Source: an uncultured Acidobacteriota bacterium (lineage in GTDB: Bacteria; Acidobacteriota; UBA4820; DSQY01). From it: a stretch of 64,000 nucleotides of DNA. Below, piece after piece: positions 1-64,000 of the stretch. Below the pieces are notes generated by a model. That model worked only from the letters and a program-made list of their open reading frames with translations, was not told where the DNA came from and did no database searches. The stretch lies in contig CAVYWK010000024.1 of NCBI GenBank assembly GCA_963772255.1, forward strand, positions 340,992 to 404,991. Direction: 5' to 3'. Numbering within the stretch: position 1 is the first letter of the stretch; each line of letters starts with the position of its first letter. The position numbers and the translations under genes were made by a program.

Positions 1-198
1 TGGTTCCGCAAGTACACGCATATCGCTGCCCAGCGCAACGGTCTGGCCGTCGCGGCGGTCAGGGGAGGCACATGCCAGGGATGCTTCATCGGCGTGCGCC
101 CCAAGTTGGTCCAGGACCTGCACTATGGCGAGGAAGTGGTGTCGTGCGAGGGGTGCCAGCGCATCCTCTACCTGGATGACGCCGCAAAAAACACCTGA
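1..198 (+). CDS. C-terminal fragment of a C4-type zinc-ribbon protein (COG1579/DUF164-like); 5' end outside window
   Basis: Frame 1 is open from base 1 to TGA at 196-198. The translation ...RGGTCQGCFIGVRPKLVQDLHYGEEVVSCEGCQRILYLDD has the paired CxxC...CxxC ending typical of this family. Confidence 0.6.
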   Translation, partial: WFRKYTHIAAQRNGLAVAAVRGGTCQGCFIGVRPKLVQDLHYGEEVVSCEGCQRILYLDDAAKNT

Positions 199-230
199 TG
201 CGGGCCTGATCCATCTCACAGCAAGCAGGG

Positions 231-259
231 GAAAAGGGCCGCGGTGACGGCCCTTTTTC
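231..259 (+). terminator. Rho-independent terminator hairpin
   Basis: aaaagggccg-cggtga-cggccctttt: perfect 10-bp stem flanked by an A-tract and a T-tract, directly after the stop at 198. Confidence 0.7.
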
Positions 260-290
260 CGTATTTCGACCATTCAGGAGGTAGATGTCC

Positions 291-851
291 ATGAGACTCC
301 CCCCCACGCTCATCGAACTCCTCTCCCGAAATCTCGTCATGGGTCTCGTCGAGAGGGGCATTCTGGCAAGCGATCGTCCCGAGCGGACGATTGAGAAAGC
401 GGCCCATCTGGTCACCTCGGACCTGATGGTGGAAGACGAAATCACCGAGGAGGCGCGCCAGATCCTCCTGGAGCACCAGGGTGAGCTCAAAGGCCAGGAT
501 GTGGAGTACCACTCCCTCATGGGGCGAGCCAAGGGCCAGCTGGCGGCGAGGCGGGGCTACGTTCTCTCTTCGGGTCCCGGCAGGCTGTCTCGGGAGAAGA
601 TGCAGGATCTGACCACCAAGCTCTTTGACATGCTTCTGAGGGACCCCGACGTCGAGTATTTCGTGAAGGACCAGGACTTGCGAAATGCCGTCCTGAGGGC
701 CCTGGAGCACGAGATGGCCCACGATGCGGCGCGGGAGGAAAAGGCGAAGGAGAAGGTGCGACGGATCCGGCGCAACATTCCTGAGGAATCCGCAGAATTT
801 CACGCCCTGTTCCAGCAGTTTTACCGGGAACTGCTCGACAAGGGGCAATGA
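291..851 (+). CDS. DUF507 family protein (two DUF507-like halves)
   Basis: ORF 285..851. AGGAGG at 276-281 fits the ATG at 291 better than the one at 285. The second half (RLSREKMQDLTTKLFDML...IPEESAEFHALFQQFYRELLDKG) resembles DUF507 as I recall it. Confidence 0.55.
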   Translation: MRLPPTLIELLSRNLVMGLVERGILASDRPERTIEKAAHLVTSDLMVEDEITEEARQILLEHQGELKGQDVEYHSLMGRAKGQLAARRGYVLSSGPGRLSREKMQDLTTKLFDMLLRDPDVEYFVKDQDLRNAVLRALEHEMAHDAAREEKAKEKVRRIRRNIPEESAEFHALFQQFYRELLDKGQ

Positions 852-855
852 TTTT

Positions 856-1003
856 AGTAAGTAGGTTAGTAGGTGAGTAGGGCAGTAGGGTTAGTAGGTG
901 AGTGGGGCAGGCGGAACACGAGGAAAGTTGCGTCCAAACAGGCAAAAATCGGTCGAGCCGAACTTCTTTCCCTACTCACTTACTCTCCTACTCTCCTACT
1001 CAC
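856..1003. repeat. Inverted pair of 8-mer tandem arrays (GNNAGTAG x6 at 856-907; CTACTCNC-type x4 at 971-1003) around a 63-nt core
   Basis: Read directly: agtaagtaggttagtaggtgagtagggcagtagggttagtaggtgagtgggg ... cctactcacttactctcctactctcctactcac. The arms are approximate reverse complements. Confidence 0.8.
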
Positions 1004-1052
1004 GGCCCGATCTCCCGCGTGATATACTTCCGCTTTCGCAATAGGGGTTTTC

Positions 1053-1424
1053 ATGAAAAAGGACTGCTTTTCTCAAGATTTCGTAGACGCCGAGAAGTTC
1101 CGCGAGTGCGCGACCTGCCATCTGTTCGACGAGTGCACCCAGACGGTCACGCTGAAGGGCGCCAAGAAGGCCTCCAATGTCGGGCAGGTGCTGGGGTTCC
1201 TCCTCGCCGCGGCGACCCTCGGAGTGGCGCTGATGACCTGGGGGAACATGCCCCACGGCGCGCCGTGGCTCGCCTTGACGGCCCTCGTCTACGCGCTCTC
1301 GGTCTACCGGGCCGGCAAGGAATACGGGGAGGACAACCTCGAACAGCGGGAGCATCTGGATCGCGCGGCTGATGCGAAGCCGTTGGCGCCCGCGGGCGAG
1401 CAACCGCATGGGGCGCATCACTAA
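1053..1424 (+). CDS. Hypothetical small membrane protein (Cys-rich N-terminus, two predicted TM helices)
   Basis: 123-aa ORF with AGGGG 6 nt upstream of the ATG. Hydrophobic stretches VLGFLLAAATLGVALM and WLALTALVYALSVY. No family recognised. Confidence 0.45.
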   Translation: MKKDCFSQDFVDAEKFRECATCHLFDECTQTVTLKGAKKASNVGQVLGFLLAAATLGVALMTWGNMPHGAPWLALTALVYALSVYRAGKEYGEDNLEQREHLDRAADAKPLAPAGEQPHGAHH

Positions 1425-1430
1425 GAAATA

Positions 1431-1499
1431 GGGAGCAGGGAGCGGGGAGAAGGGGAGCAGGAAAGAATCCTCCCTCCCGGCTACCCGCTCCCCGCTCCC
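1431..1499. repeat. Inverted GGGAGC-type 7-mer arrays forming a long GC hairpin
   Basis: gggagcagggagcggggagaaggggagcagg (1431-1461) and cctccctcccggctacccgctccccgctccc (1469-1499). Confidence 0.75.
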
Positions 1500-1530
1500 G
1501 AACTTCGAGGCCCTGCCTTCAGGGGAATTT

Positions 1531-3510
1531 ATGGGACGCTTCTACATCACGACCCCCATCTACTACGTGAACGACTACCCGCACATCGGGCACGCCTACT
1601 GCACGATCTGCGCCGACTTCCTCGCCCGCTACCACCGTCTGAAGGGTGACGCCACGTATTTTCTGACGGGCACCGACGAGCACGGCCAGAAGGTTCAGAA
1701 GTCCGCCGCCGCCGAGGGCATCTCCCCCAAGGACCTGGCGGACCGGGTGGTGCAGCGCTACTACCCCCTCTGGAAGAGCCTCCTCATCACGAACGACGAC
1801 TTCATCCGCACCACCGACGAGCGCCACAAGCGAGGCGTCCTGGCCGTCCTGGCGCGCCTGCAAGCCGCGGGCGACATCTACAAGGCCTCCTACTCGGGTC
1901 CCTACTGCGTGTCCTGCGAGGCGTTCTTCCCGGAAAATCAAGTGGTGGACGGCAAGTGCCCCGACTTCGGCCACCCCATGACGACCCTGGAGGAGGAGTC
2001 CTATTTCTTCCGCCTGAGCAAGTACCAGGAGCCCCTCCTCAAGCTCTATGCCGAGCGGCCCGACTTCGTCCTTCCCGAGAGCCGCATGAACGAGGTCAGG
2101 GCCTTCGTTGCGGGGGGGCTCAAGGACCTGTCCATCTCCCGGACCTCCATCACCTGGGGCATCCCCTATCCGGGGGACGAACGCCACGTCCTCTACGTCT
2201 GGCTGGACGCTCTCTCCAACTACATCTCGGCCCTGGGGTTCGGCTCGGACGAGACGGTGAAATACGAGACGTACTGGCCGGCCCAGGTGCACCTTATCGG
2301 CAAGGACATCCTGCGCTTCCACGCCGTCTACTGGCCGGCCTTCTTGTTGAGCGCAGGGCTCCCCCTGCCCGAGCACGTCTTCGGCCACGGATGGTGGATG
2401 AAAGACGCCAACAAGATGAGCAAGTCTCTGGGCAATGTGGTGGACCCGCGTCCCTACCTCGACGAATTTGGACCCGACGCCGTGCGCTACTTCCTCCTGC
2501 GCGAAAAGCCCATCGGGACGGACGGCAGCTTTTCCGACGAGGCCTTCCTGGACCGCCTCAACGCCGACCTGGCCAACGATCTGGGCAACCTCGGCTCGCG
2601 CCTGACCAACCTCCTGGAGAAGCAGGCGGACGGCAAGGTGGGCGCGGGGGACGGGACCCTCAAGGCCCGCGCCGGCGCCATGCTGGACGCCTACCACACC
2701 GCCATGGAGGCCTACGCCCCCCGGGAGGCGCTGGAGGCCGTGTGGGCCCTCCTTTCCGACTTGAACAAGTTCCTCGTGGAGCGCGAGCCCTGGAAGAAGA
2801 CCGGCACGCAGGACGCACTGGACGCGCTCTCCGAGGCCGCCCGCGCCCTGCGGCTCTGCGCCCTCTGCGTGGAACCCGCCACGCCCCTCGCGGGCCCGGC
2901 CATCGCCAGGGCCCTGGGCTTCGATCCCACCGACTTCATCAACTTCCGCTGGGAAGACAGGCAGCACCAGCCGGCCCGCAAGCTCACGGGGTTGTTCCCG
3001 CGGGTGGACAAGGCGGAGTACTTCGGAAGAGATCGAGTCCACGAGTCCACGAGCCCGCGGGCCCACGAAGGGAAAAGGAATAAAGAGGGGAAGATGGAAG
3101 AAGAGAAGAAGCAGCCCGAAGGTATGGCAGTAACGCCTCAGGTTACCCCCGCCCAGGCGCCGGCGGTCCCCGCGGAGCCCGCATTGGAAAAGGTCTCCAT
3201 CGACCACTTCCGCCAGGTCCAGATGCGCGCCGGCAAAATCGTCGAGGCGGAGAGGGTTCCCAAGAGCAACAAGCTGATCCGGATGGTGGTGGACTTCGGC
3301 GGCGAAACCCGCCAAATCGTCGGCGGCATCGGCAAGAAGTACGAGCCCGAGTCCCTCGTCGGCAAGACCTGCCCCTTCGTCTTCAACCTCCAGCCCGCCA
3401 AGCTCATGGGCGTGGAAAGCAACGGCATGATCATGGCCGGAAATCTCAACGGCGAGCCGGTTCTTCTCCAATTCCTCGAAGACGTGCCCCCAGGGAGCCC
3501 GATTACCTGA
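1531..3510 (+). CDS. metG: Methionine--tRNA ligase with C-terminal tRNA-binding (Trbp111/EMAP-like) domain
   Basis: 659-aa ORF with class-I motifs PHIGHAY and KMSKS, Zn-knuckle cysteines (CVSCEAFF...CPDFGHP), and a C-terminal VQMRAGKIVEAERVPKSNKLIRMVVDFGGE tRNA-binding fold. Confidence 0.95.
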   Translation: MGRFYITTPIYYVNDYPHIGHAYCTICADFLARYHRLKGDATYFLTGTDEHGQKVQKSAAAEGISPKDLADRVVQRYYPLWKSLLITNDDFIRTTDERHKRGVLAVLARLQAAGDIYKASYSGPYCVSCEAFFPENQVVDGKCPDFGHPMTTLEEESYFFRLSKYQEPLLKLYAERPDFVLPESRMNEVRAFVAGGLKDLSISRTSITWGIPYPGDERHVLYVWLDALSNYISALGFGSDETVKYETYWPAQVHLIGKDILRFHAVYWPAFLLSAGLPLPEHVFGHGWWMKDANKMSKSLGNVVDPRPYLDEFGPDAVRYFLLREKPIGTDGSFSDEAFLDRLNADLANDLGNLGSRLTNLLEKQADGKVGAGDGTLKARAGAMLDAYHTAMEAYAPREALEAVWALLSDLNKFLVEREPWKKTGTQDALDALSEAARALRLCALCVEPATPLAGPAIARALGFDPTDFINFRWEDRQHQPARKLTGLFPRVDKAEYFGRDRVHESTSPRAHEGKRNKEGKMEEEKKQPEGMAVTPQVTPAQAPAVPAEPALEKVSIDHFRQVQMRAGKIVEAERVPKSNKLIRMVVDFGGETRQIVGGIGKKYEPESLVGKTCPFVFNLQPAKLMGVESNGMIMAGNLNGEPVLLQFLEDVPPGSPIT

Positions 3511-3566
3511 GGGGCAGGACGTTGGAACTTGTAAGTGGGTGAGTGGGCAATCAGGCGCCAAGAATT

Positions 3567-3600
3567 CGGGGCGGAGCCGGTCACGAGACCGGCCCCGCCC
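3567..3600. terminator. Bidirectional terminator hairpin between convergent metG and 3639..4349
   Basis: ggggcggagccggtc-acga-gaccggccccgccc followed by ttgtcgttt. Confidence 0.6.
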
Positions 3601-3638
3601 TTGTCGTTTATCCAATGAGGGTCGCCGGGGTCTTGTGC

Positions 3639-4349
3639 TCAGAGGCCCTTGCCCACCTCGAGGGTCGGGGGGTCGCCGGGTTTCAGCTGCCAGGTGGTCT
3701 CCGCTTGCTTGCAGACCGCGTCCAGGAAGGCTTGGATCGGGACCTCATCCATCTTGATGGTCACCTTCTTGCCCGTCAGTGACGTGTCCATGAGGAGCTT
3801 GGCGTCCAGGAGGCGTGCGGCCATCTTCATGGAATCGGCGAGCTCGGCGTCCTTGAGGTCGATGCTGACCACGACGTCCTTCTTGCCCTGGTCGGATACC
3901 GTCCTCCGGACCCGCACTTCGGCCTTGGCCTCGGGCTCCCCTGCCTTGGGCGGACCGCCCCGCTCCTCCACCTTGATGAGTCGCCGTTGGGTATCGCCCT
4001 GGGGCGCGGCGGGGGCACAGGTGATCCTCAGCACGGTGGGAGTGCCAGGCGCGAGGGCCCAATCCAATCCCGCGCTCTCGCAGATGGCGCTCAGGCTCGT
4101 GCGGACCTTGAGCTCCTCGAAGGAAATGCTGATCTGTCTGTCCTGGGCGCATTGGTAGTCCACCTCCACGCCCAGAAGATCCTTGTAGAGTCCCAGCACC
4201 TTCTTCACGGAAGAGTCCTTCAGACTGAGGCTGACGCGCTCCGAGTCCATCTTTTGTTCGACGCTTGTGACGTCCGCCCCGAGGACGTGCCATGTGAGTG
4301 CCATGCAGGCCGCCGAAAGGACGAGTCCACTCCAGAGTTTCCTGTTCAT
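3639..4349 (-). CDS. Secreted protein of the ECF-sigma operon (two STN-like short repeats)
   Basis: 236-aa ORF with signal peptide MNRKLWSGLVLSAACMALTWHVLGA. Two similar segments: VSLSLKDSSVKKVLGLYKDLLGVEV and VSIDLKDAELADSMKMAARLLDAKL. ATGA start/stop overlap with the upstream gene. Confidence 0.5.
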   Translation of the reverse strand: MNRKLWSGLVLSAACMALTWHVLGADVTSVEQKMDSERVSLSLKDSSVKKVLGLYKDLLGVEVDYQCAQDRQISISFEELKVRTSLSAICESAGLDWALAPGTPTVLRITCAPAAPQGDTQRRLIKVEERGGPPKAGEPEAKAEVRVRRTVSDQGKKDVVVSIDLKDAELADSMKMAARLLDAKLLMDTSLTGKKVTIKMDEVPIQAFLDAVCKQAETTWQLKPGDPPTLEVGKGL

Positions 4350-4810
4350 GTGTCACCTCCGATGATCCAGTACCGCACCCTGCCCTCCGGTAACACGGCG
4401 GCCATGCAGCCGTCCCGGTTGAAGATCTCCACCACGCCCGGCGCGTGACCCGCCGGTCGCCGCGCCGCATCCCGCGGCCCGGTCGCCGGGACCAGGAGTT
4501 CCACTTCGCCGGAGGCATTCGTGATGAGCGCCACGGGGCCTTGAACGGCGCGCGCCCGCCGGATCACCTGCGGCTCCTGGTGGGGGCCGAGCGAGAGGAA
4601 TCCCCACGCCAGCAACCCCAGGGCCGCCGCCGCCGCAGGCAGACGCCAGTCCCAGCGCCGCGTCGGTTCCGGTCCGGGCTCCGTGCGAAGAGCGTGGCGC
4701 ACCACGCGCCGCACCTGGTCCTCCGACGGCGCCAGCCCCTCCCGGAGCCAGCTTTCCACGGGATCAGGAGCCCGCACGGACATCCTCGTGTTCCGGTTCT
4801 CGGAATCCAT
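4346..4810 (-). CDS. Putative single-pass anti-sigma factor
   Basis: Within ORF 4346..4954. GGAG sits 7 nt before the ATG at 4810. One TM helix (LPAAAAALGLLAWGFLSL). The gene overlaps the end of the ECF sigma gene. The call rests on position only. Confidence 0.4.
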   Translation of the reverse strand: MDSENRNTRMSVRAPDPVESWLREGLAPSEDQVRRVVRHALRTEPGPEPTRRWDWRLPAAAAALGLLAWGFLSLGPHQEPQVIRRARAVQGPVALITNASGEVELLVPATGPRDAARRPAGHAPGVVEIFNRDGCMAAVLPEGRVRYWIIGGDT

Positions 4811-5291
4811 GGCCCAACTCCATCGAGGACGAAAGCCTCTGGCGGGCCCGGTGGACCCGCATCTTGAACGCGGAGGAGGTGATCCCAAGCACCCGGGCGG
4901 CGTCCTCCACGCCCATCTCGGGATCGGCGGCCAGGAGAATGGCCTCCCGGTCACGCTCGGTCAGCCTGCCCAATGCCCGCAAGGCTCCTTGGAGACGCTC
5001 ACGGTCCGCACTCCTGGTCTCGGGCCCCGGTGCCGGGTGAGGCCGCGATTCGAGGAGGTCGAGCGGGAGAAACCGGAGGAGCCTGCGCCGCCAGCGGTGG
5101 GCCTGGCGCCTGGCCACCGTGTACGCAAAGGCCGCGGGGGACTGGGGAGGCCCCTGGGTCCTCCAATAGCGGATTAGAGACGAGAGGGCCTCCTGTGCCA
5201 GTTCCTCCCCCTCCGCGGGGCTGCGCGTGAGGCCGGTACAGAATCGGAGCAGTTCGGGTGCCAGGCGCTCGATGGCGCTCTCCAGGTCCAT
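4764..5291 (-). CDS. ECF (sigma-70 family, group IV) RNA polymerase sigma factor
   Basis: 175 aa. Region 2-like EELAQEALSSLIRYW and region 4 HTH LTERDREAILLAADPEMGVEDAARVLGITSSAFKMRVHRARQRL. Confidence 0.85.
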   Translation of the reverse strand: MDLESAIERLAPELLRFCTGLTRSPAEGEELAQEALSSLIRYWRTQGPPQSPAAFAYTVARRQAHRWRRRLLRFLPLDLLESRPHPAPGPETRSADRERLQGALRALGRLTERDREAILLAADPEMGVEDAARVLGITSSAFKMRVHRARQRLSSSMELGHGFREPEHEDVRAGS

Positions 5292-5340
5292 AGACTTCCT
5301 AGTACCGCAGAGGCGTTGCGGTCACACCGATCATAGCCTG

Positions 5341-6234
5341 CTAATCCTCCATGGGGTGTTTGTGGTCACGCACATCCTGGTCGGCCTGCTGGAGGATGGG
5401 CGCGAAGGCGTTGTAGGCCAGCGTGACGCCCAAGGCGAACACCGCAGCACCCACCCCCAGCAGGACGCTCACATGGCTGGGGGAGGTGAGGGCGAGGCGT
5501 ATGAACACGGTGGCCACGGCGTATCCGGAATTCCTGAACACGAAGCTGTAGGTGGAACTGTAGCGGAGCGAAATGAGCACCATCAGGATGTCGCTGAAAA
5601 TGAGGACCGTGAAGAAGATCTCGAAAAACGGGTAGATGGCCTGACCCGAGAAAACATGCGCCAGGTCCACGGCGCCGATGAGGATGAACAGCACGAAGAG
5701 GGACAGGGAGATGAGCTTCTTGATGGCGATGAAGCTGGCCTTGTCGTGTGTGTCCATGGTGATGGGCCGTCGCTTCTGGCTCCTGTAATAGAGTCCCAGC
5801 ACGACGAAGATGACCAGGGCGCCCGAGGCCAGGGAACCCATCTCCAGCAGGACGGGCTTCACCTGGGTCCAATCCACGGGCTCCTGAAAGGCCGCCAGCT
5901 CCTTGATGGCCTGCCGGATCAGGATGAGGGAGAGGATCTCGAACTGCTTGCCGAGGGAGTAGGAAACCGACTCGGCCAGGTTGAACACGAGGGCGATCAC
6001 TTCGAAAAGCAGCAGGAGGGTGAAGGCAAGGTTCACGGCGTGGAAGTGGTTGAGGGGCACCAGGAGGCGGAGGCCTTCGGGGAGCCAGCCCTGCCGGTTG
6101 ACCTCGATGGCGAGGAGGGCCACCAGGAAGGTCGTCACGAGGATGGTTCCGATGCGGTGCTGGGTCGTCCTGCTGTCCCAACGTCGATCGAGCCCGTCGA
6201 AGAGGCGGCTCACGCGCTCCAAAACGATGTTCAT
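5341..6234 (-). CDS. Polytopic inner-membrane protein, unknown function
   Basis: ORF 5341..6417, trimmed to the ATG at 6234 (GAGGG 8 nt upstream). Multiple hydrophobic helices. No family recognised. Confidence 0.5.
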   Translation of the reverse strand: MNIVLERVSRLFDGLDRRWDSRTTQHRIGTILVTTFLVALLAIEVNRQGWLPEGLRLLVPLNHFHAVNLAFTLLLLFEVIALVFNLAESVSYSLGKQFEILSLILIRQAIKELAAFQEPVDWTQVKPVLLEMGSLASGALVIFVVLGLYYRSQKRRPITMDTHDKASFIAIKKLISLSLFVLFILIGAVDLAHVFSGQAIYPFFEIFFTVLIFSDILMVLISLRYSSTYSFVFRNSGYAVATVFIRLALTSPSHVSVLLGVGAAVFALGVTLAYNAFAPILQQADQDVRDHKHPMED

Positions 6235-6565
6235 CACGGCGCCCTCTTTCCTAGTATAGCGTCCATCTTGAAATGTTGGAGGTCGGAAGGAGTGAGGAGT
6301 GAGGAGTGAAAAGTAAAAAGTGAAAAGCACAAACGAGCCGCGAGCCGCGATGGGCGGGGGTTCGTACTGCAAATTACGAATCAGAGGAGGGGCCAATGCC
6401 TGGAGCCCCACTAGCATTGCCCAATCCCCTCATCACCTTATCTCCCAGGCCCCTGTCCCGTTCCGCATTCCGGGATGAAAACCAGTCTAGCTCAGCTCAC
6501 GGCTGGAGCCATCTTGTCATGAGCCCTCGCATGACCTAATCTGCGAGGGGAGGGCGACGTCCACC

Positions 6566-7816
6566 ATGAAGCCACTGAACCCCTGCGAACTGGAGATCGA
6601 CCTCTTCTGCCGTGGCATCCGAATCGATCCCTCCTGCGCCCTCGCGGAGGACGGCCGGTTCTTCTCGCGCACGCGCGCCGGCCTGGGTTCCGGCCTGGAA
6701 CTCGTGATCCCCGCGCCGGGCAAGGACATCTGGCTCAACGTCCCGGTGGAGGAGGACTTCGCCTCCGCGTCGCCCTACCGGCTGGTGAAGTGGGGAGACC
6801 AGTATTTCACCCGGGACGACCGGGACGACACGCTCTCCTACCGGGTCACCATCCCCCCCCAGCCCGAATGGTACGACCGGGCCACGAGCAAGGGCACGCC
6901 CATGAGCAAGGTGGGCGTCCTCCAGGGCACCTATCTGGGAATCTACATCAGCAATTCCTGCCTCTACTGGTACACGACTCCCAGCCAGGCCTGCAAGTTC
7001 TGCACCACGGGCCTCAACGTGGGTGTGAACGAGGTGGCCGTCAAGAACCTGGACGATGTGGTGGAGACGGCCCTCGCCGCCAAGGCCGAGAGCGGGGTCA
7101 CCTTCGTGCACTTCAACTCCGGGTACCAGCACGAGGGGAAGGGTCTGGATGAAGCGGCCCCGTATGTGAAGGCCGTGAAGGAGCGCGTGGGCGCTTTGGT
7201 AGGTGTCCAGGTCACGCCCAGCAAGGACCTGTGGAAGTACGACTGGCTCATGGACCTGGGCGCGGACCACTTCTCCTTCTGCTACGAGTTCCACAACCCG
7301 GATTACTTCGCCAAGTATCTGCCGGGCAAGCAGGCGACCATCGGCCAGCGGGCGTTCTTCGAGGCCATGGAGCACTGTGCCAAGCGCATGGGCCCCGGGC
7401 GGAACTCGGGCGAGATCATCGCCGGCGTGGAGCCCATCGAGGACACCCTGAGGGCCATCGACTACATCGTCTCCATCGGGTGCTTCCCCACGGTGTGCAT
7501 CTTCCGGCCGGTCATCGGGGCCGAGATGGAGCAATTCCCGTCGCCGGCTTACGAGGACATGGTCATCGTCATGCGTCACATGTACCGGGCGTGCATGAAG
7601 GCCGGGCTGCCCATCGGCATGACCCCCAACATCCAGGTCAGCCTCATCGTGAACCCCGAGGACGCCCGGTTTCTGGAGCCCCCGGGCCCGCGCAAGGCGT
7701 TCTACGAGGCCAAGCTGAAGGCGTACAAAACCGCGGCGAAGCCGCTGTTCTGGTGGAAGATGAGGATGCGGCCGAGACCCGCGCAGATGAAAGACTATAA
7801 TCCAATACTCAGATAG
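6566..7816 (+). CDS. Radical-SAM-superfamily-like protein with atypical Cys spacing
   Basis: 416-aa ORF. CLYWYTTPSQACKFC gives Cx10CxxC rather than CxxxCxxC. VTFVHFNSG and SGEIIAGVEP resemble the GGE and GxIxGxxE motifs of BioB/HydE-type enzymes. Confidence 0.45.
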   Translation: MKPLNPCELEIDLFCRGIRIDPSCALAEDGRFFSRTRAGLGSGLELVIPAPGKDIWLNVPVEEDFASASPYRLVKWGDQYFTRDDRDDTLSYRVTIPPQPEWYDRATSKGTPMSKVGVLQGTYLGIYISNSCLYWYTTPSQACKFCTTGLNVGVNEVAVKNLDDVVETALAAKAESGVTFVHFNSGYQHEGKGLDEAAPYVKAVKERVGALVGVQVTPSKDLWKYDWLMDLGADHFSFCYEFHNPDYFAKYLPGKQATIGQRAFFEAMEHCAKRMGPGRNSGEIIAGVEPIEDTLRAIDYIVSIGCFPTVCIFRPVIGAEMEQFPSPAYEDMVIVMRHMYRACMKAGLPIGMTPNIQVSLIVNPEDARFLEPPGPRKAFYEAKLKAYKTAAKPLFWWKMRMRPRPAQMKDYNPILR

Positions 7817-7913
7817 GGTTGAGAGTTGAGAGTTGTGGGTCGAGAGGTGAGAGCCGAGGGTTGAAGTCAGTTGGGAATTCGCGATCACCCGATCACCTGA
7901 TCACCCGATCACC
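7817..7913. repeat. Tandem arrays GTTGAGA-type (7817-7866) and GATCACCY x4 (7883-7913)
   Basis: Read directly: ggttgagagttgagagttgtgggtcgagaggtgagag... and gatcacccgatcacctgatcacccgatcacc. Confidence 0.8.
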
Positions 7914-7929
7914 TTTTTCCGGGAGCCCC

Positions 7930-8232
7930 ATGGCGCGGCAATGGACCGAGGAGACGGCAAAATGGCTCTGCGTCGCGGCGGGCGCGGCGCTGATCTTCTT
8001 CGCGGCGGTCATCGGCGGGCGCGTGGCCGCCTACAAGGGGCTCTGGCGTGTCCCGGACATGGGGACTTGGGCAAACATCGCCTTGTGGGTCGTTCTCGCC
8101 GCCGCACTGCTATTCGCCATGGACCGCGGCATACCGCGGGAAGGGCCGTGGTCGTCGCGACTCTACTGGATGCGGCGCGGCCTTCTGGTCGCCTCGTTTG
8201 CGACCATCGCGGCGATGGCGTGGTTGAAGTAA
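7930..8232 (+). CDS. Small membrane protein, unknown function
   Basis: ORF 7819..8232 trimmed to the ATG at 7930, preceded by GGGAG. Three hydrophobic helices. Confidence 0.4.
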   Translation: MARQWTEETAKWLCVAAGAALIFFAAVIGGRVAAYKGLWRVPDMGTWANIALWVVLAAALLFAMDRGIPREGPWSSRLYWMRRGLLVASFATIAAMAWLK

Positions 8233-8233
8233 C

Positions 8234-8388
8234 GGGAGCAGGGAGCGGGAAGCGGGGAGCTGGGAGCAGAAAAGGCAAAGAGACGGACCGGCAGCAGAAG
8301 TGGCGTAGAACGATTCGAGGGGTACAAGGCCAATCGAAGGGGACCCTTCAATCCCCTCCTGCTCTCTGCTCCCGGCTCCCGTTCTCCC
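8234..8388. repeat. Inverted GGGAGC / GCTCCC 7-mer arrays around an ~83-nt lower-GC core
   Basis: gggagcagggagcgggaagcggggagctgggagcag (8234-8269) and cccctcctgctctctgctcccggctcccgttctccc (8353-8388). Confidence 0.8.
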
Positions 8389-8407
8389 GGCCCTTAACGG
8401 AGATCCC

Positions 8408-9433
8408 ATGAAAGCGATCTTGGTCAAGAAGCACGGAGATGTGGATCAGATGGTCCTGGGGGACGTACCCGCGCCGGTGGCTCAAGCCGGAGAGCTCCTC
8501 ATCGCGGTGAAAACGGCGGGGGTAAACTTCGCCGACATCCTCTCCCGCCTGGGCATCTACAAGGCTGCGCCCAAACCGCCCTTCGTGCCGGGCATCGAGG
8601 TGGCGGGCACCGTGGAAACCGTAGGCGAGGGCGTCACGGGGTTCGTTCCGGGTGACCGAGTGATGGCTTTCTGCACCTTCGGCGGGTACGCCGAGAAGGT
8701 GTCCGTCCCGGCGCCATTCGCCATGAGAGTGCCTCAGGACATGACTTTCAACGAGGCGGCGGCCTTTCCCGTGCAGTACCTCACCGCCTACCACGGGCTC
8801 TTCCAGCTCGCCCACGTCCGCAAGGAGGATGCGGTGCTCGTCCATGCCGCGGCGGGAGGCGTGGGCATCGCGAGCCTTCAGCTTCTGAACCCCACGGGCG
8901 CGAGAGTCTTCGCCACCGTGGGCAGCGAGGCCAAGGCCAAGGTGGTCCTGGAGGAATGCCCGAGGGCGCGCGTCATCAACTACTCGGTGCAGGACTTTGC
9001 GAAGGTGATCCGGGAGGAGACGGGCGGAACCGGACTGAGCGTGGTCATGGACTCCATCGGTGGCGAGACTTTCAAGAAGTCGTGGGATCTGCTCGCCCCT
9101 TACGGCCGCCACATCCTGTTCGGGGCGGCCGCGGCGGTGAAGCCTGGCGCCATCGCCCAACTCGGCGCCCTCTGGCGCCTTCGCAAGATGCTCCTGATCT
9201 CCCCTCTCGCCATGATCGACAAGAACCGGACGCTCAGCGCGTTCAACCTCTACCACCTGGCTTCGCGCCCCGATCTCATGGGGGAGGCCACGGCGGCGTT
9301 GCTCGACCTTCGGGCCAAAGGGGTGGTGAAGCCCCGCGTGGGACTTTCCCTACCGCTGGAAAAGTCGGCCGAGGCCCATCGCCGCATGCAGGACCGCCAG
9401 ACCGTCGGCAAGGTGGTCCTCACGGTGGGGTGA
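8408..9433 (+). CDS. Zinc-type alcohol dehydrogenase / NADPH:quinone oxidoreductase family (MDR) protein
   Basis: 341 aa. GVNFADI, PFVPGIEVAGTV and the AAGGVG nucleotide-binding motif. Overall MDR/Qor-like layout. Confidence 0.85.
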   Translation: MKAILVKKHGDVDQMVLGDVPAPVAQAGELLIAVKTAGVNFADILSRLGIYKAAPKPPFVPGIEVAGTVETVGEGVTGFVPGDRVMAFCTFGGYAEKVSVPAPFAMRVPQDMTFNEAAAFPVQYLTAYHGLFQLAHVRKEDAVLVHAAAGGVGIASLQLLNPTGARVFATVGSEAKAKVVLEECPRARVINYSVQDFAKVIREETGGTGLSVVMDSIGGETFKKSWDLLAPYGRHILFGAAAAVKPGAIAQLGALWRLRKMLLISPLAMIDKNRTLSAFNLYHLASRPDLMGEATAALLDLRAKGVVKPRVGLSLPLEKSAEAHRRMQDRQTVGKVVLTVG

Positions 9434-9478
9434 GAAAAGGCGACAGGAGCATTTCGGAATTGGCATTCTGGAATTGAA

Positions 9479-9577
9479 GGGAGCAGGGAGCCGGAAGCAG
9501 GGAGCGGGAGAAGCAGCACATTGGTTCGTTGGTTCTTTCCCTACTCACTTACTCTCTTACTCACCTCCTCACTTTAC
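9479..9577. repeat. GGGAGC-type array (9479-9517) plus CTACTCAC-type array (9539-9577)
   Basis: Read directly. The two arms belong to different unit families, so they are not complementary. Confidence 0.75.
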
Positions 9578-9607
9578 TGCGTCTCGCGCCTCGCGTCTCG
9601 CGTCCCG

Positions 9608-10264
9608 CTACATCTGTCCTTCATGTCGAATGTTGGTGCCTTCGGCCACGAAGACCACATCCTCGGCCAGATTGGTGCACAGGTCGGCGATGCGCTCGAA
9701 TTCCTTGGCCGCGAACACCATGGCCACGGCGCATTCCCGTTCGGCCCGGTCGCGCCATGTCCCGGAAAGGACGGCCTCCACGATGTGGAGGAAGAGCCCG
9801 TCCGCCAGGTCATCCCGCTCGACCACGCTTCGTGCCAGGGCTGCATCGCGGGCCACGAACGCGTTGATGGCGTCCCCGAGCATGCCCAGCGTGAGTTCGA
9901 TCATGCGGTCGAATTCGTCCTTGAGGACGGGGATGGGGGAGGCTTGCATTTCCACGGACCGCTCGGCGATGTTGAGGGCGTGGTCCCCGATGCGCTCCAG
10001 GTCGTTGTTGATCTTGAGGGCCATGAACACCGTCCTCAGATCGTCGGCGGCGGGCTGGTAGAGGGCGAGGATCCTCAGGCACTTGGCGTCGTTCGCGTTT
10101 TCGAGTCGGTCGATCTCGGTATCCTTGTCGTGGAGGACGCTCAGCACCCCAGAATCCCGGGCCATGAAGGCCGCGGACGCCGCTCTGAGGAAACCGCCCA
10201 CTTCGTCGGCCATGGCGACGATGCTCGCGATCATGGCCCTGATTTCCTCTCGTTCTCTGCTCAT
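9608..10264 (-). CDS. phoU: Phosphate signalling complex protein PhoU
   Basis: 218 aa with two PhoU repeats (INNDLERIGDHALNIAE and AKEFERIADLCTNLAEDVVF). Lies downstream of pstSCAB on the same strand. Confidence 0.9.
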   Translation of the reverse strand: MSREREEIRAMIASIVAMADEVGGFLRAASAAFMARDSGVLSVLHDKDTEIDRLENANDAKCLRILALYQPAADDLRTVFMALKINNDLERIGDHALNIAERSVEMQASPIPVLKDEFDRMIELTLGMLGDAINAFVARDAALARSVVERDDLADGLFLHIVEAVLSGTWRDRAERECAVAMVFAAKEFERIADLCTNLAEDVVFVAEGTNIRHEGQM

Positions 10265-10283
10265 CTCTTTTACTCCGGTCTAA

Positions 10284-10444
10284 GGTGAGGAGGTGACAGA
10301 GTGATCGGGTGATCAGGTGATCAGGTGATCAAGCCATCCTCCACCTCGCGTTAATCGTGACCAGGGGACTAGGGACTAGGACACTCACAACCAAACCCCG
10401 CGTTCCCATTCATTCCAAATCCGAAATCCGAAATAGATCCTTCC
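10284..10444. repeat. Three short tandem arrays in the phoU-pstB spacer (GTGATCRG x4; GGGACTA x2; AAATCCGA x2)
   Basis: Read directly at 10284-10333, 10364-10382 and 10427-10444. Confidence 0.75.
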
Positions 10445-10461
10445 CTCCTGCCGATACCGTC

Positions 10462-11326
10462 TCATCCGAATCGGCCCGTGAGGTAGTCCCGGGTTCGAGT
10501 CTGCTTGGGCGTCGTGAACAGTTTTTCGGTCTCTCCGAATTCCACGAGCTCGCCCAGGTAGAGGAAGGCAGTGTACCCTGCAACGCGGGCGGCCTGCTGC
10601 ATGTTGTGGGTCACGATGACGATGGTGTAACGCTCCTTCAGTTCCTCCACCAACTCTTCGATGCGCGCCGTGGCGATGGGATCGAGGGCTGAGGCGGGCT
10701 CGTCCATGAGGATCACCTCGGGTTCCACGGCGATGGCCCGGGCGATGCACAGCCGCTGCTGTTGGCCGCCCGACAGACTCATGCCGCTGTGCTTGAGCTT
10801 GTCCTTCACCTCGTCCCACAGGGCGGCCCGCCGAAGGGCCTGCTCCACGCGCTCTCGCAACAGCGATTTGGGAACGGCTTCCTGAAGTCCGAGGCCGAAG
10901 GCCACGTTGTCGAAGATGGACATGGGGAAGGGCGTGGGTTTCTGAAAAACCATGCCCACGCGCGCCCGAAGGGCCGCCACGTCTATGTCCTTGTCCAGGA
11001 GATTTTGCCCGTCCAGCAGGATCTCCCCTGTGGCCCGCTGGCCCCGGTAGAGGTCGTACATGCGGTTGAAGCACCGGATGAGCGTGGACTTGCCGCATCC
11101 GGACGGTCCGATGAAGGCCGTGACTTCCTGGGCCACGATGGGCAGTGAGATGTTTTTCAACGCCTGCTGTGACCCGTAGTAGAAGTTCAGGGACCGGACG
11201 GAGATGCGGAGCTCCCTGCCCGATAGGTCGCAGTCCCGCCCGGTCGGAGGACGCGCCCTCGGTGACCTCCAGCCCTGCGGTCGGCGATGCGACGCCGAGG
11301 GGCGGCGGGGGCATGGTGAGGTTCAT
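10462..11326 (-). CDS. pstB: Phosphate ABC transporter ATP-binding protein PstB (frame disrupted near the 5' end)
   Basis: Fragment 10462..11160 has Walker [10 protein letters not shown], signature LSGGQQQR and Walker B ILMDEP. The frame continues upstream through [19 protein letters not shown] with no start codon before an in-frame TGA at 11323-11325. AAGGAG-N6-ATG at 11326 is in the neighbouring frame, implying a 1-nt indel around 11215-11235. Confidence 0.85.
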
Positions 11327-11328
11327 GT

Positions 11329-12222
11329 TCAACTCCTTCCGATCTGGGTTCTGGAGACGATGACCCGCGCCACGACGGTGGTGCAGAGCACTCCCATGGT
11401 GATGAGCAGGGCCGCGGCCCAGGCCTTCGCGCGCCAGTCGTCGTAGGGCGACATGGCGTAATTGAAGAGGGTCACATTGAGAGTCCCCATGGGCTTGGTG
11501 AAATCCGCGCTCCAGTAAGGGTTGTTCAGAGATGTGAAGAGGAGGGGAGCCGTCTCGCCGCTGACCCGGGCGATGGCCAGGAGAATCCCCGTGGTGAGGC
11601 CCCCGAACACCCGGCGGTAACAGACGCGCATCACCACTTTCCAGTAGGGCGCGCCCAGGGCGAGGGCCGCCTCCCTCAGCGAGTTGGGAACCAGCTTAAG
11701 CATCTCTTCCGTGGTCCGGACCACCACAGGAATCATGATGATCGCCAAAGCCACCGCCCCGGCCAGCCCGGAGAACCCGTGAAAGGGTTGGACCAGAACG
11801 GCGTAGACGAAGACGCCCACCACGATGGAGGGTGCGCTCGTCATGACATCCGCGACAAACCTGACGACCCTTCCCAGAGCGCTCTGCCGGCCGAACTCCG
11901 CGAGGTAGGTCCCCGCCATGAGACCCACGGGGACGCCGATGGCGGTGGCCACCAGGGTGATGAGCAGAGTTCCCACGATGGCGTTGGCGAGCCCGCCTCC
12001 GACCATTCCAGGCGGCGTGGGAAGCTGCGTGAAGAAGGCCCAGTTCAGCGCGGGGACGCCGCGCCAGACCAGGGTGCCGAGGATCCAAAAGAGCCAAAAG
12101 AGACCGAAGAGCGCCGATGCGCCCGAGAGGACCAGCATGAGAGCGTTCACCAGCTTGCGGCGGACGAACCGGCCGGTCTGGCCCCGCGCTGGACCCCGCG
12201 ATTGCCCCGGCGTTCGGCTCAT
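11329..12222 (-). CDS. pstA: Phosphate ABC transporter permease PstA
   Basis: 297-aa polytopic ABC permease (…LREAALALGAPYWKVVMRV…ARVSGETAPLLFT) in pst operon context. Confidence 0.9.
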   Translation of the reverse strand: MSRTPGQSRGPARGQTGRFVRRKLVNALMLVLSGASALFGLFWLFWILGTLVWRGVPALNWAFFTQLPTPPGMVGGGLANAIVGTLLITLVATAIGVPVGLMAGTYLAEFGRQSALGRVVRFVADVMTSAPSIVVGVFVYAVLVQPFHGFSGLAGAVALAIIMIPVVVRTTEEMLKLVPNSLREAALALGAPYWKVVMRVCYRRVFGGLTTGILLAIARVSGETAPLLFTSLNNPYWSADFTKPMGTLNVTLFNYAMSPYDDWRAKAWAAALLITMGVLCTTVVARVIVSRTQIGRS

Positions 12223-13193
12223 CGGGCACTCCCCTTCACCTGAGCTTCGATGCGCCAGAGCATGAACTTGGCCAGCGCCAGGATGGTGGTGGTGATCAGG
12301 AAAAGGATGAGCCCCAGCTCGATGAGGCTGGAGGTGTAGATCGGCGTCGTGGCTTCGCTGAACTCGTTGGCGAGCGTGGAGGCGATGGTATTGGACGGGC
12401 TCAGCAGGCTGAAGGAGATCTTGTGGGCGTTTCCGATGACGAAGGTCACGGCCATGGTTTCACCGAGCGCACGCCCCAGGCCCAGGAAAATGGCTCCCAC
12501 GAGCCCCGAGCGCGTATGGGGAATGACCACCCCCCGAATCACCTCCCAGGTGGTCGCGCCCAGGCCATAGGCCGATTCTTTCGACATGGCGGGCACGAGG
12601 CTGAACACATCCCTGGCGACGGATGCGATGAAGGGGATGATCATGATGGCCAGAATGATCCCCGCGGTCATCATGCCGATCCCCATGGGGGGGCCCTGGA
12701 AGAGGGGCAGGCCGCCCAGGTGCTCTTTGAGCCAGGGCTGGACGGTCCTGGACATGATGGGCGCGAAGATGAACAGCCCCCACATGCCGTAGATGATGCT
12801 CGGCACGGCGGCCAGCATTTCGACACCCAGGCCCACGGGCCGTTGTAGCCACGGCGGCGCCATCTCCGTCAGGAAGACGGCGATGCCGATAGAGATGGGC
12901 GTGGCGATGAGGATGGCCAGGAGGGAGGAGAACACGGTTCCGAAAATGGACGGCAGGGCACCGAAATCCTCCTTCACCGGGTCCCACGCCGTGTTCCAGA
13001 GGAACTTGAACCCGAAGGTGCTCACCGCGAGGTGGCCTTTCACATAGAGCACCACGCAGATGCTGGCGATGAGGGCCAGAACCAACAGGGCGAAGAAGGT
13101 CGTGGTGCCCCTGAAGATTCGGTCGGCCGTTTGGGATGGGGATTTGCGGCGAATCCCCGGGCCAGGCACCGGCAGGGGATTGGGCAGACTCAT
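12219..13193 (-). CDS. pstC: Phosphate ABC transporter permease PstC
   Basis: ORF 12219..13760 trimmed to the ATG at 13193, which forms an ATGA overlap with the pstS stop. MSLPNPL... is a polytopic permease (SKESAYGLGATTWEVIRGV...GRALGETMAV). Confidence 0.9.
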   Translation of the reverse strand: MSLPNPLPVPGPGIRRKSPSQTADRIFRGTTTFFALLVLALIASICVVLYVKGHLAVSTFGFKFLWNTAWDPVKEDFGALPSIFGTVFSSLLAILIATPISIGIAVFLTEMAPPWLQRPVGLGVEMLAAVPSIIYGMWGLFIFAPIMSRTVQPWLKEHLGGLPLFQGPPMGIGMMTAGIILAIMIIPFIASVARDVFSLVPAMSKESAYGLGATTWEVIRGVVIPHTRSGLVGAIFLGLGRALGETMAVTFVIGNAHKISFSLLSPSNTIASTLANEFSEATTPIYTSSLIELGLILFLITTTILALAKFMLWRIEAQVKGSAR

Positions 13194-14293
13194 GGCCTGG
13201 CCGCCGCCGCCGCCGGAGGCCAGACCGCCTGGCCGCCACTCTTGACCTTGGCGGCCCAAGCGGCCCGGTTGCGCTGCGCCGCGCCATCGGGAAGAGGCAC
13301 ATAGCCCAGCTCCTCGGCCACACCGTCCCCCTCGCTGAGGCACCAATCCAAGAAGCCCAGCAGGGACTTCGCCTTGGCGGCATCGGGCTGTTCGTTGTAG
13401 ATGAGAATGTAGGAGGCCCCTACGATGGGCCAGGTGGCGGGGCCGGGTAGATCCAGAAGGAAGGTGCCGTCGCCTACCGGGCCGGACCAGTTGGCCTGTT
13501 TCTCTGCCGCCTTGTAGGCCGACGGCGACGGAGCCACGAATCGCCCGTCCCGATTTCTCAGGCGGGCCGTCGCAAGGCCGCTTTGATCCGCGTAGGTAGA
13601 TTCCAGGTACCCGAGTGCGCCCGGGATCGTCTTGATGTAGGAGGCCACGCCCTCGTTGCCCTTGGCCCCGGCTCCCACCGGCCAGCGGACGGATGGCCCC
13701 GCCCCCACCGCTTTTCCCCACGCGGGGAAGGAGCGCGTTAGGTACTGCGTGAAGAGCCACGTGGTACCCGAGCCGTCGGCGCGGTGGACGATCGTGATCG
13801 GCAGGCCTGGAAGCTTGAGCCCCGGGTTGAGGTCCCTGATGGCCCGGTCGTTCCAGTACGTGATTTCTCCCAGGTAGATTCGGGCCAGGATGTCGGCGGT
13901 GAGCTTCAGCTCACCCGAGGGGAGGTCGGGAAGGTTGACCCCGATCACCACCGCTCCCACCACCATGGGAAACTGCAGAAGGCCCTGCGCTTGAAGTTGG
14001 GCTTCCGGCAGGGGATATTCGGACGCGCCGAAGTCCACCGTCCTGACGCGGAGCTGTTCGAGCCCCCCGCCGGAACCGATGGAGATGTAGTTTAGGGTCA
14101 TGCCCGTCTTGATCCGATAGAGGTACGCCCACTTGGCGTATAGCGGGAAGGGGAACGTGGCGCCGCCGCCGTGGATCGACGGGGGCGGTGTCGCCCAAAC
14201 CTCTCCCCAGCAAGCGAGGGTCATCAAGACGATCAAGGCGAGACGACACCGCACGGGCACCCCCTGGCTGAGCACGACCAACTCGACCGCCAT
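13190..14293 (-). CDS. pstS: Phosphate-binding protein PstS
   Basis: 367 aa with a signal-like N-terminus. GGGATFPFPLYAKWA, YISIGSGGG and DGSGTT-type motifs of periplasmic phosphate-binding proteins. The exact start is uncertain. Confidence 0.9.
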   Translation of the reverse strand: MAVELVVLSQGVPVRCRLALIVLMTLACWGEVWATPPPSIHGGGATFPFPLYAKWAYLYRIKTGMTLNYISIGSGGGLEQLRVRTVDFGASEYPLPEAQLQAQGLLQFPMVVGAVVIGVNLPDLPSGELKLTADILARIYLGEITYWNDRAIRDLNPGLKLPGLPITIVHRADGSGTTWLFTQYLTRSFPAWGKAVGAGPSVRWPVGAGAKGNEGVASYIKTIPGALGYLESTYADQSGLATARLRNRDGRFVAPSPSAYKAAEKQANWSGPVGDGTFLLDLPGPATWPIVGASYILIYNEQPDAAKAKSLLGFLDWCLSEGDGVAEELGYVPLPDGAAQRNRAAWAAKVKSGGQAVWPPAAAAARP

Positions 14294-14364
14294 TTTACCC
14301 GAAAAGAGGTTTCAGAAATCCCTCCTACTCGTTGCGGAATCGCAATAGTTGAGACGTCGGCTTC

Positions 14365-14394
14365 TTGACAGCGATGATCGCCACGGGCTATTCT
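14365..14394 (+). promoter_or_regulatory. Putative sigma-70 promoter of tRNA-Leu
   Basis: TTGACA (14365-14370), 18-nt spacer, TATTCT (14389-14394). The tRNA 5' end lies 9 nt downstream. Confidence 0.5.
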
Positions 14395-14402
14395 TAAAGC
14401 TC

Positions 14403-14489
14403 GCCGAAGTGGCGGAATTGGTAGACGCGCTGGGTTCAGGGTCCAGTGATCTCACGGTCGTGGGGGTTCGAGTCCCCCCTTCGGCACCA
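14403..14489 (+). tRNA. tRNA-Leu (anticodon CAG), class II with long variable arm, CCA encoded
   Basis: Hand fold: acceptor GCCGAAG/CTTCGGC, D-arm GGCG..CGC, anticodon stem CTGGG/TCCAG with loop TTCAGGG, long variable arm, T-arm GGGGG-TTCGAGT-CCCCC, discriminator A plus CCA. Confidence 0.9.
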
Positions 14490-14497
14490 CGAAGCGA

Positions 14498-14528
14498 AAA
14501 AGCGGGGAGGCGAGGCCTCCCCGCTTTT
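14498..14528 (+). terminator. Rho-independent terminator after tRNA-Leu
   Basis: gcggggagg-cgagg-cctccccgc followed by TTTT. Confidence 0.8.
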
Positions 14529-14715
14529 GCTTTGCGATCGGGGAGGGGACGAGAAGCCTGGGAAACGCCTTGAAAGGGCCGCGAGGGCGCGCCGAAGAGG
14601 CCAGCGCCCGCAGCGCGCCCATTCTGGCGAGGGTCCCAGGCCGGGTTTGAACCCAGCGCTTGGAACGTAGCGAGCGGACTCCGACGCGAGCGAGGCTCCT
14701 AGCGCTACTTCAAAC

Positions 14716-14740
14716 CGAGTCCCCCCTTCGGCACCACGAA
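14716..14740 (+). repeat. Perfect 25-nt direct repeat of the tRNA-Leu 3' end (copy of 14469-14493), followed by its own hairpin terminator
   Basis: cgagtccccccttcggcaccacgaa occurs at 14469-14493 and at 14716-14740. The second copy lacks the 5' half of the T-stem. cggagagggg-cacc-cctctccg + tttt follows it. Confidence 0.85.
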
Positions 14741-14970
14741 CAAGCGGCGGAGAGGGGCACCCCTCTCCGTTTTGCATTTGGCTGATCTCGAAGGCAGGGG
14801 GACGAGAAGGGCGGGAGACGCCATAGAGGAAGACGGCGTCCCGCCGCGACGGGCGCAGAAGCCTGACAGAGCACATGGCTCTATTTCCCCATCTCTCGAT
14901 CACCCGTGATGAATCTCTCTCCGATCCTCCACCATTGCCCCCGCGCTTGCCCCCGGTCTATTCTTACGGC

Positions 14971-15960
14971 ATGTCGGCCCTGCTGGAGGTCCAGGATCTT
15001 CGGGTGGAGTTTCCCTCGGCGGCGGGGCCGGTGCCCGTCGTGGAGGGGGCGTCCTTCACGGTGGCGGCGGGCGAGCCCGTGGCGCTGGTGGGGGAGTCGG
15101 GTTCCGGCAAGACCCTCTCGGCCCTGGCCCTCCTGAATCTGATCCCTCCGCCGGGACGCATCGCGGGGGGACGGGTCCTCTTTAAGGGCCGCGATGTCCT
15201 GGGTTTCTCGCCCGCCATGCTTCAGGCGTTTCGGGGCAAGGAAGCGGCCATGGTGTTCCAGGAGCCGCTCTCCGCTCTCAACCCCGTGATGACCATTGGC
15301 AAGCAGGTCACCGAAGCGGTGTCGGCGCACGAGAGCGTTTCCAAACAAGCGGCTTTGGCCCGTGCCGAGCATCTCCTGCGGCGGGTTCGGATGACGGACC
15401 CCAAGCGGATTCTCCGCGCCTACCCCCACCAGTTGAGCGGGGGGATGCGGCAGCGCGCCATGATCGCCATGGCCCTGGCGAGCGGGCCGGCCCTGCTCAT
15501 CGCCGACGAGCCCACGACGGCCCTCGACGTGACGGTGCAGGCCCAGGTGCTCGACCTCTTGAACGAACTGAGGGAGAGCGAGGGGATGGCGCTGCTCTTG
15601 ATCACCCACGACCTCGGCGTGGTCGCCCGCGCCGCGGCGCGCGTCTACGTGATGTACGCGGGCAGGATCGTGGAGGAAGCCACCGTCCGGCACCTCTTCG
15701 AAGCGCCGGCTCACCCCTACACGCGGGGCCTCCTGCAGTCTTTGCCGCGCATGGGCCATCGCGAGCGCCGCCTCCGGGCCATTCCGGGCGCCGTGGCTCC
15801 TCCGGGCTCGTTCCACGGGGCGTGCGCTTTCGCTCCGCGGTGCGACCGTGTCGAGGAAGCCTGCAGGAACTCCGTGCCCGCCCTACTCCAGCCGTTCCCG
15901 GAGCGGGCCGTGCGATGCCTCTTCCCGCTTGACCCTCCCCAAGAGAAGGCCGCGCCTTGA
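14971..15960 (+). CDS. Oligopeptide/dipeptide ABC transporter ATP-binding protein (OppD/DppD-like)
   Basis: ORF 14875..15960 trimmed to the ATG at 14971 ([14 protein letters not shown]). Walker A GESGSGKT, signature LSGGMRQR, Walker [13 protein letters not shown], and a C-terminal oligopeptide-ABC Cys-rich tail. Confidence 0.85.
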
Positions 15961-16934
15961 CAGGCCCCGCTCCCTCCCTCGTTGACGCCTGCGGGCTGAA
16001 CCTCCGGTTTCCCGTGCGCAGAGGGTTTTGGGGGCGCGCCAAGGCGTTCGTGCATGCCGTGGACGGCGTCAGCTTTTCCATAACCCGCGGCGAGACCCTG
16101 GGCCTGGTGGGAGAGACGGGTTCGGGTAAGAGCACGGTGGGGCGTATCCTGGTGCGCCTTCAGGAGCCCGATGCGGGACGCGTGCTCTTCGGCGGCGAGG
16201 ACCTTCTGGCCCTCAAGGGTCGGGCCCTCCGGGAGAAGCGCCGGGAGTTTCAAATCGTATTTCAGGATCCCATGGGGAGCCTGAATCCGCGGATGAGGGT
16301 CGGCGACATCGTGGCGGAGCCCCTCCTGATCCACCGGCTCGGAGATCGAAAAGAGCGCCGCGCGCGGGCAGAATCACTCCTGGCTCGCGTGGGGCTCGAC
16401 GGCTCGTCCCTGGACAAATTTCCTCATGAGTTTTCGGGAGGCCAGCGTCAGCGCGTGGGCATCGCCCGGGCCCTGGCCCTGGATCCCAAGTTCATCGTGC
16501 TCGACGAACCCGTCTCCGCCCTGGATGTCTCGGTCCAGGCCCAGGTCGTGAACCTCCTCCAGGACCTCCAGGAGGAGCGGGGCCTGACCTACCTTTTCAT
16601 CGCCCACGGACTCCAGGTAGTGGCCCACGTGAGCACCCGGGTGGCGGTCATGTACCTGGGGCGGATCTTGGAAGTCGGCTTGGCGGAAGATCTCTTCCAA
16701 AGGCCGCTCCATCCCTACACGCGCGCCCTTCTTGCGGCCGTTCCCAAACCCGTCCCGAACCGCGCCGCCCCGCCTCCCCTCCTGGGCGAACTCGGCTCGG
16801 CCGTCGATCTCCCGCCCGGCTGCCGCTTCGCACCGCGATGCCCGCTGGTCAAGGAGCGTTGCCTCCACGAGGATCCCGTGCTCCGGGAGTTTGGAGCGGG
16901 CCACCAGGCCGCGTGTCACTTCGCCGAAGGCTGA
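15957..16934 (+). CDS. Oligopeptide/dipeptide ABC transporter ATP-binding protein (OppF/DppF-like)
   Basis: 325 aa with a TTG start overlapping the upstream stop (TTGA). [30 protein letters not shown]-terminal [11 protein letters not shown]. Confidence 0.85.
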
Positions 16935-17015
16935 CCCTCTCTGCAACTTGACCCGTCGCTTCGGATGAGGCAAGGTTGAGGGCGAGGCGTACCCAGCGCC
17001 CGACGGGGAGGGTCC

Positions 17016-18435
17016 ATGGCCAAGGAAAAGCATCCGAAAGGTTTGTACGTCCTCTTTTTCACGGAGATGTGGGAGCGCTTCGGCTTCTACACCATGCTCG
17101 CCATCTTCACGCTTTACCTGGACGAGTATTTTCACTTCGCCCACCCGGGGACCATCTACGGAGCCTTCCTGGCGGTGGTCTACTTCACGCCCATAGGCGG
17201 CGGCCTGGTGGCGGACCGGGTGCTGGGATTCAGGAAGACCATCATGGTCGGGGCCATCCTGATGGCCGTGGGCTACGGCCTCATGTCCGTGAAGCCTCCC
17301 GGAGAAGCCGCAGGCGGAGCAGCAGGTCGTGGCCGCGGAGCAGCAACTCGTGCAGGTCCGCGCCCAGTGGGAGGAACGCTCATCGGCAGCCCAGGCCGCC
17401 GGACAGCGCTTCGAGGAGCCGCAGCCTCGCTACGAAGGCCCGGGCAGGACGACCGGGCGGCCCCTGTTCTTTCTCGCCCTGATCCTCCTGGTTCTGGGCA
17501 ACGGCATGTTCAAGCCCAACATCTCCGTCATGGTGGGCAACCTCTACGAGGAGGGAAGCGGCCTCAAGGACTCGGCCTTCAACATCTTCTACATGGGCAT
17601 CAACATCGGGGCGTTTTTCGCGCCCCTCGTGGCGGCGGCGCTCCGGAACACGCTGGGGTGGGGCTGGGCCTTCGGCGCGGCGGGCGTGGGCATGTTGATC
17701 TCGCTCGGGATTTTCCAGGGGTTCAAACGCTTCGTGGAGCACGCGGAGATCAGCGGGCATGCAGATTCCGTGGTGAAGGCCGCCGAACTCTCCAAAAAGC
17801 AGGAGTGGAACCGCATCGGGGCGCTGCTGGTCATCTACGCCATCGTCATCATGTTCTGGATGTCGTTCCACCAAAACGGCTTCACGCTCACCCTATGGGC
17901 ACGGGATTCGACGGGGCCTCTCTTCGGAAGGTGGCAGATCCCCGCGGAAACCTTCTCCGCCGCCAATCCCTTTTTCGTCGTGACGCTCACGCCCCTCATC
18001 GTGCTGTTCTGGGGGTTCATGAGAAAGAGGGGCCTGGAGCCGAGCACCCCCGGAAAGATCGGCATCGGCATGCTCCTCACCGCGACGGCCTTCGCCATCA
18101 TGGCCGTGGCGGGGAAAATGGGAGGAGATTTCGGCCGCGTGTCGCCGGTCTGGCTCATCGCGTCCTATGCCGTGGTCACCTGCGGCGAACTGTGCCTGAG
18201 CCCCATGGGGCTGAGCTTCTGCTCCAAGGTGGCCCCGCCGCGTTTCCGAGGTCTGATGATGGGGCTCTGGTTCGGCGCCACGGCCTGCGGCAACTACCTT
18301 TCGGGTGCCGTGGAGCCCCTGTGGGACAAATGGCCCCACAGCGCGTTTTTCGCCTTCCTCGTGGCATGTTGCCTCTTCGCAGCGCTGCTGCTACGTCTGG
18401 TCCTGAACCGCGTGAATGCAGCGGTGACGAGCTAA
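17016..18435 (+). CDS. POT/PTR2-family di-/tripeptide:proton symporter (frame disrupted near 17295)
   Basis: Fragment 1 (17016..) has ERFGFYTM and the GGGLVADRVLGFRKTI signature. Fragment 2 (17329..18435, open from 17293) has LGNGMFKPNISVMVGNLY. The switch is +1, near the run cctcccgg. Confidence 0.85.
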
Positions 18436-18441
18436 GAAGCC

Positions 18442-18539
18442 GGGAGATGGGAGCGGGGAGCGGGGAGCGGGGAGCAGGGAGAACCAGTGCATCGACCGTG
18501 CTTTTCCCAGTCCCCTAGTCCCCTAGTCCCCTAGTCACC
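18442..18539. repeat. GGGAGCG 7-mer array (18442-18481) plus CCCCTAGT 8-mer array (18506-18539)
   Basis: gggagatgggagcggggagcggggagcggggagcagggag ... cccagtcccctagtcccctagtcccctagtcacc. Confidence 0.8.
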
Positions 18540-18564
18540 TAACGATCCTGTCCATGAAACGCAC

Positions 18565-18590
18565 GAGAGGCGGGCCGCGGCCCGCCTCTC
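18565..18590. terminator. Bidirectional terminator hairpin between convergent genes
   Basis: gagaggcgggc-cgcg-gcccgcctctc, a perfect palindromic stem. Confidence 0.7.
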
Positions 18591-18614
18591 GGTGTCTTCC
18601 CACATAAGGCCAAA

Positions 18615-18986
18615 CTAATCGCTAAAGGCCAGATACCCCGGAATGATCAGGTTGGCGATGGGCACGATCATGAGGATGCCCAGCCAGGAGGGTTTGCCCC
18701 GGCGCTCCGCGATGGCCATCCAGAGGATGATCGCGAAGACGATGCTCAGGATGGGGATGAACAGGAGCAAGATCCACCACCACTCCTTCCCGGCGCACTG
18801 GACGACGATCCAGAGGTTCACCAATGGAATCCACGCCAGCCAAGCGTTTTCGACGCCGAGCTTCTGAGCGATCTTCATGATGCAGAAGCTCATGTAGACA
18901 TACCCGATGAGCGCGAGGCAACAAATGAACCCGTACATCCCCGCCATCAATCCCATCAAAGCTTTCGGATCACCACCACCGTCCAT
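18615..18986 (-). CDS. DUF5684-like small membrane protein
   Basis: 123 aa. IAQKLGVENAWLAWIPLVNLWIVVQCAGKEWWWILLLFIPILSIVFAIILWMAIAERRGKP matches my recollection of the DUF5684 core. Confidence 0.55.
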   Translation of the reverse strand: MDGGGDPKALMGLMAGMYGFICCLALIGYVYMSFCIMKIAQKLGVENAWLAWIPLVNLWIVVQCAGKEWWWILLLFIPILSIVFAIILWMAIAERRGKPSWLGILMIVPIANLIIPGYLAFSD

Positions 18987-19231
18987 GAGCCGCCTCCTCC
19001 CCGTTCGCTGGCCCGCGCGGGCCGGGCGCCCGCTGTGGCGAAATTTGGACTAAGGATTGCTCCGGAAATCCGTGAAGTCAAGGTGGGGGGCGCGTCCCCC
19101 AGGGACGATGGAATTCCCGAGCAGGTCTCCTTCGCGATACAGGGGCATAGCCAGAGAATCGGATTGGCGGATTGACAGGGCCGCGTGCCTCCCCATAACC
19201 TGGGAGGCAACGAGGATCGGGGGAGGCGCCC

Positions 19232-19573
19232 ATGGACAACAAGTGGACCGTGATCCGCCAGCGAGCGACCTTCGGGACGGCCTGCGCGTTGGGAATATCG
19301 ATTTTGCTGGCATGCGGATACTCCCCAGGGACCACCGACGGACAAGCCATCTACCGGGAGGCCTGCGCCCCCTGTCACGCCGTGCCGCCGGCCATCGGTC
19401 CCAACCTCGTGGGCATGAGGCTCACGCCCGAAATCCTCTCGAAGAAACTCGACACCGGAGGCAAGGGGATGCCCAAGTTCCCGGGCATCAAGGGGGAGGC
19501 CCGGCAAAACCTGATCAAGTTCCTCCTGGACATGAAGAGTCCGTCGGGGAACTTAGGGACAGTGAGGGAGTGA
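19232..19573 (+). CDS. Class I c-type cytochrome, probable lipoprotein
   Basis: 113 aa with GGGAGG 5 nt upstream of the ATG. Lipobox-like ILLACG. Single heme motif CAPCH and a distal Met in GKGMPKF. Confidence 0.75.
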   Translation: MDNKWTVIRQRATFGTACALGISILLACGYSPGTTDGQAIYREACAPCHAVPPAIGPNLVGMRLTPEILSKKLDTGGKGMPKFPGIKGEARQNLIKFLLDMKSPSGNLGTVRE

Positions 19574-19685
19574 GGAGTGAGCGGAGTAGGAGATTTGGAG
19601 AAGAGGGCTCATCTCGGGCCTCGATTCGCCCGCTCCCGGCTTCCATCCCAAATCCCAAATCCGAAATTCCAAATCCGAAAATTCC
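19556..19685. repeat. GTGAGGA-type array (19556-19592, overlapping the cytochrome c 3' end) plus AAATCCSA array (19645-19685)
   Basis: Read directly. Confidence 0.7.
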
Positions 19686-19745
19686 CTCCCCCTTCGCCCA
19701 ACCTAGGAGGACTGTGATAACCTCAACACTTTGAGGAGCGCACCC

Positions 19746-20687
19746 TTGCCCAAGGCCGACCTGCACGTGCACACCCGGTATTCCGCCTGGCGCCACCTGC
19801 GCTTCATCCACCCTCGGGACTGCTATGTGGAGCCCGGGCAAGCCTACGAGCGGGCCCTTGCGGTGGGCATGGACCTCGTGGCGGTGACGGACCACGACAG
19901 CGTGGAGGGGGCCTTGCGCCTGCTCCAGATGCCCGGCGTGGATCCTCACCGGGTCATCGTGGGCGAGGAAGTGGAGTGCTCCTTCCCAGAGACGGGGCAG
20001 TGGGTCCATGTGAACGTGCTGGGCCTGGGCGAGGAGGATCACCGCGAACTGCAGCGCCTGAGGGGCGATGTGCGTGACGTGGTGGGCTACTGCAGGACTC
20101 GGGGGTTGCTCCACATTTTGAACCACCCCTTTCAGTCCTACTTCGGGCAGAAGCCCCTGGAGGCCTACATCGAAGACATCCTGGCGCTCTTCACCCATGT
20201 GGAGGGGCTCAACGGGGGGGTGACCCACCTCCAGAATCGCTCCGTTCGAGCCCTGTGCGCCGCCGCGGCGGCGCAGGGGTGCGAACTCACTCAGGTGGGC
20301 GGTTCGGACGCCCACACGGTCGGAAGGATCGGCAAAGCCTGGACGGAGGCCGAGGGCGATACGGCCCCGGCCTTTATCGAGAACGTGCGCGCCGGCCGCT
20401 GCCACCCGGGTGGGGCCTCACAGGGCGTTTGGGGCCTGTTCCTCGATGTGGAGCGCGTCATCGGCACCTATTACGCCCGGTTGTACACGGGGCGGGGCGG
20501 GGGCGGAAGCGCGGCGGCGTATGCTGGGGATCTTCTGGCTGCCACGGCATGCTTGCCCGCGGCCTTCGGGCCCTTCCCCCTGGCTGTCGTCGCCCTCAAC
20601 CAGGCTCGCCAGAGGGCCGTTTCGCGGGCCGTGCCGGCCAAGCTCTCGTCCCTGGATTGGAATGGTCTGGCACTGGCATCGCGCTGA
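19746..20687 (+). CDS. PHP-domain metal-dependent phosphoesterase
   Basis: ORF 19731..20687. GAGGAG-N7-TTG favours a start at 19746. DLHVHTRYS and VAVTDHDS are PHP motifs. Confidence 0.75.
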   Translation: MPKADLHVHTRYSAWRHLRFIHPRDCYVEPGQAYERALAVGMDLVAVTDHDSVEGALRLLQMPGVDPHRVIVGEEVECSFPETGQWVHVNVLGLGEEDHRELQRLRGDVRDVVGYCRTRGLLHILNHPFQSYFGQKPLEAYIEDILALFTHVEGLNGGVTHLQNRSVRALCAAAAAQGCELTQVGGSDAHTVGRIGKAWTEAEGDTAPAFIENVRAGRCHPGGASQGVWGLFLDVERVIGTYYARLYTGRGGGGSAAAYAGDLLAATACLPAAFGPFPLAVVALNQARQRAVSRAVPAKLSSLDWNGLALASR

Positions 20688-20690
20688 GAT

Positions 20691-20804
20691 AGTGAGGAGT
20701 GAGGAGTGAGGAGTGAGGAGTGAGGAGTGAGAAGTGAGGGCAGATGCGGGGCATCCCCGCTTTTCCGATCGCCTGATCACCTGATCACTTGATCACCTGA
20801 TTAC
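20691..20804. repeat. GTGAGGA x6 array (20691-20740), terminator core, GATCACYT array (20767-20804)
   Basis: agtgaggagtgaggagtgaggagtgaggagtgaggagtgagaagtgaggg ... gatcgcctgatcacctgatcacttgatcacctgattac. Confidence 0.85.
20746..20764 (+). terminator. Rho-independent terminator after the PHP gene
   Basis: gcgggg-cat-ccccgc + tttt. Confidence 0.65.
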
Positions 20805-20853
20805 TTGTCCTGTTTCGCATGGCCGGACTAGATTTGCCCAAGGAGGACGCTCC

Positions 20854-22474
20854 GTGGACGCCCGATTCAAGCCCCTGGTTCCCGACGAATCTCCGGCCGT
20901 GCCGCTGGGCCTCCCACGCACCGAGGACTCCATCTGCCCCGAGTGTTTCGAGGTCATCCCCGCCCGTCTCTACGAAGAGGGCGGCAAGGTCCTGATGAGC
21001 AAGTCGTGCCCCGCCCACGGCGGATTCGAGGACATCGTGAGCAGTAACGCCGCCATTTTTCTCCGCATGGAGAAGTACGCGGTCGAAGCGGAGACGGAGC
21101 TGGAGAACCCCGTCGTGCCTGACTCCGAAACGTGTCCCCACGGCTGCGGCCTATGCGCGGGCCACCTCTCCCACGCCAGCCTCACCAACCTGGACCTGAC
21201 CAACCGCTGCAACCTGCGCTGCCCCTACTGCTTCGCCAACGCCAACGTCCAACCCTATGTCTACGAGCCCGACCTGAGCCAGATCGAAGCCATGGTGGAC
21301 AAGGCCCTCGGCATCGAGCCGCGGCGCATGCAGGCCGTGCAGTTCAGCGGTGGCGAACCGACCCTGTCGCCCCACTTCCTGGACGCCTGCCGGCTCGTGA
21401 GGTCCAGGGGCATCAAGATGATCCAGGCGGCCACCAACGGCATCCGCTTCGCCCAGGAGGAAGGCTTCGCCGAGCGTGCCGCCCAGGCGGGGTTGAACGC
21501 CGCCTACCTCCAGTTCGACGGCATGGACGACGAGGTCCACCGCGTCACGCGCGGGGTAAGGGGACTCTTCGATATCAAGCTCAAGGCCATCGAGGCCTTC
21601 CGCCGGGCGGGCATCCGCGTGACCCTGGTGCCCACGCTCATCAAGGGCGTGAACGACCACCAGATCGGAGACATCCTCAAATTCGCCCTGGCGAACCTGG
21701 ACGTGATCGTGGGACTCGCGCCCCAGCCCGTGGCCTTCACGGGGCGCATCGACCCCGGCGAGCGCCTGCGCCCGCCGCTACACGAGCGCCGATGTGGCCA
21801 TGGACATCGAGCGCCAGACGGGGCTCCTCAAGGCCGACAGGGACTTTTGGCCGTTCAGCATCACGGTGCCCTTCGCGCGCATCGTGGAGAACGTCCTGGG
21901 CGCGGACAAGAACGGTTTCCTCCCCATGCACTGCAGCGCGCACCCGGACTGCGGGGTCTCCTCGTTCCTTCTGGTGAACCAGCGCACGGGCGCCAGCGTG
22001 CCGCTCAACGAGATGTTCGACATCGACCGCACGGTGATGATGGTCCACGACCTGGCTCGCAAGACGGGCCGGCACCCCAGCCGGCTTTACGCCACGGCCC
22101 AGTTCCTCTCCATCTTGATGAAGACCTACCGGTCGGACCGTGCGCCCAAGGGTCTGAACATGCTCCAGCTCGCCAAGACCATCGACGCCATCTCGGGCAA
22201 GCGCATGATCGGCATCGCCAAGAAGAAGCGCTACGAATGGCGCATGTTCCTCGTGGCCTCCATGCACTTCATGGATGCCTACAACTACCAGGTTTCGCGG
22301 GTCAAGCGGTGCACGATCCACTACAGCTCCCCCGACGGACGCCTCTACCCCTTCTGCACCTACAATTCGGGCCACGCCTTCCGCCACGAGGTGGAGCGCG
22401 AGTACAGCGTCCCCAAGGCCGATTGGCTCGCCAACCACGGCGGACGCTATGTCAGCGAGGGGTTCTTGGAGTAG
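20854..22474 (+). CDS. Radical SAM protein of the MJ0619 / tetraether-lipid-synthase (Tes, GDGT-MAS)-like type (frame disrupted near 21770)
   Basis: GTG start with AGGAGG 7 nt upstream. N-terminal CPEC...CPAH knuckle, then CPHGCGLCAGH, then the radical-SAM CNLRCPYC, and a large C-terminal domain continued in ORF 21794..22474. The +1 shift lies between RIDPGERL and RRYTSADVAMDIERQTG. Confidence 0.6.
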
Positions 22475-22570
22475 GTTCCCCGCAGGGGCCATCTGCCCAG
22501 GCCCCGGAGTCCGAATCACCTCGGCGGCCGGGGTGGAGTCAGAAGCGAAAAGCTAAAAGCGAAAGCATTC

Positions 22571-22658
22571 AACCGCGAAGACCGCAAAGTGCGCCAATAA
22601 AAAACCTCTTCTCTATTGTTTTTTAATACCCTTTGCGACCTTGGCGTCCTTGGCGGTT
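22571..22658. repeat. MITE/REP-like hairpin element: 8-mer-array arms around an AT-rich loop
   Basis: aaccgcgaagaccgcaaagtgcgccaa (22571-22597) pairs imperfectly with ttgcgaccttggcgtccttggcggtt (22633-22658). The loop is aataaaaaacctcttctctattgttttttaataccc. Confidence 0.6.
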
Positions 22659-22932
22659 AGATGTCCTGGCCCTTTTCAGCTTAAAGAAAAGTCATCAAGT
22701 CCATGCAATAAGCCCGCACGATCTCCAGCCTCACCCACTCCCTCAGCACCCTCCCTCTGTGACAGGCATCACGAAGGGTGCCATTACCTCTGGACACTTG
22801 ACATAAAAGGAGTTACCTTACCTATAACGATTGTGGGAGGCAGAGACTTGTCGAAAAATAACGCGTCGGCCCGAGGCAGGAATTAAGGTTTCCCGCGGAG
22901 GGCCGGTTCGAAGGGACTCGAGGAGGTGGGGC

Positions 22933-25044
22933 ATGAAGAAACGGGTGAGCGTTGGAGTGTATTTTGTGGCCATCCTGGCCATGCTTTTGGCGGTGGCCGC
23001 CGTGGCGGCTCCTCCTCAGGAAAAACCTTGCGACCAGGCAACGGCAACCCAGGCGGCGGACCGATGGGACCCCAATGCCGCCGTCCCTGCTGACGGTGGG
23101 CAGGTTCTGGTGAAGGCGGTCCCGGCTCCCGCAAAGAGCCTGGCAGAATTGCAGGCCTGCTCCAAACCGCCGCAGAAGGGGGGAGGCGACGACGGACTCG
23201 CGCTCCAGCGCCGGGTGGCACCCTCGCCCTCGGCCGTGACCGCCACGGTTCTGTGGGACCAGCCGTCCAACGGCGGGAACGGCATCATCGATCAGCACTT
23301 CCCGGATTTCGGCGCCGGTGTATACAGCGCCGATGATTTCATCGTGGACACCCCATGGAGCATCGGGACGATTTTTGTGGACGGTCAAGGCTCATCGCTC
23401 AGCAACGCCGTAAGCTTGAACTGGGCCATTTACGCCGATCAGCCCATGGACACCAGGCCCATGGGACCTATCAGCACGATGGCTCTCCCTGACGGCTATC
23501 CCGGCGCCGGGGCGGCCCCCATCTGGAGTTTGAGCCTGGCCCCCAGCGCTCCCGGCGTCACGCTGGGAGGGGGCAACACCCAGGTGACCCTGGACATCAT
23601 CGCCGCCGGCGGCTCCGCGGTCCTGTTGTCGCCCGGGACCTACTGGCTCGAGTTCTACCCCAGCCTCAGTTTCGGTTCCTATGGGCAATGGTTCTGGGAC
23701 ATGGCAAGCACGACGAATGGCTCGATCGCTCAAGTCGTCGATCCGACTAACCTCCTCGGGAGCGGCTGGACCAATTGGGTGCCGTGGACCCTCATCGACA
23801 CATCCGCGCACGATGCCGCCTTCCGCCTGGAAACCCCCTCCTGCCCCTCCTACACCTATGACAACGGCCCGCTGGTCACGCATCCCGGCGGCGGCTCGGG
23901 CGGCGCGGACGCCAGCGTCCTTCAGACAGCCCTGAGCTTGAACTCCTATGGGTTCGGCCACGCCATCTCTACCGGTTACCGCGTGGCGGACGACTTCGTG
24001 GTGACGGACTCGGCGGGCTGGGATGTGAACACCATTCAGTTCTATGCGTACCAGACCGGGTCCACAACGACCTCCACCATCAACAACATCAACTACCGGA
24101 TTTGGAACGGCGACCCCAGCAACCCCGCCAGCTCCGTGGTCTTCGGCGACACGACCACGAACCGGCTCATGGGATCGGTTTGGTCCAATATTTACAGGGT
24201 CGTGGACTATTCAATGATGGACACTAACCGCCCCATCATGGTAAGCACGGTAAGTTGCGGGACCCACCTGGCCCCGGGCACCTACTGGCTCGACTGGCAG
24301 GTCGGCGGGACGCTGTCCTCGGGCCCCTGGGCCCCCCCCATCAGCATCCTCGGCCAGACCACCACCGGGAACGGTCTCCAGTACTACACCTCCTGGGCCG
24401 CCGCGCTCGACGCGGGCACATTGACCCAACAGGGCCTCCCGTTCAAGGTCAACTACAGCGTGTGCGTCGTCTGCCCCACGATTGATGTGTATCCCTACAC
24501 CTTGCCCACGCCCACGGTGGGTGTCCCCTATACCGTGGTTTTCTCTGCGTACGGCGGGACGGAGCCCTACACCTTCGCGGTGACGGCGGGCACGCTTCCT
24601 CCGGGACTGACGCTGGCGCGGACGGCACGCTGTCCGGCACGCTCACGTCCCTGGGCGACTTCTCCTTCACGGTGACGGCCACCGATCCCGGGCTGCACGG
24701 GCGAGCAGAGCTACTCCATGGCGACCTTCAGCGCCTATTTCCTGGACGACCAGGGCCGGTCCAAGCTGTGCGTGAACCGCCTCACGGGCGACTACATCTG
24801 GGAGATCACTTCAGGCCCAGGCATGGGGACCTACACGGGCGTGGCCAACATCCTCAACGGCGGGACCAAGATCTACAGCAAGCCCGGCGCGTACGATTAT
24901 CTCAACTGCACCTACGACGCCATCAAGAAAAGGGCCGCCGGATACTACATCACCGGGGCTGGGGACTATTCGGCGCTGAAGGACTACAACACGACGAACA
25001 ACGAGGGCGGATGCTTCGGGCGACCGGAGGAGCCCGTCAAATGA
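22933..25044 (+). CDS. G1: secreted multidomain protein (two jelly-roll-like domains + He_PIG Ig-like + conserved CTD); frame interrupted twice
   Basis: AGGAGG-N6-ATG at 22933. Signal peptide MKKRVSVGVYFVAILAMLLAVAAVAA. Fragments are 22933..24675 and 24718..25044, in the same frame. Comparison with G2/G3 shows a 1-nt gap near 24616 and a 2-nt gap near 24686. Confidence 0.75.
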
Positions 25045-25111
25045 CCCACCCGCTTTGAGCAGGCGTGCCATGCCTGCTGAAGCGGTGAATTGATCTGCAG
25101 TTTGATTCCAA

Positions 25112-25160
25112 GGGCGCGGGGCCTGTCTTTCTGAGACGAGGGCCCCGCGCTCTTTGTTTG
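25112..25160 (+). terminator. Conserved GGGCGCGGGGCC...GGCCCCGCGC terminator of G1
   Basis: 12-bp GC stem followed by tttgtttg. The same stem follows G2-G4 and G6-G9. Confidence 0.75.
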
Positions 25161-25296
25161 TGAAGAGTGAAGAGTGAAGAGTGAAGAGTAAGAGACGCTC
25201 TCCTCGGGGGAGCTCATCTTCGGCCACGCTCCCCACGCGCACCTCGCGAGCTCCGAGATGGATCAGTGACGACCATCACGAAGTGCTCGCCCTTGC

Positions 25297-25326
25297 TGGA
25301 CAAGTCAACTAAGAATAGGTTAAATT
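25297..25326 (+). promoter_or_regulatory. Putative sigma-70 promoter of G2
   Basis: TGGACA-N18-TAAATT. The identical arrangement occurs upstream of G3. Confidence 0.4.
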
Positions 25327-25438
25327 AAGGCCATGGAAATCGGGAGAACGAACCAGTCACGGGAAGAGCGCGGTCGGCCGAGGCAGGGTGAGAGTGTCCC
25401 GCAGACGGGTCGATGGAAGGAAAATGGGGAGGTGTGGG

Positions 25439-27392
25439 ATGAGGATGAAAGGTGGAGTACTGTTGGTGGTCATCTTGGCCATGCTCCTGGCGGTGGCTGC
25501 CCTGGCGGGTTCCCCTACCGACAAGCAGTGCGGCAAGGTCAGCGCGGGCCAGGCGACTCAAGCCGGTGCCCGCCCAGGCCAAGACGGTTCCCGCGCCCCG
25601 TAAGAGCTTTGGGGTTCCGCAGGTCTGTTCCAACCCGGCCAAGCCGGGAGGAGGCGACGACGGCCTTCGCCCCAAGGCCGCCCCAGCACCCGCGCCCAAG
25701 GCGGTGAGTGCCACCGTCCTCTGGGACCAACCCCTGAGCACGGTGAACCAGAACGCCTATGTGGACCAGGATTTCTCAGATCTTCCCACCTACAGTTCCT
25801 ACCTCGCTGACGATTTCATCAACGAGACCTCATGGAACATCGGCACCATCTTCGTCCCGGGCGACGGCTGGAACGGGTTCACGACACTCATGAACGCCAC
25901 GAGCCTCACCTGGGCCATCTATGCCGACCAGGGCGTGCTGCCCTCGGGACCCATCAGCATGATGGGGATCCCCGACGGCTATCCCGGCGGAGGCAACGCC
26001 CCCTACTGGACCATCACCCTGCCGCCCACCGATCCCCAGGTGGCCATCACCACGGGGACGGGTGGTTATCCTTCCAACACGACCCTGACGCTCACCACGC
26101 CCATCAGCCTTCCCCCGGGCGCCTGGTGGCTCTATTTCTATCCCACGTTGAACTTCGCGTCGTATGGCCAGTTCGGCCGCCAGCCCTCGGACACTACCAA
26201 CGGCGGCATGGCCCAGTTCATCAATCCGGGCGGCGGCTTTGGTTTGGGCACGGGTCTACAAAATTGGAACATCCTCGACCCGGTGGGGCTCACCCAGCAT
26301 GACCTCGCCTTCCGCCTTGAAGACGCAGGCTGCGTGGAGACGGTGCAGGACGGCAGTTTCGAGGCGGGTTCGCCCAATCCTTACTGGGCGGAGTATTCCA
26401 CCAACTTCGGCACTCCCCTCTGCACCGTGTCGGGATGCGGTACGGGAACGGGCACGGGACCGCGCACGGGGTCCTGGTGGGCGTGGTTCGGCGGCATAGC
26501 CGCCTGGGAGGACGGCAGTGTCGCCCAGTCCATCGTGATTCCGGTGGGTACGGCCACGCTGAACTACTACACCGAGTTTCCGGTATGCAGCGGTGTGGCA
26601 GGGGACTACCTCGATGTGAGTCTCGACGGCACCAGAATCGCCCGCTACACGGCCCAGGACGCCACCTGCGGGACTGTGGGCTATGTCCTGCGCACCCATG
26701 ATGTGACGGCCTATGCCGATGGCTCCGCACACACCCTGAGCTTCCACTCCAACATTTCTTCGGGCGTCACCTCGAACTTCTTTGTGGACGATATCTCCCT
26801 CGTCTCGTGTGTGAACCCCTGCTCCACGATCTATGTGTATCCCTACACCCTGCCCACGCCCACGGTGGGAGTGCCCTACACGCTCCAGTTCTGGGCGTAT
26901 GGCGGGACGGAGCCTTATACCTTCGCGGTGACGGCGGGCGCGCTGCCTCCGGGGCTGACGCTGGCCGCGGACGGTACCCTGTCCGGCACCCTCCTTTCCC
27001 TGGGCGACTTCTCGTTTACGGTGACGGCCACCGATGCCAACGGGTGCACGGGCGAGCAGAGCTACTCCATGGCGACTTGGAGCGCGTATTTCCTGGACGA
27101 CCAGGGCCGGTCCAAGCTGTGCGTGAACCGGCTCACGGGCGACTATATCTGGGAGATCACCACCGGTCCGGGCATGGGGACCTACACGGGCGTGGCCAAC
27201 ATCCTTAACGGCGGGACCAAGATCTACAGCAAGCCCGGCGCGGAAGACTACCTCAACTGCACCTACGACGCCATCAAGAAAAGGGCTGCTGGATACTACA
27301 TCACCGCGGCCGGCGACTATTCGGCGCTGAAGGACTACAACACGACGAACAACGAGGGCGGATGCTTCGGGGGAGAGCAGAACCCCGACTGA
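25439..27392 (+). CDS. G2: secreted multidomain protein (jelly-roll domains + He_PIG + conserved CTD); frame disrupted near 25558
   Basis: GGGGAGG-N6-ATG. The signal peptide MRMKGGVLLVVILAMLLAVAALAG is in the frame of ORF 25388..25603, and the mature part is ORF 25452..27392. G1 alignment places the +1 shift between ...SAGQATQ and PVPAQAKTVPAP. Confidence 0.75.
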
Positions 27393-27459
27393 ACCCACCC
27401 ATCTAGGCGGGCGAGCAACGCCCGCTGAAGCGGTGCAGTGATCTGCGGTGTGATTCACA

Positions 27460-27502
27460 GGGCGCGGGGCCTAGTCTGCAAAGACGAGGCCCCGCGTTTT
27501 TT
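27460..27502 (+). terminator. Conserved-stem terminator of G2
   Basis: gggcgcggggcc...ggccccgcg + tttttt. Confidence 0.8.
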
Positions 27503-27674
27503 CGTGACAAGTGAGAGGTCAAGAGTGAAAGGGAAAAGTGAAGAGTGAGGAGTGAGGAGTGAGGAGCAAGAGAAGCTCTCCTCGGGGGAGCTCATCTTCG
27601 GCCACGCGACCCTCGCACGACTCTCGAGTTCCGAGATTGACTCGTGACGACCATCACGAAGCGCCCGCCGTTGC

Positions 27675-27704
27675 TGGACAAGTCCATGAAAAATACGGTA
27701 AATT
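27675..27704 (+). promoter_or_regulatory. Putative sigma-70 promoter of G3
   Basis: TGGACA-N18-TAAATT, homologous to the G2 promoter region. Confidence 0.4.
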
Positions 27705-27878
27705 ATCGCCATGGAAATGGGGGAGCGAATCACCCGACGGGAAAGAGCACGATCGGCCCGAGGCTGGCAGAGGGGGAAGCGGGTACAACGCCCTGCGAAG
27801 AAGCAGGAAGGCATCTCGTTTCTTCAAAAGGGAATGGCTATACTCTATCAATAGACTTTTGCATAAAGGGGGCGCGCG

Positions 27879-29976
27879 ATGAGAAGGATTCCTGTCCGTC
27901 CGATGTGGTTTGTGGTGCTTCTTGCGGCGATCCTCGCCCTGCCGGTGGTCGCCGGCGCGGCCCGGAACGACCAGTCAAGCATGGCGGGGGTGGCTCCCCC
28001 CCGGGCCTCACTGTCGGCCAATCCCGACTTCAGGGCCAAACCCCCGCAACGATGTGAATCGCCGGCGGTTCTTTCGGAAGGGGCCAAGGCGCGCCCGATG
28101 CGGGCCTTCAACAGCAATCAACCCAACAGGACCGCACCGTGGTCCAAGGTCTACGCGCCCTCCGGGAAGGCCGTGGCTCCGGGGCTGGCCATCCTCGTCT
28201 ACGCCGACGATTACTTCCATCAGGCGCCCAACACCTTCGTGGACCAGGCCCTGCAGTACTGGGGCTACGGGTACACGGCGCATTATGACGGCGACTTTTC
28301 CGGTTTCGTGGCCGATCTGACGGGGGGCACCGCCTGGGATCTCGTCATCTTCGCCCACGAGAACTACTCGACCGATTCCTCCGTGTTCGACGCCCTGAAC
28401 ACCTACGCGCTCGGCGGCGGCCGCCTGATTTTCCAGACCTGGCAGATGGGCGGAGGCGGCGATAGTTACACCTATCCCATCTTCGCAACGCTGGGGTTCA
28501 ACCTCGTTGAATCCAACTACGATCCCCCCTGGAACACCTACTGGTGGGATCCAAGCCACCCCTTCTTCAACTCGCCCATGACGGTTCCCGAATTCACCTC
28601 GCTGACGGGCTACCGCTACGGTACTTACGGCGGGCGCGGGGATGCGGATCCGGGATTCACGGCCGTGGCCGGGTACGTCTCCGGCCAGCCTACGGCCGTC
28701 TACATCCCCGGATACGCCGCCCTCGTCGTCGGGAACGGCGGGAGGACCATCTTCAAAGCCTTCCTCGACGGGCAGAACGACGCGAACCTCAACGAAAACG
28801 AGTATCCCGACGGCGCGGAACTCTGGATCAACATGATCGGTGGGATCTTTGGGTGCCCGGGCGCCCCCGTCAACGACGGGAGCTTCGAGAACGGCCCGCC
28901 GCCCTCCAGCGCCTGGACCGAGTGGACGAACACGGGATGCGAGTGGATCGGCGACATGAGCGGAATCTGGGGCATCCCCGCCCACGAAGGGGTGAATGTG
29001 TTCTGGGCCGGGGGGCTACTGCGGCGGTTCCATAAACTCGGACTACGTCGAGCAGAGCATCACGCTCCCGGCCAGCTCGCTGCTGAAGCTCAAGTTCTGG
29101 ACGGTCTTCTATCGTCCCGATCCCGACGACGCCTCCCCGGACACCTTCTACGTCAACGTGAACGGCACGCAGGTGTTCGCGAAGGGGATGATCCAGGCCA
29201 ACGACAGCTATCCGAACTGGGTCCAGGAAGAGGTCGACCTCACGGCGTACCAGGGCCAGACGGTGACCCTGCGCATCGGAGCCGACAGCCAGGGCTCGTC
29301 CACGGGGAACGTCCTCGTCGACGACCTCTCTCTCTCCGTCTGCCCCGTCGTCTGCCCCACGATTGACGTGTATCCCTACACCTTGCCCACGCCCACGGTG
29401 GGTGTCCCCTATACCGTGGTTTTCTCTGCCTACGGCGGGACGGAGCCCTACACCTTCACGGTGACGGCGGGCACGCTTCCTCCGGGGCTGACGCTGGCCG
29501 CGGACGGCACGCTGTCCGGCACCCTCACGTCCCTGGGCGACTTCTCCTTCACGGTGACGGCCACCGATGCCAACGGCTGCACGGGCGAGCAGAGCTACTC
29601 CATGGCGACTTGGAGCGCGTATTTCCTGGACGACCAGGGCCGGTCCAAGCTGTGCGTGAACCGCCTCACGGGCGACTACATCTGGGAGATCACTACAGGC
29701 CCAGGCATGGGCACCTACACGGGCGTCGCCAACATCCTTAACGGCGGCACCAAGATCTACAGCAAGCCCGGTGCGTACGATTATCTCAACTGCACCTACG
29801 ACGCCATCAAGAAAAGGGCGGCCGGATACTACATCACCGCGGCTGGCGACTACTCGGCGCTGAAGGATTACAACACGACGAACAACGTGGGAGGATGCTT
29901 CGGGAGGACCGGAGACGCCCAACTGACCGAACTCCGTCAGGGCGGGCGAGCCATGCCCGCTGAAGGGGTGAGTTGA
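27879..29976 (+). CDS. G3: secreted multidomain protein (unknown N-domain + jelly-roll + He_PIG + conserved CTD); frame disrupted near 29012
   Basis: Signal peptide MRRIPVRPMWFVVLLAAILALPVVAGA. Fragments are 27879..29366 and 28996..29976. The +1 shift is in the G-run ggccggggggct (GVNVFWAGG | YCGGSINSDY). The 3' end reads through the position of the G1/G2 stop. Confidence 0.75.
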
Positions 29977-29995
29977 TCTGAAGTCTGATTCAAAA

Positions 29996-30050
29996 GGGCG
30001 CGGGGCCTAGTCTGCCAAAGACAAAAGGCCCCGCGCCCTCTTGCTTTTTG
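29996..30050 (+). terminator. Conserved-stem terminator of G3
   Basis: gggcgcggggcc...ggccccgcgccc followed by the T-rich tcttgctttttg. Confidence 0.75.
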
Positions 30051-30393
30051 ATCGCGAGGGAACCATATTAAGTGGTAGTGAAATAAGAAAGAAGGGCCAT
30101 CCAGCGCGGGAGGGGCCAGAGCGGTTGGGTCGGAGGGTGCCGAACCCGTCAAGAACCGACTCTGCCAGGAGTGGCAGAGCCGAAGGCGGCTTCAACCCCG
30201 ATCCGACTTGAAGCCGGCAGTCGTGTTGAGAAAGGAGACGGGGAAAAGGAAAGCGCTTTCACCATTTCGTGGGGCTCGCCCCGGCGCAGGCAGCCTTGCA
30301 TCGGTAGCGGCCGTGGCTGGGGACACCGGGGATGGGGGTAGCGGCGGGGGGCCATCGCGGCCTCGTGGGTCTAAGAAATTTGGGGAGGTTGCC

Positions 30394-32537
30394 ATGCCAA
30401 GTAAGAGAGCGGGAGTCCTTTTCGTCTTTCTGGCCCTTCTGGTGGCCGTCGGTGCCATGGCAGGCCAGATCAAAATCACGCCCGGCAATAGCGTCCATCG
30501 GAACGGACCCGTCGGTGTCGGGACAACCGGATCCGGATTGCCTCGGCCCGACTGTCCCGAAGTCTTTGACCAACTCCACCGTGATCCTTTCGGCAGGCTC
30601 AACCGACGTGTGCTGGACCCCGGGCACATCCCAGACCTTCTGTTTCCAGACCGATACCTTCACGCCCGACTGGGAGTATGTCTACACGCTCTGGCTCAGG
30701 TTTCCCGCCGATTGGACCGTCACCAATGTCACCGTCGACGGGACCCCGTCCTGCACCGGCGGCGGTAGCTGGGGATCTTTCAGCTGGGGCTTCGAAACGT
30801 CTCCTTACGAAGTCCGGATCAACCACCCCCGCTACCAGGCGTACACGGATCACTGCACCGCCACCTACTGCGTGACGGTGACCACCGGCGCTGGCTCGGG
30901 GGACGCCCCGGTCTCGTGGTACTGGGATGGAGACGGCTACGGCGGGGCGCCTCACCACCCCTGCAGCAGCGATGTCTACACCCCTCCCAGCATGGCATCG
31001 GAACCTTGCGACCAAGCCGTGAACCCCCCGGCGTCGGTCCCCGCAGGGGGCGTCTGGACCACCGTGAGCCGCCTCCGCCCCCCCGTCCTGGAATGGCAAC
31101 GGCTACCCGTGCAGCGGATGCACGGCCCAGAACGGCGCCGCGCAGTGGGTCACCTACCTCATCGGCGACACGACGACTTTCGGGGGCTTCTGGGGCTACA
31201 ACCACGCCACGAACGCGTGGTTCAACCCCGGGGCGGCGGGAACCCCTTCGAACCGTTGGGCTCCCAGCTGGGCCTACGATTCCGCCACCAACCGCTGCTA
31301 CCTCACGGGCGGCGCCACGACTCCCGGCGGCGGGAACATCACGCAGGCCTACATGTTCGATCCCGTGGCCAACAGCTTCTCGGCCCTGCCCAGCTTCACC
31401 ACGGCGCGGGCCTTCCACGGCTCCTGGGTGGGGACCATCGACGGCACGAAGTACCTCTGCATCGGCGGGGGCGTCGATGCCAGTTCCAACGTCTGGACCT
31501 CGACCCAGTGCTACAACCTCGACACCCTGCCGGGCGCCTGGGCGGCCGAGAACGCCACCATGGGGCCCTACCCCGTGGGCAAGTGGGGCGCGGCGTACGG
31601 GCGTCTCGCGGGCCCGGGCGGCTCCCAGTTCTGGGTCGCTTCGGGCGCGGATACGAGCTTTGCCCTCAACGACACGGCGCACTACTTCGACGATGCCGAT
31701 AACCTGTGGCATGCGGCGGGGAACACGGGGGCGCTCGTGTACCGCACGTCGGGCACGGTCTCAGGCAGCGATTTCTACATCGTGGGCGGATCTACGGGGG
31801 GATTCAGTCCTACCTCCAGCGTCTGGAAGCACAGCGGTGCAACCTGGGGCCCGGCGCCCAGCATGCCGCACGCCCGGATGGACCTCGTGACGGGCGCCGA
31901 AGCGAATGGGAGCATCTGGGTCGTCGACGGGTACGGCACGGGCGGCGCGAATTACGTAGATTACCTGACCTCCTGCGGCGGGGGATGCCCGACCATCACG
32001 CTGTCCCCCGCAACGCTGCCACTGGCCATCCTGGGCGTCCCCTACACGCAGACCATCACGGCGACGGGCGGTACGGGCCCTTACACCTTCGCGGTGACGG
32101 CGGGAGCGCTGCCGGCGGGGTTCACCCTCAGCGCGGGGGACGTTCTCGCCGGGACGCTCACGGCACTGGGTAGCTTCAGCTTCACGGTGACCGCCACCGA
32201 CACCCTGGGATGCACCGGGGAACTGGCATACACCATCGGAACCTTCAGCACCTTCTTCCTGGATGACGCCGGTCGTTCCAAGCTGTGTGTGAATCGCCTC
32301 ACGGGCGCCTATACATGGGAAATCATGGTGCCTCCAGGCGTGGGCGTTTATACGGGCGTGGCCAACATCCTCAACGGCGGCACCAAGATCTACAGCCAGC
32401 CCGGTGCGCCCGATTATCTCAATTGCACCTACGACCCGATCAGGAAGAGGGCCTCCGGGTACTTCATGACCGCCGCCGGGGATTACAGCCGGCTGACGGA
32501 CCTGAACACCGCCAACAACCTCGGCGGATGTCCGTGA
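30394..32537 (+). CDS. G4: secreted protein (Cys-rich N-domain + Kelch-like propeller + He_PIG + conserved CTD); at least 2 frame disruptions
   Basis: GGAGG-N6-ATG. Signal peptide MPSKRAGVLFVFLALLVAVGAMAG. Three fragments in successive frames: 30394.., the 30332-frame, and the 31353-frame. The second shift is in a C7 run at 31078-31084. Kelch-like repeats (WFNPGAAGTPSNRWAPSWAYDSATNRCYLTGG...). Confidence 0.7.
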
Positions 32538-32571
32538 TGAACTGATCGGGCAGGTTTGCGGAAACTTGAAC

Positions 32572-32616
32572 GGGCGCGGGGCCTTTCTGCATGAGGGGCC
32601 CCGTGCCATTTATCTT
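32572..32616 (+). terminator. Conserved-stem terminator of G4
   Basis: gggcgcggggcc-tttctgcatgag-gggccccgtgcc followed by atttatctt. Confidence 0.65.
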
Positions 32617-32784
32617 GACCAGCGAGGAACGCGTGGAGGTGAGAGAATGGCTCCGTCGGCCGCGGTCCTTGCGCGCGAGCGGGTTTTGGGCCTGGAAGGT
32701 CCAGACCCCAGTGGGGCCAGGAATAGGCCACGGGGGCCGTTCGTTCTTCTTTCTCCGGGAACCTTTCGGAAGGAGAAGTCAGGG

Positions 32785-35700
32785 ATGAGGGTGAGGGCGT
32801 TCGGGTGGGTTCTGCTCTTGGCGGCCTCCTCACTGTTCGCGGGGGCCGCCGCCCCGTCCCACCCCGGTGGTCAGGCGAGGCCGGACCTCGTGCAGATCGC
32901 CGACAGGACCCTCTTGCCCGACCTGGAGGCGTCAGGGGCGGCCCGCGTCATCGCGGACTACGGCTCCTACGTTCTCGCCGAGACAGACCCGGCGGAGGCG
33001 GCCACCCTGCAGGCCTCCGGTCGCGGTGAACCTCGCGGCGACTACCGGTTCGTCATGCTCAACGCCGGGTGGATCGACACTTCCTCCGAGGAGGCCCGCG
33101 TATCTTCGGACTCGGTCGGGAGTTTCTCGGGGAAACGGCTCCACCTGATCCATTTCGTGGGTCCCGTGCAGAATGACTGGTACCACGCCCTGGAAGCCAC
33201 GGGCGTGCGCGTGATCACCTACATCCCGAGCAACAGCTACCTGGTGTACGGAGACATGGCCAGCCTGGCCCGCCTCCAGCGGATGGCGCGCCGCTCACCC
33301 TTCGTCTCCTGGCAGGGGGCGTACGGTGGAACTCAGAAGGTCGCGGCGGTCATACCCGAAAGGGAGGCCAGGGGTGAGTCCATGCCCAGTCTGTACGCCG
33401 TCCAGCTCGTGAAGGACGCGCAGGCCAACGGGGACACCCTGGCCCTGCTGGACTCGCTCAGGCAGGGCGAATTCTTCAGCACCTACGAAATCCTCGACTA
33501 CGTCAATATCATCACGGGTCTGGACTCCGGACCGCATCGCGGAACTGGCCGCACGGCCCGACGTGGTCTCCATCCAGCCGTACCAGATTCCCGAGAGGAA
33601 CGACGAACGGCAGGACATGATCGTGTCGGGCAACCTCGCGGGTTCCGTGCCTTCGGGCCCCGGCTATCTGGATTGGCTGGCCGACAAGGGCTTTACGCAG
33701 GCCCAGTTTGCCGCTTCGGCCTTCGCGGTGGATGTGACGGACAGCGGCGTGGACGACGGCAACCCCGCTTCGCCCAACCACTTCGGCCTTTACGAGCTGG
33801 GGCTGAAGCCGGGGACGAGCCGCCTGATCTACAGCCGCCTGGTGGGCACGCCCAGCATCGGGGGCACGATCCAGGGCTGCGACGGGCACGGGACCCTCAA
33901 CACCCACATCCTGGCCGGGTACAACGACCTGGCGGGGTTCCCGCACGAGGACGCATCGGGCTTCCACTACGGGCTTGGCGTGTGCCCCTTCGTCCGGGTG
34001 GGCTCCTCGGTCATTTTCGATCCCCGATGGACCGCTCCCAGTTTCCCCGCCCTCCTCTCCCAGGCTTACCACGACGGGGCGCGGATCAGCACCAACTCCT
34101 GGGGGTCGGCCGTGGCGGGGGCCTATACCATCGACTCCCAGGCCTATGACGCGCTCGTGCGCGATGCCCAGCCCGCGGGCTCCACCTATCCCGCCGCGGG
34201 GAGCCAGGAATTACCCATCGTCTTCTCGGCCGGAAACTCGGGTCCCGGAGCCAGGACCATCGGGGCTCCGGGCACGGCCAAGAACGTGATCACCGTGGGG
34301 GCCTCCGAAAACGTCCAGCCCTTCGGACAGCCCGACGGGTGCGGAATTTCGGACGCCGCGGCGGACAGCGCCCGGGACATGGCGAGCTTTTCCAGCCGGG
34401 GTCCCTGCGCCGACGGGCGGATCAAGCCCGATCTCGTGGCGCCCGGGACGCACGTGACGGGTGGGGTGTTCCAGGTGGCTTCGCCGCCCGCGGATCGGCC
34501 AGGCGGACCCTTGCTTCACGGGGAGCTACCTCTGCGGCGGCCCCGGCGCGAGTCTCTTCTTTCCCGTGGGCCAGCAGTGGTCCACCGCATCCTCGGGCAC
34601 GAGTCACGCCGCGCCGGCGGTGGCCGGGGGCGCCGCCCTCCTCCGCCAGTATTTCATCAACCACGGGCAATCTCCCCCGAGCCCCGCCATGACCAAGGCC
34701 TTCCTCATCAACTCGGCGCGCTACCTTTCGGGCGCGGGCGCCGGGGACACGCTCTGGTCCGGCGGCCAGGGCATGGGCCTCCTGGATCTGGGCACGGCGT
34801 TCGACGGTGTGCCGCGTATCGTCAAGGACGAGCGATCGGCTGACCGATTCACCGCCTCGGGACAGACGAGGGCGGTCGCGGGCAACATTGCGGATGGCTC
34901 CAAGCCCTTTCGGGTGACCCTCGCCTGGACCGACGCGCCGGGCCCTACCTCCGGAGCGGCCTACAAGAACGACCTGGACCTGGTGGTCACCGTGGGGGGG
35001 CGCTCGTACAAGGGCAACGTGTTCTCCGGGGCTGCTTCCCTCACGGGCGGAGTGGCCGACGGTAAGAACAACGCCGAAAGTGTCTTCCTCCCGGCCGGCG
35101 TGAGCGGCGGTTTCGCGATCACCGTGAATGGGACGAACATCAACTCTCAAGCCGACCCGGCCGTGGCGGGGAATAACCAGGATTACGCCCTGGTGGTCTA
35201 CAACGGAGACGAGGCCGTCCAGCCGGTACTCAGCGCGGAAGCGGCTTCGGTCGTGGCGGAGAACTGCCTTCCCCCCAACGGCGCCCTGGACCCGGGCGAG
35301 GTGGTCACGGTCAGCCTCGGCCTGCAAAATGTGGGAACGCGGAATACGGACGACCTCGTGGCCACCCTCCGGGCCACGGGCGGCGTGCTGAGACCCAGCG
35401 CGCCCCAGACCTACGGAGTCCTTGCGGCGGGCGGAGCCTCCGTGGCCCGCACGTTTACCTTCTACGTGGATCCGGCAGTGGCATGCGGCTCCGAAGTCTT
35501 GGCGACCCTGTCTCTGCGGGACGGTGGTGCGGATCTCGGCACCGCCGTGTTCAATTTGAAGACCGGAGTCCTCCCCACGACCCTCAACGAGACCTTCGAC
35601 GGCGTCACCGCGCCATCCCTGCCCACCGGGTGGTCGGCCACCCGACCCGCGGGCACAGGAGCGCTGTGGACCACCACCGCCACCGCGCCCTTTTCTGCGC

Positions 35701-36959
35701 CCAACGATGTCTACAGCGCGGGCCCGGGCACCGTCAACGACAACCGCCTCGACACGCCCGCTTTGACCATCTCCGGACCCTCGGCGGAGGTGAGCTTCCG
35801 CAACAATTTTGCCCTCCAGAGCACCTTCGACGGCGGCGTGCTGGAGCTCTCCATCGGGGGCGGGCCCTTCCAGGACATCCTCGCCGCCGGCGGAGCCTTT
35901 ACGGCCGGCGGTTACAACGGCGTCATCAACTCCAACTTCGCCAACCCCTTGGCCGGCCGGCAGGCTTGGACCGGGAACTCGGGGGGCTACATCCTCACGC
36001 GGGCGCTCCTGCCGCCGTCCGCCGTGGGCCAGACTGTCATCTTGAGGTTCCGGATGGGCAGCGACACGGCGGTGTCGAGCACGGGCTGGCGGATTGACGA
36101 CGTGGTCGTCCTCGGAGGCTATGTCTGTTGCGTCCGACCGCCGTGTCCCGCGATCGCAGTGGCCCCGGGGAGTCTCCCCGACGGCCCTGCGGCCACGGCC
36201 TACAGCCTGGCCCTCGGTGCCTCGGGCGGGGAGGCTCCCTACGCCTACGAGGTCACCGGGGGAAGCTTGCCCCCGGGCCTTGCCTTGTCGTCCGGAGGCA
36301 CGCTCTCGGGCACGCCCACGGTGACGGGCACCTGGAACTTCACCGTGACGGCCACCGATGTGAATGTCTGCCAGGGAAGCCAGGCCTACTCTTTGACCAT
36401 TATCTGTCCAGTCATCACCCTGAGCCCGCCCGTCCTGCCCGGCGGAATTCTCGGCCTGCCCTACAGCCAGAGAATCGCAGGTTTGGGCGGCGTGGGCCCC
36501 TACGCCTTCGCCGTCACGGGCGGCTCCCTTCCGCCGGGGCTGGCGCTGAGCCCGGACGGCACCCTGTCGGGCACGCCCACCAACGCGGGATCCTGGTCCC
36601 TGACGATCCAGGCCACCGACGCCAACGCCTGCACCGGAAGCCAGGCCTACGTCCTGGGTGTGAACAACCTCTATTTCGTGGACGACGCGGGCCGTGCGAA
36701 GGTGTGCATCAACGCGGTGACGGGGAATTACACCTGGAATATCCTTCTAGGCCCGCACGCCGGAGAGAGCTATGCGGGAACGGCCCGAGTGATCAACGGC
36801 GGGGCCAAGGTATACAGCGTGCCGGGTGAACCCAACTCCCTGAACTGCACCTACGACGCCATCCGGAAGAGGGCCGGCGCCACCTTCGTGTCTGCCGCAG
36901 GGGTGTACTCTGTCCTGGCCGACTACAACACCGCCAACAACACGGGCGGGTGCTTTTGA
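32785..36959 (+). CDS. G5: secreted S8 subtilisin-family serine peptidase with CARDB-like, jelly-roll, 2x He_PIG and conserved CTD; 2 frame disruptions
   Basis: Signal peptide MRVRAFGWVLLLAASSLFAGA. Catalytic triad contexts VDVTDSGVD, CDGHGTLNTH and SGTSHAAPAVAGG. Fragments are 32785..~33525, 33563-frame..~34495 and 34461..36959. Confidence 0.8.
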
Positions 36960-37140
36960 ACCGCCTCCTTGACAGCCCGGGGCGGTGGTCTCAAAATAAG
37001 CACTTCGCTTCGGTCAGGTCTGGGACGGCGGATCACTGTCTCAGGCCATTTTTTTATGCTGGAATGCGGGGCACTCGCGGCGGGCGGTGTGGTCCCCGAG
37101 GGAATCGGATGGGTGCGTGGTGTCCATGGAGGAGTGGCGG

Positions 37141-40100
37141 ATGAAGGCTAAGGTCGCGATTAGGTGGTTCGTGTCGGGAGCGCTGGTTCTGGGGCTCGGT
37201 CTGCCGCAGTTCGCGGCCGCGGGAGCGCCACAAGAGCCCCCAGCGAAATCAACCACGGCGAAGGCTGTCCCGGGGACCCTCAGGCCCGTGGTGGCGACGC
37301 CCGCAAACTTCGGCATTTCGAGGCCGTTGAGCGAGATCGCGGCGGAGCGGTCGGCCCAGTCGGGCCCCATTCTCACGCACAAGATCTTCGAAGTCCCTAA
37401 CCAGCAAACGCCTCGCGACGAGGACGAGAACGTCCGAATCCAATCCAAATCCGCGACTCACGGGCCTGATGGAGCCCTTCAGACCACCAGTCCCATCGAG
37501 GCCATGCCGACCCCGTCAGCGAACTTCGACGGCGTCTCCAGCGCGGACAACGCCGCGGCCTTTGGGGGCCGCGTCTACCCTCCCGACACGGATGGAGCCG
37601 TGGGGCCCAACCATTATGTTCAGGCCGTCAACCTTCTCGTGGGTATCTACAGCAAGGCGGGGACCCTGCTCGTGCCCAAGTTCAAGATGAGCAGCCTCTT
37701 CGCCTCCCTCGGCGCGCCCTGCGGAACCCGCGACGACGGCGATCCCATCGTGCTTTACGACCGCCTCGCGGACCGGTGGTTGATCAGCCAGTTCGTCCTC
37801 CCCAACTACCCCAGCGGCCCCTTCTACGAGGAAATCGCCATCTCGCAGACGGGCGATCCCACGGGGGCTTACTACATCTACTGCTTCATGGTGCACGCCA
37901 CGGAGATGAACGACTACCCCCACTTCGGCATCTGGCCCGACGGCTACTACATGACATGCCACCAGTTCACCGCCGCCGGCGCTTGGGCCGGCCAGGGCGT
38001 CTGGTGCTTCAACAGGACCAAAATGCTCGCGGGCGACCCCACGGCCGCCTTCATCTACTTCGACCTGAACGCACTCGACCCCGCCATCGGGGGCATGCTC
38101 CCCGCCGATGCGGACGGCCTCATCCCGCCGCCCCTGGGCGCTCCCAACGTCTTTGCCTATCCCCTCGCCACCGAATGGGGCGACGCCGTGGACGGCATGC
38201 GGCTTTTCAACTTCCACGCCGATTGGGCGGTCCCCGCCAATTCCACCTTCACGGAGCGCGCCGAGAGCCCCGTGGCGACGGCCGCCTACGATCCCAGCAA
38301 TCCCACCGGCAGGCGCGACATCACGCAGCCGCCTCCAGCCACGAGCACCATGAGGCTGGACTCCATCGCGGACCGGTACATGCATCGCCTCCAGTACAGG
38401 AATTTCGGGGGCACCGAATCGCTCATCCTGTGCCAGTCCGTGGACGCCCTCGTGTGGCCCTCCTACCAGTCCGCCGTGCGGTACTGCCAGCTGAAGAATG
38501 CCAGTCTTGGCGGTGCCTTTGCTCCGGTTGAACAGGCCAGCTTCGCACCCGATGGCGACCATCGTTGGATGGGCAGCGCCGCCTGCGACTGGCAGGGCAA
38601 TCTGGCCGTGGGCTACTCGGTCTCCAGCCTGACCACCTTCCCCTCCGTCCGGTATGCGGGACGCCTCGTCTCCGATCCGGCCAACCAGCTCACGCAGGGC
38701 GAAGCGACCCTCGTGGCGGGGAGCGGTGTCCAGCGCGGCACGGCCAACCGCTGGGGCGACTACAGCGCCCTCAGTCTGGACCCCACCGACGACGCCACCT
38801 TCTGGTACACGCAGGAATATTATACGGCGGCCAGCCAGGCCACGAGCACCGTGGGCTGGCTCACACGGGTTGGATCCTTCAAGTTCGCCGGGGTGCCCGC
38901 TTCCCCCCGCGGTACCCTGACGGCCCACGTCACCAACTGCGTCACCGGCTTGCCGGTGCCCAACGCGGTCATCAGCACCTCGAACGGATACTTCCGGACC
39001 ACGGACGCTTCGGGTGACGCCGTGCTGACCATGGCCCCAGGAACCTATACCGTCACGGCTTCCAAGTCCAGCTATCAGGCACCTGTCAGCGCGTCCGGCG
39101 TGGTCACCGATGGCGGGAACACCGGCCTCAATTTCTGTCTCCAGCCCACCGTTCCCCTGTTGACCGTTGGGCCGGCGACCTTGGTGACCGAGAGCTGCGT
39201 GCCCCCCAACGGGGTCATCGATCCCAACGAGCAGGTCACGGTGAGCTTCTGCGTGAACAACATGGGGAGCAACGCCACCAGCAACCTGATCGGCACGCTC
39301 CAGACCACGGGCGGCGTGGTCAACCCCTCCGGCCCGGCCACGTACGGCGTGGTAGCGGGCGACGGCGGGCTGGGTTGCGCAAACATCACCTTCGCCGCCA
39401 GCTATTTGCTCAGCTGCGGCGGGACGCTCACGGCTACGGTCCACTTCCAGGACGGGGCGCTAGACCTGGGTTCCTTCGCCTACACCTTCACCCTGGGTAC
39501 CATGGCCACCGTCGCGTCGGAGAATTTCGACGGCGTCACGGTGCCCGCCCTGCCCGTGGGCTGGACCGCCACTCGTCCCACCGGCACGGTGCCCTTCTGG
39601 GCTTCCACTACGGCGCAGGCCTCGAGCGCTCCGAACAGCGTCTTCAGTGCCGACCTGGCTACTATCAACGACAACCGGCTCGACTCGGCGCCCATGGCCA
39701 TCCCGAACGCCCCGAGCAAGCTGACTTTCAGAAACTACTACAACACCGAGTCCACCTATGACGGCGGCGCCCTGGAAATTTCCATCGCCGGCGGTGCCTT
39801 CACGGACATCCTGGCCGCGGGCGGGACTTTTGCGAGCGGCGGTTATAACGGCACCATCAACTCCTCCTTCGGGAACCCCCTGGCCGGTCGCCAGGCCTGG
39901 ACGGGCAACGCCGGTGCCTGGATTCTCACCACGGTCAACCTCCCCGCCGCAGCACAGGGCCAGAGCGTGGTCTTCCGCTTCCGGCTGGGCAGCGACAACG
40001 CCGTGGCCGCCACGGGCTGGTATGTGGACACTCTTGCCATCACGGCGCCCTCCTGCTGCGTGTGCCCGCCCATCACCATCGCACCGGCGGCCCTGCCTTC

Positions 40101-40617
40101 CACGGTAGTGGGTCTGGCCTACAACCAGGCGCTCTCCGCGTCGGGCACCGCGGGCCCCTATACCTACGCGGTGACCGCGGGCACTCTGCCCCCGGGCATC
40201 ACGCTCTCCGCCGCCGGATTGCTGTCCGGGCTTCCCACGAGCAAGCTCAGCTTCACCTTCACCGTGACCGCCACGGACGCTGCGGGGTGCACGGGCACCA
40301 AGACCTACACGCTGGCGGCTTCAACCCTCTTCTTCCTGGACGACGCTGGCCGCGATCGGCTGTGCGTCAACAGCGTGACGGGCGCTTACACGTTCCAGAT
40401 CCTCACGGGACCGAACGCTGGTATGTCCTTCACGGGAATCGCCAACATCGTGAACGGCGGGGCCAAAATCTACAGCAAACCGGGCGCCGCGGACTACCTG
40501 AACTTCACCTACGACTCGTCGCGCAAGCGGGCCTCCGGGTACTTCATGAGCGCCGCCGGCGTCTACGCGACGCTGGCCGACTACAACACCGCCAACAACA
40601 CGGGCGGATGTTCCTGA
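37141..40617 (+). CDS. G6: secreted protein (unrecognised ~550-aa N-domain + CarboxypepD_reg-like + CARDB-like + jelly-roll + He_PIG + conserved CTD), intact
   Basis: Uninterrupted ORF 37087..40617 with GGAGGAG upstream of the ATG at 37141. Signal peptide MKAKVAIRWFVSGALVLGLGLPQFAAAGA. The N-domain is shared with G7/G8. Confidence 0.85.
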   Translation: MKAKVAIRWFVSGALVLGLGLPQFAAAGAPQEPPAKSTTAKAVPGTLRPVVATPANFGISRPLSEIAAERSAQSGPILTHKIFEVPNQQTPRDEDENVRIQSKSATHGPDGALQTTSPIEAMPTPSANFDGVSSADNAAAFGGRVYPPDTDGAVGPNHYVQAVNLLVGIYSKAGTLLVPKFKMSSLFASLGAPCGTRDDGDPIVLYDRLADRWLISQFVLPNYPSGPFYEEIAISQTGDPTGAYYIYCFMVHATEMNDYPHFGIWPDGYYMTCHQFTAAGAWAGQGVWCFNRTKMLAGDPTAAFIYFDLNALDPAIGGMLPADADGLIPPPLGAPNVFAYPLATEWGDAVDGMRLFNFHADWAVPANSTFTERAESPVATAAYDPSNPTGRRDITQPPPATSTMRLDSIADRYMHRLQYRNFGGTESLILCQSVDALVWPSYQSAVRYCQLKNASLGGAFAPVEQASFAPDGDHRWMGSAACDWQGNLAVGYSVSSLTTFPSVRYAGRLVSDPANQLTQGEATLVAGSGVQRGTANRWGDYSALSLDPTDDATFWYTQEYYTAASQATSTVGWLTRVGSFKFAGVPASPRGTLTAHVTNCVTGLPVPNAVISTSNGYFRTTDASGDAVLTMAPGTYTVTASKSSYQAPVSASGVVTDGGNTGLNFCLQPTVPLLTVGPATLVTESCVPPNGVIDPNEQVTVSFCVNNMGSNATSNLIGTLQTTGGVVNPSGPATYGVVAGDGGLGCANITFAASYLLSCGGTLTATVHFQDGALDLGSFAYTFTLGTMATVASENFDGVTVPALPVGWTATRPTGTVPFWASTTAQASSAPNSVFSADLATINDNRLDSAPMAIPNAPSKLTFRNYYNTESTYDGGALEISIAGGAFTDILAAGGTFASGGYNGTINSSFGNPLAGRQAWTGNAGAWILTTVNLPAAAQGQSVVFRFRLGSDNAVAATGWYVDTLAITAPSCCVCPPITIAPAALPSTVVGLAYNQALSASGTAGPYTYAVTAGTLPPGITLSAAGLLSGLPTSKLSFTFTVTATDAAGCTGTKTYTLAASTLFFLDDAGRDRLCVNSVTGAYTFQILTGPNAGMSFTGIANIVNGGAKIYSKPGAADYLNFTYDSSRKRASGYFMSAAGVYATLADYNTANNTGGCS

Positions 40618-40633
40618 ACGGCGAGTAATCTGA

Positions 40634-40714
40634 GCGGGTGAACGACCCGCCGGAACACGGGCGCGGGGTTCCTGCCATTTCCAGGCAGGGGCCCCGCGCT
40701 CTTCTACTTTTGTC
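40634..40714 (+). terminator. Dual-hairpin 3' element of G6 (small hairpin + conserved-stem terminator)
   Basis: gcgggt-gaacg-acccgc, then gggcgcgggg-ttcctgccatttccaggcagg-ggccccgcgc and a T-rich tail. Confidence 0.75.
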
Positions 40715-40734
40715 ATATACAATCTATTTATTGT

Positions 40735-40762
40735 TTGACTAGCGCTCCCGATCTCCCATAAT
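40735..40762 (+). promoter_or_regulatory. Putative sigma-70 promoter of G7 in an AT-rich patch
   Basis: TTGACT-N16-CATAAT. This implies a ~315-nt leader. The motif tgtttgact recurs upstream of G8 at 47107-47116. Confidence 0.45.
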
Positions 40763-41085
40763 GGCCGTGGGGGGGCGACATTCGAAGAATACGAAACCCT
40801 CATAAGATAAAGTCAGATTCTTGACAGCAAAGGTGGGCATGCCCCGTGCGTGCGCCGTGCATAGCGTTGAGGGGAGTTTAGGAAGCGGGAGAGTCCAGGT
40901 CAGGGGGAGTGCTCCGTCGGCCGCCATGGCAAGGGGAGTCCCAACGCAGTCGCGCCGGTTGAAGCCCCGTTGAGGGCATGCCAGGCGCGGCCGAAGAAGG
41001 AGGGGAGGTCGGCAACCAGGTCGCTGTGAGGGGTGGTGACACGAGGGATCACGAGGAAGAGGAACGTGGCATAAGGGGTTCGACC

Positions 41086-44000
41086 ATGAGATGGCGAAAT
41101 GTCCTGTTGGTGAGCCTGGTTCTGGCCTTGCTGGTGCTTCCGGCGTTCGGCGCTCAGCCCACGCGGAAGGCGCCCAAGACCGAAGTGTCCTATCCGGTGG
41201 CCGTGGCCTCCTCGCCGGCCTTCCGGGACCTTCCGGTGGACAACAAGGAAGTGGCAGTGGGGACGAGCCCCAATCGGATCATCCCCAACCCCCAACTGAA
41301 CAAGACGAACGCACCGGAGGCTCCCGAAGCCTTCGGGGTGGACGCCGCTCTGCAATACCGGCACGGGAACGCGCCGGCGCCGAGCCCCCTCATCAGCTTC
41401 GACGGTATCAACAACATCGCGGGCGTGGCGCCTCCGGACACCCAGGGCGACATCGGCCCCGACCACTATGTGCAGTGGGTCAACTCCCACATCGCCGCGT
41501 GGAGCATCAACCGCTCCACCTGGACGCCCACGCTGGTCCTGGGCCCGGTGGCGGGCAACACGATCTGGACCGCCCTGGGCGGTCAGTGCGCCTCGGACAA
41601 CTGGGGCGATCCCATCGTGCTGTGGGACCGCTTCAGGAACCGTTGGGTCATCAGCCAGTTCTCCCTCGGTCCGAGCGCCAACGGTCCCTCCAAGACGGCC
41701 ATCGCCGTGTCCAAGACCACCGACCCCACGGGGGCCTGGTGGCTCTACTGCTTCGACTACAGCCCCACCACCATGAACGACTATCCCAAGTTCGGGGTGT
41801 GGCCGGACGGGTACTACTACACCTGCAACCAGTTCCTGAACTTCGCCTCCTGGGGCGGTGCAGGCCTGTGCGTGTTCGAAGCGGACAAGATGATCACGGG
41901 CGACCCCACGGCCCGCCAGCTCAAGATCGACCTGGGCGCCGTGAGCCTCAACTACGGCGGCATCCTGCCCGCGCACTTCGAGGGCACGGACGACCCGCCG
42001 GCCGGCTCGGGGTACTTCGTTGAGGTGGACGACAGCGCCTGGATGAGCCCGCCCTTGGCGCAGGACTCCATCTCGCTGTGGAAGGCCCATGTCAACTGGA
42101 CCGCCGGCACCTTCACCGTGGGGGTGGGCGGACTGCCCGACCTGACGATCCCGGTGACGGACTTCACGCCCCTGTGCACGAGCACCCGCTCCTGCATCCC
42201 GCAGCCGCCGGGCGGTGAGAACCTGGACGCCATCGGCGACCGGGGTATGTACCGCTGCCAGTACCGCAACTTCGGCAGCTACGAGGCCATGACTTTCAAC
42301 CTCACGGTGAATGCGGGAAGCGGAGTCGCCGGCATCCGGTGGTTTGAACTCCGCAAGGACAGCGGGCACCCGGACTGGTACCTGTACCAGGAGGGGACCT
42401 ACGCCCCCACCGACGGAATCAACCGCTGGATGGGCAGCGCGGCCCAGGACCACATGGGCGACCTGTGCGTCGGCTACAGCATGTCCAGCAGCTCACTCAA
42501 GCCGTCCATCGGGTACGCGGGCCGCCTGGCGGGCGACCCGGTGGGGACCCTGCCGCAGTCCGAAGTGGTGCTCCACAACGGGCCAGGCGTGCAGAACACG
42601 GGTTACAGCCGCTGGGGCGACTACAGCACCATGAGCGTTGACCCGGTGGACGACTGCACCTTCTGGTACACGCAGGAGTATGTGGAAGCCACGGGCGGCT
42701 GGGACTGGGCCACCCGCATCGGCGCCTTCAAGTTCGGCTCCTGCTCCGTCGGTCCCACGGGAACGCTGAGCGGCACGGTGACCGACTCGGCAACGACCCT
42801 CCCCATCGCCGGCGCCACGGTGAGCGCCACCAACGGCACCATCACCGTGAACGCCACCACGGGGGGAACCGGCGCCTACAGCATGACCCTGCCCATCACG
42901 CCGCCCACCTACTCGGTGACGGCGAGCGCCTTTGGATACACGCCCGCCAATGTGGCCGGCATCGCCATCACCACCGGCGGCACCACCACCCAGGACTTCG
43001 CGCTCGGCGGGGCCACCAGCTACCTGGTTTCCGGTACGGTGACGGATGTGAATACCGGCTGGGGCCTCTACGCCAACGTGACCATCACGGCCTCCGGCTG
43101 GGCGGGCACCACGATCCAGACCAACCCCACCACGGGCGCCTACGCCATCAGCCTCGTGGGCGGGGCCACCTACAACTTCAGCGTGGCCTCCATCGTCCCC
43201 GGGTACACCACGGGTGCGGCGACCGTGGGTCCGCTCGGGGCTCCGGCGACCCAGAACTTCCCGCTGGACGTCAACAGCTGCGGTGCGCCGGGATACACGA
43301 TGTCCTTCAGTGAGAACTTCGATGGCGTAACCGCCCCGGCCCTCCCTGCGGGTTGGGCAGCTGTCAACGCCTCGGGTGGTGGCGCCCTCTGGGTTACGAG
43401 CACAACCACTCCCTACTCGGCGCCCAACGACGCCTTCGTGGACAACCCCGCCGCCGTCAGTGACAAGCGACTCGATACGCCTGCCATCGCCGTCACCAGC
43501 GCTGCGGCGCAAGCGATCTTCCGGAACTCCTACGATCTGGAGAGCGGATACGATGGCGGCGTGCTGGAGATCTCGATTGGAGGAGGGGCCTTCACGGACA
43601 TCCTCACTGCGGGCGGGTCCTTCGCCGGCGGTGGATACAACGGCACCATCAGCGGTAGCTTCAGCAACCCCCTCGCAGGGCGATCAGCCTGGACGGGCAA
43701 CTCGGGTGGTTACATCCTGACGACCGTGAACCTGCCGGCCTCGGCCAACGGCCAAAACGTGGTCCTGCGCTTCCGGATGGGAAGCGACACCAGCGTCTCA
43801 AAGCCGGGCTGGCGCATCGACAACCTGACAACGGGGCAGTGCGCTCCCCCACCGGGCGGGCTCATCGTGGGCTTCGTGAAGGACGCCGCGACGACGAACG
43901 CCATTTCCGGGGCTACGGTGGTGAACGCCACCACGGCCTTCACCGGTTCTTCCAACGCCCAAGGCTTCTACGCCGTGTACGCCGCGGTCGGGGCCAACAA

Positions 44001-46817
44001 CCTCACGGCCAGCAAGCCCACCTACCAGGACGGCACGGCGACGGTGACGGGCGTGGCTCACGCTACGGTCCAACGCGACTTCAACCTCTCCAGCGCCCTG
44101 CAGTACACCCTCTCGGGCACGGTGACGGACGCCACCACGGGCTGGCCGCTCTACGCGACGCTGGTGTTCAGCGCCTCCGGCTTGCCCACTGTGACCGCCT
44201 ACACCAACCCGGTGACGGGCGCCTACAGCGCCACGATTTACGGCGGCACGGTCTACAACGTGGCCGGCACGGCCTGGGCGCCGGGTTATACACCCCTGGC
44301 CACCACCGTGGGACCCATCGCGGGCAACACGACGCAGAACTACACCATGGCGGCCGATCTGACGATCCTGCGCGGCTCCGGGCTACACCTCCGCCAACGT
44401 GTTCCAGAACTTCGACGGCGTCACACCGCCCGCCCTTCCTGCCAACTGGGCGATGGTTCGCACGGGCGGTGCGAGCACCTCCACGGCCTGGGCATCGAGG
44501 GTCGGAACGCGCTATCCTTCAGGCTTACCCCGCTTACAGCGGGCCCAACGTGGTGTTCTTCAACTCCTTCTCCGTGAGTACGGACAACAGCGCCCGCCTT
44601 TACTACACCGTGCCTGTTAATCTCACCGTGGTTGCTCCCTCGCTCTCGTTCTACATGTTCCATGACACCGGCTATTCATCGAGCAACGACCGGGTGCAGG
44701 TCGAGGTTTCCGTGGACGGCGGTGCCAACTGGCAACCTGTGGGCAGCCCCATCTCCAGGTACCTGGCGGCCAGCAACGCCTGGTCCCAGCACACCGTCGC
44801 CCTCACCGGATTCACCGGGCCCAACACCTCCGTCCTGGTGGGCATCAACGCCATCAGCGCATACGGGAACGACATCCACCTGGACAGCATTCTGATTGGC
44901 AATCCAGGTTGCTCGGCCCCGGCTGGCGGCGGTCTCATCGTGGGCAACGTCTACGACGCCAACACGAACATGGCCCTCAACGGCGCCACGGTGAACAACA
45001 CGACCACGGGCCGGTCGGCCCTCGCGGCCGCTACGCCGGATCCGAACCTGGACGACGCGTTCTACTGCCTGTACGGGCCCGACGGCGCGAACCTCATGAA
45101 CGCCATGGCCCCCCTGTACAGCACGGACAACGAGACCGCCACGGTGCCCCACTACGGCGCCGTCAGGCGGGACTTCCACCTCCCCGTGGGGCGCCTGTCC
45201 GCCACGCCCACGAGCCTGGAATTCACCATGCCAACCAACACCACGGGCCAGCAGACCTTCGACCTGAGCAACATCGGCGGCGGCATCCTGGGCTTCACCC
45301 TCACCGAGTCCGCCGGTCACCCCGCGGCCCCGCAGTGGGACCTCTACGCCGCCAAGGACGCCAAGCCCGAAGGCTGGGCCAAGGGCAACATGCTCACGGC
45401 GTTCAAGAAGAAGCCTGCCGAGTCCCCACGCCTGAGCAGCTCCGCCGACGCCCGTCGCATCGTGCTCGAGTCAGGCAAGAGCGACGGCAGCGACTTCGAT
45501 GCTGCCCCAGCTCCCGCCGACGCATGGCCGCCGTCGGGTCCGATCCAGCTCTACCTCGACGACAACTCCTACGACAACGCGCTCGGTCTGACGGCTGGCG
45601 GATCGTTCGTGTGGTTCAACCGGTTCACCCCGAACCCCGCGGACTTCCCCTTCGTTCTGGACCAGATCAGCCTGATCTTCTTCACCGCCGTTCCCGTGGG
45701 GAGCGACATGGAGATCCTGGTGTACTCCGACCCCGACGGCGATCCCACCAACGGCGCCACGTTCCTCTACTCGCAGAACGTGACGGTGCAGACCAGCGAC
45801 GCCGCCACCTGGAACAATTACGCCCTGACGACCCCAGTTCCGTGCAACGGCCCCGGCGACGTCCTTATCGCCGTGGTGAACCGTGGAGCGACAGGCGTAG
45901 GCGCAGTTCCCCGGCCGCCATGGATCAGACGACCTCGGCCGGCCGCTCCTGGGTCGGGTTATACACCGGTGCCGTTCCCGACCCGCCGACCTTCCCGGCC
46001 GATGACACATTCACTACCGTGGACAGCATCGGCTTCCCCGGGAACTGGATGATCCGGGCCAGCGGCGGCGCCGGGGATGTGCCCTGGCTCGACGAAAACC
46101 CGAAGACCGGTCCGCTCAATCCCGGCGAGACCCAGACCATCACGGTGGACTACAACTCCGCGGGCCTGGCTGCCGCCGAGTACCTGGCCACCATCAACTG
46201 CGCCCAGGACACCCCCTACGGCCCCGTCCCGGTCCCCGTCACCCTGAACGTCTGGGCGCCGGTGGCCGCCGGCGCACCTCTCACGGGCGTGGCCCCCTTG
46301 GCGGTCTCCTTCACGGGGACCATCACCAACCCCGTGGGCGCCTTCACCTACGACTGGAACTTCGGCGACGGCAGCCCGCATTCCACGGCCCAGAACCCGA
46401 CCCACACCTACAACATCGGAGGCACCTTCACGGTGACCTTCACGCGCCACGGACTCCTTCGGCCACACGGCCTCCGACAACCACCTCTCGGTGACCGTGA
46501 CGGCGCCGGGGGCCCCGCTGGTCTACAACTTCTACGACGACGCGGGCCGCTCGCGGCTGTGCGTGAACCGCCTCACGGGGTTCTACGTGTGGGAGATCCT
46601 CACGGGTCCGGGCGCGGGTAATACCTACACGGGCACGGCGAACATCGTGAACGGCGGCACGAAGATCTACAGCAAGACCAGTGACCCGAACTACCTGAAC
46701 TGCACCTACGACCCGATCAAGAAGAGGGCGTCGGGGTACTACAACGTCGCGGCCGGGCCCTATTACAGCCGGCTGACGGACCTGAACACCACCAACAACC
46801 CGCCCGGCTGCTACTGA
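41086..46817 (+). CDS. G7: giant secreted protein (shared N-domain + CarboxypepD_reg-like repeats + 2 jelly-roll domains + PKD + conserved CTD); at least 4 frame disruptions
   Basis: Signal peptide MRWRNVLLVSLVLALLVLPAFGA. Coding sense passes through ORFs 40978..44577, 44399..44620, 43839..46052, 44909..46621 and 46491..46817. The last shift is an extra c at about 46443 relative to G8 (ttcacgcgcc vs ttcagcgcc). Confidence 0.7.
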
Positions 46818-46832
46818 GCGGTGGGTGACAAC

Positions 46833-46902
46833 GGCGGGTGAATAATCCGCCGGGAACACGGGCGCGGGGTTCCTGCCACGGCAGGGGCCCCGCGCCTTCA
46901 TT
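46833..46902 (+). terminator. Dual-hairpin 3' element of G7
   Basis: ggcgg-gtgaataat-ccgcc, then gggcgcgggg-ttcctgccacggcagg-ggccccgcgcc. Confidence 0.75.
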
Positions 46903-47570
46903 AGTGAGGAGTGAGGAGTGAAAAGTTAAAAGTTAAAGAGCAAAAGGAAAAGGGAAAAGGCGAAGTGAGGGCCAAGCTCCTGGCGGGAAGCCAACACCTT
47001 CTGGGCGGGTGGGGCGAATGTGAAGAGGGCGCCTTCGTCTCGGCAGTGAAGCGGAGGTAGGGCCGGGGGCTCCACGAGCAGGTCTATTGCAATCACAATG
47101 CATAACTTGTTTGACTCAAGGGCAGGAGACTGCGAAAGTATCTTCCGTGGGCGAGAAATTGAGATCTTGAAGCCATGCTGGCGCTGTGAGGGATCAGCGC
47201 TTGTTGTGTTTCCGCTGATGGAAAGACCGGCTGGACCCCGAGAGGGGTTTGTGTTTGGCTTTTGTGCCAGAGAGAGCCGCTCGCAAGCCCAACCGCAAGG
47301 GGACATGCCGCTTACGGGGGTTGGGGCGTAGGACGCATCGGCCCGAACCCGTGGTTCAGGAGAGTCTCATTCGGCGGGAGGGAAATGAAGCTCCAGGAGT
47401 GACTACGAGCCCGTCGAGAAGCACCTGGGCTCGGACGATTTCGGTGGGGCCGCGGGGCCTGAAGGCGCCGCAACCCGCGAAAAGGAGGCAAGCTCGGCAA
47501 CCAGGTCGCTGTGAGGGATGGTGACGCGAGGGATCACGAGGAAGAGGAATGTGTCATAAGGGGTCTGACT

Positions 47571-50500
47571 ATGAGATGGCGTTCTGTACTGTTGGTTAGC
47601 GTGATTCTGGCACTGCTGGTTCTGCCGGCTTTCGGCGCCCAGCCCAGTCGGAAGGCGCCCAAGGCCGAAGTGTCCTATCCGGTGGCCGTGGCCTCGTCTC
47701 CGGCCTTCCGCGACCTTCCGGTGGACAACACGGAAGTCACCGTGGGGACCAGTCCCAATCGGGTCATCCCCAATCCCCAGCTCAACAAGACGGGCGCGAC
47801 GAGCGCACCGGAGGCGCCCTTCGACGTGGACCAGGTGCTGCAGTACAAGCACGGCAACGCGCCTGCCCCTAGCCCTCTAATCAGCTTCGACGGTATCAAC
47901 AACCTCGCGGGCGTGGCCCCTCCGGACACCCAGGGCGACATCGGCCCCGATCACTACGTTCAGTGGGTCAATCTCCACCTCGCCGCGTGGAGCATCAACC
48001 GCTCCACATGGACACCCACGCTTGTACTGGGTCCCGTGGCGGCGAATAGCATCTGGACCTCCCTGGGCGGTGATTGCGCAACGACCAACGACGGCGATCC
48101 CATCGTGCTGTGGGACCGCTTCCGTAGCCGCTGGGTCATCAGCCAGTTCGCCCTGCCCAATTACCCAAGCGGTCCCTCCAAGACGTCCATCGCCGTGTCC
48201 AAGACCGCGGACCCCACGGGGGCGTGGTGGCTCTACTGCTACGACTACAGCCCTACCACGATGAACGACTACCCCAAGTTTGGCGTCTGGCCGGACGGGT
48301 ATTACTACACCTGCAACCAGTTCCTCAACTTCTCCTCCTGGGGCGGTGCCGGCCTCGTGGTGTTCGAGGCCGACAAGATGATCAACGGCGACCCCACGGC
48401 CCGCCAGCTCAAGATCGACCTGGGCGCCGTAAGCCTGAACTATGGAGGCGTCCTGCCGGCGCACTTCGAGGGTACCAATAACCCGCCCGCGGGCTCGGGG
48501 TACTTCGTGGAGGTGGACGACAGCAGCTGGATGAGCCCGCCCTTGGCGCAGGACTCCATCTCGCTGTGGAAGGCCCACGTGGACTGGACCACTCCCAGCT
48601 TCACAGTGGGCGTGGGCGGACTGCCCGATCTGACCATCCCCGTGACGAACTTCACCCCCCTGTGCATCGGGAACCGGAACTGCATCCCGCAGCCTGGGAC
48701 CACCCAGAGGGTGGACGCCATCGCGGACCGGGGCATGTATCGGCTCCAGTACCGGAACTTCGGCACCTACGAGGCCATGGTCTTCAACATCACGGTGGAC
48801 AGCGGCTCGGCGGTGGCCGGGGTCCGGTGGTTTGAGCTCCGCAAGGACAGCGGGCACCCGGACTGGTACCTTTACCAGGAGGGGACCTACGCCCCCGCCG
48901 ACGGCAAACACCGCTGGATGGGCAGCGCGGCCCAGGACCACATGGGCGACCTGTGCATCGGTTACAGCCTCTCCGACGGCACGGCCACCTATCCCTCCGT
49001 GGGCTACGCGGGCCGTCTGGCGGGCGATCCGCTCGGCACTCTGCCCCAGTCCGAAGTGATTCTCCACGCCGGCGCGGCGTCGCAGACGGGCGTGAACCGC
49101 TGGGGCGACTACAGCAGCATGAGCATCGATCCCGTGGACGACTGCACCTTCTGGTACACGCAGGAATACTCCACGGGCGGATGGGATTGGGCCACGCGCA
49201 TCGGCGCGTTCAAGTTCGGCACGTGCTCCATCGGGCCCACGGGGACGCTGAGCGGCACGGTGGTGGATGCGGGCTCGCTTGCCCCCATCTCCGGCGCCAC
49301 GGTGACGGCAGTGGGTACGGTCAGGGCTTCGGCCACCACGGGTCCCACGGGCGCTTACACCCTCACGCTCCCCGTGGACACCTACAACGTGACGGGCGCG
49401 GCCTTCGGCTTCAACCCGGTGACGGTGAACGGCATCGCCATCACCAACGGCGTCACCACGACCCAGAACTTCTCCCTCGCGGCCGCGGGTAGCCACACCA
49501 TCACGGTGACAACCAATGATGGCACTACGACCTGGCCCCTCTACTCTCGAATCGACATGACGGGCGACATGGGCTATCCGGGCGGCACCTTCTGGACCGA
49601 CCCGCTCACAGGCACCTGGGGGCCCTTCCCCTTCGTGGACGGCGTGACCTACCACGGCGTCGTGACGCCGCTCTATCCCGGCTACGGTACGGGCTCGTTC
49701 ACGACCCCGCCTCTCAGCAACAACTTCAGCGCCGGATATGGTTTCGGTGGTGACGGCAGCTGCACCGCTCCGGGGTACGTGCTCTCGGGCGGGCTCAGCC
49801 AGGATTTCGAAGTGATGCCTCCCCCGGGCTGGACGGTTGTGAATAACGTCGGCGGTGGTCTCATCTGGAACTCGGACACCTCTTACGGCGATACCAACTA
49901 CACGGGCGGCACGGGTCACGCCGCCGACGTGAACAGCGATGCCAACTCGGGTGTCCCCTACGACACCGAGCTTCGCACGCCTGCCATGAACTTCACGACC
50001 TTCTCCGGTACGACCCTGACCTACAGGCTGAACTACCAGGACATCACGGCGTATGACGCCCTGGATGTGAACCTGAGCACGGACGGCGGCGCCACCTGGC
50101 CCGTGGTCCTCCGCCACTTCACCACCGACCAGGGCAGCCTCTACGCGGGACCGGGCGTCTCCGATTCCATCGACCTCTCCGCCTATGCCGCCCAGACCAA
50201 CGTCATGATCCGCTGGCGGTACTACACCTCCGAATCCAGTCCCTGGGATTGGTACGCTCAGATCGATCAGGTTCGCATCGGAACACCCGGCTGCACGGCC
50301 CCCGCCACCGGCGGTATCATCGTCGGCCAGGTGAACGACGCCAACACGGCCGGCCCCGTCACGGGCGCCACCGTGACCAACACGACCACTACCACGGTCG
50401 TCACGGCCCAGGCCACGCCCGATCCCGCCGTGGGCGACGCCTTCTACTGCGCCTTCGCCAACACGGGCAACGTCCTGAACGCCGCCAAGGCGCTCTACGG

Positions 50501-52419
50501 CACGGACACCACCACGGCGGGAGCCTTCCCGGCGAGCCGCATCCTCGCGCACGACTTCGCGCTCACGTCCGGACACCTCACGGCGACGCCCGCGAGCCTC
50601 GAATACGCCACGCCCACCAACGCGACGGGCTTCCAGACCCTGACGCTGAACAACATCGGTGCCGCGCCCGTGAATTGGACCGTCTCGGAGGCCATGGGTC
50701 ATCTGGCCAAGCCGAGCGGGAACCTCTTCGCGTGCCTGGCACCCCAGGCCGGGTCCAGCAAGATCGACCGGATGAACATCCTGGCGGCCGAGGAGGCCAG
50801 GGAACGGATTCGAGGGTCGGGAGGACCGTCCCAAGGACGAGAAGATCGCACCCCCGAGCAAGGACAAGACCGAAAAGCCTGAAGCACCCCACCAGTCCGC
50901 AGATGCCCCTCGGTCTTCCGGCATTGCGGATCATGCCCCGCCGGCCGCGGCACCCTACGCCGCGGGGGATGTCCTGGGAAGCTGGCCCAGCGGTCTCAGC
51001 ATGGCGTGGGGCATCGCCTTCGACGGCGCCGACAATACCGTGTGGGTCGGTTCCCCCGCTCCCTCCTGGGGCGGTAACGACACCATGTACGAGTACACGC
51101 CGGCGGGCACCGCGACGGGCCGCACCTATCCCTTCAGCTGGGCGCACTCGAACGGTCCCGGGGACTTTGCCTACGACTGGAACACCGGGAACATCTGGGT
51201 CATGAACATCAACACCGGGGTGAGCAACTGCATCTTCGAGGTGAACCCGGCCACCGGCCCCACGGGCGCTTCCATCTGCCCGGGCGGCGGTACGGGCTTC
51301 GCCACCTCCGAGCGCGGCATCGCCTACGACCCCGTCACGGATACCTTCTATGCGGGTGGCTGGAACACGCTGGCCATCACCCACTTCGACGCCAGCGGGA
51401 CCATCCTCGGCACGACCTCCGTGGGCCTCGAGATCTCTGGCCTCGCCTACAACCCCACCACCCAGCACCTCTTTGCCCAGACCAATTCGAGCCCGAACCT
51501 CATCTACGTGCTGGACGCGGCCAACAACTACGCGGTTCTTGGCTCGTTCGCGGTGGCCGGATTCGGAGACTACTCCGGAGCGGGCCTGGAGATCGACTGC
51601 AACGGGCACCTGTGGGCGGCGAACCAGGTCGATGCGAACATCTACGAGATCGACTCGGGCGAGGCCGCCTCGCTGTGCGGTATCCCCTGGCTGGACGAGA
51701 CACCCCTGAGCGGGACGGTGGCCGCCGGCGGCAGCCAGGATGTGACCGTGAGCTACGACTCCACGGGCATGGCGACGGGCATCTACCTCGCCACGCTGGT
51801 CTTCGGCAACGACACGCCTTACGGCTCGCTCAATGTTCCGGTCACCATGAACGTGTGGGAACCGGTGGCCGCCGGCGCGCCTCTCACGGGCCAAGCTCCG
51901 GTACCCGTGGCCTTCACCGGGACCATCACCAACCCCCTGGGAGCCTATACCTACGACTGGGATTTCGGGGACGGCAGCCCGCATTCCACGGCCCAGAACC
52001 CGACCCACACCTACAACATCGGAGGCACCTTCACGGTGACCTTCAGCGCCACGGACTCCTTCGGCCACACGGCCTCCGACAGCCACCTCTCGGTGGTCAT
52101 CACGGCGCCTGCGGCCCCGGTGGTCTACAACTTCTACGACGACGCGGGCCGCTCGCGGCTGTGCGTGAACCGGATCACCGGTGCCTACAGCTGGGAGATC
52201 CTCACGGGACCGGGCGCGGGTAATACCTACACGGGCACGGCGAACATCGTGAACGGCGGCACGAAGATCTACAGCAAGACCAGTGACCCGAACTACCTGA
52301 ACTGCACCTACGACCCGATCAAGAAGAGGGCGTCGGGGTACTACAACGTCGCGGCCGGGCCCTATTACAGCCGGCTGACGGACCTGAACACCACCAACAA
52401 CCCGCCCGGCTGCTACTAG
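47571..52419 (+). CDS. G8: giant secreted protein (shared N-domain + Ig/CarboxypepD_reg-like + jelly-roll + propeller-like + PKD + conserved CTD); 1 frame disruption near 50795
   Basis: Signal peptide MRWRSVLLVSVILALLVLPAFGA. ORF 47511..50882 is followed by the frame of ORF 51001..52419, which is open from 50776 and encodes a linker (PGNGFEGREDRPKDEKIAPPSKDKTEKPEAPHQ...). Alternative: two separate genes. Confidence 0.7.
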
Positions 52420-52434
52420 GCGGAGGGTGACGAC

Positions 52435-52510
52435 GGCGGGTGAGTGACCCGCCGGGAACACGGGGCGCGGGGTTCCTGCCACGGGCAGGGGCCCCGCGCC
52501 TTTTCCTTTC
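52435..52510 (+). terminator. Dual-hairpin 3' element of G8
   Basis: ggcggg-tgagtga-cccgcc, then ggggcgcgggg-ttcctgccacgggcagg-ggccccgcgcc + tttt. Confidence 0.8.
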
Positions 52511-52797
52511 TGGCGCGCCGAGGGGCCCCAATTCCGCTATGGGAGCAAGTGAAAGCGGCGAAAAAAGGAAGGGCCACTGCGTTTCAAGCCGCCGTGCACC
52601 TATCAAGGGATTGGGGGTGCCTCCGAGCCTGCTGAGGAGGCTCCAAGGGTGGGGTGGGGTCCCCCCGGCGGGCTTTGCCCGCGGGGCGGGGAGGGAATGG
52701 CCCTCCCCGCCATGGAGGCCAAGCGGTTTAATCCCATAGCCTCCCAGTTTCCGAAGGTAAGACAATTCCATCGCTGAATTTGGGTGGGCCCCTTCCA

Positions 52798-52827
52798 TTG
52801 ACAATCGGACGCCCTCCTCTCTATGCT
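52798..52827 (+). promoter_or_regulatory. Putative sigma-70 promoter of G9
   Basis: TTGACA-N18-TATGCT, about 80 nt upstream of the ATG. Confidence 0.35.
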
Positions 52828-52907
52828 TGGCCGAATCGGGCTCTTGAGGCGCCCGGTCGGGTCAGCGGGTACGCCTGTCAAGAGGACCCGCACGAGGGAG
52901 GGGTGTC

Positions 52908-55900
52908 ATGGGAACGCGGCGAGTGGTGTGCATGTGTCTGTTGTTGATTTCCGTCCTTTTCTCGTTGGGGATGTTCGCGCAAGAACTTCCGCAGCAGGAG
53001 ATAGAGGTTCAGGGGGCGGTCCTCAATTCTGGCAAGGAGCCTGTGCAGGTCCTGGTCGTGTTGAACGATCCCCCGGCGGCGGTGGTATACGCCGATGTGA
53101 AATCGAAGCTAGGTTCCTCGGAGGCCCTGGCGTTGAGCCAGGCCAGGTCGCAGGTGGAGAGGCTCCGGCAGGCTCAGGGCCCCCTGGCCGCCCTCATCGA
53201 AGGTGCGCCTTTCAACGGCAGAGAGATCTACCGTGTCCAGAAGGTCCTGAACGGGATCTCCATCATGGTGGATCCTGGCCAGATCGAGGCCCTGAAGAAG
53301 CTGCCCGGTGTGAAGGCCGTCCACATCGTGGAACCCGAATATCCCTCCCTCTCCACGAGCGTCCCCTTCATCGGCGCCCAACACGTCTGGAATGGCCTCC
53401 CAGGCGGCATCGGGCCCTACAAGGGCGACAACATCCGCATCGGCATCATCGACTCGGGCATCGATTACAACCACGCGGACTTCGGCGGCACGGGCCTCCT
53501 CGCCGACTACCAGGCGAACGATCGGGTCAATCCCAACGCTTTCTACCCCAACGCCAAGGTCGTGGGCGGATGGGACTTTGCGGGCGACGCCTACACGGGC
53601 GGCAACGTCCCGGTGCCCGATGCCAATCCCACCGACTGCCTCGGCCACGGGTCCCACGTGGCGGGCATCGCGGCGGGCTACGGTGTCAACGCCGACGGTA
53701 CCACTTACGCGGGAGCTTACGACGACACGACCAACTTCTCCTCATTCCGCATCGGCCCCGGCGTGGCTCCCAGGGCCCAGCTATACTCCCTCCGTGTTTT
53801 TGGGTGCGGCGGGTCCACGGGCCTGACGGTTCTGGGCATCGAGTGGGCCATGGATCCGAACGGCGACAACGACATGTCAGACCACCTCGACGTCATCAAC
53901 ATGTCCCTCGGTTCCCAATTCGGCAGTCCCGCGAACACCTCGGCCATGGCGTCTGACAACGCCGCCCTGGTGGGCGTCATCGTGGTGGCATCCGCGGGGA
54001 ACAGCGGGGATACCTACTTCATCACCGGCGCCCCGGGCGTCTCCGGACGGACCATCAGCACGGCGTCGTGCATGGACAGCGGTATCTTGGCCGAGGCCCA
54101 GGTGATCCAAGGCGCCAACACTTACGTCGCCACCCCCGCAGCGTTCGGCGGCGTCCTCACTGCTCCTCTGACGGGAGCCATCGAGAACGCCAATCCCATC
54201 CAGGCCTGCTCAGCCCTCACAGGGTTCACGGCCGGTCGCATCGCGATCATCGACCGGGGCACTTGCAGCTTTGTCATCAAGGTCAAGGCGGCCCAGGATG
54301 CGGGCGCCATCGCGGTCATCGTGGCGAACAACGCCGCCGGAACTATCGTTATGGGGGGCACCGACCCCACCATCACCATCCCCTCGGTCATGGTTTCCAA
54401 TTCGGACGGCGCTCTCCTGAAGGCCCTCGCGGCGGGTACCTCAGTGACCATCAACCCCGTCTTCGGCGGGGACATCCTAAGCTCCTTCTCGTCGAGGGGC
54501 CCCAGCCGTGGCTCCATGACCCGGCTCAAGCCCGACATCACGGCGCCCGGCGATCAGATCATTTCGGTAGAGACGGGCATGACGTGCACATCGGCGGGCG
54601 CGGGGTGCATCTTCCCCAATGCCACCGGCTACAATCCCGGGAACCTTCCCGGAAACCTCTCGGGCACCTCCATGGCCGCCCCCCACATGGCGGGTGAGAT
54701 GGCCCTCCTCAAGCAGCAGCATCCCGGCTGGTCCGTGGAGGAGCTCAAATCCGCGGCAATGAACGGCGCCCTCCACAACGTGACCACGACGCCCAGCGCG
54801 GGCGGTCTGACCTACGGCGCGGGCCGCGTCGGCGCGGGCCGCGTGGACCCCGTCATCTCGGCCAAGAATGGATGCGTGGCCTTCAACGACGAGCCCGGCG
54901 GGCTCGTGAGCGTCTCCTTCGACGCCTCGGTGACGGCGCCCACGACGCAGACCAAGAATGTCCGCGTGATGAACAACGGGACGGAATACGCCAACTACGA
55001 CATTGCCCTCGTCACCACCTTGGATGCGCCCGGTATCACCTTCACCGAGCCCTATGTCAGCATGGGCCTCGGAACCAATGCCTCGATCCTGATCCCCGTC
55101 ACCATGACCGCCAACCCCGCCCAGATGAAGCACACCCGAGAGGCGACGGTATCGAACGCGCAGACCGGTCCGGCCCCTCTGGCGAACAGCTACTACCGCC
55201 ACTGGCTCACCGAAGAGTCTGCCTACCTCGTCCTCAGCCAGGGCGGCCAGCCCAAAATCCGCGTGCCGATCTACATGACGGCCCGACCGGCCTCGGTCAT
55301 GCAGGGCCCGGCCTCTATCGTCACGGGCGGTGCGCCCACGGGCTCCACCACCCTCGCCCTGACGGGGACCGGGGTCTGCACGGGCACGCCCGGAGTGGGG
55401 ACCTGCGCGGGCACCTTCCCGAACGATGAGGTCTCCCTCGTGACGCCTTTCGAACTGCAGGTGGTCCATCCCCGAGACCCATCGATTCCCGACTACTTGG
55501 ATATCCAGTACGCCGGAGTCGCCTACAACACCGCCAACAACATCGTGATGTTTGGAGTATCAACCTGGGGGCCGTGGGCCACTCCGACCGATGTGTCCTT
55601 CAGCATCGACATCGACAACAACCTCGACGGGGTCTGGGATCGTACCCTCTTCAACAGCAACCCGGGGACCATGGCCGGCTACCTCTTCGGCACGTCGGGC
55701 GCCTACGCGCAGGATTCCTTCCTCTGCGCCTACTTCAATATCGCCACGAGCGGAGTGGGCACCACGCAATACCTCAATGCGGTCAGTGCCAATACGGCAG
55801 ATACGGCTCTCTTCAAGAACAACGTGATGTTCCTGACGGCGAGCCCCGCCTCGTTGGGAATGGCAGGTACCAGTTTCAGGTACCGCATCATCGTCCGGCA

Positions 55901-57452
55901 GGGCACCAGCCCGTTGCTCGGCTCCGCCGTGGAAACCATTTCGGGACCGTTCTTCTGGGACCGCGCCGCCCAGGGACTTAACTTCGGTGGGACCTATCTC
56001 GGGAACGACCTCAACGGCGCGACTATCCCTGTCACCTGGAATACAGCGAACTTGGCCACGAACGGTTCGCTGGGAGCCCTCCTCCTGCACCACCACAACG
56101 CCCCCGGAAACACCGCCCAGGTCATCCCCCTCCAGGGCACGGCCTCGGCGGACCTTGCCCTCACCAAGACGGCCCTTCCCGCGTCGCCAACCTTTGGTCA
56201 GAACGTGGTCTTTACCCTCACGGTGACCAACAATGGCGGCTCCGCGGCCTCTGGCGTCACCGCCAGCGACCCGCTCCCCGCTGGACTTACCTTCGTTTCC
56301 GATGACGGTGCGGGCGCCTACAACAGCGCCACGGGCCAGTGGACCATCGGTGCCCTGGCAAGCGGCGCCGCGGCGACCCTACACATCACTTGCACCGTGA
56401 GTGGGCAGGGGACCATCGTTAACACGGCCAAGGTCTTCGCAACCTCTCCCCTCGACCCGGTCCCGGCCAACAACACCGCGACGGCGCAGTTCAGCGTCGG
56501 CCGCAGCGCCGACCTGGGAGTCACAAAGACGGGCGACGCCACGGTCTACAGCGGCGGCAGCATCACCTATACCATCACCATGACCAACGCTGGCCCCGAC
56601 GACGCCCTCCACCCCTGGATCCAGGATGACGTTCCGGCCAACACGACGTTCGTTTCGGCCACGGCGAGCGCCGGGGCGGTCCTTTCGATGCCGGGCGTCG
56701 GCGGCACGGGGACGGTGGTTGCGAGATGGCCCGCCAACGCCCTGCCCGCCGGGGGGACCTTCTCGCTGACCCTCGTGGTCAACGTGCCCGCCAACGTGCA
56801 CAACGGCACGCCCATCACCAACACGGCGACGGTGGCGTCCCTCGTACCGGACGGCAATGCGGCCAACAACACGGCGACCTTTGTGACGAACGTCCTCTGC
56901 CCGACCTTCTCCATCCTGCCGGCGGTCCTCCCGCCCTCGGTGACTGGTCTTCCCTATAGCCAGCAGCTAACTACGCCGGGAACGGCAAGTGCGTGCACGT
57001 TCGCCGTGACCGCTGGGACCCTGCCCCCGGGTATCACCGTGTCGGCCGCCGGTCTCATTTCCGGGATACCGACAAGCACTCTCAACTACAACTTCACGGT
57101 GACGGCCACCGATGCCGCGGGTTGCACGAGCACCCAGGCCTACACCTTCGCTTCCGCCAACCTCTTCTTCCTCGACGACGCAGGGCGCACGAGGCTGTGC
57201 GTGAATGCCAGGACGGGGGCTTACATCTACCAGATCCTGCTCGGGCCCCACGCGGGCGAGACTTACACCGGAACCGCCAACATCGTGAACGGGGGGACCA
57301 AGATCTACAGCAAGCCGGGCGCCGCGGACTACCTGAACTTTACCTACGACCCCATTCGCAAGCGGGCCGCCGGGTACTTCCAGAGCCCCGTGGGAGGGTA
57401 TTCGACCCTGACCGACTACAACACGGCCAACAACGCGGGTGGATGCACCTGA
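52908..57452 (+). CDS. G9: secreted S8 subtilisin-family peptidase with I9 propeptide, PA-domain insert, DUF11-type repeats, He_PIG and conserved CTD, intact
   Basis: 1514-aa uninterrupted ORF. Signal peptide MGTRRVVCMCLLLISVLFSLGMFA. Triad contexts IGIIDSGIDYNH, CLGHGSHVAGIAAG and SGTSMAAPHMAGE. PA insert (IAIIDRGTCSFVIKVKAAQDAGAIAVIV). Two ADLxxTKT... DUF11-like repeats. Confidence 0.9.
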   Translation: MGTRRVVCMCLLLISVLFSLGMFAQELPQQEIEVQGAVLNSGKEPVQVLVVLNDPPAAVVYADVKSKLGSSEALALSQARSQVERLRQAQGPLAALIEGAPFNGREIYRVQKVLNGISIMVDPGQIEALKKLPGVKAVHIVEPEYPSLSTSVPFIGAQHVWNGLPGGIGPYKGDNIRIGIIDSGIDYNHADFGGTGLLADYQANDRVNPNAFYPNAKVVGGWDFAGDAYTGGNVPVPDANPTDCLGHGSHVAGIAAGYGVNADGTTYAGAYDDTTNFSSFRIGPGVAPRAQLYSLRVFGCGGSTGLTVLGIEWAMDPNGDNDMSDHLDVINMSLGSQFGSPANTSAMASDNAALVGVIVVASAGNSGDTYFITGAPGVSGRTISTASCMDSGILAEAQVIQGANTYVATPAAFGGVLTAPLTGAIENANPIQACSALTGFTAGRIAIIDRGTCSFVIKVKAAQDAGAIAVIVANNAAGTIVMGGTDPTITIPSVMVSNSDGALLKALAAGTSVTINPVFGGDILSSFSSRGPSRGSMTRLKPDITAPGDQIISVETGMTCTSAGAGCIFPNATGYNPGNLPGNLSGTSMAAPHMAGEMALLKQQHPGWSVEELKSAAMNGALHNVTTTPSAGGLTYGAGRVGAGRVDPVISAKNGCVAFNDEPGGLVSVSFDASVTAPTTQTKNVRVMNNGTEYANYDIALVTTLDAPGITFTEPYVSMGLGTNASILIPVTMTANPAQMKHTREATVSNAQTGPAPLANSYYRHWLTEESAYLVLSQGGQPKIRVPIYMTARPASVMQGPASIVTGGAPTGSTTLALTGTGVCTGTPGVGTCAGTFPNDEVSLVTPFELQVVHPRDPSIPDYLDIQYAGVAYNTANNIVMFGVSTWGPWATPTDVSFSIDIDNNLDGVWDRTLFNSNPGTMAGYLFGTSGAYAQDSFLCAYFNIATSGVGTTQYLNAVSANTADTALFKNNVMFLTASPASLGMAGTSFRYRIIVRQGTSPLLGSAVETISGPFFWDRAAQGLNFGGTYLGNDLNGATIPVTWNTANLATNGSLGALLLHHHNAPGNTAQVIPLQGTASADLALTKTALPASPTFGQNVVFTLTVTNNGGSAASGVTASDPLPAGLTFVSDDGAGAYNSATGQWTIGALASGAAATLHITCTVSGQGTIVNTAKVFATSPLDPVPANNTATAQFSVGRSADLGVTKTGDATVYSGGSITYTITMTNAGPDDALHPWIQDDVPANTTFVSATASAGAVLSMPGVGGTGTVVARWPANALPAGGTFSLTLVVNVPANVHNGTPITNTATVASLVPDGNAANNTATFVTNVLCPTFSILPAVLPPSVTGLPYSQQLTTPGTASACTFAVTAGTLPPGITVSAAGLISGIPTSTLNYNFTVTATDAAGCTSTQAYTFASANLFFLDDAGRTRLCVNARTGAYIYQILLGPHAGETYTGTANIVNGGTKIYSKPGAADYLNFTYDPIRKRAAGYFQSPVGGYSTLTDYNTANNAGGCT

Positions 57453-57467
57453 TCGGCTGGTGACGAC

Positions 57468-57539
57468 GGCGGGTGAGTGACCCGCCGGGAACAGGGGCGC
57501 GGGGTTCCTGCCACGGGCAGGGGCCCCGCGCCTTTTTTT
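57468..57539 (+). terminator. Dual-hairpin 3' element of G9 (near-identical to that of G8)
   Basis: ggcggg-tgagtga-cccgcc, then ggggcgcgggg-ttcctgccacgggcagg-ggccccgcgcc + ttttttt. Confidence 0.85.
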
Positions 57540-57744
57540 GTGAAGAGTGAAAAGTAAGAAGTGAAAAGGGGAAAAGAAAGGCAAAGGAGAGAAACAGTGA
57601 GTGAGATGCGAGGAGTGAGGATGGGTGATCCGCACTCGGTGACTTCCGATTTGCCGATTGGGGCAAATGGCCCAGCGTTCTGGAGCTTTCCCGATTCATC
57701 GGTCCAGGCGCAAAGAACCCAGGAATAGCAAGGGTTTCATCTTG

Positions 57745-57773
57745 TTGACACCCCTAAAGGCCCGTGGTAGGCT
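57745..57773 (+). promoter_or_regulatory. Putative sigma-70 promoter of the nuo operon
   Basis: TTGACA-N17-TAGGCT, 60 nt upstream of nuoA. Confidence 0.4.
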
Positions 57774-57832
57774 TCCCTTCTGACTTTCGCAGGTCCAGGG
57801 GGGACCACACAGGCTCAAGGTCGAGGGTTCCA

Positions 57833-58204
57833 ATGCAGAACACCTACCTGCCGATTCTGGTGATGGTCATCACCGCGTTCTGTATCGCCGTGGGGTTGGT
57901 GCTGGCCTCCTGGCTGCTGGGGTTCGTCCGCAAGTCCAGGACCCTGCTCTCCCCCTACGAGTGCGGCCTCGACCCCATGGACGAACCGTTCAAGCGCGTG
58001 TCCATCCGATACTATGTGGTGGCCCTTCTTTTCCTCCTGTTCGATGTGGAAACCCTTTTCCTCTTTCCCGTGGCCGCCGTTTACCGGGAGCGGGTCGCCG
58101 CGGGGTGGGGACTCTTCGTCTACGGGGAGCTGCTCCTTTTCCTGGCGATCCTCCTCGTGGGCTACGTGTACGCCCTCAAGAAAGGCGCCCTGCGATGGGA
58201 ATAG
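57833..58204 (+). CDS. nuoA: NADH-quinone oxidoreductase subunit A
   Basis: ORF 57764..58204 trimmed to the ATG at 57833. Three TM helices and YECG...FDVE motifs. Confidence 0.9.
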
Positions 58205-58860
58205 AGACTAAATCCCTCGCCGTCGATAAACAGACCCAGGACGACCTCAAATTGCTCAAGCAAGGGGTCATCATGGGTTCCCTGTCCAAGGTCATCGACA
58301 TGGCCCGCAAGAACAGCCTGTGGCCCATGCCTTTCGGGCTCTCCTGCTGTGCCATCGAGATGATGGCCGTCGCGGCGAGTCGGTACGACCTGGCCCGCTT
58401 CGGCGCGGAGGCCATGCGTTTCACCCCCCGCCAGTGCGACCTCATGATCGTGGCGGGAACCCTCACCAAAAAGATGGCCTTCGCGGCGAGGCGTATCTAT
58501 GACCAGATGCCCGAACCCAAGTGGGTCATCGCCATGGGGGTGTGCACGACCACGGGCGGCATGTTCAACAGCTACAGCGTGGTCCAGGGGATCGATCACA
58601 TCATTCCCGTGGATGTCTACGTACCGGGTTGCCCCCCCCGTCCCGAAGCTCTGATCTACGCCATCATGAAGATCCAGGACCAGGTCATGTCCGAGAAATG
58701 GCGGCCCGCGGGAGAGATGCGCCGACACGGGCATTACCGCGGCCGGGACCCCAAATACGGCGCGCTTCCCATCCTGGACTTGGGCGTCAAGACGGAAGCG
58801 AATATCGACCCGGAGGACCCCAACGCGCCAACCTGGAGGAAGGGCTATTTCGGTGGCTGA
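58195..58860 (+). CDS. nuoB: NADH-quinone oxidoreductase subunit B
   Basis: Within ORF 57961..58860. The ATG at 58195 overlaps the nuoA end. N2-cluster cysteines CCAIEMM...[10 protein letters not shown]...PGCPP. Confidence 0.9.
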
Positions 58861-59332
58861 TCTGGTGAAGGACATCCAAGACAAGTTCCCCGGCGCCTTG
58901 AAAGAGGTGGTCCAAAAGCAGGGCGAGACGACGCTCGTGTTGGACGCGTCGCGGGCCAAGGAAGTTCTGCGTTTCATGAAGGCCGAGCGGGGATTCAATT
59001 ACCTCGTGGATGTCTCCTCCGCCCACTGGCCCGAGGAGGGGCGCATCGACGTGGTCTACCAGGTGCGCAGCCTGACCACCCGCGAGCAGGTGAGGGTGCG
59101 GGCCGCCTTGCCCGTGGAAGATCCGACCATCGAGACGGTCTGTGACATCTGGCGGACGGCCAACTGGCTCGAACGGGAAGTCTACGACCTCATGGGGGTG
59201 CAGTTTCTGGGCCACCCGGATCTGCGACGGATAATGATGCCGGAGGATTTCGAAGGGTATCCGTTGCGCAAGGAGTACCCCATGGAAGGCGACGACGAGT
59301 GGCGTAATTATCTTTCTCCTGAAGAGGGTTGA
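58853..59332 (+). CDS. nuoC: NADH-quinone oxidoreductase subunit C
   Basis: 159 aa with a GTG start overlapping the nuoB stop. [25 protein letters not shown] is a NuoC signature. Confidence 0.9.
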
Positions 59333-59333
59333 A

Positions 59334-59485
59334 CCACAGAGGCACAGAGGCACCGAGGAACCAAAAAGATTTGGATGGCGATTGATGACCGATGAAGCAG
59401 GGCGAACAGACCAAGAACCTGGAATGTTCTTTCTTGTCCTTTCTAATCAGGATTTATCTTTCTCTGTGTCTCTGTGTCTCTGTGG
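59334..59485. repeat. MITE-like element, copy 1 (nuoC-nuoD spacer)
   Basis: Terminal inverted repeats ccacagaggcacagagg... and ...ctctgtgtctctgtgtctctgtgg around a lower-GC core with an internal aagaac...gttctt hairpin. Homologous to 62605-62795. Confidence 0.7.
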
Positions 59486-59509
59486 TGAATATTTCTTAGG
59501 GTTGTCTTG

Positions 59510-60724
59510 ATGGATAGATCGAATCGAGAGCGCCTGGACCTGAACACCGAACTCGTCACGGTCAATATGGGTCCCCAGCACCCTTCCACGCACGGGGTTC
59601 TGCGCGTGGTCGTGACCCTCGATGGCGAGACCGTGGTGGCGGCCGTTCCCGACGTGGGATATCTGCACCGGGGTATCGAGAAGATCTGCGAGACCATGAC
59701 GCTCCATCAGGCCATCCCCTACACGGACCGGATGGACTACCTGGCACCCGTGGTCAACAACATCGGGCTGGCCATGGCCGTGGAAAAGCTCATCGATTTT
59801 CAGATCACCGAAAAGTGCCGGGTCATGCGGGTGATCTGCATGGAGCTGGGACGGCTCTCCAGCCACCTGCTCTGGCTCGCCACCGTGGGCCTCGATCTGG
59901 GTGCGGCCACCGTGTACTTCTACGCGTTCACGGGCCGCGAGCGGATCATGGACCTCTTCGAACGCATGTCCGGAGCCCGGTTCACGGTCTCCTACGGCAG
60001 GATCGGGGGTCTCGCCCGCGACTGGGAGCCGGGCCTCGAGCAGGACATCCTGAAGGTCCTGGGCCCCACGCGGGACTGCGTGGAAGAGGTGGACAAGCTC
60101 CTGACCCGCAACGTCATCTGGTGTCAGCGGAACCAGGATGTGGGCCCCATCTCCGCCGAGGACGCTATCGACATGGGTCTGAGCGGCCCCAACCTCCGCG
60201 CCGCGGGAGTGGAGTGGGACATCCGGAAAGCCTATCCCTACCTCGGCTACGAACGATACGAGTTCGAGGTCCCGGTGGGGGAGCACGGGGACTGTTACGA
60301 CCGTTACCTGGTGCGCATGGAAGAGATGCGGCAGAGCATCCGCATCATCGAGCAGGCGCTCAAGGAGTACGACCCGAGCCTGCCCCTCTTCCCCCAGGAC
60401 CTCCAGTCCCAGAAGGTGTTCCTGCCCCACAAGGACCGTGTGCTCACCAAGATGGAAGAGCTCATCCACCAGTTCATCGTGGCCACCGAGGGTCCCAAGA
60501 CCGAGCGCGGCAAGGAGGTCTACTTCTCCATCGAGGCCACCAAGGGCGAGCTGGGATTCTACCTCGTGGGTTCGGGCACGAACGTGGCGCACCGCTGCCA
60601 TTTCCGGAGCCCCTCCTTCGTGAACCTCCAGGCCATGCCGCTCATGGTGGAGGGCCAGATGGTCGCCGATGTGGTGGCCACCATCGCCTCCCTCGATCCC
60701 GTTCTCGGTGAGGTGGACCGGTGA
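59510..60724 (+). CDS. nuoD: NADH-quinone oxidoreductase subunit D
   Basis: ORF 59507..60724, ATG at 59510. NMGPQHPSTHGVLR and GYLHRGIEK motifs. Confidence 0.95.
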   Translation: MDRSNRERLDLNTELVTVNMGPQHPSTHGVLRVVVTLDGETVVAAVPDVGYLHRGIEKICETMTLHQAIPYTDRMDYLAPVVNNIGLAMAVEKLIDFQITEKCRVMRVICMELGRLSSHLLWLATVGLDLGAATVYFYAFTGRERIMDLFERMSGARFTVSYGRIGGLARDWEPGLEQDILKVLGPTRDCVEEVDKLLTRNVIWCQRNQDVGPISAEDAIDMGLSGPNLRAAGVEWDIRKAYPYLGYERYEFEVPVGEHGDCYDRYLVRMEEMRQSIRIIEQALKEYDPSLPLFPQDLQSQKVFLPHKDRVLTKMEELIHQFIVATEGPKTERGKEVYFSIEATKGELGFYLVGSGTNVAHRCHFRSPSFVNLQAMPLMVEGQMVADVVATIASLDPVLGEVDR

Positions 60725-61212
60725 GTTACGCTACGGTGGCGGAGATGTTGGAGAGCCCGGAGTTCCAGGCCCGAGTGGAGGCCACGGTTCAGGCCTTCCC
60801 CGAGAAGCGCACCGCGCTCATGCTCGCCCTTCACCAGTGCCAGTCCGAATTGCGGTTCGTGCCCTTGGAATTTCAGGCCTTCATCGCGGACAAGCTGGGG
60901 ATGTCGCCGGCCCACGTGCGCGGCGTGGTGACCTTCTACGAGATGTTCACGGAGAAACAGCTCGGCCGACACCTCCTCCAGGTGTGCAAGACCCTGCCGT
61001 GCATGCTCGCCGGCTCGGACATCCTCTTGGAACACCTCCAGGGGAAGTTGGGCATTAGGCCCGGGGAGACGACCCGGGACGGGAAATTCACGCTCGTCAC
61101 CGTGGAGTGTCTGGCCTGTTGCGACGGAGGCCCCGCGCTCATGATCAACGAGATGTTGCACCGCCGAGTCTCCGCGGCCGACGCCGACCGGCTCCTCGCG
61201 GAATTGGAGTGA
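60721..61212 (+). CDS. nuoE: NADH-quinone oxidoreductase subunit E
   Basis: 163 aa with a GTGA overlap with nuoD. 2Fe-2S cysteines VCKTLPC...ECLACC. Confidence 0.9.
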   Translation: MSYATVAEMLESPEFQARVEATVQAFPEKRTALMLALHQCQSELRFVPLEFQAFIADKLGMSPAHVRGVVTFYEMFTEKQLGRHLLQVCKTLPCMLAGSDILLEHLQGKLGIRPGETTRDGKFTLVTVECLACCDGGPALMINEMLHRRVSAADADRLLAELE

Positions 61213-61297
61213 GAACCTTTGAATAGGGAACAGCGAAGAGAAAATTGCAATCTGGAAATCGAAATTCGGACTTCGAAATTGTCATTGGGGCATCGGG

Positions 61298-62594
<1,297 letters not shown>

Positions 62595-62604
62595 AAGACT
62601 ATTC

Positions 62605-62795
62605 ACCACAGAGGCACAGAGGAATTTTGTTAAGAAGGCCATTTACCACAGAGGCACAGAGACACGGAGAAAACTATTGGAGTTTAGGAAAGTGATGACC
62701 GCTGAAGCCAGGCAAGCCGATCAAGAATCCAGAATGATTATTCTTGCCCTTTCTGACCATGATTTGTCTTCCTCTGTGCCTCTGTGTCTCTGTGG
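62605..62795. repeat. MITE-like element, copy 2 (nuoF-nuoG spacer), left terminal repeat duplicated
   Basis: ccacagaggcacagagg at 62605 and again at 62646. Right end cctctgtgcctctgtgtctctgtgg at 62771-62795. The core aligns with copy 1 (gatgaccg.tgaagc...caagaa...ttcttg.cctttct). Confidence 0.7.
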
Positions 62796-62816
62796 TTCAA
62801 ACTTCTTGAGGTTTTC

Positions 62817-64000
62817 ATGCCGCTGATTTTGATCGACGACCGGGAGATCGAGGCCAAGGAAGGCGAGAGCCTCCTCCGGATATGCCTGAACAACGGCATT
62901 CCGGTGCCCTACTACTGCTGGCACCCGGCGCTCTCCGTAGTGGGTCAGTGCCGCATGTGCCTCGTGGGCGTGAAGGGGGTTCCCAAGCCCCTCACCGCGT
63001 GCTCGACGAACGTGACGACGCTGCCGCCCGACCGGAAGGTCGACGGCAAGTACGACATGGTGGTGGACACGAAGAGTCCCGCCGTAAAGAAGGACCAGCG
63101 CGCCATCATGGAGTTCCTCCTGCTCAACCATCCCCTCGATTGTCCCATCTGCGACCAGGCGGGCGAATGCGAGCTGCAGGAGTTTTCCTACACCTACGGC
63201 AACGCCGTCCAGCCGCTTCGATTTCGAGAAGGAGCACGCCCCCAAGCGCGTGGACATGGGTCCCCACGTGATCTACGATGCGGAGCGCTGCATCAAGTGC
63301 ACGCGGTGCATCCGCTTCTGCAACGAGATCACGGGCACCGGCGAGCTGACCCTGGTGGAGCGCGGCGTTCACACCATCGTGGACACCTTCCCGGGGCGTG
63401 ACCTGGACAACGACTACTCGGTCTGCACGGTGGATGTCTGCCCCGTGGGCGCCCTCACGAGCAAGGAATTCCGATTCAAACAGCGGGTCTGGTTCCTCAC
63501 GTCCAGCAACTCCGTGTGCCAGGAGTGCGCCAGAGGTTGCAGCGTTCGCGTGGATACCTACAAGGGAGAGATCCTGCGCCTCGTGCCGCGGGACAACCCG
63601 ATGGTGAACGGGCCGTGGATGTGCGACTACGGCCGCCTCGTCTCCGAGCGGCTGAAGGAGACGACGGTTCTGGCCCGGCCCAAGGTCAGGCAGGACGGGA
63701 AGCCTTCGCCCGTGGCCTGGCCCATGGCCGCCGATGTGCTAAAGGAAAAGCTCGGGAAATACGGGGGCGAGAAGTCCAAGGATCTGGCGCTCGTGTGGTC
63801 GGGCCGCATGACCCTCGAGGAGATGGCGGCGGCCAAGTCCCTGTCCGCGGGCCTCTTCGGAGGGAGCCAAGGTATCGCTCCGATGGTTTGCCAGGGCGAG
63901 GACGACGCCCTCCTCATCCGCAGGGAGCGCCGGCCCAACCTCAAGGGCGCGGCCCTGCTGGGCATGCCCGTGTCCCAGGAGGGCTCGCCGTTCTCCTCCC
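62817..64000 (+). CDS. nuoG: NADH-quinone oxidoreductase subunit G, N-terminal part (frame disrupted near 63210; continues beyond window)
   Basis: GAGG-N5-ATG at 62817. 2Fe-2S region CWHPALSVVGQCRMC and HPLDCPICDQAGECELQ. After a +1 shift: SRFDFEKEHAPKRV...CIKCTRCIRFC...CPVGALT. Open to base 64000. Confidence 0.9.

What the first reader, a model, noticed from the sequence alone, without database searches (positions are those of the whole stretch)
22933..57452. Nine secreted giants share an unrecognised ~105-aa Cys-containing C-terminal domain: candidate new sorting or anchoring signal
**Observation.** Nine consecutive same-strand genes (G1-G9) have Sec signal peptides and very different N-terminal cargo: two S8 proteases, a Kelch-like propeller, jelly-roll proteins, and an unknown 550-aa domain. 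All nine end with the same module.

**Module positions.** About 24718-25044, 27069-27392, 29602-29976, 32241-32537, 36663-36959, 40321-40617, 46491-46817, 52120-52419 and 57156-57452.

**Hand-aligned consensus.** [FY]x[LFVY]DDxGRx[KR][LV]C[VI]NxxTGxYx[WFY]xI ... Gx[YF][TA]GxAx[IV]xNGG[TA]K[IV]YS ... LN[CF]TYDxxxKRAx[GA] ... GxYxxLxDxNTxNNxxGC. The gene usually stops 1-2 residues after the final Cys.

**Interpretation.**
- One invariant domain at the extreme C-terminus of unrelated cargo is how the T9SS CTD, PEP-CTERM and similar sorting tags behave.
- This sequence does not resemble any C-terminal sorting domain I can recall (T9SS type A/B CTD, PEP-CTERM, LPXTG, GlyGly-CTERM, MYXO-CTERM).
- No candidate processing or secretion machinery is visible in the window.
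Basis: partly seen in the sequence, partly recalled or inferred. Interest (0 to 1): 0.85.

Follow-up and report, generated by a model that had tools for sequence, protein, structure and literature searches.

The report
New C-terminal domain on acidobacterial secreted proteins
Nine neighbouring secreted-protein genes of an Acidobacteriota genome all end in the same uncatalogued ~97-residue beta domain, always at the very C-terminus and kept alike within each genome, which suggests a shared address tag whose partner and function are unproven.

Summary
Each ends one of nine consecutive + strand genes that start with a Sec signal peptide and carry otherwise different cargo.

- **Not catalogued.** The module has no meaningful match in Pfam, NCBIfam or PDB sequences. 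Its confident AlphaFold model (pLDDT 93.5, eight beta strands) has no significant PDB or BFVD structural match.
- **Distribution.** Profile and DNA-pattern searches find about 350 protein clusters. All 42 genome loci with a real copy are Acidobacteriota MAGs (18 species).
- **Position.** In all 169 complete copies scored at DNA level, the domain ends 0-25 residues before the stop codon.
- **Concerted evolution.** Copies on unrelated cargo within one genome average 66% identity, against 39% between genomes. Orthologous cargo (44-69%) is better conserved than its own tag (32-44%).

This fits a shared address module read by a genome-specific partner, as with the T9SS CTD, the T11SS cargo barrel or dockerins. 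No partner or machinery was found, so secretion signal, surface anchor and ligand-binding module remain open.

Six of the nine genes are frame-broken in this assembly. This is most likely indel error, because nuoF and nuoG are broken too.

The parts
22933..25044 (+). G1 carrier gene (~700 aa): signal peptide, unknown cargo, He_PIG, CTD. Frame-broken by a -1 and a -2 indel relative to G2 and G3.
24730..25014 (+). CTD copy 1
   Evidence: i-E 1.4e-49
25439..27392 (+). G2 carrier gene (~650 aa): signal peptide in a shifted frame, unknown cargo, He_PIG, CTD
27081..27365 (+). CTD copy 2
   Evidence: 7.5e-49
27879..29976 (+). G3 carrier gene (~700 aa): signal peptide, unknown cargo, He_PIG, CTD. One frame change near 29000.
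29614..29898 (+). CTD copy 3
   Evidence: 4.7e-49
30394..32537 (+). G4 carrier gene (~715 aa): signal peptide, Kelch propeller, He_PIG, CTD. One frame change near 31100.
32247..32531 (+). CTD copy 4
   Evidence: 6.8e-47
32785..36959 (+). G5 carrier gene (~1390 aa): signal peptide, S8 protease, 2x He_PIG, CTD. Two frame changes.
36666..36953 (+). CTD copy 5
   Evidence: 1.4e-44
37141..40617 (+). G6 carrier gene (1158 aa, uninterrupted): signal peptide, unknown N-terminal region, CarboxypepD_reg, MAM-like, He_PIG, CTD
40324..40614 (+). CTD copy 6 (the copy modelled with AlphaFold2)
   Evidence: 4.9e-46
41086..46817 (+). G7 carrier gene (~1910 aa): signal peptide, unknown region, CarboxypepD_reg, PKD, CTD. 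Three frame changes. Intact orthologues of 1626-1671 aa exist in L041 and L035.
46524..46811 (+). CTD copy 7
   Evidence: 2.3e-49
47571..52419 (+). G8 carrier gene (~1615 aa), a paralogue of G7. One frame change near 50850.
52126..52413 (+). CTD copy 8
   Evidence: 1.2e-47
52908..57452 (+). G9 carrier gene (1514 aa, uninterrupted): signal peptide, S8 protease with PA insert, 2x DUF11, He_PIG, CTD. The exact protein is on record, and a 1512-aa JGI protein shares its 90%-identity cluster.
57159..57449 (+). CTD copy 9
   Evidence: 1.9e-46
40659..40701 (+). Strong terminator-like hairpin after G6. Near-identical hairpins follow G8 (52462-52502) and G9 (57493-57535), and related ones follow G4 (32573-32607) and G1 (25138-25154). 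The genes look like separate transcription units that share a 3' cassette.

Best explanation
The module is a new, lineage-restricted C-terminal domain of about 97 residues. It is all-beta with eight strands and is probably stapled by one disulfide between the Cys in strand 2 and the Cys at the tail. I read it as a common address tag.

**Proposed mechanism.**
1. Proteins with unrelated passenger domains (proteases, propellers, jelly-roll and Ig arrays) are exported by Sec.
2. In the periplasm the tag folds and is oxidised.
3. Its conserved polar face (the DDxGR loop plus the DxNTxNNxxGC tail) is recognised by one envelope partner that co-evolves with it in each genome.
4. That partner either passes the cargo across the outer membrane or holds it on the cell surface.
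5. The He_PIG or PKD domain directly upstream acts as a spacer.

**Shown.** Domain reality, strict terminal position, signal peptides, diverse cargo, restriction to Acidobacteriota, many carriers per genome, and within-genome homogenisation.

**Inferred.** The disulfide, the recognition face, the existence of a partner, and whether the outcome is export or anchoring.
For: **Reality and cargo.** Nine copies with E 1e-44 to 1e-49. All nine genes have Sec signal peptides. Cargo is heterogeneous in the window. Across 76 full-length relatives Pfam finds He_PIG in 28, PKD in 12, Kelch in 5, and Sortilin, CBM96, P_proprotein, Cohesin and others in a few each.

**Terminal rule.** The domain ends 0-25 aa before the stop in 9/9 window copies, 0-12 aa in 72/72 genome-locus copies and 0-11 aa in 88/88 metagenome copies. 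It lies within 11 aa of the end in about 147 of 151 representative proteins.

**Lineage and copy number.** 42 of 44 GTDB pattern hits are Acidobacteriota MAGs (18 species), and the other two carry no domain. Up to 8 or more carriers were seen per genome despite a pattern sensitivity of only about 55%.

**Concerted evolution.**
- Orthologous cargo is 44-69% identical between genomes, but its CTD is only 32-44% identical.
- CTDs on unrelated cargo inside the window are 55-98% identical.
- Mean identity is 66% within genomes and 39% between them. The nearest neighbour is in the same genome for 54 of 76 copies, against a permutation mean of 4.4 and a maximum of 16.
- Mean identity is 78% within a locus, 60% between loci of one genome and 39% between genomes.

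**Structure and conservation.** The model is confident (pLDDT 93.5, eight strands). Across 203 unique domains, D6 and D86 are 100% conserved and C14 98%, and most sequences have exactly two Cys.

**Precedents.** Folded C-terminal beta domains serve as outer-membrane export signals in the T9SS (CTD beta-sandwich, PMC4804311) and in the T11SS (eight-stranded meander barrel that also sets secretor specificity, 10.1101/2023.03.15.532718). Cargo modules like those of G6 and G9 carry other C-terminal sorting tags in other phyla (NCBIfam rhombosortase-, myxosortase- and T9SS-dependent M36 models).
Against: - No candidate receptor, peptidase or translocon is encoded in the window.
- None recurs next to carriers in 113 related loci. 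The only frequent neighbour, a DUF6938 protein, comes from one population at 95-100% identity.
- Three of 151 relatives carry tandem doublets, so an internal copy is tolerated.
- Tails of 0-25 residues or more after the last Cys argue against a strict need for a free C-terminus at a fixed place.
- Homogenisation could be neutral gene conversion. The 3' 570 nt of G1-G3 are 89-95% identical at DNA level, and some same-genome copies are only 30-35% identical.
- The fold does not retrieve T9SS CTDs or T11SS cargo barrels among the top 50 Foldseek matches.
- There are no experimental data.
Confidence: 0.45

Rival explanations
1. The domain is an ordinary ligand-binding module: a lectin/CBM-like or Ca-dependent adhesion domain. 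It would bind a polysaccharide, exopolymer or substrate. It sits at the C-terminus only by descent, because it spreads as a 3' He_PIG/PKD+CTD cassette by duplication and gene conversion.
For: - It is a small all-beta domain rich in conserved aromatic and Asp/Asn residues.
- The weak best structural matches are ligand-binding lipocalin-like barrels.
- It occurs with adhesin-type Ig domains and CBM96.
- Tandem doublets exist.
- 3' cassettes are near-identical at DNA level and share a terminator.
- No machinery was found.
Against: - Binding modules usually occur at varied positions. Here 169 of 169 copies scored at DNA level are terminal.
- A chemically fixed ligand would not predict tags that diverge faster between genomes than the cargo while staying alike within a genome.
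- There is no match to any CBM or lectin family.
Confidence: 0.3
2. The domain has a structural or maturation role. It could be a C-terminal cap, an intramolecular folding aid, or an oligomerisation or docking domain that is perhaps removed after secretion, like the pre-peptidase C-terminal (PPC) domain of secreted proteases. Alternatively it could be a dockerin-like plug for a cohesin-type scaffold.
For: - It follows an Ig-like domain directly, with almost no linker.
- It is present on proteases.
- Two relatives carry cohesin domains.
- Within-genome similarity resembles the species specificity of dockerins.
Against: - Most carriers are not proteases.
- There is no Pfam match to PPC or dockerin.
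- A fold-capping role does not need the strongly conserved polar surface motifs.
Confidence: 0.15
3. The cluster is a decaying array of pseudogenes or an assembly artefact of a repeated sequence, with no function.
For: Six of the nine genes are frame-broken as assembled.
Against: - The essential genes nuoF and nuoG are broken in the same way, which points to indel errors.
- Orthologues are intact in other MAGs.
- The exact G9 protein is on record, and a near-identical JGI protein shares its 90%-identity cluster.
- GC3 is strongly elevated along the stitched frames.
- The domain is conserved in about 350 protein clusters.
Confidence: 0.03

Closest known systems
T9SS C-terminal domain (type A, TIGR04183 / PF18962 Por_Secre_tail)
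   Same: - Carriers have a Sec signal peptide plus unrelated cargo.
- An Ig-like domain often sits just upstream.
- The tag is a folded all-beta domain of about 80-100 aa at the extreme C-terminus.
- There are many carriers per genome, and the machinery is not encoded next to cargo (PMC4804311).
   Different: - No HMM match even at E<=1.
- The model has eight strands and retrieves no T9SS CTD in the top 50 Foldseek hits.
- It has a conserved Cys pair and a DxNTxNNxxGC tail rather than the T9SS motifs.
- The hosts are Acidobacteriota. To my knowledge no T9SS is described there.
T11SS (Slam/DUF560) cargo C-terminal beta-barrel (TbpBBD / lipoprotein C families)
   Same: - The architecture is two-part: a variable N-terminal effector plus a C-terminal eight-stranded beta domain.
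- Export is Sec-dependent.
- The barrel directs secretion and sets specificity for its cognate secretor (10.1101/2023.03.15.532718). This would explain genome-specific tag evolution.
   Different: - No sequence match, and T11SS cargo structures are not among the top Foldseek matches.
- T11SS is described only in Proteobacteria, and cargo is usually paired with a neighbouring DUF560 gene. No recurrent outer-membrane neighbour is seen here.
Dockerin-cohesin system
   Same: A small terminal module sits on many different enzymes. Its sequences are alike within a species and diverge between species along with the partner. Its motifs are rich in Asp/Asn.
   Different: Dockerin is a helical, EF-hand-like duplicated segment, whereas this domain is all-beta. 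There is no Pfam dockerin match. No scaffoldin was identified.
Short C-terminal sorting signals (PEP-CTERM/exosortase, MYXO-CTERM, GlyGly-CTERM/rhombosortase, LPXTG/sortase)
   Same: They are lineage-specific tags at the extreme C-terminus of many Sec-exported paralogues. MYXO-CTERM also has a key Gly-Cys (recalled from memory).
   Different: Those signals are a short motif, a transmembrane helix and a basic tail. Here there is no hydrophobic helix: the protein ends 1-25 residues after the Cys and the tag is a folded domain. No NCBIfam match.
TIGR03437 'Soli_cterm' (Solibacter uncharacterised C-terminal domain) and PPC pre-peptidase C-terminal domain (PF04151)
   Same: Both are lineage-enriched C-terminal domains of unknown or secretion-linked role on secreted proteins. 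Soli_cterm is also acidobacterial (recalled from memory, not tested beyond the HMM scans).
   Different: No match to either model in the NCBIfam or Pfam scans.

Membership tests
T9SS type A/B CTD | Match to TIGR04183 / TIGR04131 / PF18962 profile | tested here: not met
   hmmscan of 6 window copies against Pfam and NCBIfam, and of 44 diverse members against Pfam, at E<=1: none
T9SS type A/B CTD | Seven-stranded beta-sandwich fold like the RgpB/PorZ CTDs | tested here: inconclusive
   The model has eight strands. No T9SS CTD is in the top 50 Foldseek PDB matches and none has E<=0.001. Coordinates could not be inspected or superposed directly.
T9SS type A/B CTD | Host encodes T9SS core components (SprA, PorV, PorU and others) | not testable with these tools
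None is seen in the window or in 113 loci.
T11SS cargo barrel | Match to the TbpBBD / lipoprotein C families | tested here: not met
   No Pfam hit at E<=1
T11SS cargo barrel | C-terminal eight-stranded meander beta-barrel | tested here: inconclusive
   Eight consecutive strands at the C-terminus. The best weak matches are lipocalin-like barrels with TMq up to 0.55. Barrel closure was not verified.
T11SS cargo barrel | Cognate DUF560 outer-membrane secretor, usually adjacent; proteobacterial host | tested here: not met
   Hosts are Acidobacteriota. No recurrent outer-membrane neighbour was found. For the 112-neighbour scan only the 25 commonest Pfam families were visible.
PEP-CTERM / MYXO-CTERM / GlyGly-CTERM / LPXTG | Short motif, then a hydrophobic transmembrane helix, then a basic tail at the C-terminus | tested here: not met
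   The sequences end ...NNxGGC plus 1-25 polar residues with no hydrophobic helix. No NCBIfam match.
Dockerin | Duplicated Ca-binding helical segment (PF00404) | tested here: not met
   All-beta model; no Pfam hit
He_PIG (PF05345), for the domain just upstream of the CTD | Profile match above the gathering score | tested here: met
   G2-G6 and G9 score 40-90 bits against a cut-off of 24. G1 scores 20.4 bits in its broken frame. The He_PIG+CTD model retrieves cadherin-like Ig domains.
Any curated family (Pfam 2025, NCBIfam r20, PDB) | Significant sequence or structure match for the CTD | tested here: not met

The most novel reading that the evidence does not exclude
The domain is the export or attachment signal of an undescribed outer-membrane secretion or surface-display pathway of Acidobacteriota (Thermoanaerobaculia-like lineages). 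In this reading a disulfide-stapled eight-stranded beta tag is read by a co-evolving envelope receptor. The logic would be analogous to T9SS and T11SS, but the system would be unrelated to either.
Probability: 0.3. Interest if true: 0.85.

Novelty: new variant of a known kind. Interest (0 to 1): 0.62.

Why it matters
Acidobacteriota are abundant in soils, sediments and bioreactors, and they degrade polymers with secreted enzymes. How they move proteins across or fix them to the outer membrane is largely unknown.

- **A marker.** A phylum-restricted tag that sits on a dozen or so proteases, propellers and adhesin-like proteins per genome gives a ready marker for that secretome.
- **A handle.** An HMM combined with phylogenetic profiling or AlphaFold-multimer screening could find the missing machinery.
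- **An annotation gain.** If the domain turns out to be only a binding module, it is still a new domain family of about 350 clusters that current annotation pipelines leave blank.
- **An evolutionary case.** It is a clear example of concerted evolution of a protein tag.

Tried and rejected
- **Pfam and NCBIfam scans** of the CTD (6 window copies and 44 diverse members): nothing consistent. The isolated hits (BRO1 and others) are noise.
- **PDB sequence search** with the profile: only a spurious low-complexity hit to the designed lectin MITSUBA-1, with no aligned stretch passing.
- **Foldseek** against PDB and BFVD: no match at E<=0.001. The He_PIG+CTD model only retrieves cadherin-like Ig domains through its He_PIG part.
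- **The search for homologous proteins** (word-indexed): 9 and 6 short hits only, with no informative names.
- **The search for related loci** on genome contigs: alignments A3 and A2 were too diverse. A4 found no confirmed relative. This was replaced by a hand-designed degenerate DNA pattern.
- **The look-up of encoding contigs** for P0001 and P0013: not on record. P0009 gave a fragmented long-read contig of little use.
- **Radical SAM gene upstream of G1** as a possible Cys-modifying maturase: rejected. It is a Tes-like tetraether lipid synthase homologue, and among the loci checked for window-flank homologues it neighbours a carrier only in L045.
- **DUF6938 protein inside carrier arrays** as a possible partner: rejected. 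All 11 instances are 95-100% identical (one population), it looks cytoplasmic, and it is absent from the window.
- **Literature searches** for a prior description: none found.

Full report
**1.

Thirty-nine columns are invariant (alignment A1).

An HMM built from the domain finds exactly these nine copies in a six-frame scan of the window. All are on the + strand, with domain E-values of 1e-44 to 1e-49, and there is no tenth copy. A degenerate DNA pattern for the N-terminal motif hits 8 of the 9 copies, against zero in 100 shuffles.

Each module closes one of nine consecutive + strand genes:

| Gene | Coordinates |
|---|---|
| G1 | 22933-25044 |
| G2 | 25439-27392 |
| G3 | 27879-29976 |
| G4 | 30394-32537 |
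| G5 | 32785-36959 |
| G6 | 37141-40617 |
| G7 | 41086-46817 |
| G8 | 47571-52419 |
| G9 | 52908-57452 |

Each gene starts with an ATG behind a GGAGG-like site, followed by a classical Sec signal peptide.

Cargo differs between genes:
- S8 protease in G5 and G9; G9 also has PA and two DUF11 repeats.
- Kelch propeller in G4.
- CarboxypepD_reg in G6-G8, with a MAM-like jelly roll in G6 and G8.
- Unrecognised domains in G1-G3.

The domain directly upstream of the module is He_PIG in seven genes and PKD in two.

**2.

As assembled, only G6 and G9 are uninterrupted, and G2 needs one shift after its signal peptide. G1, G3, G4, G5, G7 and G8 need one to three frame changes each. In G1 the breaks are a -1 and a -2 indel relative to the near-identical G2 and G3 sequence.

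These are most likely assembly indels rather than decay, for four reasons:
- nuoF and nuoG just downstream are also split across frames.
- Orthologues of G1, G3, G4, G5 and G7/G8 are intact in other MAGs.
- The exact G9 protein is on record, and a near-identical JGI protein shares its 90%-identity cluster.
- GC3 stays high along the stitched frames.

**3. The module is not a catalogued family**
- Six window copies give no meaningful Pfam or NCBIfam match at E<=1 (one 13-bit BRO1 hit in Pfam, none in NCBIfam).
- Forty-four diverse members give no consistent Pfam family.
- A profile search of PDB sequences gives nothing meaningful.

AlphaFold2 models the G6 copy with high confidence (mean pLDDT 93.5, pTM 0.85). 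The model has eight consecutive beta strands and a short C-terminal turn. Foldseek finds no PDB or BFVD match at E<=0.001. The best weak matches are lipocalin-like barrels (phenolic acid decarboxylase, MoaF, lipocalins; TMq up to 0.55). No T9SS CTD or T11SS cargo barrel appears in the top 50. A model of He_PIG plus CTD (pLDDT 85.9) only retrieves cadherin-like Ig domains through its He_PIG half.

I could not inspect coordinates. 'Small meander barrel' and 'C14-C96 disulfide' are therefore inferences.

**4. Distribution**

An exhaustive profile search of 1.84 billion cluster representatives finds 351 proteins at E<=1e-3 and 229 at E<=1e-10. A few of these are hit only through the He_PIG flank of the profile.

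A domain-only HMM finds the domain in 151 of the 154 proteins then held (the 150 listed representatives plus earlier hits). It lies within 11 residues of the C-terminus in about 147 of them. The exceptions are three tandem doublets (P0017, P0089, P0139) and a few long tails.

A degenerate DNA pattern that covers about 55% of family members was scanned over one genome per GTDB species. It gave 44 loci:
- 42 are Acidobacteriota MAGs from 18 species, one of them named Thermoanaerobaculia.
- The other two (Motiliproteus, Roseibacillus) carry no domain and are chance hits.

These MAG loci contain 72 copies, and every one ends 0-12 residues before a stop codon. The same pattern over JGI/ENA metagenomes gave 70 further loci with 98 copies. 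All 88 complete copies end 0-11 residues before the stop.

Carriers often sit in tandem arrays (five in L038; three each in L003, L005 and L028). At least 7-8 were seen in several single genomes.

The window shares synteny with these MAGs. A Tes-like radical SAM gene lies upstream in L045, and nuoA/B lie downstream in L042 and L023 with 77-79% NuoA identity. The window is therefore from a related acidobacterium.

**5. Conservation pattern**

Across 203 unique domains:

| Position | Conservation |
|---|---|
| D6 | 100% |
| D86 | 100% |
| G20 | 99% |
| C14 | 98% |
| G38 | 98% |
| D7 | 94% |
| A70 | 94% |

The commonest pattern is exactly two Cys, one in strand 2 and one at the tail. The conserved polar residues fall in the beta1-beta2 loop (DDxGR) and the C-terminal tail (DxNTxN[ND]PxGC). 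If the two Cys pair, these two segments are brought together. I read this as one conserved face, perhaps a Ca site. This is inference.

**6. Concerted evolution, the most informative new result**

Orthologous carriers in different genomes are 44-69% identical in cargo but only 32-44% identical in their CTDs. Inside the window, CTDs on unrelated cargo are 55-98% identical.

Over 77 CTDs from 19 genomes:
- Mean identity is 66% within genomes and 39% between them.
- The nearest neighbour lies in the same genome for 54 of 76 copies, against a permutation mean of 4.4 and a maximum of 16.
- Mean identity is 78% within a locus, 60% between loci or contigs of one genome, and 39% between genomes.

At DNA level, the last ~570 nt (He_PIG+CTD) of G1-G3 are 89-95% identical while the upstream cargo is not. 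A near-identical terminator hairpin follows G6, G8 and G9, and related hairpins follow G1 and G4.

The tag therefore evolves as a cassette that is kept alike within a genome. Either gene conversion or selection to fit one genome-specific partner (or both) could produce this.

**7. Surroundings**

The window flanks are housekeeping genes:
- DUF507, MetRS, an ECF sigma factor and a variant radical SAM.
- ADH, pstSCAB-phoU, oppDF, a POT transporter and a PHP hydrolase.
- A Tes-like radical SAM directly upstream of G1.
- nuoA-G downstream.

No secretion or processing machinery is present. In 113 related loci no non-carrier neighbour recurs beyond local synteny. The Pfam families of 112 neighbours are scattered, with at most four members each. 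The most frequent neighbour, a DUF6938 protein, is one population's gene at 95-100% identity.

**8. Interpretation**

The data fit a shared address module best (confidence about 0.45). Sec-exported proteins of unrelated function carry, behind an Ig-like spacer, a folded terminal tag that a lineage-specific and probably co-evolving envelope partner recognises, either for outer-membrane passage or for surface retention.

Two precedents exist for folded C-terminal beta domains in this role:
- The T9SS CTD (PMC4804311).
- The eight-stranded barrel of T11SS cargo, which also determines secretor specificity (10.1101/2023.03.15.532718).

Dockerins show the same within-species likeness. Cargo modules like those of G6 and G9 carry other sorting tags in other phyla.

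The domain fails every tested membership criterion for those families. It may work like them, but it is not one of them.

The main rival (about 0.3) is an ordinary binding module that is terminal by descent and homogenised by neutral gene conversion. A structural, maturation or docking role (about 0.15) and pseudogene or artefact (about 0.03) follow.

**9. Verdict**

The family is real, uncatalogued, Acidobacteriota-restricted as far as these searches can see, strictly C-terminal and concertedly evolving. Its function as a sorting or anchoring signal is plausible but unproven, and no machinery is known.

I rate it a new variant of a known kind (folded C-terminal tags of secreted proteins), with interest 0.62.

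Noticed in passing
window 20854-22626 (+): The radical SAM protein directly upstream of G1 best matches NCBIfam 'tetraether lipid synthase Tes' (E 8e-95, 318 bits, below the 450 cut-off) and has an HMPTM-type Zn ribbon. A homologue also precedes a carrier in L045. Acidobacteria make membrane-spanning branched tetraether lipids, so this may be a candidate brGDGT gene. It is probably unrelated to the CTD.
   Followed up: partly
window 61223-62692 / 62286-62591 (nuoF); 62763-63398 / 63088-63999 (nuoG): Essential respiratory genes are split across reading frames, as are six of the nine carrier genes. The assembly appears to carry frequent indel errors, so any ORF-level annotation of this contig will be fragmented.
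   Followed up: yes
window 40659-40701, 52462-52502, 57493-57535 (also 32573-32607, 25138-25154): The same ~40-nt GC-rich hairpin (GGGGCGCGGGGTTCCTGCC...GGCAGGGGCCCCGCGCC followed by a T run) follows several carrier genes. It is a repeated terminator-like element that travels with the 3' cassette.
   Followed up: partly
window 25160-25194 and 27521-27566: Heptamer tandem repeats, (GTGAAGA)x5 and (AAGAGTG)x6.7, lie in the G1-G2 and G2-G3 intergenic regions. These regions also share identical promoter-like boxes (TGGACA-18-TAAATT at 25297 and 27675). The intergenic regions were duplicated along with the genes.
   Followed up: no
window 3642-4349 (-), 4767-5321 (-), 5344-6417 (-), 6566-7816 (+): There is an ECF sigma factor next to two conserved hypothetical proteins. 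One of them (236 aa) has a faint PilQ N-terminal match (E 3e-4), and JGI labels some cluster members as 'secretin'. A 'variant radical SAM' (NF045502, above its cut-off) is also present. These genes lie 16-19 kb from the cluster and no link to it is shown.
   Followed up: partly
P0017, P0089, P0139 (metagenome proteins): A few small proteins carry two CTD copies in tandem, separated by a short Gly/Pro-rich linker. These are the only internal occurrences of the domain seen.
   Followed up: partly
L010 2120-3523 (-), also L013, L005, L056, L061, L063, L079, L087, L106, L109, L111: A cytoplasmic-looking DUF6938 protein (468 aa) sits between carrier genes on the same strand. All instances are 95-100% identical, so this is one population's locus. 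It is absent from the window.
   Followed up: yes
window G9 residues ~404-516 and G6 residues ~708-987: The PA and MAM-like segments match NCBIfam models named rhombosortase-dependent, myxosortase-dependent and T9SS-dependent M36 metallopeptidase. The same cargo modules are therefore coupled to different C-terminal sorting tags in other phyla.
   Followed up: no
window CTD copies, column 'LNCTYD': Seven of the nine window copies have a third Cys in strand 6 (Phe in G6 and G9). This Cys is rare in the wider family (about 10 of 203 sequences). Its significance is unknown.
   Followed up: no

What the first reader, a model, noticed from the sequence alone, without database searches (positions are those of the whole stretch)
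40634..57539. 3' UTR dual-hairpin element is more conserved than the coding sequence it follows
**Shared terminator stem.** Eight of the nine CTD genes are followed by a hairpin with the same stem (GGGCGCGGGGCC ... GGCCCCGCGCC) and variable loops. Positions: 25112, 27460, 29996, 32572, 40659, 46860, 52462 and 57494.

**Additional upstream hairpin.** In G6-G9 the terminator is preceded by a second small hairpin, GGCGGG-TGAGTGA-CCCGCC. G1-G3 have an analogous GGCGGGC...GCCCGC hairpin.

**Key comparison.** Between G8 and G9 the ~75-nt element (52429-52504 versus 57462-57536) differs by a single indel. The adjacent CTD coding sequences of the same two genes are only about two-thirds identical by eye.

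**Interpretation.** A non-coding element conserved better than its gene implies function beyond simple termination, or very recent conversion. Possible roles include an RNA stability, localisation or processing signal, a 3'-UTR-derived sRNA, or a recombination site that moves the terminal cassette.
Basis: seen in the sequence. Interest (0 to 1): 0.6.

Follow-up and report, generated by a model that had tools for sequence, protein, structure and literature searches.

The report
Shared terminator hairpins behind paralogous genes
The conserved double hairpin behind these secreted-protein genes is an ordinary transcription terminator that was copied along with the genes' shared tail domain and recently patched from one copy to another, so it is real but not a new kind of RNA element.

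Summary
**Observation: confirmed.** Eight of nine tandem genes that share a ~95-aa C-terminal domain (CTD) end in a hairpin with the stem GGGCGCGGGG…CCCCGCGC followed by a T-run. Most also carry a small upstream hairpin. G8 and G9 are 95% identical in the 3' UTR but 68% identical in the CTD coding sequence.

**The stem is specific to CTD genes.**
- It occurs nowhere else in this genome.
- In five related genomes of two other genera, 36 of 39 genome-wide sites lie just behind a CTD gene.

**This does not indicate a special RNA function.**
- Terminator stems behind orthologous GroEL, SecDF, LpxC and HtrA genes are conserved just as deeply across the same genera, with free loops.
- Metagenomic orthologues of G6–G9 (about 91–93% identical) differ at 2% of paired UTR positions and at 22% of unpaired ones. 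Third codon positions differ at 13–18%, so only base pairing is constrained.
- In that related lineage G8 and G9 differ at 10 of 29 unpaired positions. The near-identity in this window is therefore a lineage-specific gene-conversion patch.

**Verdict.** These are paralogous Rho-independent terminators inherited with the CTD module and homogenised by conversion. The finding is ordinary and of low interest. No transcript data could be obtained.

The parts
25050..25108 (+). G1 upstream hairpins (CCGCTTTGAGCAGGC..GCCTGCTGAAGCGG and GAATTGATC..GATTC)
   Evidence: Folds. The stem differs from G2/G3 by a compensatory G-C to A-T change.
25110..25154 (+). G1 terminator hairpin, GGGCGCGGGGCC..GGCCCCGCGC followed by TCTTTGTTTG
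27406..27451 (+). G2 upstream hairpins (GGCGGGCG-AGCAA-CGCCCGC and a second small one)
27459..27500 (+). G2 terminator hairpin followed by TTTTTT
29931..29969 (+). G3 upstream hairpin; here it lies inside the read-through tail of the ORF (stop at 29976)
29995..30038 (+). G3 terminator hairpin, GGGCGCGGGGCC..GGCCCCGCGCCC
32573..32607 (+). G4 terminator hairpin with one G.U pair; a weak hairpin precedes it at 32547-32572
37017..37047 (+). G5 terminator with an unrelated stem (GGTCTGGGACGG..CTGTCTCAGGCC) followed by T7; this is the one CTD gene without the shared stem
40629..40654 (+). G6 upstream hairpin, GCGGGT-GAACG-ACCCGC
40659..40701 (+). G6 terminator hairpin: 18 pairs, loop ATTTCCA
46832..46852 (+). 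G7 upstream hairpin, CGGCGGGT-GAATA-ATCCGCCG (one G.U pair)
46860..46897 (+). G7 terminator hairpin; poor T-run (CTTCATTAG)
52434..52454 (+). G8 upstream hairpin, CGGCGGGT-GAGTG-ACCCGCCG
52462..52502 (+). G8 terminator hairpin: 19 pairs, then TTCCTTTCT
57467..57487 (+). G9 upstream hairpin, identical to that of G8
57493..57535 (+). G9 terminator hairpin: 20 pairs, then TTTTGTG
57460..57536 (+). Inferred conversion patch in G9, copied from a G8-type 3' UTR. It matches 52427-52504 apart from one C indel.
   Evidence: The metagenomic G9 orthologue (L332) keeps a different linker, hairpin-1 loop and terminator loop.
57165..57452 (+). G9 CTD coding segment. The homologous segments in the other genes run from 24736, 27087, 29620, 32253, 36672, 40330, 46530 and 52132 to their stops.

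Best explanation
The hairpins are Rho-independent (intrinsic) transcription terminators of nine separately transcribed paralogous genes.

**Origin.** The terminator travelled with the 3' module (CTD plus flank) each time a CTD gene was duplicated or given a new N-terminal cargo. All copies therefore descend from one ancestral GCGCGGGGC-loop-GCCCCGCGC terminator of this bacterial family.

**Why the stem persists.** Selection for a very stable G+C stem keeps the paired bases nearly frozen. Swapping a G-C pair for a C-G pair needs two transversions through a mismatch, so such swaps are slow. Loops, linkers and the T-tract drift at about the neutral rate.

**This genome's version.** The loop has been extended into an inner helix, and a second small hairpin sits upstream. 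That second hairpin may be an old tandem terminator or pause hairpin.

**The G8/G9 anomaly.** Short homologous gene-conversion tracts between the tandem copies keep re-mixing the 3' ends. One such tract recently overwrote most of the G9 3' UTR with the G8 version, which produced the 'UTR more conserved than CDS' signal.

**Shown:** structure, exclusivity to CTD genes, covariation, the split between paired and unpaired substitution rates, mosaic identity, and lineage-specificity of the G8=G9 identity.

**Inferred:** actual termination in vivo, and the direction of the conversion (G8 to G9).
For: **(1) Terminator anatomy.**
- Each hairpin starts 34-67 nt after the stop codon (19 nt in G3, where the ORF reads through), has a 15-20-bp G+C stem, and is followed by T-rich tails.
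- Promoter-like sites follow in the spacers.

**(2) Exclusive to CTD genes.**
- In G000 the paired 8-nt arms occur only in the cluster and in its variant contig C30.
- In G022, G018, G010, G016 and G023, 36 of 39 genome-wide sites lie within 90 nt downstream of a CTD hit.
- The GCGCGGG(G) stem follows 8 of 11, 4 of 4, 17 of 19 and 15 of 18 CTD genes in G010, G016, G018 and G022 respectively.

**(3) Co-inheritance.** Stem variants cluster on the CTD tree: 27 changes, against a mean of 62 and a minimum of 54 in 300 shuffles. The C20 gene shares the GGGA/TCCC variant with its same-genus counterparts in G003 and G004.

**(4) Structure is selected, loops are free.** 91% of cells are paired, 8 of 13 pairs show double changes, 0 of 500 shuffles reach the covariation score, and loops vary.

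**(5) Control.** Orthologous terminators of GroEL, SecDF, LpxC and HtrA keep identical stem cores across the same genera, with variable loops. The literature agrees: terminator stems are 90.7% invariant, against 63.5% for four-fold sites and 62.4% for loops (PMC5381666).

**(6) Orthologues from metagenomes** (L332, L353, L360). Paired UTR positions: 4 of 203 changed. Unpaired: 27 of 121. Third codon positions: 13.4-18.1%.

**(7) Conversion.**
- G7 and G8 are 100% identical over about 170 nt inside the CTD but differ on either side.
- G8 equals G9 only in the UTR.
- G7 resembles G9 only downstream of the terminator.
- G8 and G9 differ at 10 of 29 unpaired positions in the metagenomic lineage, against 4 of 30 in the window.
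- In the metagenomic lineage G6 and G7 share a linker (GAGTGACATCGGCGGG) that the window copies do not share.
Against: - Termination itself is therefore inferred.
- G7 has a poor T-run, and G4 and G6 have modest ones.
- The stem is retained among CTD paralogues that are only 24-53% identical in protein (median 45%). This is deep, and selection on stability alone may not fully account for it.
- The boundaries of the G8/G9 identical tract coincide roughly with the stop codon and the T-run. A mobile or functional unit would also predict that.
- The three metagenomic loci may come from different populations, so the argument about paralogues within one lineage is not airtight.
Confidence: 0.8

Rival explanations
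1. The dual hairpin is a functional RNA element beyond termination. It could be a stability or localisation signal, a 3'-UTR-derived small RNA, or the binding site of a factor that co-regulates the CTD gene family.
For: - The stem is exclusive to CTD genes in at least three genera.
- It is kept among paralogues with a median of 45% protein identity.
- The hairpin-plus-terminator architecture resembles 3'-UTR-derived sRNAs (own knowledge).
Against: - Unpaired positions change at 22% between orthologues, at or above the synonymous rate, so there is no conserved seed or loop.
- Loops range from tetraloops of many sequences to 13-21-nt inserts.
- The upstream hairpin is absent from most relatives, where the spacer is only 14-38 nt.
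- Housekeeping terminators are equally conserved.
- There is no Rfam match.
Confidence: 0.08
2. The hairpin is a DNA-level recombination signal. It would be a site-specific or hot-spot sequence, analogous to an attC site or to the conserved 3' repeat of pilin loci, that promotes exchange of the terminal CTD cassette.
For: - Identity among the 3' modules is mosaic, and there is a short converted tract ending at the hairpin.
- Perfectly conserved 2 x 10-nt arms could serve as homology anchors (inference).
Against: - There is no conserved core outside the paired arms and no attC-like R/L boxes (sequence inspection).
- Many CTD genes with the hairpin are solitary rather than in arrays.
- Ordinary RecA-type conversion between tandem paralogues explains the mosaics.
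- Housekeeping terminators show the same conservation without any cassette behaviour.
Confidence: 0.05
3. The element is a small mobile repeat (REP or MITE-like) that inserted behind these genes.
For: - The G8/G9 identical tract has sharp ends near the stop codon and the T-run.
- The genome does carry other dispersed repeats, including heptamer arrays and other hairpin arrays.
Against: - There are no copies behind unrelated genes in 3.5 Mb.
- Stem variants track the CTD phylogeny.
- Orthologous positions are occupied in related lineages.
- There are no terminal repeats or target duplications.
Confidence: 0.03

Closest known systems
Rho-independent (intrinsic) transcription terminators, with stems under purifying and compensatory selection (Safina, Mironov and Bazykin 2017, PMC5381666)
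   Same: - G+C-rich stem-loop directly after the stop codon, followed by a T-run.
- Stems are far more conserved than loops and synonymous sites.
- G.U intermediates and double (compensatory) changes occur, mostly at the outer pairs.
   Different: - One stem sequence is shared by a whole paralogous gene family and is essentially private to it across several genera.
- In this genome the loop has grown into a second helix (17-20 pairs in all) and a second hairpin precedes it.
Concerted evolution and gene conversion among tandem paralogues, for example the conserved 3' Sma/Cla repeat of Neisseria pilE/pilS loci (own knowledge, not checked here)
   Same: - A non-coding 3' segment is shared by all members of a variable gene family.
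- Identity among copies is mosaic.
   Different: - No evidence here that the segment is required for recombination.
- No silent cassettes.
- The conserved part is just the paired arms of a terminator.
REP/BIME extragenic palindromes
   Same: G+C-rich palindromes just downstream of stop codons that can stabilise mRNA 3' ends.
   Different: REPs are dispersed behind many unrelated genes in tens to hundreds of copies. This stem occurs only behind CTD genes.

Membership tests
Intrinsic (Rho-independent) terminator | Stable G+C-rich stem-loop on the coding strand shortly after the stop codon | tested here: met
   - Folds of -43 to -65 kcal/mol for the UTRs, z-scores -4.5 to -6.5.
- Hairpins start 34-67 nt after the stop, or 19 nt in G3.
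Intrinsic (Rho-independent) terminator | U/T-rich tract immediately 3' of the stem | tested here: met
   - G4, G5, G6, G8 and G9 are the top terminator-like sites in the consensus scan.
- G1-G3 have T-rich tails but loops longer than 8 nt, so the scan misses the full hairpin.
- G7 has a poor tract (CTTCATTAG).
- Most of about 70 homologous hairpins in relatives have T4-T9.
Intrinsic (Rho-independent) terminator | Evolutionary pattern: paired positions conserved or compensated, loops free | tested here: met
   - Orthologues: paired positions 2.0% changed, unpaired 22.3%.
- 8 of 13 pairs show double changes.
Intrinsic (Rho-independent) terminator | Transcripts end at the T-tract in vivo or in vitro | not testable with these tools
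REP / MITE-like dispersed repeat | Many copies behind unrelated genes or in unrelated intergenic regions | tested here: not met
   - The paired 8-nt arms occur only in the CTD cluster and C30 in G000.
- 36 of 39 sites in five relatives lie behind CTD genes.
Curated RNA family (Rfam 15) | Match to a covariance model | tested here: not met
   No match at E <= 1 in window 20000-64000, both strands.
3'-UTR-derived regulatory sRNA | Conserved single-stranded seed or loop sequence | tested here: not met
   - Linkers and loops differ at 22% between orthologues that are 91-93% identical overall.
- They are unrelated between the G1-G4 and G6-G9 groups.
Integron attC-type recombination site | Conserved R''/L''...L'/R' core boxes (GTTRRRY) flanking an imperfect palindrome, plus a nearby integrase | tested here: not met
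   No such boxes appear in alignments A1 and A3. No search for an integrase was run.

The most novel reading that the evidence does not exclude
The GCGCGGGGC/GCCCCGCGC duplex could be more than a stable stem. It would be a family-specific mark, read as RNA duplex or as DNA cruciform by a dedicated factor. That factor would co-ordinate expression, 3'-end processing or 3'-module exchange of the whole set of CTD-bearing secreted proteins. This would explain why over 60 paralogues in at least four genera keep exactly this stem.
Probability: 0.07. Interest if true: 0.6.

Novelty: new member of a known kind. Interest (0 to 1): 0.22.

Why it matters
The result is mainly a caution. A non-coding hairpin that looks more conserved than its gene, and is private to one gene family, can arise from three ordinary processes:
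- co-duplication of a terminator with a 3' domain module;
- slow evolution of G+C terminator stems;
- short gene-conversion tracts.

The finding also gives a practical marker. In this bacterial family the stem flags genes that carry an undescribed C-terminal domain. It further documents that terminator stems here are conserved across genera, which helps operon and 3'-end annotation in these uncultured genomes.

Tried and rejected
**Dead ends**
- Rfam scan of 44 kb at E <= 1: nothing.
- The search for related loci with a single CTD in genome contigs: 245 pattern hits, none confirmed. With NuoB it returned only distant phyla, so the organism's taxonomy stayed unknown.
- Most of the 119 metagenome hits to the 18-mer were chance matches. 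Only L332, L353 and L360 hold the full hairpin.
- The first literature search was unhelpful.
- The PDB fold search for the CTD gave no significant match.

**Ideas considered and rejected**
- Generic REP or terminator: rejected because the stem is exclusive to CTD genes.
- The heptamer repeats after the terminators as part of the element: rejected because they occur at about 90 sites genome-wide.
- Sequence-specific RNA motif: rejected because unpaired positions evolve at about the neutral rate.
- My own early impression that cross-genus conservation of the stem must mean special function: rejected after the housekeeping control.
Full report
**Setting.** The window is contig C24:340992-404991 of a 3.49-Mb, 65% G+C draft genome in 38 contigs.
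- Nine plus-strand genes, G1-G9, have stops at 25044, 27392, 29976, 32537, 36959, 40617, 46817, 52419 and 57452.
- Their N-terminal cargos differ: S8 subtilase with PA and DUF11 domains, MAM-like, PKD and CarboxypepD_reg domains.
- They share a He_PIG or PKD domain followed by a ~95-aa C-terminal domain (CTD) of the form FxDDxGRxxLCVN…NTxNNxGGC.
- The CTD has no Pfam or NCBIfam model.
- Two more CTD genes lie on contig C20.
- Contig C30 is a 96.6%-identical variant copy of window 52423-62622.

**Check of the observation.** The motif is present at all eight stated positions. It occurs 16 times with up to 1 mismatch, against 3.8 expected.
- Alignment A1 and the folds show a long hairpin behind G1-G4 and G6-G9, with outer arms GGGCGCGGGG/CCCCGCGC(C).
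- The loops are variable 13-21-nt inserts that form an inner helix. A T-rich tail follows, good in G2, G8 and G9 and poor in G7.
- A smaller hairpin lies upstream in G1-G3 and G6-G9.
- G5 has different hairpins and a T7 run.
- The consensus scan ranks the G4, G5, G6, G8 and G9 hairpins as the strongest terminator-like sites. It also finds promoter-like sites in several spacers, consistent with separate transcription units.
- G8 and G9 are 68.4% identical in the CTD coding sequence and 95.1% in the UTR. From 52429/57462 onward they differ by a single C.
- By my own arithmetic, at 30% divergence the chance of at most 1 difference in 77 sites is about 4 x 10^-11.
- The excess is specific to G9 against G7 and G8. 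In G1-G2 (91% CDS, 74% UTR) and G7-G8 (96.5%, 91.4%) the UTR is the less conserved part.

**Is it a generic repeat?** No.
- In the whole genome the paired 8-nt arms occur only behind the cluster's genes and on C30.
- One C20 gene carries the compensated variant GGGCGCGGGA-GCGA-TCCCGCGCCC.
- A census of perfect-stem terminators in G000 (283 sites) shows many other stems and no further use of this one.

**Relatives.** A tblastn-type search found the CTD in 19 of 61 genomes searched (18 relatives plus G000 itself), with up to 21 copies per genome, always at the extreme C-terminus.
- The pattern GCGCGGGGN{3,9}CCCCGCGC has 39 sites in the whole genomes G022, G018, G010, G016 and G023. Of these, 36 lie within 90 nt downstream of a CTD hit.
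- Among 119 CTD 3' flanks, the GCGCGGG(G) stem follows 8 of 11, 4 of 4, 17 of 19 and 15 of 18 genes in G010, G016, G018 and G022. It usually appears as a 9-10-bp stem with a tetraloop (TTCG, GAAA, CCCG, TCCG and others) and a T-run.
- Other lineages use other stems: G001, G002 and G005 have GGGGCGGCC-TTCG-GGCCGCCCC, and G025 and G046 differ again.
- The 57 genes with exact arms have a median CTD protein identity of 45%, with a minimum of 24%.
- Stem variants cluster on the CTD tree: 27 changes against 62 in shuffles.
- The helix shows 91% pairing and double changes at 8 of 13 pairs, mostly the outer ones.

**The control that changed my reading.** At this point the stem looked unusually conserved. 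I therefore took seven housekeeping genes of G000 that end in clear terminators and located their orthologues in up to ten relatives.
- GroEL: the GGGCGGCC core is conserved across genera.
- SecDF: the GGCCCGGG core is conserved in 10 of 10 genomes.
- LpxC: GAGGGCC is conserved in 7 of 8, at the same 31-32-nt distance from the stop.
- HtrA: GGCGCGCCA is conserved in 7 of 8.
- EF-G and PstS are partly conserved; CpoB is not.
- Loops vary in all of them.

Family-deep conservation of terminator stems is therefore the rule in this group. This agrees with published work on Bacillus cereus, where stems are 90.7% invariant, four-fold sites 63.5% and loops 62.4% (PMC5381666).

**Orthologue test.** One metagenome scan with the 18-mer GGGCGCGGGGTTCCTGCC returned three loci carrying the full hairpin.
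- L360 holds the orthologues of the G6 end and all of G7 (92% identity).
- L353 holds the G8 end and G9 (90.6%).
- L332 holds the G9 end and nuoA (93%).

Aligned UTRs differ at 4 of 203 paired positions (2.0%) and at 27 of 121 unpaired positions (22.3%). Third codon positions of G9 and G6 differ at 18.1% and 13.4%, and second positions at 3.8% and 1.4%. Only base pairing is constrained. Linkers, both loops and even the T-tract drift at about the synonymous rate. This argues against a seed, a loop-recognition site or any sequence-specific motif.

**Conversion.** Identity among G6-G9 is mosaic.
- G7 and G8 are identical over about 170 nt inside the CTD but differ before and after that stretch.
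- G8 equals G9 only in the UTR.
- G7 resembles G9 only downstream of the terminator.
- In the metagenomic lineage G8' and G9' differ at 10 of 29 unpaired positions. G9' has linker GAGTGACAAC, hairpin-1 loop GACCAAC and terminator loop CAG.
- G8 is nearly the same in both lineages. The window's G9 has therefore taken on the G8 state, which implies a G8-to-G9 conversion after the lineages split.
- Conversely, G6' and G7' share a linker in the metagenomic lineage that the window copies do not share.
- Between the two strain variants in this assembly, the UTR elements differ at 4-5 of about 170 nt. G9 third codon positions differ at 7.1% and other intergenic DNA at about 1%. The numbers are small and show no extra constraint.

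**Conclusion.**
- The elements are paralogous intrinsic terminators that co-duplicated with the CTD module.
- Their stems are kept by selection for stability.
- The G8/G9 anomaly is a recent short conversion tract.
- The upstream hairpin is specific to this lineage. Relatives have spacers of only 14-38 nt. Its role (tandem terminator, pause site or 3'-end protection) is open.

**Side results.**
- The CTD folds with high confidence (pLDDT 93.4) as a seven-strand all-beta domain with no significant PDB match.
- Heptamer repeats (RRGTRAR)n after several terminators are a genome-wide feature.
- Six of the nine genes are frame-disrupted in this assembly, while the G7 orthologue in L360 is one intact 1994-aa ORF.

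Noticed in passing
window 57165-57452 (G9); also 24736, 27087, 29620, 32253, 36672, 40330, 46530 and 52132 to their stops: The shared ~95-aa C-terminal domain (FxDDxGRxxLCVN…D.NT.NNP..C plus a short tail; invariant D4, C12, C94) appears to be undescribed.
- It has no Pfam or NCBIfam model.
- AlphaFold gives a confident seven-strand all-beta fold (pLDDT 93.4).
- There is no significant PDB match (best E = 0.08).
- It always sits at the extreme C-terminus of diverse secreted proteins, with 1-21 copies per genome in this family.
- It may be an undescribed sorting or anchoring domain.
   Followed up: partly
window 25165-25192, 27536-27563, 57545-57565, 20697-20738, 6290-6324; about 90 sites genome-wide: Tandem heptamer repeats (GAGTGAG / AAGTGAA, i.e. 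(RRGTRAR)n with 3-7 units) lie in intergenic DNA, often directly after stop codons or terminators. They also occur behind CTD terminators in G001, G002, G005 and G010, and on the opposite strand in G022. This is a generic genome feature reminiscent of cyanobacterial STRR heptamer repeats. Its function is unknown.
   Followed up: partly
window G1 (~24616-24686), G3 (28996-29366), G4 (31353-31702), G5 (33563-34149, 34461-34843), G7 (~44300, ~45950, ~46440), G8 (50249-51205); also 20854-22626: Six of the nine CTD genes, and apparently the radical-SAM gene upstream, change reading frame within the gene.
- G2, G6 and G9 are intact.
- The metagenomic orthologue of G7 (L360 2327-8311) is one intact 1994-aa ORF.
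- These are either consensus indel errors of the assembly or pseudogenes specific to this strain.
- No read-level check was possible.
   Followed up: partly
genome contig C30 vs window 52423-62622: C30 is a 96.6%-identical second copy of G9, nuoA and following genes, and it begins 4 nt after the G8 stop. This points to strain heterogeneity in the assembly, with the contig break falling at the repeated 3' element. Several other small contigs also duplicate parts of large ones (C4/C5/C23, C12/C20, C10/C24, C15/C24, C36/C22).
   Followed up: partly
relatives G004-G023; G000 contigs C33, C22, C24: Terminator stems behind orthologous GroEL, SecDF, LpxC and HtrA genes are identical across four genera, while their loops differ. 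LpxC also keeps the 31-32-nt distance from the stop. This is useful for 3'-end annotation in this group.
   Followed up: yes
window 25297-25326, 27675-27704, 36969-36997, 40735-40762, 52798-52827: Promoter-like sites lie in the spacers after the terminators: TGGACA-18-TAAATT before G2 and G3, TTGACA-17-CAAAAT before G6, TTGACT-16-CATAAT after the G6 terminator, and TTGACA-18-TATGCT before G9. Each CTD gene therefore looks like its own transcription unit.
   Followed up: no
genome contigs C11 (~17100-18100, 26530-26642) and C7 (117-3367): Two other arrays of repeated short hairpins occur outside the window: GGCGGGCA-ctct-TGCCCGCC at about 100-nt spacing, and GGCGGCC-caccgt-GGCCGCC at about 180-330-nt spacing.
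   Followed up: no
G046:C2:3900193-3909135 (locus L096): In a genome of another family of the same phylum, four tandem CTD genes end in a hairpin with the arms swapped: GGGCCCGCGC-cgc-GCGCGGGCCC. This could be coincidence, or an inverted derivative of the same palindrome.
   Followed up: no
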